This document shows, piece after piece, positions 1 through 64,000 of a stretch of DNA of 64,000 nucleotides; position 1 is the stretch's first letter; each line of letters begins with the position of its first letter. The notes under the pieces are model-generated. The model made no database searches. It worked only from the letters and a program-made list of their open reading frames with translations, and was not told the DNA's origin. Source of the DNA: Raja brachyura (Eukaryota); contig OY740804.1 of NCBI GenBank assembly GCA_963514005.1, positions 5,456,001 to 5,520,000 of the forward strand, read 5' to 3'. The translations under genes and the position numbers were made by a program.

Positions 1-950
1 GGTGATGTTTTGAGTCGTGACCCTTCTTCAGCCTGAGAGTCATGGGAAAGGGAGACAGAAGAGAAATGGAAGGGCAAGGTGTGAAAACTATTGATCAAAG
101 GTGAAAATATAAAAAGAAAATGTAGAATGGATCATTGTCAGCTGAATGGAAGGTGACAACAAGGCATACACTCATTAAAATATAATCAGGAAGACAGTGA
201 AACTAAATGGGAAACTAGGACGGGCGGGGTGGAGACAGGAGTAAAGCAAGGGTTACTTGAAGTCAATATTCAAACCGCTGGGTTGTAAGCAAAGCCGAAT
301 TATGAAGTGCTGTTCCTCCAATTTACGTGTGTCCTCACTCTGACAGTGGAGGAGGTCCAGGACAGAAAGGTGAGAAAAAGGGTCTCGACCCGAAACGTCG
401 CCTATCTCCTTCGCTCCTTGGATGCTGCTGCACCCGCTGAGTTTCTCCAGCTTTTTGTGCAACCCTCGATTCTCCAGCATCTGCAGTTCCTTCTTTAACA
501 CAAGGTGAGTTTGGGAATGGGAGGGGGAATTAAAGTGTTTAGCAATCGGGGAGTTGCGTAGGCCGAGGCAGACTGAGCGGAATTGTTCACCGAAGCGATC
601 GCCGAGTCTGCGCTTGGTCTCCCATCTACTATATCCACTTGTTCACGCCTGGAACAGCGGATATAGTAAATGAGGTTACAGAAGATGCAAGTGAACCTCT
701 GCCTCGCCCGAAAAGGTGCAGGGGAAGGTACCTGGGGAGGGGTTGGTTTGGGTGGGAAAGGACGAGTTGACCAGGGGGTTACGGGGTGAACTGTTTCTTC
801 GGAGAGCAGAAAGCGGTGGAGATGGAAAGATGTGGTTTGTTGTGGTATCCCGTTGAAGGTGGCGAAAATGTTGGAGGATTATGTGCTGTGTGCGACGGCT
901 GATGGGGCGAAAGATTAGGTTATCCTGCATACCACCAGGGTAAATGTCCG
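1..950 (-). mobile_element. Penelope-like element 3' fragment (C-terminal RT tail/GIY-YIG endonuclease plus terminal repeat), degenerate
   Basis: Minus strand reads ...HIILQHFRHLQRDTTTNHIFPSPPLSA... (ORF 676-1023), then RQRFTC..NLIYYIRCSR...GETKRRLGDRF (GIY-YIG-like). It runs into the terminal repeat containing CTGAAGAAGGG...AAAC at 1-35. Confidence 0.8.
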
Positions 951-1404
951 GGTGGAGATGCTGGCTGGCTGGCTGGCTGGCTGGCGGCGGTGGGTGGACA
1001 GGGGCTGCTGGGGGTGGGGGCACATTGACGGGGCAGAGGGCGCGCGGGGTGGGGAGGAAGTGACTGATACCTGAGGTGAGGGCAACACTTGTTTCTCACT
1101 GATCTGTCCCCCTCGGATTATTAGTTTGAGTGGGAATGCAAACCTCTGACAGGGTGACATTTCATACAGTTCAGAGGCAGGGAAATGTGCTGAGCGTCCC
1201 ACTTGAAGTGTGTGGCCGCTCAGTGGGACAGAGCCCGCACTGGGTGAGAGCAACATGAGTGGGGTTTCCCGACCCCCGCCCGCTCCCCGCAGGTCCCTGC
1301 ACTGCTGCGGAGCCTCGGGATATCGGTGCTGCCCTGAAACTTCCCGGAGAAAACATGGATCAGGCATTTCAGTGGAGAAATCAATCAATCGCTGCGAAAC
1401 GTAC

Positions 1405-1719
1405 CGTCAGATACTTGGAGATATACGGAAAACTTTGGATCCAAGGTAGTTGTATTAATTCCGCAGTTGTACCATCCCGTGTCTCCAGAGTGAAGATCCT
1501 CCACAGTCACAGTAAATATTCCTCGTGCCGGGTTATCTGTGATTGATGCTCTTCCACTCCGTCGGTGTTCCCCTTTTGTTTCCACTAAAACTCTACACTG
1601 GCGATCCCACCCGTGACACCAGTATTTTGTGTGTGAGCGGTACTCTGCTTCATAGTGACAATCGACTGTGACCGCTCTTCCCACAACTCCTTTTACATAT
1701 TTCTTTCCCCACAACGCAC
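1405..1719 (-). CDS. Gene A Ig V-domain exon (315 nt, phase 1-1)
   Basis: Within ORF 1385-1774; AG at 1721-1720, GT at 1404-1403. Confidence 0.92.
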
Positions 1720-3672
1720 CTGAAACGGAGAGGAAACATCTTGTGAAAATGAACAGGAAGAATCGGGTGAACATTCGGAATGATCAGGGGTGCGCTGGAC
1801 AACATTCATCCCCCCACCAACACTGGACCAGATCATCCATCGCTGCACGGACTTGCCCTCGTTTCAATTGGAAGCGTCTCTGCCATCTCCAACCCAGTGG
1901 TAGGGAACAACATCTCATATTTCCCATCGGCAGATTACACCCCAATGGTATGAGTATTAATATCTCTTACTTCAAGTAAACCTTGCATCCCCTCTCTGTC
2001 CATCCCTCTCCCACCCAAGTTGTACCAGCTTCTTGTTGAATCTCATTGCCTGTAACTAGTTCTCACTTACTACACAGCTAGCAATGGCCTGTTTCCTTTA
2101 TCATTGTTACTTTTTGCATATCTTTCATTCATTTGTTCTATATCTCTCTACACAACCGTCTATATCTCTCGTTTCCCTTTCCCCTGACTCTCAGTCTGTA
2201 GAAGGGTCTATATCTCGAAACGGCACCTATTCCTTAGCTCCATAGATGCTGTCTGACCAGCTGAGTTATTCCTGTTTTTGTGTCTATCTTCCAAACGGAC
2301 ATTGTCTCTTCTGCCCCCTCAGCATTGCCGGCGTTTCTGTCGCTGTCACGCTGCTGGGAGCGGCATCTCCCGGTCTTTGTGTCGGCTGGTGGCTTCCCAG
2401 AAGATCTAGCAGTTGTGACTGGAAGGAGACCGCAGAGTACAATATTCGGCAAATTACCTCACTTCAGCTACCAACTAAATGGGTCGCTTTAATGACCTAG
2501 TAAGAATATGAGTCAAAGATAAAATATGGGAATCTGGATCTCACTCACAATCAGCATCACAACAGCTTCAGGATGAAGGTTGGGCCTTGCTGAATTAGAC
2601 AAAAGCACAACAGAGGCAAAACAAAATGAGAAGTAAATGGTTACTTATTGCGAGAGCGCTGTTGACCAACACTCTAGCCACGAGGATTAGAGAACTACAA
2701 ATAACCGGCAAAATTTAAAAAAACAAACGAACGTGGTGTTAATTTGAGAATATCTAAGCGTAATTTACGTTCTGCTATCAGTGAGAACTGAAGTGCAGTA
2801 ACTAGATCTATGACAATTATAGGGGTGCGTTTGCGCTTTGATGTTACTTCGGCTTACGCGGGGGTGAGGCGACTTTTCGGGAGATGGTCCAAGGAGGGAC
2901 GACTAATTTAGGCAACTAAAGAACGGCGCTCCCTCTACCCACTCACCCCCAACCCCCCCCCCCCCCTCCATCTTCCCAGTGCCCCTCCCCAGCACCCCGC
3001 ACTCCAAACTGGATACATATAAACATAGGCGCAGGAGTAGGCCATTCGGCCCTTCGGGTCAGCACAGCCATTCAATATGATCATGGCTGATCATCTAAAG
3101 TCTGTACCCCTATCCAGCTTTTCCCCCATATCCCTTGATTCTGTTAGCCCTTCGAGTTAAATTGAACTCTCTTCAAAACAACCACTGCCTTGTGTGACAG
3201 AAAATTCCACAGATTCACAACTCTCGGGGTCCAAACGTTTTTCCTGGTATCAGTCCTAAATGTCCTAACGATGCATATCGGTTCCTCCCAGTAAGTTGAA
3301 GATACGTTAGCAATGATTTCTTAGTTTAGTTTAGTTGAGAGAATTCGGCCGACGGAGTACGCGCCCGACCAGCGATCCCCGCACATTAACACTGTCCTAC
3401 ACATCCTCCGGCAATTAGAATCGAACCCGTGTCTTTGGTGTTTGTAAGGCAGCAACTCTACCGCTGCACCACAGTGCCCAGCCGTACAACGGTGTTGATA
3501 CGAGAATACATGTCAATACTGTTCAGTTACATTTGCTGGGTGTTTTGTACATTTACACTCCATATATGTCAGCCATCTCTGCTGTGAAAACTAACACTGG
3601 TTATCAGAAGGTTCAGCTCTATCTCTGTCACTCACCGGGTAGGGAACAAACGATAAGAATTGGAATCCACAT
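1405..3672 (-). CDS. Gene A: CD300/pIgR-like (MDIR-type) Ig V-set receptor, 5' part (signal exon 3672-3636, V exon 1719-1405); remaining exons lie left of the window
   Basis: ATG at 3672 gives MWIPILIVCSLP+G|gtgagt. The phase-1 exon cag|GTGCG...GACG|gtac encodes ALWGKKYVKGVVGRAVTVDCHY..KYWCHGWDRQC..DLHSGDTGWYNC: V-set B/F cysteines, W, DxGxYxC and the extra C-C' cysteine pair typical of CD300/pIgR/TREM. Confidence 0.9.
3636..3672 (-). CDS. Gene A signal-peptide exon (37 nt)
   Basis: MWIPILIVCSLP followed by gtgagt donor; same length as, and homologous to, gene C exon 1. Confidence 0.88.
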
Positions 3673-6600
3673 TGTTTTCTTCACGGAGACCAGTCCAACG
3701 CTTGTCCGTCGCTCAGTGTAATATGAATGGGGAAGGGGGAAAAAGGAATCTGGGTTGTGAAACCGCTGGACACCAAATGTAAATATCACACGTATGTACT
3801 TGACGTCCTCTCAGCTCAATTTTACAAATTGATCTCTTTGCATTTCCATTGCATGTCGGAAATAGTTCAGTTTGGTTTAGTTTAGATATGCAGCGCGTAA
3901 ACCTGGCCTTCGGCCCACCGAGTCCACGCCGACCAGCGACCCCCCGCACGTTACACACGCGTTGTGTGCCGGGCTTGCTTCAGGTGCGATCATTCGTGCG
4001 TCTGGTACCAAGGTCAGGACATGTTCTGCCTCGCCTGGAAAGATCCGACATCTTCGCGGCTTCCCACTCTGACACGAGAAGGCAAGTTGTGTTTCGAGGT
4101 TTCCACGCTGATACAGTCGGCTGCTAGTAACGTGTAAACCAATACAACTCTTCTCCCATTGGCATTGTTCCACAGAGTGTGTTGGGTGCTTTGAATGTAC
4201 TGCCAGAAGTGGCGGTGGAGACAGACACAAGAATGGCTTTTAAGAGCCACATGGATCTGCAGGGAATGAAAGGATATAGATCATGTGCAGACAGAGGAGA
4301 TTGGTTTAACCCGGCAATTTTCTCCGGGAGCTCAGGTTTCCACCCACATCCAAAGGCGTACCGGTTTATAGGTAAATAGGCTTCGGTAAAAAAATTAAAT
4401 TGTCCCTCGTGTGTAGGATAGTGCTAGTGTACGGGGTGCTGGCTAGTCGGCGTGGAGTCGGTGGGCCTAAGGGCCTGTTTCCGCGCTGTTTCCCAAAGTC
4501 TAAAAGTGTAAAGCCAGCTGGTGGCCGCTCTTCCCGCCTCTGTGGACTTTCCCATCATACAGTAGCTATTTCTGTGCTTCTCTCCCACGCACTTCCTGGT
4601 CATTTCCGACTAGAAGCAGTTTGGTTTAATGCCATAGAGTCATACAGCACAGTAACAGGGCCTTTGACCCAACGTCCATGCTGACCAAGATGCCCCATCT
4701 AAGCTCGTCCCATTTGCCCACATTTGGCTCATATCCCTCTAAATCTTGTTCAGATATCTATTGCCAGCCCAAGTTGGGCCGAAGGGCCTGTTTCCATGCT
4801 GTATGATTCTAGGACTCTGTACCAACATGAAATGTCACATATCCATTTTCTCCAGAGATGCTGCATGTCCCACTGAGTTACTGCAGCATTTTATGTTTAT
4901 CTTTGGTATCCACCAGCATCCTTTTTATTACATTCCCTCTAAACCTTTTCTTTCCTTTCTTACAACGGGTCTCAGTAATAGAACTCTGTTGTAACTTGGG
5001 GACTTGCATGATTACTTTGATAGGGCTTACAATGAAGACCACATTTGATGCTGTAGCCATTGACCCTAGGACATATGAGCAGAAATAGGTCATTTGGCCC
5101 ATCAAGTCTACTTCGCCATCACCCAACCTTTTACCAGAGATGTTGCCTGACCCATTGAGTTACTCCAGCACTTTATGTCTATCTTCAACTTACAAACTTG
5201 CACGTCTTTGGGATTACAATGGTTGCTGTCTGCATAGCATTTGTATGTTCGCCCTGTGACCGCATGGGTTTTCTCAGGTTGCTCTGGTTTCCTCCCACAT
5301 TCCAAATACATGCAGGCTTGTAGGTTAATTGGTTTCTGTAAATCGGTGTGTAGGATAGAATTATTGTGCAAGATAGAATGGGTGATCACTGGTCAGTGCA
5401 GACACGGAGGGCCGAAGGGCCTGTTTCCATGAGGTATCTTTAAGCATAAATACAGAGTGTAGAATATAGTTCTCAGCATAGTAACACATCAGTTCCATAT
5501 ACAAAGTCCAATGTCTACCATGGGGTAGAGGTGAATTTGACAGTACCCTTGTTTATGTAAGTGCCATTAATGTTAAAGCAAGACTGAGCATTGAATGATT
5601 AAACCTTGCTTCTATTTCTTATGTTCTGAGTCATCAAGTCATGCTTCCAACTCATCAGTTCAAGTCACGCACCATACTGATTTCAAAATATATCGTTGGT
5701 GGTGTCTGAGTCTGGAACACACTGCCCAATTGTGGTGGAACCCATGCCAGGATAGCAATGGTTCAAGGAGGCAGCTAACAGCCACTTCAACAAGGGCAGT
5801 AAGGAATGGGCAATATGCACATGCCTTGTCAGCAACACTACAACCCCCAAATTCAGATGGGGACGAAGTTCACGTTTTCTCAAGTCTGCAATAGTTTTAG
5901 AAAGTAGTGTGCAGAAGTCGTGACAGTTAAAAAACAAATCTCATGAGTGTGGTAATTTTTTCAACAAAATAGATTTTACCACACTTACAGTTTTTTTTTA
6001 ATCACGAGCATTCAGAGACTGCTTTATTGACAAACAAGTAATTTTGCAAACATGGCTGGTTTTCATCAAACCAAGACCAAATAAGGTGCAAATAAAATGT
6101 TGCGTTCATGCATAATTGTGAAATTAATTGCCTCAAAGCACCAGGATATGCGGGTTTGATCCGGACCTGGGTTTCTGATTGTGTGGATTTTGCAGGATGA
6201 CCCCCTATGTTTACTCCGGGTGCTCCGACCCCCTCCTACTTCCTAAAGATGTACAGGTTTGTAGATTAATTGGCCTCAGTAGATGGGGAAAGTGGAATAA
6301 CATGTTTGTGTGAATGGTGGTCAATGGTTGGTGTGGACTTGATGGGCCGAAGGGCCTGTTTCCATGCTTTATCTCTCAACTAAACTAAACTAGTTCCTGA
6401 CACTGAGCTTTAGCAACCTGCAGTGTACATTGGCTACTTGAGCTGTGTACACAAAATGGTTTCTGATCTTTGGTTCAAAGAATGAGGAATTGGTTTTGAC
6501 TTCCCAAAATAACCAACCCAGCTGTTAATGCTATGTGACATTCATAAATAGTTCCCTATTTCATGTAATTCTGTGCAAATCTCCTCACATCTCAGCTGGA

Positions 6601-6689
6601 ATATTGGAGAATTCTCAGGGGATTTGCCATTGTTGTGTCGCAAGCAATCAGGAGAAACACCAAAGGTTTAACGGTCGAAATTACACAGG

Positions 6690-7030
6690 GTCTCACAATG
6701 GCACAGTGGTAGACTTTGTTCCTCGCAGCGCCAGAGATCCATGCGTGATCCTGACTATGGGTGCTGTCCATACGGCATTTGTCCATTCTCTCCGTGACCA
6801 GTGTGCGTTTTGTCCGGGATCTCCGGTTTCCTCCCACACTCCAAAGACGTACAGGTTTTTAGGTTAATTGTCTTGGTATAATTGTAAATTGTCCCTAGTG
6901 TGTGTAGGATAGTGCTAGTGTGTGGGGATTGCTGGTTAGTGCGGACTAGGTGGCCGAAGGGCCTGCTTCCATGCTGTATCTCGAAACTAAACTAAACTAC
7001 ACTCAATTGAACTAAACTAAACTAAATTAA
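6690..7030 (+). mobile_element. tRNA-derived V-SINE (HE1-like) with CR1-derived 3' end; representative of many copies (e.g. 10270-10560 -, 16790-17045 -, 20200-20485 -, 21140-21430 +, 40370-40660 -, 41455-41720 +, 51120-51395 -, 54910-55200 +)
   Basis: A/B-box-like head (tggcacagtggtag...gatcctgact), conserved core ccggtttcctcccacactccaaagacgtacagg, tail ggccgaagggcctg...(aaact)n. Confidence 0.8.
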
Positions 7031-7537
7031 ACTTTACACATAATGAAAACACAATGGCTGAAAAAATGGCTATTCAATTGACAACACAGAAAGCTGATAA
7101 ATCAGTGCTTTGACAAAATATCGTCTGTTGTTACCTCTTCTGTAAAAGCTAGTCATAGCTATCACTGTTATGAACAAACGTGAACATTCTCAGTCCAGAA
7201 AATACACTCAGTGTGAAGCTTCACACTTCAGCACATATGTAATGGAGGAAGAAGTAGCTGGGACAGGCACAGCTGTGACAAAGTTCCTCCCACATTCATT
7301 GCAACCAAAGTGAAGCACAAGATGAGGAAATTCAACAGTTTCAAGACATTTTAGGCAACGGAGGCCAGCTGGAACAAACTTTGAGGTTCATGTTGAACAA
7401 ACTGACAGTGGGTAGATATAATTGAAGTAAAATCACTTGGTGACCAGTTTGAACAGCTTTTCTTTAGAGGCTGATTTCCCCCCTCCCACTTTCTGCTTAG
7501 CAGCCTGCAGTCATGGGTTTAACAGAGATTATTCTAG

Positions 7538-8095
7538 TTCAAGTTCAAGTTCACATTTATTGTCACATGCACCAATTAAGGTACAGCGATATTTGAGTTA
7601 CTATACAGCCTTACAAGTAAGAATAACACCATACACAATAGAATTTAACATAAACATCCACCACAGTGGGATCAGCTTTCTTCACTGTGATGGAAGGCAA
7701 TAAAGTTCAGTCATCTTCCCCCTTTGTTCACCCGTGGTCAGGGTCTTGAACCCTCCGCAGTCGCCGCTACAGATGTTCAGGCCCTCTCGTCGTGACGATC
7801 AAAGCTCCGATGTCGGAATGGATCAGGATATACTCCGTGGCTTGGAGTTCCCGAATCAGCTGCTTCTTACCGGAGACCGCGGCTTCACGATGTTAAAGTC
7901 CACAGGCCCCGCGGTCGGAGCTCCAACATTGGTGATCCTTGGCAAAGGATCGCAGCTCCGCGATGTTAAAGTCCACGCCGCAGCCGCGGCTAGAAGCTCC
8001 GCAGACCGCTGCTCCATGATGTTAAAGTCAACAGGCACCCGCAGTCGGAGCTCCAACACTGGCGATCCTGGGCAAAGGATGCTATCGCCCGCTCG
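7538..8095 (-). repeat. CpG-rich non-autonomous retroelement with internal GATGTTAAAGTC..GGAGCTCC repeats and (CTTGAA)n tail; related copies at ~21950-22450 (+) and ~28520-29310 (+)
   Basis: Shared 3' segment (attgccttccatcacagtg...atccactgtg...catgtgacaataaa) in all three copies. Confidence 0.6.
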
Positions 8096-9000
8096 GTGGT
8101 GACTCTTTGTGCAATACTTTGCCACAGAAGGCTGTGGAGGCCAAGTCAATGGATATTTTTATGGCAGAGACAGATAGATTCTTGATTAGTACAGGTGTCA
8201 GAGGTTATGGGGAGAAGGCAGAAGAATGGGATAAGGAGGGAGAGATAGATCAGTCATGATTGAATGGCAAGGTAGACTTGATGGGCTGAATGGCATAATT
8301 CTGTTCCTATCACTTATGACCTTATGACCTTATACCTCGGTACATGTGACAATAAACTAAACTGAACTGAGAAAAAAAGTTTCTCCTTCTATTGGGGAGC
8401 AGTGACCTTGAAAGGGAACTAATGCTTTGAGAGCACAGTATTTACACCAGATCAGTCGGCCAGTCGATGGCATGTGTGTGATCAACAGGAATACATTGAG
8501 GATAGCCCTTGTTCTTCAGTTCACTGGATGGTTTTCAGTGTTGAAAGAACTGATGAGTTATGGGTCAGTGGTGCAGGGTAACAGACCACTCCTGCCCTGG
8601 AAGGCAAAGAATGAAAGACAATTTGCATCTTACAAAACAGAATTGAGTCTTTGTGTCCTGCAAATTTGTACTTGGCAATCATCATTAGACACACATGCTG
8701 AACAAAAGGAATAAAATTCTAGAACTCCAAAATCCCCGACAGGTTGGGCAACCGGCAGCTCACCTGTAACTCCCTGTAAATTGTCCCTAGTGTGCAGGAT
8801 AGAACTTGTGCAAAAGAGAAGAAAACTACCGATTTATCAGTATATTTAGGTTCAGGTTAGACATACAGCAAAGAAACAGGTCCTTCGGCCCACCCAGTAC
8901 ACGCCAACCAGCGATCCCCGCGCACTAACACTATCCTACACACACTAAGGACAATTTACAATAAGGACATGGGGCGAACTCCGTACAGGCAGCACCCATA

Positions 9001-9155
9001 TTGTTTCTTGGTGTTTGCACTGGTCATTGTTTGTCTCGAGAGTTGGGGGAGAATGTGGGAATGAAGGATTATTTTTTATACGGTTTCAGAATCAAGGGGA
9101 ATATTATAGAACATGTAAAAGTGTACAATATGTGGTAGAGAATCAACATGTTGGA
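9001..9155. repeat. Left arm of an inverted repeat pairing with 10799-11024
   Basis: ttgtttcttggt...aatcaacatgttgga is the reverse complement of tccaacatgttgatt...accaagaaacaa. Confidence 0.85.
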
Positions 9156-10071
9156 TTGCTCATAAAGGATCATAAAGGACCCACAAAGGAACAAACCCGG
9201 GTCTCTGGCGCTGTGAGGCAGCAGCTCTACCGATGCGTCACTGTGCCACCCCACAAGGAATATGTAACTACAAGGAACTGCAGATGCAGGCTTATCCCAA
9301 AGAAAGTTCATGTTCATAAGTCATAGGAACAGAATTAGGCCATTTGGTCCATTGAGTCTATTCTGCCGTTCAGTCATGAATAATCTATCTTTCCCTCTCA
9401 ACCCCATTCTCCTGCCTTCTCCGCGTGACCCTTGACCCTTGTACTAATCAAGAACCTGTCAATCTCTGCTGGATATTCCTTACTATCGCCTGACACGATG
9501 GACTGAAAAGGAGGAAAGGACACTTAATTTTTATTAATTCTTAGAAATAGTTATAAAAGGTGTCAGGGGTTATGGGCAGAGAGTAGGAGAATGGGATTAA
9601 GAGGGACAAATCAGGGATGTGAGGGGGGGAGGGGGAAATCGGAGCACCACGTAATCACAGGGAGAATGTGCAAACTCCACACAGAGAGCACCTGAGCTCA
9701 GGATCAATCCCAGGTTTCTGGCAAGTGAGGCAACAACTTTACCCTTGCAGAGATTGCTTTTACACTCTGGGTGTCAGGGGTTATGGGGAGAAGGCAGGAG
9801 AATGGGGTTAGGAGGGGGAGATAGATCAGCCACGATCGAATGGTGGAGTAGACTTGATGGGCCGAATGACCTAATTCTGCTCCTATCACTTATGAACTTA
9901 TTAACTAAATTCCCAGCAAGTTGTTCCCTCATCTGTCTGAAGGAAGGTTCTGACCTGAAACATCCCCTATCCATCCCTTCCACAGATGCTGCCTGACCTA
10001 CTGAGTTACTCCAATGTGTTGTCAATGTTGAATTTAAAGATGCAGGAAGAGGTGAATAAAATAATTCTTAC

Positions 10072-10181
10072 CTGTTTTCTTTGCCTACATTCTCGCGGTC
10101 ACAATACCCCAGACAAGCAGAATGGCAAGGAATATCCAACGCATAATGTTCCATATGCGATTGTAGTTAGTATTATGTTTC
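10072..10181 (-). CDS. Gene B transmembrane exon (stop TAG at 10087-10085, donor after 10072)
   Basis: cctctttcctcttag acceptor; encodes IWNIMRWIFLAILLVWGIVTARM*; CAG|gtaag donor 13 nt after the stop. Confidence 0.88.
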
Positions 10182-13100
10182 CTAAGAGGAAAGAGGCAAA
10201 ACAGTTTAATCAACGGTATTTACTAAGAGTACAGGCGGATGTGCGTCCGATTATTTGTACTTGGTTTAGAAATAGAGATCCCGTGTGGAAACAGGCCCTT
10301 CGGCCCACAGAGTCTGCACCGACCAGTGATCCCCGCATATTAACTATCCTACACACACTAGGGACAATTTACATTTACACCAAGCCAATTTACCTACATA
10401 CCTGGACGTCTTTGGAGTGTGGGAGGAAACCGAAGATCTCGGAGGAAACCCACATTGTAACTGGAGAACGTACAAACTCCCTACAGACAGCACCCGTAGT
10501 TAGGATCGAACCCAGGTTGTGTAAGTCAGCAACTCTACCGCTGCGCCACCGTGCCGCCCTTGTTTGCTTGGGCAAGACTGTTGGGGACACAAAGTGCTGG
10601 AGTAACTCAGCGGTTCAGGGAGCATCTCTGGAGTTCAGGGATAGGTAATATTTTGGGTCATGACCCTGCTTCAGACTTGTGTAAATTGTCCACAGGGTAT
10701 AGGATGGAACAAGAATACAGGTGATCATATGTCGGCATGGATTAGTGAGCCGACGGACCTATTTTCACGTTGTATCACTAACCTAAACTAAAGTGCATTC
10801 CAACATGTTGATTCTCTGCCACATATTGTAGACTTTTACATGTTCTATAATATTCCCCTACTTTTACTTGTTCTATAATATTCCCCTACTTTTACTTGTT
10901 CTATAATATTCCCCTACTTTTACTTGTTCTATAATATTCTGAAACTGTATAAAAATAATCCTTCATTCTCTACATTCTCCCCCAACTATAGACAAACATT
11001 GACTGTGCAACCACCAAGAAACAATGAAAACTACTTGTACAGAAGTAATGTATTATTCATCACTATAGCTATGTAGATATAGGGTAAGTGCTCAGAAGAT
11101 ATAACTTTATAAAAATTTGGCCTTTACCAGATATCCTTTGCCGTTGACGTATCTGTGATTGGAAAAAGTAAATGATGACTTGTTAAAATTGAGATCAATT
11201 ACTGTTGGCTAGTAGTGCAGATAAATGCCTATAACATGTTTAATCTAACTCATCAATTTGTTCACAAACAAAAAGTTAAGTAACCCAGCAGGTCAGGCCA
11301 CATCTCCGGAGAAAAGGAATAGATGACGTTTCGGGTCGACACCTTTTTTCAGACTGAGAGTCAGGGGAAAGGGAAATGAGAGATGTAGACGATGATATAG
11401 AGAGATATAGAGAGATATAGAGAGATATAGAACAAATTAATGAAAGATATGTGAAACAGTAACGATGATCAAGGAAACAGGCTATTGATAACTGTGAGCT
11501 AGGTGTAAATAATGGCAGTGAAACTGGTACAATGACTAGGTTAAAATTTAAATTGGAGTCATAGAGCCATAGAGCCATGGAAGAGTCATACAGCGTAGAA
11601 GTAGGCCCTTTGGCCCAACTTGCCCACAACATGTCCCAGCTACCCTTGTCCCAGTTGCCTGCAGTGGCCCATATCCCTCCAAACCTATTCTATCCATGTT
11701 CCTGTTGAACTGAAATTAAATTAAATGAAAGCTTAAATTAAAGGTTAAATTAAATAAAAAATAATGGTTAAATTAAAATTAAGATTCAAATAGGTAAAAA
11801 TTAATGTTCCAATAGAAAATATCTTAATTTCTTACTAGAATAATAATTCTGTTAAAAGCTCTGGAAACTGCAAACTATATAATAATCCACAATAATAAAA
11901 CAGCAGACTATGTAAGAGCATTAACATTTAAAAAAGTATATTCAAGCCTTACTTTCAATGATATTAAGTTTCACACGACTTCGCAGGTCAATGAAAACTC
12001 TCATAATCGCACACCAATACCACCCTTCATCATTCAGTGTGAGATGCTTCATGGTGACTGAGAACTCCCTGACTTTGGTATCATCTGTAATGGATATTCT
12101 GTCATCAGACGTTGTCATGTTGCGGCCTATGGTTTGTACCAGAATAGTACAGCTCACCCAGTCACTGCCTTTGCACCAGTACTTTGGGAAGTTGCTGAAA
12201 TATCGACCATATGTACAGGTGATATTGACTGATTGCCCCTCTGTTCCATTTACTGCACGAGGTCCACTTAGACCAGCATTTGTAACTGTTCAGTGTGAAA
12301 ATATAAAACACATGTTAAAACATAATATTTGTGGCAGATTAATAATTGGAGAACTAAAGGACTTTCAAACATTTGCTCCATGTTTAGGTCCATTATTGTC
12401 AAGTGTACCGAGGTACAGTGGAAAGCTTTGTTTTTCCTGCACTAAATGTTATTCCCTTTATCCTGTATTTGTACACTGTGGATGACTTGATTGTAATCAT
12501 GTATAGTCTTTCGGCTGACTGGATAGCACGCAACAAAAAGCTTTTCACTGTATCTCTGTACATGTGACAATAATAAACTAAACTAAACTAAACTAAACTA
12601 ACCATCAATGCAATCATCCTACTGAAGTACAATATATAGAGCAAAGGGGAAGATACAGAGTGCAGAATAGTTCTAATCATTGTAGTGCATGAGTTTCATA
12701 GACAAAGTACAATGTCTGCAATGGGGTAGAGGTGATTAGGACAGTACCCATGCTTACGGAAGTAGTGTTCTGCAGCTTGATTACAGAGGAAAAGAGGAAA
12801 AGATGTTCCTGTGTCTGGTGGGGAATTGTTTCAAGCTTATGTACGTTCTGCTGGATGGGAACAGGAAGAAGGAATGATTCGGATGAGACAAGTGTTTAAT
12901 TATGTTGGCTGCTTTTCCAATGTCCTCTATTAGATTACCACCTAAATGGCATCAAGTTAGATTACTATCTAACTGGCGTCAAGTTGGGAAAAGGGGAAGT
13001 ACAACGGGATCTGGGGGGTCATTGTTCATCAGTCTATGAAAGTAACCATGCAGGTACAACATGCAGTGAAGAAAGCGAATGGCATGTTGGCCTTAATAAC

Positions 13101-16100
13101 AAGAGGAATCAATCAGCACGGGAGCACCTCAAGGCTGCGTGCTCAGCCCCCTGCTGTACTCACTCTATACTCATGACTGCTTAGCCGGACATAGTGCGAA
13201 CTCCATCATCAAGTTCGCTGACGACACCACTGTAGTGGGACGTATCACTGATGGCGATGAGTCAGAGTATAGAAGAGAGATCGAGTGACTGTCCATATGG
13301 TGCCAGCACAATAACCTGGCCCTCAGCACCAGCAAAACCAAGGAACATTATTGGATAATGAAGAGGATTTCCAAAGTCTGCAGAGTGATTTAGGCCAGTT
13401 GGAAAAATGGGCTGAAAGATGGCAGATGGAGTTTAATGCTGATAAATGTGAGGTGCTACACCTTGGCAGGACAAATCAAAATAGGACGTACATGGTAAAC
13501 GGTAGGGAATTGAAGAATACAGTTGAACAGAGGGATCTGGGAATAACCGTGCATAGTTCCTTGAAGGTGGAATCTCATATAGATAGGGTGGTAAAGAAAG
13601 CTTTTGGTATGCTAGCCTTTATAAATCAGAGCATTGAGTATAGAAGCTGGGATGTAATGTTAAAATTGTACAAGGCGTTGGTGAGACCAAATCTGGAGTA
13701 TGGTGTGCAGTTTTGGTCGCCCAATTATAGGAAGGATGTCAACAAAATAGAGAGGGTACAGAGGAGATTTACTAGAATGTTGCCTGGGTTTCAACAGCTA
13801 AGTTACAGAGATAGGTTAAATAAGTTAGGTCTTTATTCTCTGGAGCGCAGAAGGTTAAGGGGGGACTTGATAGAGGTCTTTAAAATGATGAGAGGGATAG
13901 ACAGAGTTAATGTGGACAAGCTTTTCCCTTTGAAAATAGGGAAGATTCAAACACGAGGACATGACTTTAGAATTAAGGGCCAGAGGTTTAGGGGTAACAT
14001 GAGGGGGAACTTCTTTACTCAGAGAGTGGTAGCGGTGTGGAATGAGCTTCCAGTGGAAGTGGTGGCGGCAGGTTCGTTGGTATCATTTAAAAATAAATTG
14101 GATAGGCATATGGATGAGAAGGGTATGGAGGGTTATGGTATGAGTGCAGGCAGGTGGGACTAAGGGAAAAAAGTTGTTCGGCACGGACTTGAAGGGCCGA
14201 GATGGCCTGTTTCCGTGCTGTAATTGTTATATGGTTATATATGGTTAACTGATTGTGGACTTTGGAAGGAGTAGGATGGGGACCCAAAGTCCTGTTTATA
14301 TCAAGGGGTCGATGGTTGAAAGGGTCAAGAGCTTCAAATTCCTGGGCGTGCACATCTCTGAAGATCTTTCCTGGTCCGAGAACACAGATGCAATTATTAA
14401 GAAAGCTCATGAGCGCCTCTACTTCCTGAGAAGATTACAGAGAGTCAGTCTGTCAAGGAGGACTCTCTCTAACTTCTACAGGTGCACAGTAGAGAGTTTG
14501 CTGACCGGTTGCATTGTGGCTTGGTTCAGCAACTTGAGCGCCCTGGAGAGGAAAAGACTACAAAAAGTAGTAAACAGTCCATCATCGGCTCTGACCTTCT
14601 TTCCATCGAGGGGATCTATCACAGTCGCTGCCTCAAAAAGGCTGGCAGCATCATCAAGGACCCACACCATCCAGGCCACACACTCATCTCCCTGCTACCT
14701 TCGGGTGGAAGGTACAGGAGCCTGAGGACTGCAACGCCCAGGTTCTGGAATAGCTACTTCCCCACAGCCATCAGGGTATTAAACTTAGCTCGGACAAAAC
14801 TCTGAACATTAATACCCCTCCATCTGTTATTTGCACTTTATCAATGTATTCATTCATGTGTCTATTTACGTATGTAATGGTATATGGACACACTAATCTG
14901 TTTTGTAGTCAATGCCTACTATGTTCCGTTGTGCTATGCAAAGCAAGAATTTAATTGTCTTGTCAGGGACACATGACAACAAATTCTTTTGTCTTTTGAC
15001 TTTGACTTTGAATCGAATATAGGAGCAAAGAGGTCCTTCTGCAGTTGAGACCACACATGGAGTATTGTGTGCAGTTTTGGTCCCCTAATTTGAGGAAGGA
15101 CATTCTGGCTATTGAGGGAGTGCAGCGTAGGTTTAGAAGATTAATTCCCGGGATGGTGGGACTGTCATATGCTGAGAGAATGGAGCAGCTGGAGTTTAGA
15201 AGGAGGAGAGGGCATCTCATTGAAACATATAAGATTGTTAAAGGTTTGGACGTGCAAGAGGCAGGAAACATGTTCCCGATATTGGGGGAGTCCAGAACCA
15301 GGGGCCACAGTTTAAGAATAAGAAGTAAGCCATTTAGAACGGAGACGAGGAAACACTTTTTCTCACAGAGGGTTGTGAGTCTGTGGAATTCTCAGCATAA
15401 GAGGGCCATGGAGGCAGGTTCTGTGGATGCTTTCAAGAGAGAGCTAGATAGGGCTCTTAAAAATAGCGGAGTCAGGGGATATGGGGAGAAGGCAGGAATG
15501 GGGTACTGATTGGGGATGATCAGCCATGATCACATTGAATGGTGGTGCTGGCTCGAAGGGCCGAATAGCACTACTCATGCACCATTGTCTATTGTCTCTC
15601 GCACCAAATTCGAATTCACCCTACATAGAGTCATAGAGTGATACAGGATTAAAATAAGCCCTTCGGCCAAACTTGCCCACACCAGCCAACATGTCCCAGT
15701 TACACTAACCCCAACTGCCCATGTTTGGCCCACATCCCTCCAAACATGTCCTATCCATGTACCTGTTTAACTGTTTCTGGAATGTTGGGATAGTCCCAGC
15801 CTCAACTATCTCCTCTGGCAACTTGTTCCATACGCCCAGCACCCTACATGTGAAAAAGTTACCCCTCAAATTTCTATTAAATCATTTCCCCTTCACCTTA
15901 ATCTTATGTCCTCTGGTCCACAATTCACCTACTCTCGGCAAGAGACATCTGTTTCCTTTGAATGTTTAAATGTGAAACTGGCAGATCATAATTTTTTGCT
16001 ACATAAAATATTATGTCCTTACTTCATTCCGAGATATATGTACATTGCCTTAAGTACTTTTTTTCACTTCCTGAACTACTCACATAATTGAAACGGTTTC

Positions 16101-17214
16101 ACAAACGGGACAGCAAGATTGCAAGGAATGCCAAAGTTTAACCACGCTGGCTGTTCTTAAAAAATATTCTGCTTTTCCTTGCTTCATTTCAAGATAGATA
16201 ATTTCACAATTCTTCATATCATATTGCACTTGCTTTCCCCCCAATCATCTAACCATCCTTATACTGACATGATATGGCTCAGAACAGGACATGAAGAGCT
16301 GGAGTAACTCAGCGGCTTAGGCAGAATCTGTGGAGAAGGATAAGCAACATTTTTGGGTTGGCTGCCAGCCCAGTTAGTGAAGCAGAAATCAATTAAAAAG
16401 TGTAGATAACGGATAAGTGTGCTCGGAATTAAAATGCTTAAAATGGCTTTAATTATTTGGAAAGAAAATTCAAGTCAATCTATGAAGAACAGATGCTGCA
16501 CAAAGCAGAAGGAAACAAGGATGACTCGAAACATCGTCAGAGAATTTCCAAACAATTTGTAGACAATCATGAGGTTTTTAATGCAGTCACTGTTGTAATG
16601 TAGGTGGCAAGAGGACTGATTTGTGTGCATCAACCTCCCACAAGTACAAAGAGGGGTCGGACACTCAGATTCGATCATCCAGTTCTCATAGTTGGGTATG
16701 TTTGATCTTCTGTGAACAATGTACGTAACAGATTATAGAGGTTGGATAATGGAGACTGCATGATTTCCCATTCATACAAGCGAACTTAGTTTAGACATAC
16801 AGTGTGGAAACTGGCTCGTCAGCCCACCGAGTCCACGCCGACCAGCGATTCGAGCACACGGGCACTATCCTGCACACACTTGGGCCAATTTACAGTGATA
16901 CCAAGCCAATTAACATATATATGTACATCTTTGGACTCATTAGGAGAACGTACAAACTCCATACAGACAGCACCCATAGTCAGGATTGAACCCAGATCTC
17001 CGGCGCTGTAAGGCAGCAACTCTACAACTGCGCCACCGTGCCGCACAACTGCTGATGTGAACAATCCTATAATTCGGCAAGTCAACCTCTCCCAATCATC
17101 CTTAGTTCCACTAAAACCTAATCTATCTATGATCATGTACCAATATGCAGCCAAGAGCAATTGCAGGCACTTACCCGAGAAGGAGATCATGAAACAAAGA
17201 AATACAAAATACAT
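10085..17214 (-). CDS. Gene B: complete CD300/pIgR-like single-V receptor, 164 aa, Arg-containing TM, essentially tailless (activating type). Exons 17214-17175, 12285-11953, 11152-11128, 10181-10085
   Basis: Spliced product MYFVFLCFMISFS|VTNAGLSGPRAVNGTEGQSVNITCTYGRYFSNFPKYWCKGSDWVSCTILVQT...LNDEGWYWCAIMRVFIDLRSRVKLNIIE|NTSTAKDI|WKHNTNYNRIWNIMRWIFLAILLVWGIVTARM*. All introns are GT-AG with compatible phases (1,1,2); 495 nt. Confidence 0.9.
10836..10940. repeat. 28-bp minisatellite (~4 copies) expanded inside the inverted-repeat arm
   Basis: Unit ttttacttgttctataatattcccctac repeated; single copy in the 9001-9155 arm. Confidence 0.9.
11128..11152 (-). CDS. Gene B 25-nt stalk micro-exon (phase 1-2)
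   Basis: ttttccaatcacag|ATACGTCAACGGCAAAGGATATCTG|gtaaag; exactly bridges the V-exon and TM-exon phases. Confidence 0.8.
11953..12285 (-). CDS. Gene B Ig V-domain exon (333 nt)
   Basis: Includes ORF 11942-12157; KYWC-x6-C and DEGWYWC motifs; AG/GT boundaries. Confidence 0.93.
13111..15009 (+). mobile_element. Rex1/Babar-type LINE, 5'-truncated and disrupted, itself split by a CR1
   Basis: [25 protein letters not shown] at 13125-13345 continues at 14248 ([22 protein letters not shown]); (ttttgac)n tail; gaatc at both ends. Confidence 0.85.
13348..14247 (+). mobile_element. Young 5'-truncated CR1 LINE (uninterrupted 270-aa RT C-terminal ORF 13351-14163)
   Basis: WQMEFNADKCEVLHLG, LYKALVRPNLEYGVQFWSP, FFTQRVVAVWNELP; (atatggtt)n tail. 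Confidence 0.92.
17175..17214 (-). CDS. Gene B signal-peptide exon (40 nt)
   Basis: MYFVFLCFMISFS+G|gtaagt. Confidence 0.85.
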
Positions 17215-17381
17215 AGTTTTCCGTTTTTAAAGCAAATATGATCCCAGTGGAACTTGTGATATTGTTCCTATTTTGTATCTTTGCACAGATCTGCTTGAGT
17301 TTCGAAATTACCATTCGTTACAGTAAGTATATTTATAGCAATAGCACGGGGCTGGTGACAGCATGAATTATAGAAGCCTTT

Positions 17382-17537
17382 GGGGTGGGAGATTGCAACC
17401 TTCACGTGGCCCGCCCAGTTTTGACTAATGCAATCAACCCGACATGCAAATTCAAATAAGATCAATTTGAACAAGTTGTCCGACAACTTTAGGCTGTGCA
17501 CGCCATACGCAAGAAGAAGAAGATGAAGAAGAAGAAG
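17382..17537 (+). mobile_element. 156-bp retroposon with (AAG)n tail and 12-bp TSD in the gene B proximal promoter
   Basis: atagaagccttt (17370-17381) and atagaagtcttt (17538-17549) flank an element ending gcacgccatacgc(aag)n. Confidence 0.8.
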
Positions 17538-19104
17538 ATAGAAGTCTTTCTATTTTATTCTCAGCTCATTCTAGCATTGATGCAAGTTTAGGATTGGATA
17601 TTAAGCTGTGGCTGAGCAAAGATAAATCTTAAGGCCTGATGTTTGAGATCTGGTGATTAAATTATTTCTCAATGCTGAGAAACTATATTCTGTACTCTGT
17701 ATCTTTACCTTCACTCTACCGATTATACTTGACTTTTGTCTTGATTGCATTTGATCTAAGCAGAAGTCCAGGGCAGATAAGAATTTAAAATCCACAAAGC
17801 AGTGACATGCATTGAATCCCTCTACACGTCACACCGCCTCATCAAGGCCGCCAGCATTATCAAGGCCGAGCCTCTCCCTCTTCTCCCCTCTCCCATCAGG
17901 TAAGAGGTGCAGAAGTTTGAAAACGCACACCTCCAGATTCACGGACAGTTTCTTCCCAGCTGTTATCACCCAACTGAACCACCCTCTCACCAACTAGGGA
18001 GCTGTTCTGACCTTCCATCCACCTCATTGGAGACCTTTGAACTATCTTTAATTGGTCTTTACTGGACTTTATCGTGTACTAAACGTTATTCCCTTGATAC
18101 TGTGGACGGCTTGATTGTAATCATGTGTAGTCTTTCTGCTGACTGGATAACATGCAACAGAAATGCTTTTCACTGCACCTTGGTACACATGACAATAAAC
18201 CAAACTAAACTAAACAATGTCACCCAAGATTGTGCTGTGGACATAAGTGAGAAGTTGAACGTTACACTTGGCTTGATTGTAATCATGTATAGTCTTATGG
18301 TCACATGTACCTTGGCACACGTAACAATAATAAAGTAAAGTAAAGCACAGAGTCTCTTGCCAAGAGTAGGAGAATAGAGAACCAGGGGACATAGGTTTAA
18401 CATGAAAGGGAAAAGATTTAATAGGAATCTGAAGGGTCACCTTTTCATGCAAAGGGTGGTAGGTGCACAGAACGAGTTGCCTGAGGAGGTAGTTGAGGCT
18501 GGGACTATCGCAACGTGTAATAAACAATAAGACAGGTAGATGGATAGGACGGGTTTAGAGGGTTACGGGGTAAACGCTGGCAGGTGGGACCAGTGTAGAT
18601 GGGGCATGTTACTGTGGGCAAATTAGGCCGAAGGATCTGTTTTCATGCTGTATCACTCTTTGATGCTATGAAAATAAAGTGAAGACTAAAGTAAAGTAAA
18701 CTAATTCCCTGCTTGCACTATGATCAGGCTTTTTCCCACAATATTGATGAGATCTGTAGGCATCTATTTCCACTTCAGTCACTTTGGTTATTTTACAAAA
18801 GGCTCCATGAGGAAGTGCCTGTTTCTGTTGCTATGCGTTCATTATTCAACCCAGTTTCGATCACACTGGAGCCAAACTTCCAAATGAACTTTAATAATCC
18901 ATTGGTTGCAAAATCTCCCCTAACTTCAGGCTGATTATGTGAGTGGGGCAGAAGTTATTTTGTTCATCAATCTTTTGAGCAGTGGACCTCTTAATACCTC
19001 CTGTCTAAATACCTCCCCATGTGGTGTGGGAACAAGATTTTATTTAAGAATTCTCTTGTGCGGAGTCTTGAAATGTTCCACTGTGTTAAAGTTGCTTTAT
19101 TATA

Positions 19105-19830
19105 AACTTTTATTTCAGACTCAAGGTCAAGACAAGAGACGACATTACATATAATACATACCATCTAAATACATCATAAAATACATATAAAAGCATAGTA
19201 AATTACTAATAGGAGCATGATAAATTATATACAAAAACACAATACATGATTTAAAATCCAGAATAAAAAGAAAGATCAACGTCCTACAACGAGACAACGT
19301 TACCAGTGACTCCACAATTGGGATTGGTAGCCTGTAGTGCTAAACCTTATGTTTGACAAGACCATGATAATTACATGTTCAGTCATTTATCCTGCAAATG
19401 AATTTATACATATTTGTTAGGATAGCTTCTAAAGTACTGACTCCTGCAGCCACAAACATGTTACTAGCACGGCACCATCTAAGTTTCCTTAGCAGTGTTC
19501 TCATGGCATCATTATAAGCCACCTTTAGTTTCTGTAAACTTGTCTTTCCGTAGTTTGACCACAGGTGTGCAGTATAGAGTGGTGTCCAATATGCTCGAAA
19601 CAGAGGCATCTTTGCCACTTCTGTACACGCACCATTATAAGCCACCTTTAGTTTCTGTAAACTTGTCTTTCCGTAGTTTGACCACAGGTGTGCAGTATAG
19701 AGTGGTGTCCAATATGCTCGAAACAGAGGCATCTTTATGACTTCTGTACACGCACCAAACTTACGCAAGAGAATATTTGCCTGTACGTACAGCATATGTC
19801 GTTGCCTATAAATATCCTCATCATAGTCAT
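19105..19830 (-). mobile_element. RTE-X-like LINE 3' fragment with an internal in-frame 123-bp tandem duplication
   Basis: ORF 19379-19795 LYVQANILLRKF..LFRAYWTPLYTAHLW (repeated twice). LINE RT C-terminus recognised; clade assignment from recall only. Confidence 0.6.
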
Positions 19831-22800
19831 TTATAAGTAAAATATCATCTTAACACCTCAACCATGACTCAAATGGTATTTTTTAATGGTGTTAAGGTTG
19901 GTAACAACTGATAATTGTTAAGGTTAACACCATTGATGAGCAGAGGGATCTTTTGGTCCAAATCCCCGACTCTCTGGAAGTGGTAACACAAGTAGATAGA
20001 GTGGTAAAAAAAAGGATTAAAGGAAATAATAGGAAAGGTATTGTAAATAGGAAAGGTATTGTAAATGTTATCCACATTTTGTTCAAATAATTCAATAAGT
20101 TACCTGACCTAGAAACTATCACCTGGGAATAGAACTACTTAGAGACATAGTCATGGCCTCATGGCACAGTAACAGGCCCTTCTGTTATAGTTTATAGACA
20201 CAGCATGGAAACAGGCCCTTCGGACACCGAGTCCGTGCCCACCAGTGGTAACCCTGTACACTAGCTCTGTCGTAAATATTAGAAACAATTTACAATATTT
20301 ATTGAAGCCAATTAACAGACAAACCTGTACGTCTTTGTAGTGCGGGCGGAACCCTGAGCACCCAGAGAAACCCACGTGGGTCACGGGGAGAACGTACAAA
20401 CTCTGTACTGACAGCACCCATAGTCAGGATCGAACCCGGGTCTCTGCTGCTGTAAAGCAGCCACTCCACCGCTGCGCCATCGTGTCGTCCTGGCTGTTCC
20501 CTGATGCCGGGGCTGTCCTTCACACCACAAGCCTCTAGGCTCCACTATCTATTATTTTCCCTCTGAAAGCAGCCACAAATTCACAGGCTTGAAAAGAGAG
20601 GAAACTGTCTGACAATTGGATTAGAAAATGTGAAATGTTATTATCGCAGTGCAAATGCTGCTGATTACTGCAAATCTAGTATCTTCCTCCCTCTCCTGGT
20701 GTAGTGAAGAGATGTCAGCTGGAACAGCTCCATAATCTCATTGTTCATGGGGACTGCCGACATGGGAATCCCAGTACATGTCCAACTAAGTACTGTTGGT
20801 GGAGTGATGACGGAATATATACCAGTCATTTATTGACTCATTCACAACTTGTGGCAGAGCCAAATGTCCGTTTTCAATTGCACTTGACTTTAATAGTTTG
20901 TTCGGCTTTTTCACATCAATAATGTCATTGATTTGTTTGTGCCTATGATTTAGTTTTTACTGAAGGATGTTAGTGAAAGATAGATTTACATGACAACTTT
21001 GTGGCTTAATTGTTACTATGAGTGATATGGGCATTTTAAAAACAATATTCATGTTTTTCATTTGAAAATAGACTTGATTTTGCAATAATTCCAGCTTTTA
21101 GAAATATTGATCTTGGACAGATCTTGGATCTTGGAACTTGGGCGGCACGTTGGCACAGCGGTAGAGTTGCTGCCTCACAGCGCCAGAGACTCGGGTTCGA
21201 TACTGACTATGGGTGCTGTCTGCACAGAGTTTTACGTTCTGCCCGTGCCTATGTGGGTTTCTCCGGGTGCTCAGGGTTCCACCCGCACTACAAACACATA
21301 CAGGTTTGTAGGTTAATTGGCTTTGATAAATATTGTAAATTGTCCCTAGTATTTACGACAGTGCTAGTGTACGGGGTTACCGCTGATGGGCACGGACTCG
21401 GTGGGCCGAAGGGCCTGTTTCCTATGTGGGTTTCTCCGGGTGCTCAGGGTTCCACCCACACTCCAAAGACATACAGGTTTGTCGGTTTGTAGGTTTTCTC
21501 CAAGATCTTCGGCTTCCTCTTACACTTCAAGATGTACAGGTTTATAGGTTAATTGGCTTAGTATAAATGTAAATTGTCCCTAGTGTATGTAGGATAGTGA
21601 TAATGTGCGGGGGTCACTGGTCGGCATAGACTCGGTGGACCGAATGGCCTGTTTCTGCTATAACTCTAAACTAAACTAAACTAAACTAAAGTAGACAGCA
21701 TTACTAGTACTGGGCAGGAAATCGATTCATTAAGGGAAATCACAGCACTTAGTTTAGAGGAAATCATATTCAGAAATGTGACCGTTTCTGGTAAAATTAC
21801 AAATAAAGTTGATGAAGGTAATGAAGTTAATGTACAAATGAGCTTCCAGATGGTTTTAATAACAGGATAAATGGCAGATATCAGGAATAAAAGTAAAGTT
21901 GAATAATATGAAGAACAAAAAAGATGCATTTATGGATAGGAACACAACGTGGTGGCACCAGCAGTGGCTGCCTCGCCAACAGTCTGTCTGTCCTTTTTTT
22001 TTGTTATTTCTAGTATGTGTTAAAATCATGTTTTAGTGCTCCTTGGTTTGTTTTATGTGGGGGAAACTTTTTTCCAATCTTACCTCGACGTAGATGCGGT
22101 TTGTATCTCCGTCCCAACTGCGGCCTAACATCGTGGAGTTGGTGGCCTTTCCTGGAGACGGATGGCGCTATGCAGGAGTTTCGATCACCCCGATGGGGAT
22201 GCGGAGGGTTGATTGCCCCGACTGCGGATGGTTTGACTGCCCCGACCACGGGAGAACAAAGAGGAAGAAGATTGAAATGTATTGCCTTCCATCACAGTGA
22301 GAAATATGGAATCCACTGTGATGGATGTTGATGTTAACTTCTATATGGTTATGTGTCTTGTTGCTTTTCACTTAGTTTGGCTGTTCGGTAACTCAAATTT
22401 CACTATACCTTAATTGGTACATGTGACAGTAAACTAGCCTTGAAACCTTGAAGATGGTTAAGTATCATACGACAGAGGAAAGACACTGAAAACTGGGGTA
22501 ACAGTGGGTCAGACAGCATCTCTGGGGAAAAGGAATAGGTGATGTTTTAGGTCGAGACCCTTCATCCGACAGAGTCAGGGTAAAGGGGACCCAGACTCGC
22601 TAGGACAGAGGAATATGGGTGATTGGCCGTTTATTGAGCAGGAGGAAGGTAAATAGTGAGATTGGTGTTGGCTTTTTAAAAATTGATATAAGTGACCTAG
22701 ACTTGGACTTGCAAGTCACAAGTTTGAAATGAGCTGATGATGCAAAATGAAATAGTAAGATTAAATTAGAACTTATCAGTTTGAAGTTTGATCCTTATTT

Positions 22801-22927
22801 TATGAGGAGTTACGATGAGGGATTACGTGAAGACCCCGCCAGCACGCATGCGCGACATTCTTCAAAGCAGTAGTGTGAAAGCACAGATACCAGTAAGATA
22901 AGAGAACTAGCATACCAGTTGACCGGA

Positions 22928-23035
22928 GTAATCCCTCATCGTAACTCCTCATAAAATAAAGATCAAACTTCAAACTGGTAAGTTCTCATTTAATCTTATT
23001 ATTTTACTTCGGAGTCACGTGAGTAACTACGTGAA
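22928..23035 (-). repeat. DIRS internal complementary region (ICR)
   Basis: The first ~76 nt pair with the terminal extension 22751-22826 (4 mismatches by eye); the remainder pairs with 27810-27843. Confidence 0.9.
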
Positions 23036-24363
23036 TTCAATTCAATTCAATTCAATTCAAGTTTAATGTCATTGCACAAATACAAGTATAGGTACAACGA
23101 AATGCAGTTTAGCGTCATTCTTAGTGATAGCGATATAGAAAAATAAATACAGAGTGCAGTGGTAGCAATATGGAAAATAAATAAATACAGGGTACAGACA
23201 AGTCTATCAGCTGGGCTCCGAGTTCAGCAGTCGGATGGTGTAGTTGAAGAAGCTGTTCTTCGTCCTACTGGTGCGGGACTTGAGGCTCCTGTACCGCCTC
23301 CCTGATGGGAGGAGGGCAAACAGTCCATAATTAGGGTGTGAGGGGTCCTTGATGATCTTCCCGGCCCGCTTCAGGCACCGTTTTCGGTGGAGGGCATCCA
23401 AGGCAGGGAGCGGGGCACCGATGATGTACTGGGCGGTTTTCACCACCCGTTGTAGTGCCTTCCTGTCTGCCACGGTGCAACTGCTGTACCATACCGTAAA
23501 GCAGGTGGTCAGGATGCTTTCGATGGTGCAGCGGTAGAAGTTCGTCAGGATCTGGGGGGACAGGTGGGCTTTTTTGAGCCTCCTCAGAAAGTAAAGGCGC
23601 TGCTGTGCCTTTTTGATTAGCTTTGAGGTGTTGAGGGACCAGGACAGATCCTCCGAGATGTGTACCCCGAGGAATTTGTAGTTGGAGACCCGCTCCACCT
23701 CAGTCCCGTTTATATGGATGGGGGTGTGTCTGCCCCCTCTGTTCTTCCGAAAGTCAACAATTATTTCCTTCGTCTTCTGGGAGTTGAGGACGAGGTTATT
23801 GTTGGCACACCAGGTAGTCAGGTGCTGGACCTCCTCCCTGTAGGCTGATTCGTCATTATCACTGATCAGTCCTACCACCGTGGTGTCATCGGCAAATTTT
23901 ATGATGGCGTTGGAGCCATACTTGGGGATGCAGTCATGCGTGAAGAGGGAGTAGAGGAGAGGGCTGAGCACACAGCCCTGTGGCACGCCGGTGTTCAGTG
24001 TTATAGTGGAGGAGGTGAGGTTGTTGACCCTAACAGACTGTGGTCTGTTAGTGAGGAAATCCAGTGTCCAATTGCAGAGGGAGGTGGAGATGCCAAGACC
24101 GCTGAGTTTGGTGATCAAGCTAGCGGGTATGACAGTGTTAAAGGCAGAGCTGAAGTCAATAAACAGCAGCCTGATGTAGGTGTTGTTGCTGTCCAGGTGG
24201 GTCAGGGCAGAGTGTAGGGCCGTCGATATGGCGTCCTCTGTAGACCTGTTTGACCGGTAGGCAAATTGGTGGGAGTCCAGTGTGGGGGGGAGGCTGGCTT
24301 TGAGGTGAGCCAGGATCAGCCGCTCAAAGCACTTAGCGATGACAGGGGTGAGTGCCACTGGCC
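23036..24363 (-). mobile_element. Young Rex1/Babar-type LINE (5'-truncated, intact 383-aa RT ORF 23207-24358) nested in DIRS copy 1
   Basis: [47 protein letters not shown]; (TTGAA)n tail at 23036-23060. Confidence 0.93.
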
Positions 24364-24488
24364 GATTTCAAAGCTCTGTTATCTCATTCACTGGAACGAG
24401 TCCATGCTCACACACTGCCACTACGAGAAATGGAGGAGTATGTTAACGTATTTCAGACATGAAACTGTGCTGAAAAACAAAAAGGTAT

Positions 24489-25513
24489 TTATTCCAGAAT
24501 ACCAAACAATAATGCCCCTATATCGGGGAAATTATAAAACAGAACTTCATATTTTTTCCTCAAACGTCTCCGGTGCGGCCACGGGTTTATTGTATAACCG
24601 CTGAAAGTTTTTTCATTACTCCAACCCACTGTTGCAAGGATGTGGTCCATTGGAACTTCCATCATCCTTGCCGCTGATGTGAATGCAGCCCTGGTGGAGT
24701 GAGATTTAAATACGTTAGTGTCCACCCCCGCTGCACCCTATACCACCCCTAACCATCTGGAAATGGTTTGCACTGTGACTCTATGATGAGGGCGTTTGTG
24801 GCTAATGAGCAAAGCCTTCTCTGTGCCCCTGAGACTCTTAGTGACCTCTATGTAGCGTAAAATGTGGGTCACGATACATAGACGGCAATCTACCGGATAG
24901 GCCAGGAAATACAATTTTTGGCCAGATGATCCAGGCCTGTCTTGCTTGAGTAACCCCTGTATAAAGACAGTTACCTTGCTATTGGATATGTTCATGGCGT
25001 CCATACTTAGCTTATGTAGGGACTGGACCCGTTGTGCCGTTACGAGTGCCATCAGCATGACCATTTTGTAGGTCAGTTTATCCAATGAATGACCCGTTAT
25101 TGGTGCCCACCCTCAGAGCATGGTTAATACAATGCTGATATCCCAATTTTGGGAATATCTGGGCTGGGGGGATTTGAATTAAATATTCCCCTCATTAATT
25201 TTGACACCAAAGGGTGAGATCCCACTGCAAGGTGATCGCAACCTTGCCCAAGATAGTTGGATAGGGCACTCCTGGCACAGTTGATGGCACTATAGCTCAA
25301 ACCCTCATCGAAATGAAGGCTTGCCAGGAACTCCAGCACTTCCATGATGGTGTCTGTGTCATATGTAGTGTTCGTTTTTGAGCAGAACACCTCCCTTTTT
25401 TTCACGTTAGTGAGGTGTCGTCTTCTGGTGGACTCCCTGCACGATGCTGTGATGACATTGATTGTTCGGTCGGAGAGTCCATAATCCAGAAGTGGCCTTT
25501 TCAAATCCTGCAA
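24489..25513 (-). pseudogene. DIRS tyrosine recombinase, frameshifted over three ORFs
   Basis: GLSYSAINCARSALS, LMALVTAQRVQSL, TISRW, HSTRAA..HILATVGWSNEKTF (catalytic R..HxxR..W signature). Confidence 0.88.
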
Positions 25514-25914
25514 ACCAACAGGTTTATCCGGTCATGGCACGGGTGACTCTGCCCTGTCACAGGGTGTACCAATAGACTCGGACGTTTATTTATTGGGATG
25601 CAAGGTTCTGTGGCCATGTCTAGTATCACAGGGAACCATGGTTGAGTAGGCCAGTCGGGAACAACCAGAATACCCGATGCAGAGTCTTGTTTAATTTTTT
25701 GCAAGACCCGACTGATGAGGCAGAAGGGGGTAAATGCATAGAAAAACAAATCCCCCCAGTGTAACGAGAAAGCATCCATCGCTACTGCCCCAGGGTCTGG
25801 TTCCCATGCAACATATGTTGATATTTGGTGATTGAGTCTGGATGCAAAAAGGTCGATATCTGGTGTTCCATACCGATCTACAATGTCGGTCCAACATCCA
25901 TTTGGTGTTGTCAT
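25501..25914 (-). pseudogene. DIRS-associated DNA N6-adenine methyltransferase-like domain
   Basis: PDIDLFASRLN, DAFSLHW, YAFTPF, LVVPDWPTQPWFP. Confidence 0.8.
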
Positions 25915-27497
25915 TACATTTGCGTGACCTGGTGTCCGCCACTGTATTTAGCCTACCTGGAAGGTAAGTGGCTGATATACAAATGTTCCTTTCTAGGCAC
26001 CAGTGCCAGATTGTATTGACCAATTCGTCACAGGATATCGACTTTATTCCACCCATATGATTGATATAAGCCACCACAGTGGTATTGTCAATCTGTAAAC
26101 GTATGTGCAGATGGTGCATGTCCAAACAGTAAGCCCGGAGTCCATGAAATGCTCCCAGCATTTCTAGATAATTAATTCCTAGTGCCGGAAGTAGAGTTAT
26201 TTTATGTGCACTCCATCTACCACCACAACTGGAGGTGGTATTAGTTGCTCCCCAACCTTTTGCGCTGGCATCAGTTTGTAGTATAACCGAGAGATTTATG
26301 ATAGTGGTGGGGTTAGTGCATTGTCTATACACCATTGTAATTCTAATTTCGCTTACCCTGGTAATTGCATTGGCCTGTCAAAATGGCCCGCATGGTGCTT
26401 GAATGCTGCTATTTTTGCCCTTTGTAGGGTTTGGTAATGTAGTGGGCTAAATTGTGTGGCTGGAAAGGCAGACATTAACTTCCCAATCACTCTGGCTACT
26501 TGCCGAATAGATGGTTTCCTGATGCCAGTAAGGCTGTTGCATGCTTCTATCAAGTCTGATGCTTTGTTTGGTGGCAAAATGACAGACATATGAACAGAAT
26601 CAATTGTGAAACCCAAATAGTCCATAGTAGTAGAAGGCATCAATTTTGATTTATCTGGATGAATGACAAAAACACAGCTTTTGAAATAGGTGCTCGGTGG
26701 CTAAGACGGCCAGTTTGGCCAACTCCAAAGTTTTTCTCATGATGAAAATATCATTGAGGTAAGCCATAACAATATGTTTTTGTTTCCTGAGACACACTAA
26801 AGCTGGTTTTAATAGTTTGGTAAACAGTCTGGGCCCTGATGACAATCCATTAGGTAGTGCTTTGTACTGCCAGAGCTGCCCCATCCAGACAAATTTCAAA
26901 TATCTGCGATGATCCTTGTCTATTGGTACTGAATCGTATGCATCCTTTAGGTCGATGCAAGCCATGAAGTACCGATTGGAAATTAGTTGTTTGGCTGTGA
27001 CAAAGGTTTCCATTTTGAAATGGGCATACTGCACGAAAGTATTCAGTTCAGTTAAATCTATGATGATGCGGCATCCACCATATTTTATTTTTAGTGAAAA
27101 TGTTCGATACGAACTCATGAGACTCTCTTTTGGTTTTCTCAATTACCCCTTTTGAATTTAGTCTTAAGAGTTCAGCATGACCTTCTGTCTTTTCTTTCTG
27201 TGAAAACACAAATTTCTGACTAGGTGTATGCTGAACAGGGGAGAGGAGTTTGTGAACAAATTAAATTTTATATCCCTGAATACTTTCCACTATGAAAGGA
27301 TCAGAAGCTAAAGTGCTCGATGCATCCCAAAACAAGTGCAACCGTCCACCAACCCGTGAGGAGTCTAAACATGCGATGTTCATGAGGCAACCAGACCCAC
27401 CAACCTCCATGGTTACCGGCGGTGCTGCGTTGGTTGCCTCTGTCCTTGTTTCTTGTGGTGTGGAGGCGCTGTGGTGTGGGGTTGGCGCCACTTCCAA
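25691..27497 (-). pseudogene. DIRS reverse transcriptase and RNase H, frameshifted
   Basis: HFKMET, IDLKDAY, LPNGLSSGPRLFTK, YLND (YLDD-like); RH TDAS..GWG, INYLE, DNTT. Confidence 0.9.
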
Positions 27498-28134
27498 GAA
27501 GGCCGTGCTGGGCCATGGTCTAAAAAAGACCGTTGAGCAGGTTGTCCGGCCTTCGAGCTTTCACCAGCAGGTGGTCTATCGCCGTAGCGAGGCAGCCCTC
27601 CTCGGCAGCAACTTTAGCAACGGCTCTTCTTGACTTTCTGGACTCCATGGTGCGCTCTGAAAAACAACAGCACACAGAGCCAACAAACGACCTCAGACTG
27701 GTAAGTACTTACCTGTGGGCCATTTTTAAGTTGGAGGAGCGGGGCTCCTCCTGCCTGTCGCTTCGCAAAGCGTTCGACGATATGTCGCGCATGCGTGCTG
27801 GCGGGGTCTTCACGTAGTCGCTCACGTGACTCCGAAGTAAAATAGCATTGTGAACTGCAATCCAGGATGTTGTTGAGTTTTGGGAGTACATAGACTTTCT
27901 GGCGGAATGGACAGGCATATGGCAGAAGGTAGACATAAAAAGCTGGAGTAACTCAGCGGGTCAGACAGCATCTCTGGAGAAAAGGAATAGATTATGTTTT
28001 GTGTTGAGACCCTTCTTCAGACTGAAAGTCAGGGGAAAGGGAAACAAGAGATATAGACGGTGATATAGAGAAATATAGAACAAATGAATGAAAGAAATGC
28101 AAGAAAGTAACGATGATAAAGGAGACTGGCTATT

Positions 28135-28335
28135 GTGAGCTGTGGTCTAGTTAAACAAACCAGTGTTAGCTGTGGTCTACATGGGAAAAAAAATGATAGC
28201 TGTAGTCGAGATGAGAAAAAACATTGTTAGCTGTGGTCTATGTGAAAAAAACCATTGTCAGCTGTGGTTTTGGTGAAAACCATGTTACGTGTGGGCTGGA
28301 TGAAAACATTTGTTAGCTGTGGTCTAGGTGAAACC
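28135..28335. repeat. ~30-bp degenerate minisatellite (~7 copies)
   Basis: Repeated tgttagctgtggtcta..gaaaa units. Confidence 0.8.
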
Positions 28336-30627
28336 AAATTCTGCAGTTCCTTCCTCGACATGGCAGATTCATTTATTGTAGAGAAATTAGGTGATACATT
28401 TTGAATACTTATGGGCAATATTAGAATATTGTTACTTCAGAATTTTGTGTCTATCTTCGGTTTAAACCAGCATCTGCAGTTCCTTCCCACATAGATACTA
28501 TTTGAAGAACGGTTATGACCATCGGGTGGCGCCTCGATAGCAGCTGTCCGTCCTTTAGAGTTTTGTTGTTTTTAGTATGTCTAAAAGTGTGTTTTAGTGT
28601 ATTTAAGAGTGGGGGGGAGGGAGGGGAGGGGGGTATCAGGGAATAAGGGGAAACATTTTTTTTGTCACATCTCGATGGAATGTGACTTTTCCCCTAGTCG
28701 CATTTTCGCCCTCCCTCGTGGGCTAACAGCTTGGATTGGAGCGGCCTCTCCCGGAGTTGGGCCCAGAGCTTCAGCAGCGGGCGCAGTGCGAACTTTCCAT
28801 CGTGGAGCCGGGCGATCCCTTGCCGGGAATCACCAGAAGCAGTGCTCCAATCTCTGGCCCGCGGATTATAACATCCTGAAGCCGCGGTCTGCGGAGCTTC
28901 TAGCCGCGGGATCTGTTGCCGGGGATCGCCGGAGAAGTGCTCCGATCGCTGGCCTGCGGCCTATAACATCGTGAAGCCGCGGCCGATTCGGGACCTCCAA
29001 GCCGCAGAGTGTCCGTCCGTCGCGACGTCGGAGTTTCGAGCATCCCGACGAGAGGGCCTGTACATCGGGCCGTCCATAGTGGCGACTGCGAAGGGTTCAT
29101 GGACCCGACCACGGATGAACAAAGGAGGAGGACTGACTGAATGTTATTGCCTTCCACCACAATGTAGAGTGTTGATTCCACTGTGGTGGATGTTCATGTT
29201 GTATTCCATTGTGTATTGTGCTCTTTTTGATTGTGTGGCTGCATGGAAAATAACATTTCACTTTACCCTAAATGGTGTGTGTGGCAATAAATGTGAACTT
29301 GAACTTGACCCTAAATGTCACGTATTCATTCCTTGCAGAGATGTTGCCTAACCCGTTAAGTTACTCTAGCACTCTCTGGCCTCAGCTCATCCCTGAGTGC
29401 TGTCAAAGGTGTTTTTTAAATTATTATACAAATACTTTTATTTCAAAAAATAAAAACAAACATACAGGGTATTAACACAATCAAAGACTGCCTATGTTGA
29501 CAATTTACAAACAAACAAACATATCGCCATCTTTGTCAACAAAACACTCTACCTCCCGCGGCGACCAGCGTTCACGGAAGGCCCCCTAAGTCCTCGTGGA
29601 TACCACGTGTTCCCAAGCCAATTAACCAATTTACCAAGCCAATTAAACTAAAAACCTCTACGTCTTTAGAGTTTCATAGAAAATCGAAGATCTTGGAGAC
29701 AATCAAGGTGGTCACGGGGAGAATGTACAAATTTCGTACCGACAGCACCCATAGTCAGGATCGAACCTGGGTCTCTGATCCCTCGGGGCATACGCTGTGC
29801 CACTGTGTCGCCCCGAGGGATCAGAGGGGCATTTACTGAGGACGTGTTCTCGCAAGGGAAAGATAATTCTGAGCATTGTTGAAGTAATTTAGGAGATTTT
29901 TATCCCCTGGGTAAAAGATGTCCCACACATCAGCTTCAGTGCTGTCCTGACCTCTCATCTACCTCATTGGAAATCTTTGAGATGTTTTTAATCGGACTCC
30001 AGTGATATAGAGCCATAAAGAATGATGTTATGTTAGCCCGTTTTCTCATCCACTCCCCTGAAAAGCTCGGGGCAATTTGCAGAAGCCAATTAACCTACAA
30101 ACCCACATGTCTTTGGGATGTGGGTGGAAACCAGAACACCTGGAGGAAACTCACGTGGTTGCAGGGAGAATGTACAAACTGCACGCAGACAGCACCCAGG
30201 GTCAGGATCGAACCTGGGTCTCTGGCGCTGTGAGGCAGCAGCTCTAAAAGCTGTCCCACACCTAGTGCCACCATTTTTGATGTTGAAGGGGTTTGATTAA
30301 GAGGGATGGATAGAGGATCCATTCTCCCCAGGCCATGTGTGGTACACAGAACCGTATATATTAATTAGAATCTATGCTGAACTAGAGACTAACTTTAGAG
30401 TCTGTTTTAGTTTTACTTTGACTTGTACGTTTAGAGATACAGTGCGGAAACAGGCCCTTTGGCCCACCGAGTCCGCGCCGACCAACAACCACCCCTACAC
30501 TAGTTCTATCTTACACACTAGAGCCAATTTACAGAAGCCAACTAACCTAGTATGTTAGTTTAGTTTATTGTCATGTGTACCATAGTTAACCATATTACCA
30601 AAGATTAAACCATATAACCAATTAACA

Positions 30628-30799
30628 AAGGTAGACAAAAATGCTGGAGAAATTCACCAGGTGATGCAGCATCTATGGAGCGAAGGAAATAGGCAACGTT
30701 TTGGGCCTAAACCCTTCTTCAGACTGAACGTTGCCTATTTCCTTCGCTCCATAAATGCTGCCTCACCCGCTGGGTTTCTCCAGCATTTTTATCTACCTT
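30628..30799. repeat. Fold-back pair of Penelope-derived terminal repeats (similar hairpins at 51758-51915 and ~62690-62885)
   Basis: ~75-nt arms aggtagacaaaaatgctggagaaa... and ...tttctccagcatttttatctacct. Confidence 0.8.
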
Positions 30800-31882
30800 C
30801 GATTTTCCAGCATCTGCAGTTCCTTCTTAACCATTTAACAATATAAAGATATGGTCATTGAGGTTATATTAAAACCTACAAACCTGCACGTATTTGGAAT
30901 ATGGGAGCAAACCCACGTGATCAGAGGGATAACGTACAAACTCAGTGCAGACAGCACCCATTGCCAGGATCGAACCTGGGTCTCTGTAGCTGTAAGGCAG
31001 CAATTCTGCCACTATGTCACTGTGCCTTCCATTTGGAATTTGTATTTTTCCTTGATTTTAAACATCTCCATCAGATCAATTTGCAACATTCTCTATTCTC
31101 AGGAGATCAATTGTTCGCTGTTCGCTGATCAATATTGCACCAGACTAAAGTCCTTCATTCCTAAGTTACTTTTTCTAAATCCCATCTGTACCCCTCTAAC
31201 AATTTCACAACCTTCCTAAAGTGGTGCCCACAATTGTGACCAAACTCATACTTTATAAATGGAGGTACACGAGACTGTAGATTCTGGAATCTGAAGCATG
31301 AAGGTATCCTGGTGCAGTCTAGACCCAAAATGTCGACAATGTATTTCTGCTTGTAGACTCTGCTTAACCCATTGAGTGCCTTGAGCAGTTTTTTGGCTCT
31401 TACATGTTTCATAAAGTTTCATAAAAACTCATATTCTATATATCAGAGATAATTCTTTTATTTCAATCAATTTCCCAATCTCCTCAGAAACTTTCAAGGA
31501 ACTTGGCTATTAAACATTCTGCAGAAGCCTTGTTTTTGTACCTTCCAGTTTGTATTGTCACTTGCAATACTGACCATAAAATAAGTCTGAAGAAGGGTCT
31601 CAACCCGAAACGTCGCCTATTCCTTCGCTCCATAGATGCTGCCTCACCTGCAGAGTTTCTCCAGCATTTTTGATTTTGCCAGCATCTGCAGTTCTTTCTT
31701 AAACATAATGTAATGCGTTACATTTTTTATTATTACATTTTATTGGCCAAACAACAAACGTATGAAGCAACTTATAAAAAATAGGAAGGAACAATTGTTA
31801 GTTAATGTTATATAGTGTGGACATGTAGAGATGATTACAAAATTCTTCTCATTATCTTGCTAAGATTAAGATCAAATTTAGT

Positions 31883-33421
31883 AAGTAAGTAAGTTTATTG
31901 GCCAAGTATTCACATACAAGGAATTTGCCTTGGTGCTCCGCCCACAAGTAACAACATTGCACACAGTGATAGTTACGAATGACTCAGAAAACACTCAACT
32001 TTAATAATAATAAAACATTAATGATAAAACACCATTGATCAAGCATGTGAACCAACAAAATACCAGATCAAAGGGAGGCTACAGATTTTTGGCTGTTGAG
32101 TGGAGCAACTACTCGTGGATAAAAACTGTTTTTATGTCTGGCTCTGGCAGCTTTGACAATCCGGAGTCGCCTTCCAGAGGGAAGTGATTCAAAGAGTTTG
32201 TGGCCAGGGTGAGAGGGGTCAGAAATGATCTTGCCCACTCGCTTCCTGACCCTTGCAGTGTACAGTTCATCAATGGAGGGAAGGTTGCAGCCAATAACCT
32301 TCTCTGCTGATCGGACGATTCGCTGCAGCCTCCAGGTGCCGTGCTTGTTGGCTGAGCCAAACCAGACCATGATGGAGAAGGTGAGAACAGACTCTACGAT
32401 GGCCGTGTAGAATTGGACCATCATTGCCTATGGCTGATTGTGTTCCACAGCTGCATCCTCTTCCTGCATAGGAAGTGCATCCTCTGTTGTGCCTTTTTGA
32501 CTGTGAAGTCGATGGTAGCCCCCCACTTAAGGTCCTTGGAGATGATGGTTCCCAGGAACTCCACAGATGTGATTGTAGTGTTATTGGTGGTGAGTGGGGT
32601 GATGGGTGGGGGAGCTCTCCTAAAGTCTACAATCAATGCCACTGTCTTAAGAGCATTGAGCCCTAGGTTGTTGCTACGGCACCAGGACGCCAGCTGTGAC
32701 ACTTCCTGTCTGTAAGCAGATTCCTCCCCATTGTAGATCAGTCCAATCAGGGTTATGTCATCCGCAAACTTGAGAAGCTTGACAGAGGAGTCTGTGGAGG
32801 TGCAGTCGTTGGTGTAGAGAGAGTAGAGGAGAGGAGAGAGTATGTAGCCTTGTGGTGATCCTATGCTGAGCATTTGCGGGTCCGAGATGTGTTTTCCCAG
32901 CCTCACATGCTGCTTCCAGTCTGTCAGAAAGCTGGTGATCCATGACAGAGGCGTTCAGGCACAGTCAACTCGGAAAGTTTGGAGTGTAGTAGCTCTGGCA
33001 CAATGGTGTTGAATGCAGAGCTTAAATCAACAAACCGGATCCTCGCATAGGTCCCCTGGCGGTCTAGGTGCTGGACGATGAAGTGCAGGCCGAGGTTGAC
33101 TGCATCATCCACAGATCTATTGGCCCGATATGCAAACTGCAGAGGGTACGCAGGGAGTTTGTGATATTTTTCAGCTTGGCAACACAAGCCTTTCGAGTGT
33201 CTTAATGACTACAGAGGACAGTGCGACATGCCTGTAGTCATTAAGAAAAGTAATCCTTGGCTTTTTGGGCACAGGGACAATAGTGGGGACTTTGAAGCAG
33301 GCAGGAACAGTACATGTTTGCAGGGACTGGTTAAAAATGTCTGTATAGACCAGTGCCAGCTGTTTGGCGCAGAGCGTAAGAGTGGAGGGGGAAACATTGT
33401 CAGGTCCTGGAGATTTCTGGC
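31883..33421 (-). mobile_element. Rex1/Babar-type LINE, 5'-truncated and frameshifted, present only in duplication copy 1
   Basis: ORFs 33171-33428, 32924-33187, 32421-32906, 32068-32424 (QFAYRANRSVDDA, PQGYILSPLL, KFADD); (CTTA)n tail; empty site at ~36460. Confidence 0.9.
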
Positions 33422-33869
33422 TTTTCACTGCCTTTAAACCTAGCTCTTCGAAACTTATTGTTAGTTCACATTTTTAAGGTTTATGTTAGTTAGTTAGCTA
33501 ATTAAGTTTATTGTCACTCATAAGTTGCTCAGCTCTTCCTCTTCATTGCAAAATACCGTTTAAGTAGAAACGTTATGAGGAGCATAAATGAGGAAGAAGT
33601 CAGCAAGACATTAGGTATGAAAGCACAATGATCTTGCAGATTAACTCTCAAGTTCCAAACTTTGTCAGCACATTTCAAACATAAATTAATGTTCATAGAG
33701 TAATGAAAATGGTGAAAAGAGTCAAAAACCTGGCACGGGTGAGGAATATTTGGTAATACGGTCATCAGGTCATGTGATATGGCCCATCAAGTCTACCCTG
33801 CCATTCAATCATGGCTCATCTATCCCTCCCTCCTAACCCAATTCTCCTGCCTTCTCCCCATAACCCCTT

Positions 33870-34735
33870 TGATTGCAGCAGGATCTGGATCGATTGACCT
33901 GGAGGGCAGAGCATTGGTTGATGGAATTTAAAACAGAGGAGTGTTAGGTGTTGCATTTTGGGACGTCGAACAAGGGCAGGACCTACAGAGTAAATGGCAG
34001 GCCTCTGGGTAGTGTTGTAGAGCAGAGGGATCTAGGAGTACAGGTGCATGATTCCTTGAAGGTTGAGTCACAGGTAGATAAAATGGTCAAAAAGGCTTTT
34101 GGCACTTTGGCCTTCATCAGTCAGAGTATTGTGTATAGAAGTTCGGAGGTCATGTTGCAGTTGTCTAAGATGATGGTGAGACCGCATTTAGAATATTGTG
34201 TTCAGTTCTGGGCACCATGATATAGGAAAGATACTGTCAAGCTTGAAAGGGTTCCGAAAAGATTTACGATGATGTCGCCAAGACTAGAGTGTGTGAGGTA
34301 GGGTGAGGTTGATTAGGGAGGGTCTCTATTCCATGGAGCACAGGAGGATAAGGGGCGATCTGAAGAGGAATCAAGAATAAGACCATGAGAGGAATAGGTC
34401 GAGTAGATGCACAAAGTCTTTTGCCCAGAGTAGGGGAATCAAGGACTAGAGTAAGGTGAAGGTGAAGGGGAAAAGATTTAATAGGAATCTGAGGGGTCAC
34501 TTTTTCACACAAAGGGTGGTGGGTATATGGAACAAGATGCCAAAGGAGGTAGTTGAGGCTGGGTCTATCACATCGTTTAAGAAACAGTTAGACAGATATA
34601 TGGATAGGACATGTTTGGAGGGATATGGACCAAGCGCAGGCAAGTGGACTAGTGTACCTAGGACATTGTTGGTGGGTGTGGGTGAGTTGGGCTGAAGGGC
34701 CTGTTTCCACACTGTATCACTCTATGTCTCTATGA
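33870..34735 (+). mobile_element. CR1 LINE 3' fragment (duplicated at 38120-38990)
   Basis: LHFGTSN..EQRDLGVQVH..RPHLEYCVQF..FFTQRVVGIWN in both copies. Confidence 0.88.
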
Positions 34736-36150
34736 CACTTTGACCACGCTCTCATTTCCCTCTGCCCATTGGGAAGAAGGTACAGGAGCCTGAAAACTGT
34801 GACCTCCAGGCTCAAGAACAGCTTCTCAGCAGCAACAATTAGGCTTTTGAACACTGCACACTAACCTCAACTATCAAGTATGGACAGTGTTTGGTTGCAC
34901 TAAGGACATCAGTTATTTTTTGGCCTTATTGGAGTTATTAACTAATTCATTTATGTACATTGTTTATTAACTGTGTGCATTGTGTTTACAAGCACAATGA
35001 AGGGAATAGATAGGGTATGTGTTGGAAGGAACTGCAGATGCTCGTTCAGACCGAAGATAGACACAAAAACCTAGAGTTACTCACCGGGTCAGGCAGCATC
35101 TCTGGAGTAAAGGAATAGGTGATGTTTTGAGTCGAGACCTTTCTTCAGACAAAGTTCGGGGAATGGGAGACAAGGGTAACAAGAGAAACAAGTCTCTTAC
35201 CTAGAGAAGGGGAATCAAGACTCAGGGGACAAGGCTTCAGGTGAAATCATAAAGATTTAATAGGATCCTGAGCGGCATCATTTTTTTACTCAGTGAGTTG
35301 TGCATGTGTGGAATGAGCTAACTGATGAGGTAGTTGAGGCAGGTGCTACAAAAACATTTTAAAGGCATTTGGACAGTTACATGAATAGCACTGGTTTAGA
35401 CGGAGATGGACCAAACACTGGCAGGAGGAACTAGAGTAGATGGGGCATCTTGGTTGACGTATTTGGAATATGGTAGAAAACCCACGTGATCAGAGGGATA
35501 ATGTATAAACTCAGTGCAGACAACACCCATTGCCAGGATCAAACCTGGGTCTCTGTAGCTGTAAGGCAGCAACTCTACCACTATGCCACTGTGCCTACCA
35601 TTTAGAATTTGTATTTTTCCTTGATTTTAAACATCTCCATCAGATCACTTTGCAACCTTCTCTGTTCTCAGGAGATCAATTGTTCGCTGTTCGCTGATCA
35701 ATTATCCACCGGACTAAAGTCCTTCATTCCAAAGTTACTTTTTCTAAATCCCTTCTGTACCTCTCTAACAATTTCACAACCTTCCTAAATTGGTGACTAC
35801 AATTGTGACCAAACTCATTTTTCATAAATGGAGGTGCACAAGACTGTAGATGCTGGAATCTGAAGCAAGAAGGTATCCTGGTGCAGTCTAGACCCAAAAT
35901 GTTGACAATTTATTTCTGCTTGTAGGCTCTGCTTAACCCATTGAGTGCCTTGAGCAGTTTTTTGGCTCTTACATGTTTCATAAAGTTTCGTAAAAGCTCA
36001 TATTCTATGTATCAGAGATAATTCATTTTTTCAGCCAATTTCCCAATCTGCTCAGGAACTTTCAAGGAACTTGACTATTAAACATTCTGCAGAAGCCTTG
36101 TTTTTGTACCTTCCAGTTTGTATTGTCACTTGCAATACTGACCATTAAAT

Positions 36151-36186
36151 AAGTCTGAAGAAGGGTCTCGACCCGAAACGTCGTCT
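36151..36186 (+). ncRNA. Minimal hammerhead-ribozyme motif in a Penelope-derived repeat (core-intact examples also at 31584-31618 + and 62765-62798 -)
   Basis: CTGAAGA-A-GGGTC tc GACCC-GAAAC-GTC: conserved CUGANGA, stem II hairpin, GAAA and GUC; helix I pairing is weak. Confidence 0.6.
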
Positions 36187-39100
36187 ATTCCTTCGCACCA
36201 TAGATGTTGCCGCACCCGCTGAGTTTCTCCAGCATTTTTGTCTATCTTCGATTTTGCCAGCATCTCAGTTATTTCATAAACATAATGTAATGCGTTATAT
36301 TTTTTATTCTTACATTTTATTGGCCAAACAACAAAGGTATGATGCAACTTAGAAAAAAATGGAAGGAACAATTGTTTGTTAATGTTATATAATGTGGACG
36401 TGTAGAGATGATTACAAAATTGTTCTCATTATCTTGCTAAGATTAAGATCAAATTTAGTATTTCACTGCCTTTGAACCTAGCTCTTCAAAACCAAAATCA
36501 GGAAACGCTTTGTATTCTTTGCAAAACTGTGTTCTTCTTGGAAATCAACTGTTGAGCAATGTGTCAAGTTAATTAATGCTCCATCTGTGATGAGGCAAAC
36601 ACAACTGCTTGCTCTTTTTGTAAACAAGCTTTTGCAGTTATTTTTTTCTATTTGTTCTCCATGCATGCTGTCTCACCCAATGAGTTACTCCAGCACTTTG
36701 TGTCTTTTGTGCAAACCAGAATATTCGGTTTCTACATTTTGACGGGTCTGAAGAAGGGCCCCGACCCGAAACACCACCTATCCATGTTATAGATTCTATA
36801 GATGCACCATATCTCACCATTGAGCCATCTACACCTCACGATGCCTCAAGAAAGCAGACAACATAATTAAGGACCTTTTTCACCCCAGCCGTCCCCTCTT
36901 CTCCCTTCTCCCATCAAGGCAGAAGATATAAAAGCTTGAAATTATACTCCACCTGTTTCACGAACAGCTTCTTCAAACCTATTGGAAATGAACACGAGGG
37001 TGTGATGCAAGAGACTTTTAGATAAGTACATGGATATGGATTATGTGCAGGCAGATAAGGGTTTGTTCAGGGCAAGCACTATCAGAGGGGGGGCAACGAA
37101 TGCCATTTGGCATGGGCCTCATGCCTGTCTGCTTCAAAGTGATCTTGATTTGGGGGCCTCTAAAATTGAGGGGCTTCTGCTTGAAATTCTAAAATTGAAA
37201 TTGGCCTGGGCCTCAGTTCATCTATGAGATGGCCTGGTTCCTGGCATTATGTTCGGCACGGACATTGTGGGCCGAGGGCTTGTTCCTGTCATGATTAGTC
37301 TAGTTTAGAGATACAGCATGGAAACATGCCCTTTGCCCCACTAAATTCGCTCTGACCAGCAATCACCCATACACTAGTTCTATCGTGCACACTAGGTACA
37401 ATTTACAGAAGCCAATTAACCTACAAACCTGGAATGTGGGAGGAAACCAGAGCACCCAGAGAAAACCCACGCGGTCACAGGGAGAACGTACAATCTCCGT
37501 AGTCAGGATTGATCCCAGGTGTGTGGCAGCAACTCTACCGCTGTGTCATTGTGCCACCCTGCCTCAAGAAAGCAGCCAACATAATAAAGGACCTTTTTCA
37601 CCGCAGTCATCCCCTCCAATCCCTATTTTGTCCATGATAACAATCAAGCATATATTTGCACTTTGCACAACGTCTAGACTATATCAAATATATATTTAGC
37701 ACTAATTGTTAGTTTACATTTTGAAGCTTTTTGTTAGTTAGTTAGCTAGTTAAGTTTATTGTCACTCATAAGTCGCTCAGCTCTTCGTCTTCATTGCAAA
37801 ATAACATTTAAGTAGAAACGTTATGAGGAACATAAATGAGGAAGAAGTCAGCAAGACATTGTGTATGAAACCACAATGATCTTGTAGATTAACTCTCAAG
37901 TTTCAAATTTTGTCAGCACATTTCAAACATAAATTAATGTTTATAGAGTAATGAAAATGGTGAAAAGAGTCAAAAACCTGGCACGAGTGAGGAATATTTG
38001 GTAATACGGTCATCAGGTCATAAGTGATACGGCCCATCAAGTCTACCCTTCTATTCAATCATGCCTCATCTATCCCTCCCTCCTAACCCCATTCTCCTGC
38101 CTTCTCCCCATAACCCCTTTGATTGCAACAGGATCTGGATCGATTGACCTGGTGGGCGGAGCATTGGTTGATGGAATTTAATACAGTGAAGTGTGAGGTG
38201 TTGCACTTTGGGACGTCGGACGAGGGCAGGACCTACATAGTAAATGGCAGGCCTCTGGGTAGTGTTGTAGAGCAGAGGGATCTAGGAGTACAGGTGCATG
38301 ATTCCTTGAAGGTTGAGTCACATGTAGATAAATTGGTCAAAACGGCTTTTGGCACTTTGCCCTTCATCAGTCATAGTATTGTGTATAGAAGTTCGGAGGT
38401 CATGTTCCAGTTGTCTAAGATGATGGTGAGACCGCATTTAGAATATTGTGTTCAGTTCACGGCACCGTGATATAGGAAAGATACTGTCAAACTTGAAAGG
38501 GTTCCGAAAATAATTACGAGGATGTTGCCAGGACTAGAGTGTGTGAGCTATAGGGTGAGGTTGGTTAGGCAGGGTCTCTATTCCATGGAGCCCAGTAGGA
38601 TAAGGGGTGATCTGAAAGAGGTGTATAAGATCATGAGAGGAATAGGTCACGTAGATGTACAAAGTTTTTTGCCCAGAGTAGGGGAATCGTGGACTAGAGG
38701 ACATAGGTTCACGGTGAAGGGGAAAAGATTTAATAGGAATTTGAGGGGTAAGTTTTTTACACAAAGGGAGGTGGGTATATGGAACAAGATGCCAGAGGAG
38801 ATAGTTGAGGCTGGGACTATCCTATCATTTAAGAAACAGTTAGACAGATACATGGATAGGACACGTTTGGAGAGATATGGACCAAACGCAGGCAAGTGGA
38901 ACTAGTGTACCTGGGACATTGTTGCCGGGTGTGGGCGAGTTGGGCTGAAGGGCCTGTTTCCACACTCTATCACTCTATGATTCTATGACACTCTGACCAC
39001 ACTCTCATTTCACTCCTGCCATTGGGAAGAAGGTACAGGAGCCTGAAAACTGTGACCTCCAGGTTCAAGAACAGCTTCTCAGCAGCACCAATTAGGCTTT

Positions 39101-40947
39101 TGAACACTGCACAATAACCTCAACTATCAAGTATGGACTGTCTTTGGTTGCACCGAATAGATCAGTTATTTTTTGTCCTTATTGGACATTAACTAATTCA
39201 TTTTTGTACATTATATATTAACTGTGTGCATTGTGTTTACAAGCACATTGAGGGGAATAGATAGGGTATGTGTTGGAAGGAACTGCAGATGCTCGTTCAA
39301 ACCGAAGATAGACACAAAAACCTAGAGTTACTCATCTGGTCAGGCAGCATCTTTGGAGTAAAGGGATAGGTGATGTTTTGAGTCGAGAACTTTCTTCAGA
39401 CAGAGTTAGGGGAAAGGGAAACAAGGGTAACAAGGGAAACAAGTCTCTTACCTAGAGTAGGGGAATCAAGACTCAGGGGACAAGGCTTCTGGTGAAAGCG
39501 AAAAGATTTAATAGGATCCCGAGGAGCATCATTTTTTTACACGGTGAATTGTGCGTGTCTGGAATGAGTTAACTGATGAGGTAGTTGAGGCAGGTGCTAC
39601 AAAAACATTTTAAAGGCATTTGGACAGTTACATGAATAGGACTGGTTTAGGAGGAGACGGACCAAACGCTGGCAGGAGGAACTAGAGTAGATGGGGCATC
39701 TTGGTCAACGTGGACAAGTTGGGCTGAACGGCCTGTTTCCGTGCTGTATAACTCCATAAATCTCCAGATTCGTTGTGCTACTGAAACAAAGCATTATATT
39801 GCCCCCCTGTTGGTACATATGACAATCATGCATTCTTGAAGCTTGCGTTTAACAAAACAAAATCGACCAAACGTCCTCGACATGGATTCAGTTCCAGTGC
39901 GTAAAAAAATTTATGAGAAGAATATACCTTGCACTATATTTGTTTTGAGTACTGTTGATATCAATCTTGTAATTGGAGATAGTGTGGTTGTCATTGGTCT
40001 GTTATAAAAATATATGTTATTGTTAATATTTAATGTTTTAGGTGTCATTTCTAATGTCACTGTATGTCACATTGCAATTGCGGGTGGAGCACCAAGGCAA
40101 ATTTCTTGTATGTCAATACTTGGTCAATAAACCTATTCATTCATAAACCTAGTCATTCATTCATTCATTCATCATTGCTCCATAAGTTTATTCAAGTTAT
40201 ATTGAGGCAAGGAAATAAAATTAAGTTTCAGCTGTTTTCACATGCAGTGAATAAAGATAACAAGATTGTCAGATGGAACCCATTGCTTTGAGTAAAGTGC
40301 CAATTAGCTTCAGAGATATGGTGACTATTATTCAATGGAATTGGACGTCTTAGTTGAGTTTAGTTGAGTTTAGAGATACAGCATGGAACAGGACCTTTGG
40401 CCCACCTAGTTCACTCCAACCAGCGATCCCACCCGCACACCAGTACTATCCTGCACACACTAGGGTCAATTTACAATTTTACCGAAGCCAATTAACCTGC
40501 AAACCTGCACATCTTTGATGTGTGGGAAGAAACGAAAGATCTCAGAGAAATCCCACTTGGTCATGGGGAAAATATAAAAACTCTGTACAGTCAGCACCCG
40601 TAGTCAGGATTGAACCCGCGTCTCTGGCGCTGAAATGAAGGCAGCAACTCCACCGTTGTACACACGTACACCCTATGTATCATTTATATTTTTGTGTGTC
40701 TACGTGTATGTGCCTGTGATGTTGCCACAAGCGTGATTTTCATTGTACCTGCACCTCACCATATGTGCATATAGGAATAAGCCAGACTTGACTTGAAACT
40801 GCTCAGCAAAGTATATTACAATGATGTTCTCATGAGAAAAAGTACTTCCAGAACAATTGATCTGATGGGATGTCATAACTTATAGTTTCCCTCTTCTAAA
40901 TATTCTTCACAGTTAAAACAACGAGGCATTTCCAAGACTGAATACAA

Positions 40948-40953
40948 TTTATT
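40948..40953 (-). terminator. Candidate polyadenylation signal of gene C
   Basis: AATAAA on the minus strand ~370 nt past the stop, in unique sequence. Confidence 0.4.
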
Positions 40954-41323
40954 CCTCATGACTGCAATGTCACGCTACACAACACAAAATAATAAGTCAT
41001 TGCTATAAAGGCTAGCAACATTGTTTTGATGGCACCTTTACTGAGTGAATAGTGAGTGAACCAAGTTAATTGTTTTAGCAAAAGAAACATTAATTCTCTG
41101 CAGTCAATTATGAAAGCAAAATGAAAAACACTTTGTCAACGCCCTTTATGGGCGACTATTTGCATACCTTGGGTTAGCAAGCAAAGAATTTCACTGTGAC
41201 TTGTCACATGTGACAATAAAGTATTCATTCATACATTCATTCATTCAAAATAATAATGATCATTTGGTCTTGTGGGAGAGTTGTTTCTCAGTCACTATCA
41301 CCAGTGGATCTTCATTCTGCCTT

Positions 41324-41359
41324 CTACAGCAAGCTGTGAGGTTTCGGTTCATTGGGTCC
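41324..41359 (-). CDS. Gene C terminal coding exon (GPNEPKPHSLL*)
   Basis: tttttatttgcag acceptor; phase 0 matches the TM exon. Confidence 0.7.
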   Translation of the reverse strand, partial: GPNEPKPHSLL

Positions 41360-44300
41360 CTGCAAATAAAAATATCGAAGTCATCAGATTCATTAACTCG
41401 GGGAATTGTGCTTTATTTCACAAGGCCACTCACAACAGAATTCTGCTTCCAATTAGCACAGCGATGCAGCTGATAGAGTTGCTGCCTCACAGTGTCCAAG
41501 AATTTGCTTGGATTTTGACTTTGGTTCTATCTGTGTGGAGTTTGCATGTTCTCGCTGTGGCCATGTGAGTTTCCACCGTGAACTCCGGTTTCCTCCCACA
41601 TCCCAAAGACTTGCGGGTTTACAGGTTAATTGGCCTGTGTGAATTTCCCCAAGTGTGTTGGGATTTGGGTTGAGAGAATGGGATAACATAGAACTAATGC
41701 GTACGGGTGATCAATGGCCTGATAGACACAAAGTGCTGGAGTAACTCAGCGAGTCAGGCAAGATCTTTGGGGAAAAAGGATGGGTGACATTTCAGTCGGG
41801 ACCCTTCTTCAAACTTAAAGTAGACGGGAGGGAACTGGGGTTCAGATAAGATGGCCTGCATGGTCGCAGTGGGCCAAAGGGCCTGTTTCCATGCTGTATT
41901 TCTCTCTGCTTCAATGACTGCACAACATCTACGTCAAGCACTTCAGTTCATTCTGCACACAAACATCTTGTCAAGGCCTATTGATATCTTCTTCGTAGAG
42001 CATAGGTGTAGCAATGTTAAAACATTTTGAGATTTTAAAAATCAAGTCTGCAATTTATCCCATCAGATAACGCATAAAAATAAGTTTAATTTGACACCTA
42101 ATTCACTTTCATATCTTCAGTATTAAAAAAGTTATGGCCATTTTCATACTCGGAAATTAGCAACTTGTTTCCTATTGCTTTTCTATTGACTTAACACAAA
42201 AGTTGTGATCGAGGACAGCCAAAAGCCCATAACTTTCTTAAAAATTAAGAGAACTGAAATACATTTTCAGTTATTATAGATTGAAGTATTCTGAAACAAA
42301 TATGAAACAATCTTACTTGGATGACCTGAAATTAAAGTATATAATGAGTTAGTTACCCAATTGTAACTAATTACAAAATTCAATTACTAGATCTAAACAT
42401 CTATCCATTTCTTAAGAAAAAATTAACATTTTTTTTAAAGCTTAAGTGTCCAATTAACGTTCACACAATAATTCACAATATAACATGATTTTTAAATCTA
42501 ATTGTCATTAATTTATAGGCCAAATTGAAGGAATTTAGTGTTTAATGCCTGTAGATTAATGGCCATTTAAATCAGCTTGCGAGTGGGAATTTCTGGAACG
42601 CGATAGATTGGAACGTTGCGGTTGTGGTGAATTTAAACCCCATATCGGCAGGTAAAATTCTGCCGGTTCGTATGGGGAATAAATCACCTTTTCGCAACAT
42701 TAAATGGTGATTAAGGTAATCTAAAAAAGCAGATTTATATGTAAAAATAAACAGCTTTCACTTCCCTGTCCCCCACGTAAAATCCGTCCCCGTTGTCGGC
42801 GTTCACGGCATTAGGAGCTCATTTTTATTTTACTCCAGCGCTGAAATAGTCGGGCTATTTAAAATAAAAAAAAATCACTTACCGGCAGTCGGAATGAATC
42901 TCCAGAAATATCTCGCACTCCGAGAAAATACAGCTCCGGATGGCAAGGGGAAAACCGCACTTTAACCCCGCCCCCCCCCCCCCCCCCAAAGGCGCCAAAG
43001 TCGCGCACACGGCCAGTGACAGAACTGCAGCACCGCTAAAGTTAAGTATTGTAACATACCTAATAGGTGTGGCCTGTATTTGTGAAATACTTTATCTAAA
43101 CACTTTCCGTTTGTTTTATTTTATCAGCATGTTTGAAAGTATTAATGGACATCATTTGGAATCAGTCAGCGATTCTGATGATCTCTGCAAAACATACCTT
43201 CCTTATACTTGTGAACAATGAGACTGAGATACTGCAGATCCCAAGCAGAGCGAAGTACAGCCAGCGTCCCACCTTCCATGTCATGGAACTGAGCAAAGGG
43301 GGAAAGATACAGAATCAGTGGGAGAAAACAGACTAGTTTGTGTTGGAAACATTCATATCCTAATTGTTGTGAAATCTCTGCATGGAGCAGGGTACAGCAA
43401 CAGAGCCCAGGGAGTTCAGCTGGGAAATTCCACGGTCCAGGATCTCGACCCAAAACTACACCTATCCCTGTTCTTCAGAGATGCTGCCTGACTCGCTGAG
43501 TTACTCCAGCATTTTGTGTCTAGCGTTGATAAAGTTAGATAAGAAAAGATGGGAGAAGTGACGAGTGGTCTGTAAACACCAGCATGGACCAGCTTAGTTG
43601 ATCTTTTCTGTGCCTTAAATCCTATGTGACCAGATGTAACTCTGCGTAATCCTGGAACCTCATCACATTTAGGGTATTGTGTGCATTTCTGGTCACCATG
43701 TTATAGGAAAGATTTTGTCCAGCTGGAAAGGGTGCAGAGAAGATTTACGAGGATGTTGCTGGGACTCGAGGGCCTGAGCTATAGGGAAAGGTTGAGCAAG
43801 CTAGGTCATTATTCCTTGGAGAGCAGGAGGACGAGGGGTGATCTTATGGAGGTGTACAAAATTAAGAGATGAATCAACAATTACTTTCTCATCCTTTTTC
43901 ATTACATTGGCACATTTGATAGAGCTGCTCTCTTAAGGCGCCAGAGACCTGGGTTCGATCCTGAACGCAGGGTGTTACCTGCGTGGATTTGTACAATCTC
44001 CCTATGACCTCGTGGGTCTCCTGCAGGTGCTCTAGTTTGCTCTCACATCCTAAAGGCATGCGGGTTTGGAGGTTAATTGGCATCTGTAAAATTGCCTTTA
44101 ATGTGTAGGGATTGAACAATAAAGTGGTACAACATAGAACTAGTGTTAACGGGGGGATCGAAGATAGACACAAAAAGCTGGAGTAACTCAGCGGGTCACA
44201 CAGCACCTCTGGAGAGAAGGACTAGATGACATTTTTCGTGTTGATACACTTCTTCAGTGATCTAAGGCTGCTGTGGACATGTAGGGTGGAAGGGCCTGTG

Positions 44301-47300
44301 TCCGTGCTGTTTCTCTAAAGCTAAAAACCAAAACCAATAGCTAGAGTCCATTTGGCCCATTGAGTGTATGCTGGATCTTCGATCATTCCTTTCAATTCTA
44401 CTGCGCACTCCGATCCCAACATTTGAATCGATTGAAGTCAATACTCTGATGCACTTAACTCGCAAATGAAAGAGGAAATTATCTTCCAATTAATTCTCAT
44501 AAGGAAGTAGAACAAATCACAACAGCAGTAATAACATAATTGTACCGTTCCGTGCAGGTGGATCGGGTGGTGTCATTTTGACTATCATTGGATCTTTTTT
44601 CTGTACTTGCAAACGGTGATTCAGTCACTTTAGGTTCTGTTGAGACAAGGAAATACAATTCAGCATCACCTGCTTTTCACTTGAAATACAAGAGAGATAC
44701 AAGATACGTTACATTTATTTGTCACGTGTGCCAATTGGCACAGTGAAATGAAATCACCATGCAGTCATGCAGTAAATCAAAGAACACAACACAGAGTTGA
44801 TAGAATTCAACATAAAACATAAGTTCATAAGTCATTGGAGCAGAATTAGATCGTTTGGAACATCGACTTCGTCAGTTCATGTTCATATGTGATAGGAGCA
44901 AAATTAGGCCATTCGGCCCATCAAGACTACTCTGCCATTCAATCATGGCTGATGTATCTCTCCCTCCTAACCCTATTCTCCTGCCTTCTCCCCATAACCC
45001 CTGACACCTGTACAATCTCTACCTTGGAAACATCCAGTGAATTGGCCTCCACTGCCTTCTGTGGCAGAGAATTCCACAGATCCACAACTCCCTGGCTGAA
45101 AAAGTTTTTCCTCATCTCAGTCCTTATTTTGAAACTGTGACCCTTGGTTCTGAACTCCCCCAACATTCTGGACTTCCCCAACATTTTCCTGCATCTACCC
45201 TGCCCAATCCTCTAAGAATGTTATATGTTTCTGTAAGATTCCCTCTCATCCTAAATTCCAGCGAATACAAGCCCAGTCGACCCATTCTTTCATCATATGT
45301 CAGTCCCGCCATCCCGGTCTCACCAGAGCCCTTTGTAATTCCTTGCTCCTAAACTCAAATCCTCTTGCAATGAAGGCCAACATGCCATTTAGAATTCTCC
45401 ACTGCCTGCTGTATCTGCAGGCTTATTTTCAGTGACTGATGTATAAGCACACCCAGGTCTCGTTGCACCTCCCCCTCTCCTAATCTGACACCATTCAGAT
45501 AATAATTTGACTTCTTGTTCTTGCCACAGTGGATGGAGATGGAACATGGAGATGGGGATTGGCAGGGGATGGAGGGAGGGGGAGCGGAGGATGGGAATGT
45601 GGAAGAAATGTGTGCACATTCAGATTGGATGGGATTGGAGCAGGATTTGTTCGTTATCTCAAAATGGAGAATTCATCGTTCATGCCTCTGGGTTGTAAAC
45701 TTCCCAAGCCAAATATGAAGTGTTGTTTCTCCAGTTTGCGTCTGGCCTCAATCTGGCAACGGAGGAGGCCCAGGACAGAAATGTAATTTAGATACATTTG
45801 ATATACTTGTTTCTCACTGATCTGTTCCTGTCCGATCATTAGTTTGAGTTGGAATGCAAACCTCTGACAGGGTGATATTTCATACAGTTCAGAGGCAGGG
45901 AAATGTGCTGAGCGTCCCAGTTGAAGTGGGTGGCCGCTCAGTGGGAGAGAGCCCGCACTGGGTGAGAGGAACATGAGTGGGGTTTCCTGACCCCCGCCCG
46001 CTCCCCACAGGTCTCTGCACTGCTGCGGAGCCTTGGAATATCTGTGCTGCCCTGACTCTTCCCGGAGAAACATGGATCAGGCGTTTCAGTGGAGACATCA
46101 AGTCTTGTACTCACTGGAATTTAGAAGATTGAGGGGGGAATTTGTCGAAACGTCCAAAATTCTTAAGGGGTTGAACAGGCTAGATGCAAGAAGATTGTTC
46201 CCGATGTTGGGGAAGTCCAGAACAAGGGGTCACAGTTTAAGGATAAGGGGGAAGTCTTTTAGGACCGAGATGAGAAAAAAAAAATTCACAAAGAGAGTGG
46301 TGAATCTGTGGAATTCTCAGCCACAGAAAGTAGTTGAGGCCAGTTCATTGGCTATATTTAAGAGGGAGTTAGATGTGGCTAAAGGGATCAGGGGGTATGG
46401 AGGGAAGGGAGGTACAGGATACTGAGTTGGATGATCAACCATGTAATATTGAATGGCAGTGCAGGCTCGAAGGGCCGAATGGCCTACTCCTGCACATATT
46501 TTCTATGTTTATATGTTTCTAAGTCAATCGCTGAGAAACGTACCGTCTGATACAAGGAGATGAACGTTAAACATTAGATCAAAGCCAGGTTTAGTAATTC
46601 CACAGCTGTACCATCCTGTATCTCCAGAGTGAAGATCCTCCACAGTCACAGTAAATATTCCTCTTGCCGGGCTATCTGTGAGTGACACTCTTCCGCTCCG
46701 TCCGTGTTGCCCATTTGTTTTCAGTAAAACTGTACACCCGCAAGTCCACCCGTGACACCAGTATTTTGTGTGTGAGTGGTACCATGATTCGTAGTGACAA
46801 TCGATTGTGATATATTTTCCCACAACTCCTCTTACAGATTTCTTTGCCCACAGAGCACCTGAAACTGAGAGGAGAAATCGTCATAAAATGTACAGGACAA
46901 ATCTACTTAACACAGCATTTGCTGGCCCACCCACTCTTCCCCTAACCAACGATGGGCCGAATGGTCCAACCCGTGTCTGGACATTCACTTACCCTTGAGC
47001 CAAACACGAAATGCCGGTGGAACTCAGCAAATCTGGCAGCATCTGTGGAGGGAATGGACATGTGACGTGTCGGGTTGGGACCCTTCTTCAGGCTGATTAA
47101 AGTAGGTTGGGGAAAGCTGGAAGAGAGGTGAAGATGGGATAAAGCCTGGCAAGTGACAGGAGGAAGGTAGACACAAAATGCTGGAGTAATTCAGCGGAAC
47201 AGGCAGCATAACAAGTGGATACAGATGAGGGGGGAATTTGGACTGGTTCACGGTGGACAAAGACTGGAGGTGAAAAGCGGTCAGAAGGTTGTCAGATAAG

Positions 47301-50300
47301 TCAAGTCAAGTCAAGTCACATTTATTTATATAGCACATTTAAAAAACAACTCTCGTTGACCAAAGTGCTTTACATTTGTTATAAGAGTAGTATACACAAG
47401 CAGGCTACATACATATATACAAATAGCCCTCGCTCAGAGGACGTCAGGAAAGGCTTGGGAGAACGGATACATTTTTAGACTCGACTTAAAGGAGTCGATA
47501 GAGGGGGCAGTTCTAATGGGGAGGGGGTTGCTGTTCCACAGTCTCGGAGCTGCGACCGCAAAGGCGCGGTCGGTTGGTCGCCCCTGAGCTTATGCCTAGA
47601 CTGCGGGTCATTCAGCAACCCCAAGTCGGCCGATCTGAGGGACCTGGAGGTGGTGTAGTGGGTGAGAAGACTTTTAATGTAGGTGGGTGCAAGCCCATTG
47701 AGGTCTTTGTAGACAAAGAGGAGGGTCATGAAATGTATTCAGAACCGCATAGGGAACCAATGGAGAGAGGCCAGGATCGGGGTGACGTGGTCCCTTTTTC
47801 GGGTGCCCGTCAGGAGTCTTGCTGCGGCGTTTTGGACCAGTTGCAGGCGGGACAGGGAAGATTGGCTGATGCCAGTGTAGAGGGAGTTGCACTAATCTAG
47901 GCGGGAGGAGATAAATGTATGGATGATCTTTTCGAGGTCATCAAACTGGAGGAATTGTTTTATTTTAGCTATCATCCGGAGCTGGAAGAAGCTAGCTTTT
48001 ACCACGGCATTGACTTGTTTGTCAAACTTCAGTGCTGAGTCAAATATCATGCCAAGATTTTTGACGTGAGGTTTGAGTAGTGGGGTAAGGCTTCCAAGGC
48101 TGCCTGCTATCATTTTGATTGAGATAAGAGAGCAGCGAAGCAAAATATAAAGTCAGAGGGAGGGGTATATTTGGCAGTGGTTAGGGGGGAAAGGGAGGAA
48201 GAGGCATGGGTGAAATGACTGTACACCTGCGTGGGGCCGAATGGTCCAACCCGTGTCTGGACATTCGCTTACCCTTGAGCCAAGCACAAAGTCCCGGTGT
48301 AACTCAGCGACTTTGGAGGCCTCGCGTGAACGCTGGTCGCCGCGGGAAGTCGAATGTAATACCGATGATGACAACGATATTTTAAAATTGATGACTGTTG
48401 TTTGAAAAATGCCACAAAGGCAGTTATGATTGTGTTACTTTTTTTGTATGTTTGTTTTGTTTATGAGTAATAGTATTTGTATTTTTAAAAAAAGTGTAAC
48501 TCAGCAGATCAGGCAGCATCTGTGGAGGGAATGGGCAGGTGACGATTTGTGTCAGGACCTTTATCCAGGCAAACATTAGTAGGAAAGTGAAAGCTGGCAG
48601 AAAGGTGTGATGGTGGGGGGGGGGGGGGGGGGGGGGGGGGGTGGGGGGTGGTAATGAGAGGGGGGAGGGGAAGCCTCCTTGGTCATCCACCAATTTGCTC
48701 TCCCTCTCCATGCATGGCCCTTTTCAGCCCTTGTGCCCCAGTGACTTTAGTCTGAAGTGCAGTCATTGCCATTGTTGGACCAGCCATGTCTGTACTCCCC
48801 CCACCCGGGTCAGTCCACCTACCTGCCCCTGCCTCAGCCCCTCCCCCCCCCGCCCCCCCTTCTCCTCGTTATGTCACCTTCCAAACACACCAAAACGTGT
48901 GACCACTAATTGTCTGCCTGTAATGGCCCAGAAAGACATTGAGTTCAAGACCATAAATTATGGCTTTGACAATCGATGACATTGGCAGAAGTTCCATTTG
49001 ACAAAGGGGACAGAAGGGTTACCGTGGACTACAGCATGATTAGGCTAGAACGGTAAAAGAGTCAAGAGTCAAGAGAGTTTTATTGTCACGTGTCCCAGAT
49101 AGGACAATGAAATTCTTGCTTGCTGCAGCACAACAGAATATGTAAACATAATACAGAACCAGGAGATAAAAGTTCAGCGTGTCTATATACCATAGACCAT
49201 ATATACGATATATGAAAAATGATTACTAATGTTGAGAATGCTGTCGAAGCAGTCAAGTTCCTCATTTAATTTCTTCATCCATGATCTGGAGCCATTTTAT
49301 TTTTCATACATCATATATTAAATAATCGGTGGAGTATAATTTGGAGAGAACCTATGTGGAGACAAAGTTATTCCACAACAGCTTTTAATAAGAACTTTGA
49401 AACTGTTAAAGTGTTTACAAAAAGGAATGGGTGCATCTACACTTTGAAGCTATTACTTAGATGAGCTTCCTTAAAATAAGAAGTTCATTCTTATTGAGAC
49501 CCTTCATCAGATTGTGAGTCAGGGAGGGGGAAACTAGATGTATGGGAAAGTACAGAACAACGCAGAGACGGCAACTATAACTCATTGGTCCATTGTTGGC
49601 TGGGGATGAGGTGATAACGAAGGAATAAAAAACGGTGAAATTAGCAAGAAGACTAGGGTGGGGGAGGGACAGAGAGAGAGGGAATGCAAAGGTTCATAGA
49701 AACATAGAAAATAGGTGCAGGAGTAGGCCATTCGGCCCTTCGAGCCTGCACCGCCATTCAATGTGATCATGGCTGATCATCCAACTCAGTATCCCGTACC
49801 TGCCTTCTCTCCATACCCCCTGATCCCTTTAGCCACAAGTGCCACATCTAACGCCCTCTTAAATATAGCCAATGAACTGGCCTCAACTACCTTCTGTGGC
49901 AGAGAATTCCAGAGTTCCTTGCAGTTAGAGAAATCAATTATAATGCACTGGTAGACACTAATGCTGGAGTAACTCAGCGGGACAGGCAGCATCTCTGGAG
50001 AGAAGGAATGGGCAGAGTTTCGGGTCAAGACCCTTCTTCAGACTGATGTCAGCGGAGTGGGCAGGACAGATAGAATGTAGTCGGAGACAGTAAGACTGGT
50101 GGGATAACTGGGAAGGGGAGGGGATGGAGACAGAGGGAAAGGAAGGGCTATTGGACGTACACATTGGATACATTGTGTAGTACCATGTTACAGAGAGAGG
50201 GTGTTTACATGACTATATTCCAATACCGGTCATATTATTATGTACTGAACATTTTGCAGCTTTACGTGGCTACACATTTTTAACAATCTGAATGAATGAA

Positions 50301-50539
50301 TACGTTTATTTGCCAAGTATTCACATACAAGGAATTAGCCTCAGTGCTCCACCCGCAAGTGACAACATGACATACAGTGACAGATAGGAATGATACATAA
50401 AACATTAAACATTAATAACACTGCATCTCTGCAGTGGAAACAGTGTTTAACGCGCCAAACCAATACTAATTATCAGAATGTCCAATTCTGAATGTTACTC
50501 ACCGGGCAAGAAACAAATGAGAAGAATTGGCACCAACAT
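41324..50539 (-). CDS. Gene C: complete CD300/pIgR-like single-V receptor, 191 aa, Arg-containing TM, short tyrosine-free tail (activating type). Exons 50539-50503, 46864-46544, 44636-44546, 43288-43198, 41359-41324
   Basis: MLVPILLICFLP|VSGALWAKKSVRGVVGKYITIDCHY..KYWCHGWTCGC..DTGWYSC..LLVSD|EPKVTESPFASTEKRSNDSQNDTTRSTCTE|RSMTWKVGRWLYFALLGICSISVSLFTSIRK|GPNEPKPHSLL*. All introns are GT-AG with phases 1,1,2,0; 576 nt. Confidence 0.9.
42009..43062. mobile_element. Non-autonomous TIR DNA transposon (hAT-like termini TAG...CTA), ~1.05 kb
   Basis: Imperfect 14-bp TIR tagcaatgttaaaa / ttgtaacataccta; flanking direct repeat ataggtg (42002-42008, 43063-43069); no ORF. Confidence 0.7.
43198..43288 (-). 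CDS. Gene C transmembrane exon
   Basis: Long pyrimidine tract plus cag; WKVGRWLYFALLGICSISVSLFT; AAG|gtatgt. Confidence 0.9.
44546..44636 (-). CDS. Gene C Ser/Thr-rich stalk exon (91 nt, phase 1-2)
   Basis: ttccttgtctcaacag|AACCT...GAACG|gtac; open frame with two N-glycosylation sequons. Confidence 0.82.
46105..46520 (+). mobile_element. CR1 LINE 3' fragment inserted just downstream of the gene C V exon
   Basis: LYSLEFRRLRG..RVVNLWNS; aagtc on both sides; empty site in gene A at ~1380. Confidence 0.88.
46544..46864 (-). CDS. Gene C Ig V-domain exon (321 nt)
   Basis: Contains most of ORF 46524-46823; 72/105 residues identical to the gene A V domain. Confidence 0.93.
47301..48121 (-). mobile_element. 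L2-clade LINE 3' fragment
   Basis: VKNLGMIFDSALKFDKQVNAVVKASFFQLR..HTFISSRLD; (CTTGA)n tail; agataag at 47294-47300 and 48122-48128. Confidence 0.85.
50503..50539 (-). CDS. Gene C signal-peptide exon (37 nt)
   Basis: MLVPILLICFLP+G|gtgagt. Confidence 0.88.
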
Positions 50540-53500
50540 CGTTTTAAATGCCGACCTCATGCTGGGACGTTTATCGTTCAGCTCTTAGTCCAGATAACTA
50601 GTCCGGAAAACTAAATAAAAGCCCATCTAGAGGAAATGTTACAATATAAATGATGAAGAAAACCTGATTGTGAAACAAGAGTGAGCCAATTGCTGACAAA
50701 CAGCTTGAAGTTCCCCCTGGGAATAAATAATTGCATGAATCTACGTGAATTTTCATCAAATGAGTTACGCTATGACTCCATGATACTCCCATGACTTATC
50801 AACTTACGAGGTCGAGATAACTGGACAAAGTCAGAAGGGATTGTGCCAACACCTGTGAAATCATCTCATTCTGTAGTTGGGAGAGGACCACTGTATGTAT
50901 GCTGCATGTTGTCTACAGATGTCTTCAGGACAGGTAGCATAGTCCCATATCCCACCTCTCAGATCACCCTTGGACAAGGAATGGCTCATTGTAGTGGGCA
51001 AGACATGCCAATGTGAGCGGGATTTGTTCTGAACTTTGATGGGTGTGATCCTGGCTGGGACTTTGATCTCAGGGCAGGTCTCGTTTCATGTCTGGAGCTT
51101 GTTAATGGTGGCCGATTTCGTTTAGTTTAGAGATACAGCATGGAAACAGTCCTTTCGGTCCAACCGATTCCACACCATTATAGTTTAATGTTATCCCATT
51201 TTCACATCCTACACACTGGGGGAAATTTACAGATGGTAATGAACCTACAAACCTGGGATGTAGGAGGAAACCCGAGCACCTCGAGAGAAACTGACTCTCG
51301 CAATGAGAACATGCAAACTCCACACAAGCCGCGCATGATGCCAGGATCGAATCCAGGTCTCTGGAGCTGTGAGATGGCAGTTGTACCACTGTTCCTGATG
51401 GGTTTTGCTTCATTCCAAGTTTGATTCTCGCAACCAGCTAAGTAACCCAGTACAAACCTGACCCACAATTGCCAAAAGTTAGACTTCCCCAGCAAGCCTT
51501 ACTGGTTGGGAGGGGGATTGGATTTCCGACTAAACCTCAACAACAGTGTAAGTTTTTACAAATCTCTTCTTGCTCATTTCACAAAACCTTTGGCCAGGAT
51601 GTCATTCACAGTCCAGTTGGCAAGTTTAGTTCCATTTAGTTTATCGTCATGTGTACCGAGGTACAGTGAGAAGCTTTTTGTTGCATGCTCTCCAGTCAAC
51701 AGAAAGACTATGCATGATTACTGTTTAAGATAGAACTCCAGATGCTGGAAAAATCGAAGGTAGACAAAAGTGCTGGAGAAACTCAGCGGGTGAGGCAGCA
51801 TCAATGGAGCGAAGGAGTAGGCGACGTTTTAGGTCGTGAGCTAAAACGTCACCTATTCCTTCGCTCCATAGATGCTGCCTCACCCGCTGAGTTTCTCCAG
51901 GGTTTTTGCCTACCTATGCATGATTAGAAACAACCATCCGCAGTGTACAGATACAGGATAAAGTGAATAACATTTAATGCAAGATGAAGTCCAGTAAAGA
52001 CCGGGTAAAGATAGTCTGACTGTCTCCAATGAGGTAGATGGGAGGTTAGGACCGCTATCTAGTCGGTGAGAGGATGGTTCAGTTTCCTGATTACAGCTGG
52101 GAAGAAACTGACCCTGAATCTGGAGGTATGCATTTCTGTACCTCTTGGCTGATGGGAGAGGGGAGAAGAGGGAGTGTCCAGGGTGTGACTCAACCCTGAT
52201 TATGCTGGTGGCCTTGCCAAGGCAGCGTGTAGTGTAGATGGAGTCAATGGAAGGGAGATTGGTATGCAATCGGACACTGTGTTAAAAATGGACAAAGAAG
52301 ATAATGAAGTAATTAGATCTCACTTTAATCTATTTCAAGGCAGATTGCTGCTCTTAAAGGCAGCCTGTGTGGCGATAAGAATTACTAACCACTTGAAAGC
52401 ATTGCCTGGAGTTGTGTATTGACCCTGGTACAGTAGGTGTACGATTGGACATGCACTCAGTAAAGAACAAATGATTGTGTCTGAGTTCAATACTCATTAG
52501 GTTCAGAAAATTCAATTAGTAAGGATCTGTGGGAGGAGACGTGTTTTGAACGCCTTCAATATACTTTATCACAGGGAAGTGAGACACTCCGCATGGGAAA
52601 ATCCAAAATAGATTATTTCAGCATCTCACTTCCATATTTTTTCAAGGTAAAGTTAATGTGATCTTAGCAAGCAATTGGGACAGGGTAATGTGCATTTATG
52701 AGAGTGAAATCATGTCTGACAAAGTAGCTGAGAGATTTATGGATCCTGGATGTCTGGCGATGTGAGGCAGCAGCTCTACCAGCTGTGCCACAGTGCCGCA
52801 GGATGATGGAGAAAAAGCTGTCAACTTGTAGGCTCTGGGGGCCTCTTCTCTGTATTGCTGTTAACAAAACAGAGCATCTAATCTAACTTCCTTTATTGTT
52901 CAAAACAACATTCAACTAAGATAACAGAACTGTGCCAGAAATCATGACCATGCAGTGCTCATAGTTTGAACACAACATAAAGCAAGAGTACAGTCTGAAG
53001 AAGGGCCTCGACCTAAAATGTCACCTGTCCTTTATCTCTAGAGATGCTGCCTGACCCGTTAAGTTATTCCAACACTTTGTGTCTATCTTCAGTAGATCAT
53101 TTCGTTCTTGGTATCTGCTCTGTCACTCAATGGAATCATGGCTGACACAGCACCACTTTTGTGAACTGATTCCATATCCCTTGTTTCTTATAATGTCTAA
53201 TAAAAATATTGATTTTTATTGTGATTGAGCCTTGCTGGCTTTGTGAGAGAACTTCGAGGATTCACCATGTTCTTTGTAAGGAGGCTTCTTCTTGTCCAAT
53301 TCTTGAATGACTGACCTCATACTTTGAGTCAGATGCACCTTATAAACAGGGGAAGCTTGATCCCTGCAGCTACCGTGTCAAACCCTATTAATATTTAGAG
53401 CCCATTAGGCCCATCGTTTCCATACCAGCTCTTGGAGCAATACAATTAATCTGTTCCCCAACCTACATCCCTTCACATTGCATGTTACAGTTGCCAGTTA

Positions 53501-54252
53501 TCCTACCACCCAGCATGCTCTGGGATGTGGGAGGACACTGGAGAATCCAGACGATAACATTGCTGTCACAGGGAGAACATGCAAATTTAACACAGAAAGC
53601 AATGAAGTTTGGAATTGGACATAGACAACTAGAGCTGTGAGGCAGATGCACAAGCAGCAGAATCTCCTCAAAATTTGCCACAAATAGCTGGAGTAGCTCA
53701 GCTTGTCAGGCAGCATCTCCGGAGAAAAGGAATAGGTGATGTTTCGGGTCAAGACCATTCTTCTTCAGAGTATAGACTGCTGGATTTTTAGTTTATTTTA
53801 AATACAATGTTGAAACCAGCTCTTTGGCCCACTATGCGGACCATCTATCACCGTTGTATTAGTTCTATGTGATCCCACTTTCATATCTTACACACTGGGA
53901 GAATTTATAGAAACCAATCAACCTACAAAACCTTGGAATGTGGGAGGAAACCAGAGCACCCAGAGAATACCCACACAGTCACAGGGAGGACATGCAAACT
54001 CTTCACAGACATAACCTATAGTCAGGATTGAACCTGGGCCTCTGGTGCTGTGAGAAAGCAGCTCTGTAGAATCTTGACTGCACTATTTGCAAGTATATCC
54101 ATCATTAAGTATAGAGACCACACCTACAAAACATTCCAGATGCAGTCTCAACAGAACCCTATATAATTGAACCAAAATGTCAATATACTTGCACTCAAAT
54201 TTCTTGCAACAATTACCTACATGCTGTTTACCATCCTAAAAGTTGCACTCTT

Positions 54253-54844
54253 TGTGAGGGATAAGATGATTAAACCACCATCATTGTGAGGGGCTGAGTG
54301 GTTGTAACCACTGATCTTGTGATGGGCCGAATAGTTGGAATCACCAACCTTGTGATTCGAACAAACTGTTACTGTCCTTCAGAGCTGTTGATATCATTGT
54401 AGAATAACAAGATGAGGTAAGGAATGTAGCTGACAACATAGAAGCTAGTCTTTAGGTCAAAGGCAATTAAGTAGGTTAGGGCAAAAGCGACTGAGCATGC
54501 TTAATGAAATAAATGAATATTAACTTTACGCCACTCATGACAAAGAACCTAATTTAAAAGTATATGCGATGTGTGATGTGGGAGAAGAGGGAATGATTGA
54601 TGACGCACGGAGGGGAGGGTTGGAAGATTGTGAACCTCGGTACCCTGATTGGAACGGGTCAGAAGGGGAGGCGTCTGATCAATAAAGACTGTATAATAAA
54701 TTGTATAAAAATAGACGTTTTTCCTTTGCTCGGTGTGTCTCGACTTGGAGAGGCACCCGAATCTGCAGACTCGCAAATAAAGCATTTCTTGTTTCCACGA
54801 TTTAGTCTCTGAGTAGTGATTGTGAGCACAAACTATATCTCACA
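54253..54844 (+). mobile_element. Solo LTR (592 bp, TGTGAG...CTCACA) inserted in a CR1 remnant
   Basis: 6-bp terminal inverted repeat, TATA-like tataaaaa (~54704), AATAAA (54776-54781), ~33-bp U3-like repeats, 12-bp flanking direct repeat. Confidence 0.75.
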
Positions 54845-56688
54845 AGCTGCACTCTTGGTCAACTTTCAATAATTCATGTACAGGGATATCTGGGCCCTTC
54901 TGCTCCACAGCACGGTGGCGCAGCAATGGAGTTGCTGCCTTACACTGCCTACAGCGCCAGAGACCCAAGTTCGATCCCGGCTACGGGTGCTGTCTGTATA
55001 GAGTATGTACTGTACGTTCTCCCCGTGACCATGTTGCTTTTTGAGATCTCCGGTTTACTCCTTTCCCCAACGACATACAGGAGCCGGATAATTGGCTTGG
55101 TAAAATTGTAAATTGTCCCCAGTGTGTGTAGGGTAGTGTTAATTGCTGGTGGTGCAGACTCAGTGGGCCGAAGGGCCTGTTTCCACTGTATCGCTAAACT
55201 AAACATGAAGACATTTCAATTTCTTGCCGTTTATAAAACCGTTCAGCATTTCTGCTTTCTTCACCTGCTGTCTCATATGTTGCAATTCCCACATCCTTGT
55301 GCATTCACTTAACCCAACTGCATCCCACAATGACTCTCTATATCCTCTTCATAGCTCACCCTGTCGTGTAGCTCATAACCCAGGGCTTTTGGAGTGGTTT
55401 GAATATGGATCTCAATAGGCACTATTTTTTTTAATTTGTTGGACATATTATTTGCTTGTTATTTTATCCATTGAGCACTTGCTGGCTTAACCTAGCACTA
55501 AATGTTATTCCCTTATCATGTATCTGTACATTGTAATGGCTCAATTATAAGCATGTATTGTCTTTCTGCTGACTGGTTAGCACACAACAAAACCTTTTCA
55601 CTGTACCTCAGTACACATAACAATAAATTAAACTGAAACTGACTCTGAATCTGTGTTTATAAACCTGTTGTGATGCTTCAAGTAAGAATGTTATAGTTCC
55701 ATTTCAGGACATATGACAATAAAACACCATTGACTTTCGAAAACTATCATAAGTGAAGAGAGAATAAAAAAGCTTTATTGTGTCTTATTAATCTCAATAT
55801 TCAACATGGCTTTTCCTGGAAGAAGAAACATTCTCTGCGCAAGCACACATTCATTATCTTCAATATACAATATTTGCCATCTCCAACGTTTGTTTCCTTT
55901 TTTTCTGTGTCTCCTGCGATGCAGGGGGTGCCTTGTGGATCGATACACTCACTCATTCTGCACTCAAGTGTTCAAGTGGGTTACTTGCTCAGATGCTGTG
56001 ATGAGATTTGAACCCACAACCTTTAGCTGTAGAGAGAAGATGTTTGCACTGTAACATAACTCCTCCCAGTCTATGTTGGGGATGGGTGTGAGAAAGGAGA
56101 CGGCATCATTCAATGCATTGAGCAAAATGGCTGCTATTTGCATAGCTGACCCAGATTCAACAATTTAATGGCAATTGCTGATCATTGGTAACAGGGAAGG
56201 GAGTGGAAAAATGAGGAGCTGCAGAAGCTGGTTTGCAAAAAAAAGAGACAACGTTCTGGAATAACTTAGCGGGTCAGGCAGCTTCTCTGGAGAGAAGAAA
56301 TGGGTGACATTTCAGGTTGAGTCCCTTCTTCAAAGTAAGTAGATGTGTCGATTACAGCAGAGAAAGGTCAGTGCAAACATGGCGCAAAGATGGGGCAACG
56401 AACAACACTGGTCCAGGTATGGGGCTGATGAGAACATAGCGGACCTGGCGTGGGGTGGGTGTGTGTTAACAAAGGGGGACATGGCGTGGGGGGGGGACCT
56501 GGTGTGGTGGGGGTGGGGGAACCGAGAACAAAGGGGGACCAATAGGGACTGTAATGAATACTTTGTAACTGTCGGCGTCCTATACATAGTGACTCTTTGT
56601 ATACCTTGTTTATGGTACACAAAACAAAAGAAATATCACTCTGACATGTCACATGTGGTAATAAAGTACCAATCAATCAATCAATTAC

Positions 56689-56967
56689 TCAATGAGTCAC
56701 AGTGGCATAAATACCCTGCACAGTGTTCTGTGGATTGTGAGGAGAAGGAGCGTTCTGACGGGCAATTTGGCTGACGCTTTGAGATGTAACATCTGAATAG
56801 GTGACATTATCCTCCCCAGTAGCGGAGTGAGTCCCTGTAGATTTGCTTTGAAATTCCACTCCTGCATACACAGTTTGATATTGATTAGAACAATGGGCAG
56901 CTTCCTTGTTGCCTTGAATGTCTGACAGTGTTGCATAAACGATGCTCCCTTTTCCGGTTGGCAATTC
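56689..56967 (-). CDS. Gene D terminal exon with four inhibitory/switch tyrosine motifs
   Basis: ORF 56689-56964: IVYATL, TVYAGV, VTYSDV, GIYATV. Confidence 0.88.
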   Translation of the reverse strand, partial: ELPTGKGSIVYATLSDIQGNKEAAHCSNQYQTVYAGVEFQSKSTGTHSATGEDNVTYSDVTSQSVSQIARQNAPSPHNPQNTVQGIYATVTH

Positions 56968-59900
56968 CTGAAATACAAAAGAGAGGTTGAGGTTGAGCAG
57001 GCTAGGACATTATTCCTTGGAGCGTAGGAGGATGAGGGGTGATCTTATAGAGGTGTCTAACATCTTGAGAGGAAAAGATTGGGTAGATGATCGGGTAGAG
57101 AACCAGATGAAATTGGTTTATGATGAGGGGGGAAAGATTTAATAGGAACCCGAGGGGTAACTTTTTTACAAAGAGTGTGGTGGGTGTATGGAACGAGCTG
57201 CTGGAGGAGGTAGTTGAGGCAGGGACTGTCGCAATGTTTAAGAAACATTTAGATAAGTACATGGATAGGATGTTTGGAGGGATGTGGGCCAATCTCAGGC
57301 AGGTGGGACTAGTGGAGATGGCTCGACCGCCGTGGAACCAGTGGAGGGAAGCTGCCGTTTCTAGCCCCGGTTTGCTCCCGAAGACCGGGACTCAGTGAGG
57401 AGATGGAAATAACCCCGACAGCAGCAGACGCTGGTCAAAGGGCTGGCAAGAAGGACCCAGGGAGGTCTTGCCTTCCACACCATCAACGTTGGCTGTGGGA
57501 GGCATAACATGCCTTTATGGCAAGCTGCAGTTGAGAAATGCCACCAAAACCTGATAATTTTACTTCGGAGTCACGTGAGTGATTCCGTGAAGAACCCCGC
57601 CAGTGCGCATGCGTGTCAGTACGTCAGCCGCATTGGCGCAAGCACCAGACTGGCAGGGCAGCGCTCCTGCCAGCGGTAAGTTAAACCTAGAAGGTAAGTT
57701 CGTTTTTACTTACCAGGGTTTTTCAAGCAGGAGCCTCTCTTCACAGAGGTTTTCCTGCCAGTTGCACAGCCCGACGAGTGAGCCGGTTATGGACTGTGGG
57801 GAAACCCCGGTCCGACAGCGGAAGCAGATAACCGGCAAAAGATCGGTTTGTGGGATAAGCAGCCGCTGACAAGGCAGTCAGTGGCTTTCCAGCCTGCGGG
57901 GATGCCGTGAAATGGCAAGAACGTAACACCAGAGTCGCTGACAGTGCGGTTAGCGGCTCACAGACGTCGGTCCTCAGGCAGGGAGTAAAAATTGTGGAGA
58001 AATGACTCATTCAGCCCTTTTAGACTTGGGTTAGTTGGGCTACAAGAGTTTTCTCTAATAATAAAGTTTACATGTATGTTATAGAGTTTTTCTTAAAGAC
58101 AAAAGTTAAAGTCAAAAAAGTTTATTGTCATGTGTCCCTGACAATGAAATTATTTCTTGTTTAGCACAAGTTGCTGTGAAAGGTTAAAATTGCTTTAACC
58201 CTTCACAGGTAAAGCTCTACACTAAAAAATTGATTTAGTGAGCATACACTGTAATAGCGCGGGCCTATGTGACAAGCCGCGCCAGCAGCGCCTGGGATAG
58301 TGCTGCTTCATGTGTAATAGCGTGGGCCTATGGGACAGGCTGCGCTAGCAGTGCCTGGCAGGGCTGCTTCATGTATGAAAGCGCCGGCCTATGGGAGAGC
58401 TGCGCCAGCAGCGCCTGGGACAGGGCTGTTTCATGTCAAAAAGCGCCGGCCTCTACGAGAGGCGGCGCCGGCAATGCCTGGGACAGGGTTGATCAAAGTA
58501 ACACACGTCTGCTAGGCCCACGGAATTGGCGGAAGATTCCCCGCCGGGGCTGGATAGCAAAATAATAGGCCTGCGGAGTCGGGGGATGATTCCTCACCGG
58601 GGCTGGATAGTGCGTTTGAAACGACTATCCCAAATGCAGCAACTATTGCATACAGTGCTACAGCAGGGCACACACCAGCAGGAGGAGTGTCAGCACCACC
58701 CTGAACAAAAGGTGCCAGCAGCACCTAGTAGAGAGCTGCTTGATAGCACCCTAATGGTGATGAGGCGCGTGCCATGGGCCATCTTAGCTCTGACACCGAC
58801 TATGATGGTAAGGTTGAGCCAGATGTTCCACCTCTGCAGGCCGCACCAGCAGCGCCAGTTGACAGAGCTGCTTCCGGTCTCCCTCTTGGAGGCAGAGACC
58901 AAGACGGGTCAGTATCCTGCTGACGCCGAGTCTCAGGGTATGGTCATGGTGCAGACCACAAGGGATGAAGGGCACGTGTTAGAGGTACCTTTTCGTGACA
59001 ACAAAGTTGACATCCCAGCAGAATGTTCCATTCGGGTACAGGTCCAATGGGGTCATATCAGCATATGTATCCTGCGGCAGCGCCTATTGAGGGCTGCCTA
59101 CAAATCGCCCTCTCTGAGGAGGGGAGTGTGAAAGGTCAAGATATAACTGACTCCAGGCTCTAAAGAGGTCGATGGAACATACTAGAGCACATATGTGCCG
59201 GCAGTGAACAGCGCAAACAGGTAATGTGAGAGCCAGCCGCCTAATCTGTTATTCAGGTAAGGCCTATTCAACAGGGGAGAAAACCAGGCAGATGAATCAA
59301 TTCAGGCCAATGGCAGGCAAAGGTTCACCGTTTCAGAACGCACCCCAGGTGCTCATCGGCAGTAGGCGGTTCACTGGAACTGGGGGCAGCATGACAGCTG
59401 GGCAGAAGTTCCACGCACCATACCAACCCTACTCAACAAAGTGGGTCTGGCACTTCCGAAACATGGGTAAGTGCAACAGTCACAAGTTGTAATATTTACA
59501 CTTGTTTGTACAACACACAAAGGATAAAAACATCTGCTTAGAGGCACAGTACTAGCATTCCAAGCAAGTTTGTATTATGGCCAGGGTTGTCTTTAAAGAT
59601 AAGGTTCAGAAATCGGGCCAGAGTTCTCATGCAAAGCACCCATGGACTAAGGCCGGAGTGGCCTGTTTATTATGCAAAATGTCGGGCATATGAACTTTCC
59701 GAATATGAAAACTTCTTTTCCTGACTAACAACAGATTCATAAGTGTCCCAAAGATCCATTCTGTGCAGTTCCCATTACAGAGGTTATCAAAGACAATATA
59801 ACTGTACTAATAACAGTAAAACATTGTGGAATGGGATAAACTGTTTGTTGGTCATTGGGATTTACCTTTAACTATTAATTAGCCTGTGACTCCACCCTGT

Positions 59901-62594
59901 GGCAAGAGATTGGAGTTAATAGCAACCTGTTATAAAACTGAATTTTATTTCATCAAGAATAGTTGGCAAAATAGTAGCTGTGATTCAGCTGAGCAAATTA
60001 AGGAACTGATATCGTGCAAAGTAGCGACCTCTCAAAGGCACGTAGACCATTGTTAACAACCTTATGCTATTCAGCTGAAGCTACCTCAGTCACAATGATG
60101 AACAAACAATATTCAGCATTGCTCCAGTAGTTTGGTCATTCTAATTCAGTTATTACAAACTGAGGCTAAGGGCTCTAAGGTGAGAAGTTCGGAATACCAT
60201 CTCTAGTTGGAGGTAGTGGGGATTTGCATGAGTTACCAATTCTTCAGTTGTTGGTATCAACTAAATATATACACTAGATGCACCCCATGGGTAAGGGGCT
60301 ATTGAGCGAATATACATATTCTACATGCTCAACTTCAAGTTGCTACACTACAGTGGTGGCATATGTTAGTCACATGGCAATCAACTAAAAGTATCCTGTA
60401 ATAATTTACCTAATCTCCTTGGCCACTGGTGTATCATCCAGTTCAGTTTGATGACAACACAGAATAGGTATTGGATCTCAAAGTATTATGAAAGTATGGT
60501 TCAATGCTACATCGAATATCGACATGTTGGTTCATGTTTATTCACTGATTGCAAAAATATGTGGTAGAACAGTGCAGAGAAATACATTCACGCTACAAAA
60601 GGAGGAATGATCTTTTATGTTTTTCTCCATTTTGCCTCATTAGTCGGGTCTTAAAACAGTCAGCAAGACCTCACTTTAGATTTCGTACTGTCGGACTGGC
60701 TAAGCAGCCATGTTGTCTGCTTTCATCAGGCATAATAATACAACGGTATGCGGTTATTCTAAGAAACGAAAGCTTGCTGGTTCAAACTGTGGTTCAGGAA
60801 ACCGGCCTCTGCATAATAAAACAATTATTGACTTACACATTCTGAATGGATTGACTTACAGCTCAAGTTGTCACATCAACCTATGGATGTGCTCACTATA
60901 GAGTGCACGGATAGCATCCAAAAAAGCAGTGCATTCCCACTGAGGGGATCGGAAGTGGTTTTGTTTAAATGTTAATGTTACATTTAATACGATAGAGATT
61001 ACTGACATCTCCCAGTACATTCTTAAATGGAATTTGACAATAATTCAGTTCCTGTTTGTTGCAGCCACTACGGCTGCAACAAACAGGAACCACTCTGTCG
61101 GGTTCAACCCCGGATATTGAGTTGTAAAAGAGATCTTGACACAAGTTCTCCCACTACAAGAATATGCAGTTTGGATATTGAAAATGTCTTAACATTACTT
61201 CACCAGGGGGTTGGTTCCAGCTACATCCTTAGTCGTGACACTAATATCAGCACAACGAGGGCAAACATTGCAAACGCTGTGGCGAGATCGGATGGAATTG
61301 GCTGCAGGTGCCATTACATTTTACATTCTGATCTACACAAACAGAGCAGACCAGGGTTGACAGGATTTAAGATCATTTTCGGCTACGCCACGGTTTCACG
61401 TCTATGTGGGAGGGCAGGCTTGCTACATTATATCAAGGCCACCAGAATCCTAAGAAGTGTGGAATCAGCATTGTTTATTAATCAACAAACAACCACACAA
61501 GGGAAGGTCGGTTCAGACTATTTCAAGGTCGCTGCAGCAGGTTCTGGTTTCTGCAGGTATTAACACTGACAATTGTATATCTCATTCCACCAGGGCAGCT
61601 TCAACATCAGTGGCCAGGGCAATGGACATGGACATTCCCATTGACCATATCCTCACAACCGCAGGATGGTCAACTGAATTGATTTTTAATTTTTTGTTTA
61701 CCATTGGCCGGTTACTGACCTGGGGTTTTTTGTCCATTCTGTTTTGCGTCCACTTTAGCCTCCCCTGAGATACAGGGGTTGCTATTGATTTCTTTATTAA
61801 CGTAAACCATTAATACATTTGAATCAATATCATGCTTAATGCATTTTTTGATTATTCACCCATCCTGAGTCAATCAATGCAGTGAGACGCCGAGATTTGG
61901 ATCTGCGGCATGAAATCACAAAGCTTCTAACCCTTCACGGAATCACTCACTTGACTCCGAAGTAAAATAATAAGATTAAATGAGAACTTACCAGTTTGGT
62001 GATTACGTGCCCTCCACGCCCAACCCTCTCTCATAAAGATCATCTGGTAGTTCTCGAGTCACGCACCTTATGTCACTTCCGTAATTGTTATTTGTGATTT
62101 CATACCGCTGCTTTGAAGATTGACGCGCATGCGCACTGGCGGGGTTCTTCACTTAATCACCAACGTAACTCCTCATAAAATCAAGATCAAACTTCAAACT
62201 ATAAATTCTCATTTAATCTTACTATTGTTGCATATAGACTCAGTGGGTTTCTATGCATGATATACACATTATGTTTCCATGGGCAATAGACAATAGGTGC
62301 AGGAGTAGGCCATTCGGCCCTTCGAGTCAGCACCACCATTCACTGTGATCATGGCAGATCATCCACAATTAGTACTCCGTTCCTTTGAAATAATCATCTG
62401 ATCTGTATGCATAAAATAACCTTGATGGACATTGACACATTTGATAATAAAGGAACCATAGAATCATTGAAGCAGATTAGTGACGTTGAATTACAGAATT
62501 TTGTAAGTTCTCAAGTACTCGGAGAATTCACACTGTGCCGTCTTTACCTGCATTTCATTGTTATATGCTCTGGGAGGTTTGTTCCCCTCTGATT
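56689..62594 (-). CDS. Gene D: last two coding exons (62594-62548, 56967-56689) of an ITIM/ITSM-bearing inhibitory receptor; upstream exons lie right of the window
   Basis: ttttccag|..SEGNKPPRAYNNEMQ|gtaaag (phase 1-0) joins ttttgtatttcag|ELPTGKGSIVYATL..TVYAGV..VTYSDV..GIYATVTH*. Membership of the same Ig family is inferred from position and orientation. Confidence 0.82.
57556..62226 (+). mobile_element. DIRS1-type element (copy 2), internally decayed, in the last intron of gene D
   Basis: 5' end ttttacttcggagtcacgtgag; ICR 61933-62006; right ITR 62121-62152; terminal extension to 62226; remnants FSPFCLISRVL (MT) and TISR..HSTRAAST..HILTTAGWS (YR). Confidence 0.9.
58251..58495. repeat. ~62-bp GC-rich tandem repeat (4 copies) inside DIRS copy 2
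   Basis: Units agcgc.ggcctatggga..gctgcgccagcagcgcctgggacagggctg.ttcatgt. Confidence 0.85.
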
Positions 62595-64000
62595 CTGGAA
62601 AACACAATGTTAACATTGAAAGGAGCATGTCAGGGACATTTTTAATCAGCCATCTTGCTGCATATAGAGTAGGAAGGAACTGCAGATGCTGGTTTAAACT
62701 GAAGATGGACACAAAATGCTGGTGTAACTCAGTGGAACAGGCAGAACTCTGGAGAGAAGGAATTGATGACGTTTCAGGTTGAGACCCATCTTCAGACCGT
62801 TCTCTCCAGAGATGCCTGTCCCGCTGATTTACTCCAGCATCTTGAGTCTATCTTTGGTGTATAACCAGCATCTGCAGTTCCTTCCTACTCTTTGATTCAT
62901 GAGAACCACAGGGGCACCACAGGCCCAGTTCACCGCAAGCAGCACAATTCTGGTCAGGTTACTGCACTGAAAGTTCAAAAAGGATCAGATACAACCCTTC
63001 TTGATTAGTAGGGGCTTCCAAGTTTATGGGGAGATGGCAGGAGAATGGAGTTGAGAGGTAAAAAGTGAACACCCACGATTGATTAGCTCATTAATCAATA
63101 ACCCATCAATCTATGCTTTATATACTCAATGGCTTGATCTCCACAACTGTCTGTGACAATAAATTCCATGTGATTCACCACCCTCTGGCTAAAGAAATTC
63201 ATCCTCCACTCATTTCTATCATTCCACCTTTTTATCTGAGGCAATGCCCTCTGGTCCTAGTCTCTCTCACAGGTAGAACAAACCTCTCCACATCCGTTCT
63301 ATCTCATCCTTTCTATATTCCGTAAGTTTCAATGAGGTTCACCTCATCCTTCTAAACTCCAGTGAGTACAGGCCCAGTGCTGTATTTGACTAACTACAGC
63401 AGATTTTTGAGAAATCCTAATCCACACTTTCAAACACAACAGCTAATTTACTGAGATGTGTAGAAAGGAACTGCAGATGCTGACATTTACCGAAGATAGG
63501 CACAAAGTGCTGGAGTAACTCAGAATGAAGAAGGGTCCCAACCCGAAACTTCACTATTCCTTCTTCTCCAGAGATGCCACCTGACCTGTTTTTTACTCCA
63601 GCATTGTGTTTATCTAGCTAATTAGCCAAATTCCAGTTTTTGATAACTGGGAGGGTGGGGTGCAAGTAAATCTCACGTCTCCTCAACCTCTTCGTTCTAG
63701 TGCCATGGATCACGGACAAGTATTCACATACAAGGAATTTGCCTTGGTGCTCTGCCCGCAAGTGACAACGACAAACAGTGACAGTTAGGAATGACTGTTA
63801 AGAATGATAGTTTACACCAAAGATAGATACAAAGTAATAACTCAGTGGATCAGGCAGCATCTCTGGACGAAAAGGGTGGGTGACATTTCAGGCCGGGTCC
63901 CTTCTTCAGACTGGATAAGATTATTGTCGGACTAGAATAAAGAGATGGTTGATAATCAGCATGAAGTCGATGAGCCAAAGGGCCTGTTTCCGTGCTGTAT

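Follow-up and report, generated by a model that had tools for sequence, protein, structure and literature searches.

A probable skate MDIR receptor cluster with Arg-transmembrane and ITIM/ITSM-tailed members in Raja brachyura

What kind of receptor family is encoded by a run of very small exons in the skate Raja brachyura, and do its members form an activating and inhibitory pair? The window analysed here is a 64-kb stretch of contig OY740804.1. The preliminary description of this DNA proposed four co-oriented genes, and all four are found on the minus strand, in the transcription order D, C, B, A. Genes B and C are complete in the window, which also contains the 5' end of A and the 3' end of D. 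The locus is very probably part of the skate MDIR cluster, a CD300/pIgR-like family, represented here by an inhibitory gene D, the Arg-transmembrane (Arg-TM) genes C and B, and a partial gene A. Phases and splice sites of the models were tallied exon by exon, and homology searches were run with single exons as queries. Most exons are tiny, as had been claimed: 9 of the 13 in the window measure 97 nt or less. The features are as follows.

62548..62594, minus strand: D cytoplasmic micro-exon, 47 nt, x-SEGNKPPRAYNNEMQ; phase 1 to 0, donor GTAAAG.
56689..56967, minus strand: D tail exon, 279 nt; 92 codons plus stop.
50503..50560, minus strand: C leader exon, MRSAFKTMLVPILLICFLP; donor GTGAGT; 84% to the leader of Rhinoraja XP_078277148.1 (P0007).
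46544..46864, minus strand: C V-set exon; Pfam V-set 1e-13; 72-76% to skate homologues.
44546..44636, minus strand: C stalk exon, E-PKVTESPFASTEKRSNDSQNDTTRSTCTE-R; phase 1 to 2, weak donor GTACAA.
43198..43288, minus strand: C TM exon with Arg, SMTWKVGRWLYFALLGICSISVSLFTSIRK; phase 2 to 0; 86-93% to P0003, P0006 and P0007.
41324..41359, minus strand: C last coding exon, GPNEPKPHSLL and stop; acceptor TTTGCAG; 10 of 11 residues as in the ends of P0003 and P0006.
17175..17214, minus strand: B leader exon, MYFVFLCFMISFS; donor GTAAGT; 10 of 13 residues as in the leader of ABC86795.1 (P0012).
11953..12285, minus strand: B V-set exon; Pfam V-set 8e-18; 89-91% to ABC86795.1 (P0012).
11128..11152, minus strand: B stalk micro-exon, 25 nt, N-TSTAKDI-W; phase 1 to 2, donor GTAAAG.
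10085..10181, minus strand: B TM exon with Arg, KHNTNYNRIWNIMRWIFLAILLVWGIVTARM and stop; 90% to the C-terminus of P0012, stop position shared.
3636..3672, minus strand: A leader exon, MWIPILIVCSLP; phase-1 donor GTGAGT; tblastn matches to the leaders of P0001, P0002 and P0006.
1405..1719, minus strand: A V-set exon; phase 1 to 1; Pfam V-set 6e-12.

Gene B connects the locus with a published receptor. Its four exons comprise 495 nt and encode 164 aa. Internal boundaries are AG...GT throughout and the phases fit, so the full assembly first described stands, including the 25-nt micro-exon. The leader exon was also recovered separately by a leader scan. The product has one V domain, a membrane span with Arg (IWNIMRWIFLAILLVWGIV) and the tyrosine-free tail TARM, as had been proposed. 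Searched alone, the V exon matches MDIR of Rostroraja eglanteria (A0S0E7 / ABC86795.1) at 91% identity (E 5.5e-62); its matches in A. radiata are XP_032898780.1 (85-86%) and CMRF35-like molecule 7 (86%). All four B exons align with ABC86795.1 exon for exon. The two proteins share a length of 164 aa, V domains that are 89-91% identical, an Arg-bearing TM, the same stop and a counterpart micro-exon, which reads NTSPAKDIW in P0012, the MDIR cDNA product; P0013 and P0014 have NPSTSKDIW there. Gene B is the orthologue of this published clearnose-skate product, which, judging by accession order, may be 'MDIR1'. About 10% of V residues differ, the published sequence being that of another genome or of a paralogue. 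Like the window, MDIR is a skate multigene mix of charged-TM and ITIM forms. The clearnose-skate MDIR sequences (GenBank ABC86795.1 and following) were reportedly described by Cannon et al. in 2006 (Immunogenetics 58:362). Genes A and C, and by way of the Rhinoraja relative D, belong to a second V subfamily, and they matched automated RefSeq models only, and no published MDIR cDNA. Known expression is confined to the R. eglanteria cDNA product; for P0003, the uninterrupted Logan contig implies it. The system had been called hidden; that term does not apply, since MDIR is already described and RefSeq models relatives in Amblyraja, Leucoraja and Rhinoraja, labelled 'CMRF35-like' or 'pIgR-like'. 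As to the accompanying suspicion of incomplete annotation, the window's own B and C products are absent among the proteins found in a 5.8-billion-protein collection; annotation pipelines have recovered the micro-exons in related skates, as in the NPSTSKDIW of A. radiata RefSeq.

The three V-set exons of the window fall into two groups. Gene A is present as leader and V exon, its downstream exons lying beyond the window start. The V exons of A and C share 83% DNA and 68% protein identity, in keeping with the close paralogy claimed for them. The B V exon shows only 34-38% identity to either. In a tree of 26 non-mammalian V domains, the split between A/C and B has 100/100 support, which upholds the two V subfamilies previously suggested, that of B being deeply diverged. 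The upstream acceptor AG of the C V exon reads CCG in A. The V exons of these two genes diverge by 16.7% (dS 0.20), compared with 7.4% in a unique intron block just downstream. On a tentative reading of this difference, exchange or homogenisation would act on exon-sized modules independently of one another, and paired forms might arise by such exchange.

Gene D supplies the inhibitory chassis. The ITIM/ITSM tail claimed for it was found, with two ITIMs (IVYATL and VTYSDV), one ITSM (TVYAGV) and a degenerate ITIM (GIYATV). The tail is 82% identical to residues 779-869 of Rhinoraja longicauda XP_078277136.1 (P0015; E 2e-37). The micro-exon aligns to ESEWNKPPRKYNNEMQ of P0015, immediately ahead of the tail, so that D-type micro-exon and tail are contiguous there. 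IVYATL, TVYAGV and VTYSDV hold their alignment positions in Hemitrygon and Narcine. The Rhinoraja tail keeps the first two motifs, has Cys for Tyr in the third and is the only one, compared with Hemitrygon, Narcine and the window, in which the fourth is canonical. The V, stalk and TM exons of D fall beyond the window end, no V or TM exon being found within 62595-64000. As D TM exons, the hydrophobic stretches near 58.7 and 61.3 kb were rejected: no homologue matches either site, and the sequence at about 58.7 kb is repetitive or transposon-like.

What lies upstream of the D tail is best approached through homologues. In XP_078277136.1 the D-type tail is preceded by an A/C-type V that is 68% identical to that of window C, a stalk and an uncharged TM (YIIVLSIAGVLLVVMFACLLWCL). 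Other homologues of the tail are multi-domain: Hemitrygon P0016 is arranged V-C2-V-C2-TM-ITIM, and Narcine P0018 carries V-C2. D might accordingly be the tail of a long pIgR-like inhibitory receptor with V-C2 repeats, as the lack of a V or TM exon in 62595-64000 would also allow, and local pairing would then be looser. This is somewhat unlikely, as the closest homologue of the tail, that of Rhinoraja, places it behind a single A/C-type V, stalk and TM. P0015 does have extra N-terminal domains. It is, however, a computed model that seems to read through two adjacent genes, because these domains end in their own TM and a basic stop-transfer sequence.

Charged-TM and ITIM forms are mixed within 64 kb, the Arg-TM being found in B and C and the ITIM/ITSM tail in D. 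The proposal of a paired-receptor system gains support in that the Arg-TM and ITIM/ITSM genes adjoin on one strand. It gains further from Rhinoraja, where the V domains of the inhibitory-tailed XP_078277136.1 and of the adjacent Arg-TM gene XP_078277148.1 are sisters (94/76). This relationship supports pairing and is the pattern expected of paired receptors. At the window locus itself, pairing is predicted by way of this relative because the D ectodomain lies outside the window. B-like and C-like homologues occupy the same contig in A. radiata, and likewise in L. erinacea; C-like and D-like homologues lie on one contig in R. longicauda. The members of the A. radiata pair have RefSeq accessions that are near each other, and so have those of the R. 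longicauda pair. These arrangements hint at synteny of B-, C- and D-like genes in related skates.

Gene C has five exons with a coding total of 597 nt, or 198 aa. A full assembly, as claimed for it, was obtained, with AG...GT at all boundaries and fitting phases, the stalk donor GTACAA being weak. The V exon has a second acceptor at 46858, 6 nt downstream of the first. As in B, the expected architecture of one V domain, an Arg-bearing membrane span (WKVGRWLYFALLGICSISVSLF) and a tail without tyrosine (TSIRKGPNEPKPHSLL) follows from the exon model. Each of the five exons has counterparts in two skate RefSeq models, P0006 and P0007, and in a Logan contig of 1,028 nt whose product (P0003) runs without interruption through V, stalk, TM and tail over 191 aa. 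The stalk exon matches P0006 at 71% (E 5e-10) and P0007 at 67% (E 3e-8) in tblastn. A 25-nt stalk candidate at 43773-43749 also fits the phases, but was dropped because it is part of an interspersed repeat, with tens of contigs in each run, and the homologues indicate 44636-44546. No decayed C2 exon was detected in the V-stalk intron by tblastn with the C2 domains of P0006 and P0008-P0011. Several other candidates were set aside. A supposed fossil ITIM exon 3' of C (NVTYSDI, 40073-40053) amounts to 7 residues that match by chance in an AT-rich stretch, and a common repeat accounts for the 67 nt that the 3' flanks of C and D share. Homology of the last C exon with the D micro-exon, which would derive C from a D-like ancestor, comes down to an 11-nt match (E 7.6). 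Four sequencing runs compared with 41250-47000, none recorded as RNA, gave low-coverage contigs that matched repeats only, with a depth of 0 to about 1 over the C V, TM and last exons.

The stalk donor raises the question of whether C, the main candidate among the four genes, is a decaying copy rather than a working receptor. C might splice poorly because the donor at 44545 (GTACAA) is a weak in-frame GT, apparently 3 nt off the junction of its homologues. These finish the C-type stalk exon with ...TEC-Y; the window shows CA in place of their GT, and the ancestral donor seems lost. The alternative donor nevertheless preserves the frame, and a non-consensus donor (GTACGT) is also present at the A and C V exons. 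A dN/dS of 0.94 between these V exons would suit decay, but values of about 1 are usual in the ligand-binding domains of expanding immune receptor families. With all five exons open, in fitting phases and 67-93% identical to expressed or modelled homologues, decay is distinctly unlikely and C is preferred as an intact Arg-TM member of the cluster.

The V domains themselves are closest to those of CD300 and pIgR. The best PDB matches of the V exons are CD300LF/CLM-1 and pIgR, reaching 1e-17 to 3e-21; the C V exon matches CD300LF at 1e-17, and pIgR D1 also. A, B and C all show the Cys pattern C...YWC...C...YxC. HMMER aligns it with the Cys pairs of pIgR D1, its second pair with the C-C' pair there (KYWC...C versus kywcrqgasgmC). 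The extra C-C' Cys pair attributed to these domains is therefore there, its disulfide being predicted. CD300 (CMRF35-like) receptors share the single V-set with B-F and extra C-C' disulfides, predicted here from the Cys pattern, and include the closest solved structures (CD300LF 1e-17 to 3e-21, CD300A 4e-16). They also form a clustered family with ITIM-tailed (CD300A, CD300LF) and charged-TM (CD300C/LB/LD/E) members. Sequence identity is low, however, and CD300 genes are without the C2 domains that related skate genes add. The membrane Arg of B and C sits near the outer end of the TM; in mammalian activating CD300s, by contrast, the TM charge is Lys/Glu. The pIgR/FCMR/FCAMR group shares the V-domain subtype and the Cys/disulfide pattern, and every pIgR domain aligns. 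Whereas pIgR has two to five V-like domains in tandem, B and C have one each, no further Ig exon being found between their V and TM exons. They also differ in having a charged TM and no transcytosis-type tail. TREM/TLT, NKp44 and TIM belong to the same broad V group, but as far weaker matches than CD300 or pIgR (NKp44 1e-7 to 4e-9, TIM-4 7e-8, TREM2 about 2e-4) they are not the nearest relatives.

It is highly improbable that the A/C-type single-V Arg-TM receptors would be Fc-type or polymeric-IgM receptors of cartilaginous fish, related to pIgR D1, FCMR and FCAMR, rather than CD300-like sensors of lipids or self-ligands. In favour of such a role, D1 is the pIgR stretch that best fits the C V domain, its CDR1 region included (SHTKYWC versus RHTRKYWC), FCMR is among the PDB matches of that V domain (2e-5), and pIgR, FcRL, classical FcR and FcR gamma chain were not found when shark genomes were surveyed in 2014 (PMC4016189). 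Against it, similarity to CD300LF and CD300A exceeds that to any single pIgR domain, and large size and fast evolution set the family apart from single-copy Fc receptors.

From the demonstrated exon structures, domain family, orthology and motifs of this CD300/pIgR-like cluster, a mechanism can be proposed on the analogy of paired receptors such as CD300, KIR and LILR. (i) B and C would reach the cell surface and signal via an ITAM adaptor, whose membrane Asp would pair with their Arg. (ii) A Src kinase would phosphorylate the ITIM/ITSM tyrosines of D, which may then recruit SHP/SHIP-type phosphatases. (iii) These phosphatases would damp B and C signalling. (iv) Related ligands could thereby give opposite signals through two chassis, a possibility that arises because the A/C-type V occurs on both. 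The shark survey's report of no FcR gamma chain (PMC4016189) counts against the adaptor step.

No new biology and no new kind of system are revealed: the genes belong to the known MDIR family, which the preliminary description had named merely as a comparison. The analysis provides exact exon maps, the 25-nt micro-exon included, of two MDIR genes in full and two in part, and assigns a genomic structure to a published skate cDNA product. Through the Rhinoraja relative, it also places one V subfamily on activating and inhibitory chassis alike. These results are useful for annotation of the MDIR cluster and for the study of paired-receptor evolution in the oldest jawed vertebrates.

The window has no N runs and is rich in retroelement fragments. 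When searched by tblastn with V-like ORFs, it yields exactly three V exons, in genes A, B and C, and one tyrosine-rich tail ORF, that of gene D. All four lie on the minus strand, in agreement with the co-oriented cluster of the preliminary description. The Pfam V-set threshold is passed by 3/3 V exons. Among solved structures the best single-domain match is CD300LF/CLM-1 (1e-17 for the C domain, 3e-21 for B); CD300A and every pIgR domain also match, as do, to a lesser degree, NKp44, TIM-4, FCMR and TREM2. In alignment, the second cysteine pair (KYWC...C) coincides with the extra C-C' pair that pIgR D1 has. These features are far beyond chance.

Exons of the four receptor genes (P0012 is the clearnose-skate protein ABC86795.1; TM, transmembrane)
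3672-3636, minus: gene A leader exon
1719-1405, minus: gene A V exon (tblastn; Pfam V-set 6e-12)
17214-17175, minus: gene B leader exon, peptide MYFVFLCFMISFS (MDFVFLYFMITFS in P0012)
12285-11953, minus: gene B V exon (tblastn; Pfam V-set 8e-18), 89-91% identity to P0012
11152-11128, minus: gene B micro-exon, 25 nt, N-TSTAKDI-W (NTSPAKDIW in P0012)
10181-10085, minus: gene B TM exon, KHNTNYNRIWNIMRWIFLAILLVWGIVTARM then stop; P0012 90% identical, same last residue
50560-50503, minus: gene C leader exon (tblastn with homologues)
46864-46544, minus: gene C V exon (tblastn with V-like ORFs and with homologues; Pfam V-set 1e-13)
44636-44546, minus: gene C stalk exon, 71% to Amblyraja XP_032898776.1 (E 5e-10)
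43288-43198, minus: gene C TM exon, WKVGRWLYFALLGICSISVSLF, 86-93% identity to homologues
41359-41324, minus: gene C last coding exon, GPNEPKPHSLL then stop
62594-62548, minus: gene D micro-exon, 47 nt, x-SEGNKPPRAYNNEMQ
56967-56689, minus: gene D tail exon (the tyrosine-rich ORF)

The B V exon is 91% identical to UniProt A0S0E7/GenBank ABC86795.1 of Rostroraja (Raja) eglanteria (164 aa), named 'Modular domain immune-type receptor' (MDIR) in the database, and 86% identical to Amblyraja radiata XP_032898780.1, 'CMRF35-like molecule 7'. These two proteins were the guides for locating all four B exons. The exon lengths sum to 495 nt, or 164 codons plus stop, with phases 0>1>1>2 and AG...GT at all internal boundaries, so that the complete assembly first proposed for B stands. 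Because ABC86795.1 is a cDNA product, it is good indirect evidence that B is spliced as modelled, micro-exon included. A consensus donor, ACAG/GTAAGA (10071-10087, minus), follows the TAG stop codon of B at a distance of 13 nt. Past this stop the frame would run on as AKKTG, and all three B orthologues end at the same ...RM. The nearby donor and the common end suggest that the B tail was formerly longer and was cut short long ago, the donor being left over in the 3' UTR. The N-terminal extension (MVISKLKQSCAKIQNRNNITSSTGIIF...) of a B-like Leucoraja model, XP_055510913.1, has a 76% match just upstream of the B start (17192-17314, minus). This match points to a B 5' UTR or promoter-proximal region conserved between skates, and the start assigned to the Leucoraja model may be too far upstream.

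A first word search with C returned Leucoraja erinacea and Mobula birostris proteins (68-72% identity) and a 191-aa protein on a 1,028-nt Logan contig; a search with the latter brought in models from Amblyraja, Rhinoraja, Hypanus, Hemitrygon, Hemiscyllium and Chiloscyllium. The five C exons were placed by tblastn with homologous proteins, and the stalk exon also has a 67% match in Rhinoraja XP_078277148.1. The resulting model (597 nt, 198 aa) has phases 0>1>1>2>0 and AG...GT at all boundaries. The full assembly claimed for C therefore holds in exons, phases and splice dinucleotides, but the stalk donor, GTACAA, is weak and lies 3 nt upstream of the junction implied by the homologues' Tyr codon. 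This donor preserves the frame; the splicing efficiency of C is uncertain. Tandem acceptors 6 nt apart, CTCAG/TTTCAG/GT (46858-46866, minus), precede the V domain, and use of the upstream one gives LPVSGALW as in homologues. A 25-nt candidate exon at 43773-43749 was rejected: its phases fit, but it sits in a high-copy repeat. Over 41250-47000, four runs, none on record as RNA, give interspersed-repeat matches only (90-95% likeness), with depth 0 to about 1 over the V, TM and last exons. In C, a fifth V-domain cysteine occurs in WTCGC (46544-46864, minus), and the stalk has a membrane-proximal one in STCTE (44546-44636, minus), which homologues from Amblyraja and Rhinoraja share; an additional disulfide, or one between chains, could result from these.

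The 24-kb gap between C and B holds a DIRS-like retroelement (24741-27142, minus) that includes a reverse transcriptase (2.5e-11), a region resembling RNase H, and fragments of the N-terminal and catalytic parts of a tyrosine recombinase. Beside it, in the same gap, is a LINE-type reverse transcriptase ORF (23210-24358; 383 aa, RVT_1 2e-29).

After its leader and V exon, the rest of gene A lies beyond the window. Its V exon shares 83.3% nucleotide and 68% amino acid identity with that of C (dN 0.186, dS 0.198, ratio 0.94), as befits the close paralogue it was taken to be. A unique intron block of 298 nt directly downstream (A 1384-1087 versus C 46101-45805, the only two copies within the window) is 92.6% identical. 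This exon/intron difference in divergence is significant (Fisher p 5e-4), and synonymous-site divergence exceeds intron divergence (binomial p 0.005). The pattern fits two accounts: diversifying change acting on the V exon, or exchange histories that were separate for exon and intron. Where C has the upstream AG acceptor, A has CCG (1719-1727 versus 46858-46866, minus), and the mature A N-terminus would consequently be without the Val-Ser of C and most homologues. The V-stalk intron of C carries a high-copy repeat insertion of about 420 nt (46102-46523), some 20 nt past the V donor. The A intron is without it, and the flanks of the insertion align at 83% and 93%.

The D tail has no Pfam match. 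An exhaustive search with it matched five proteins, the best being Rhinoraja longicauda XP_078277136.1 ('pIgR-like isoform X2'; E 2e-37, 82% identity), in which the micro-exon and tail peptides of D are contiguous. Ahead of this D-like part come a V domain of A/C type, a stalk rich in Ser/Thr and an uncharged TM, YIIVLSIAGVLLVVMFACLLWCL. This RefSeq isoform (P0015) comprises two complete receptor units and has two transmembrane segments. Since the V-V-C2-V-C2 part at its N-terminus has a TM and basic anchor of its own at the end, the isoform looks like a fusion by read-through of two neighbouring cluster genes. No D V or TM exon was found in 62595-64000. On alignment with Rhinoraja, Hemitrygon and Narcine, D motifs 1-3 (ITIM IVYATL, ITSM TVYAGV, ITIM VTYSDV) occupy the same positions in Hemitrygon and Narcine, which upholds the ITIM/ITSM tail described for D. 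Rhinoraja retains motifs 1-2 and has Cys for Tyr in the third. A fourth motif is degenerate in the window (G at -2) and canonical in Rhinoraja only (VIYATV). The 5.6-kb D intron contains a run of near-repeats of about 60 nt, CATGAAGCAGCCCTGCCAGGCACTGCTGGCGCAGC-like units (58270-58560), next to a 201-aa ORF on the plus strand that has no match in Pfam.

In a maximum-likelihood tree, 26 V domains (those of the window's three exons and every V of the fetched homologues) separate into B-type and A/C-type with 100/100 support, confirming at least two subfamilies. On the B-type side are window B, the R. eglanteria MDIR, and proteins of Amblyraja and Leucoraja. Window C belongs to a skate clade (95/88), within which the Rhinoraja inhibitory-tail V has as its sister (94/76) the V of XP_078277148.1, a receptor with an arginine in its TM (Arg-TM). 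XP_078277136.1 and XP_078277148.1 lie on the same 36.9-Mb contig, and their accession numbers differ by 12. Judged from sequence, this sister relationship between an inhibitory-tail V and its neighbour's Arg-TM V is a paired-receptor signature. The proposed paired activating/inhibitory system thus gains support from sister V domains on both chassis in the Rhinoraja relative; for this locus itself the pairing is putative.

A 2006 study reportedly described the MDIRs of clearnose skate as a large multigene family whose IgSF receptors include activating and inhibitory ones. MDIR1 is presumably the form that has a charged TM residue, and in accession order ABC86795.1 comes directly before MDIR2 (ABC86796.1); from these two points we infer that B is MDIR1. 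The B and C products of the window itself are absent among the proteins found in the searches, in which the spliced models were entered one exon at a time. RefSeq pipelines already model such genes in related skates, micro-exon included, and the idea of a cluster 'hidden in micro-exons' is not sustained. The family is a known one. New here are these members of it and the map of their locus; the kind of system is not new.
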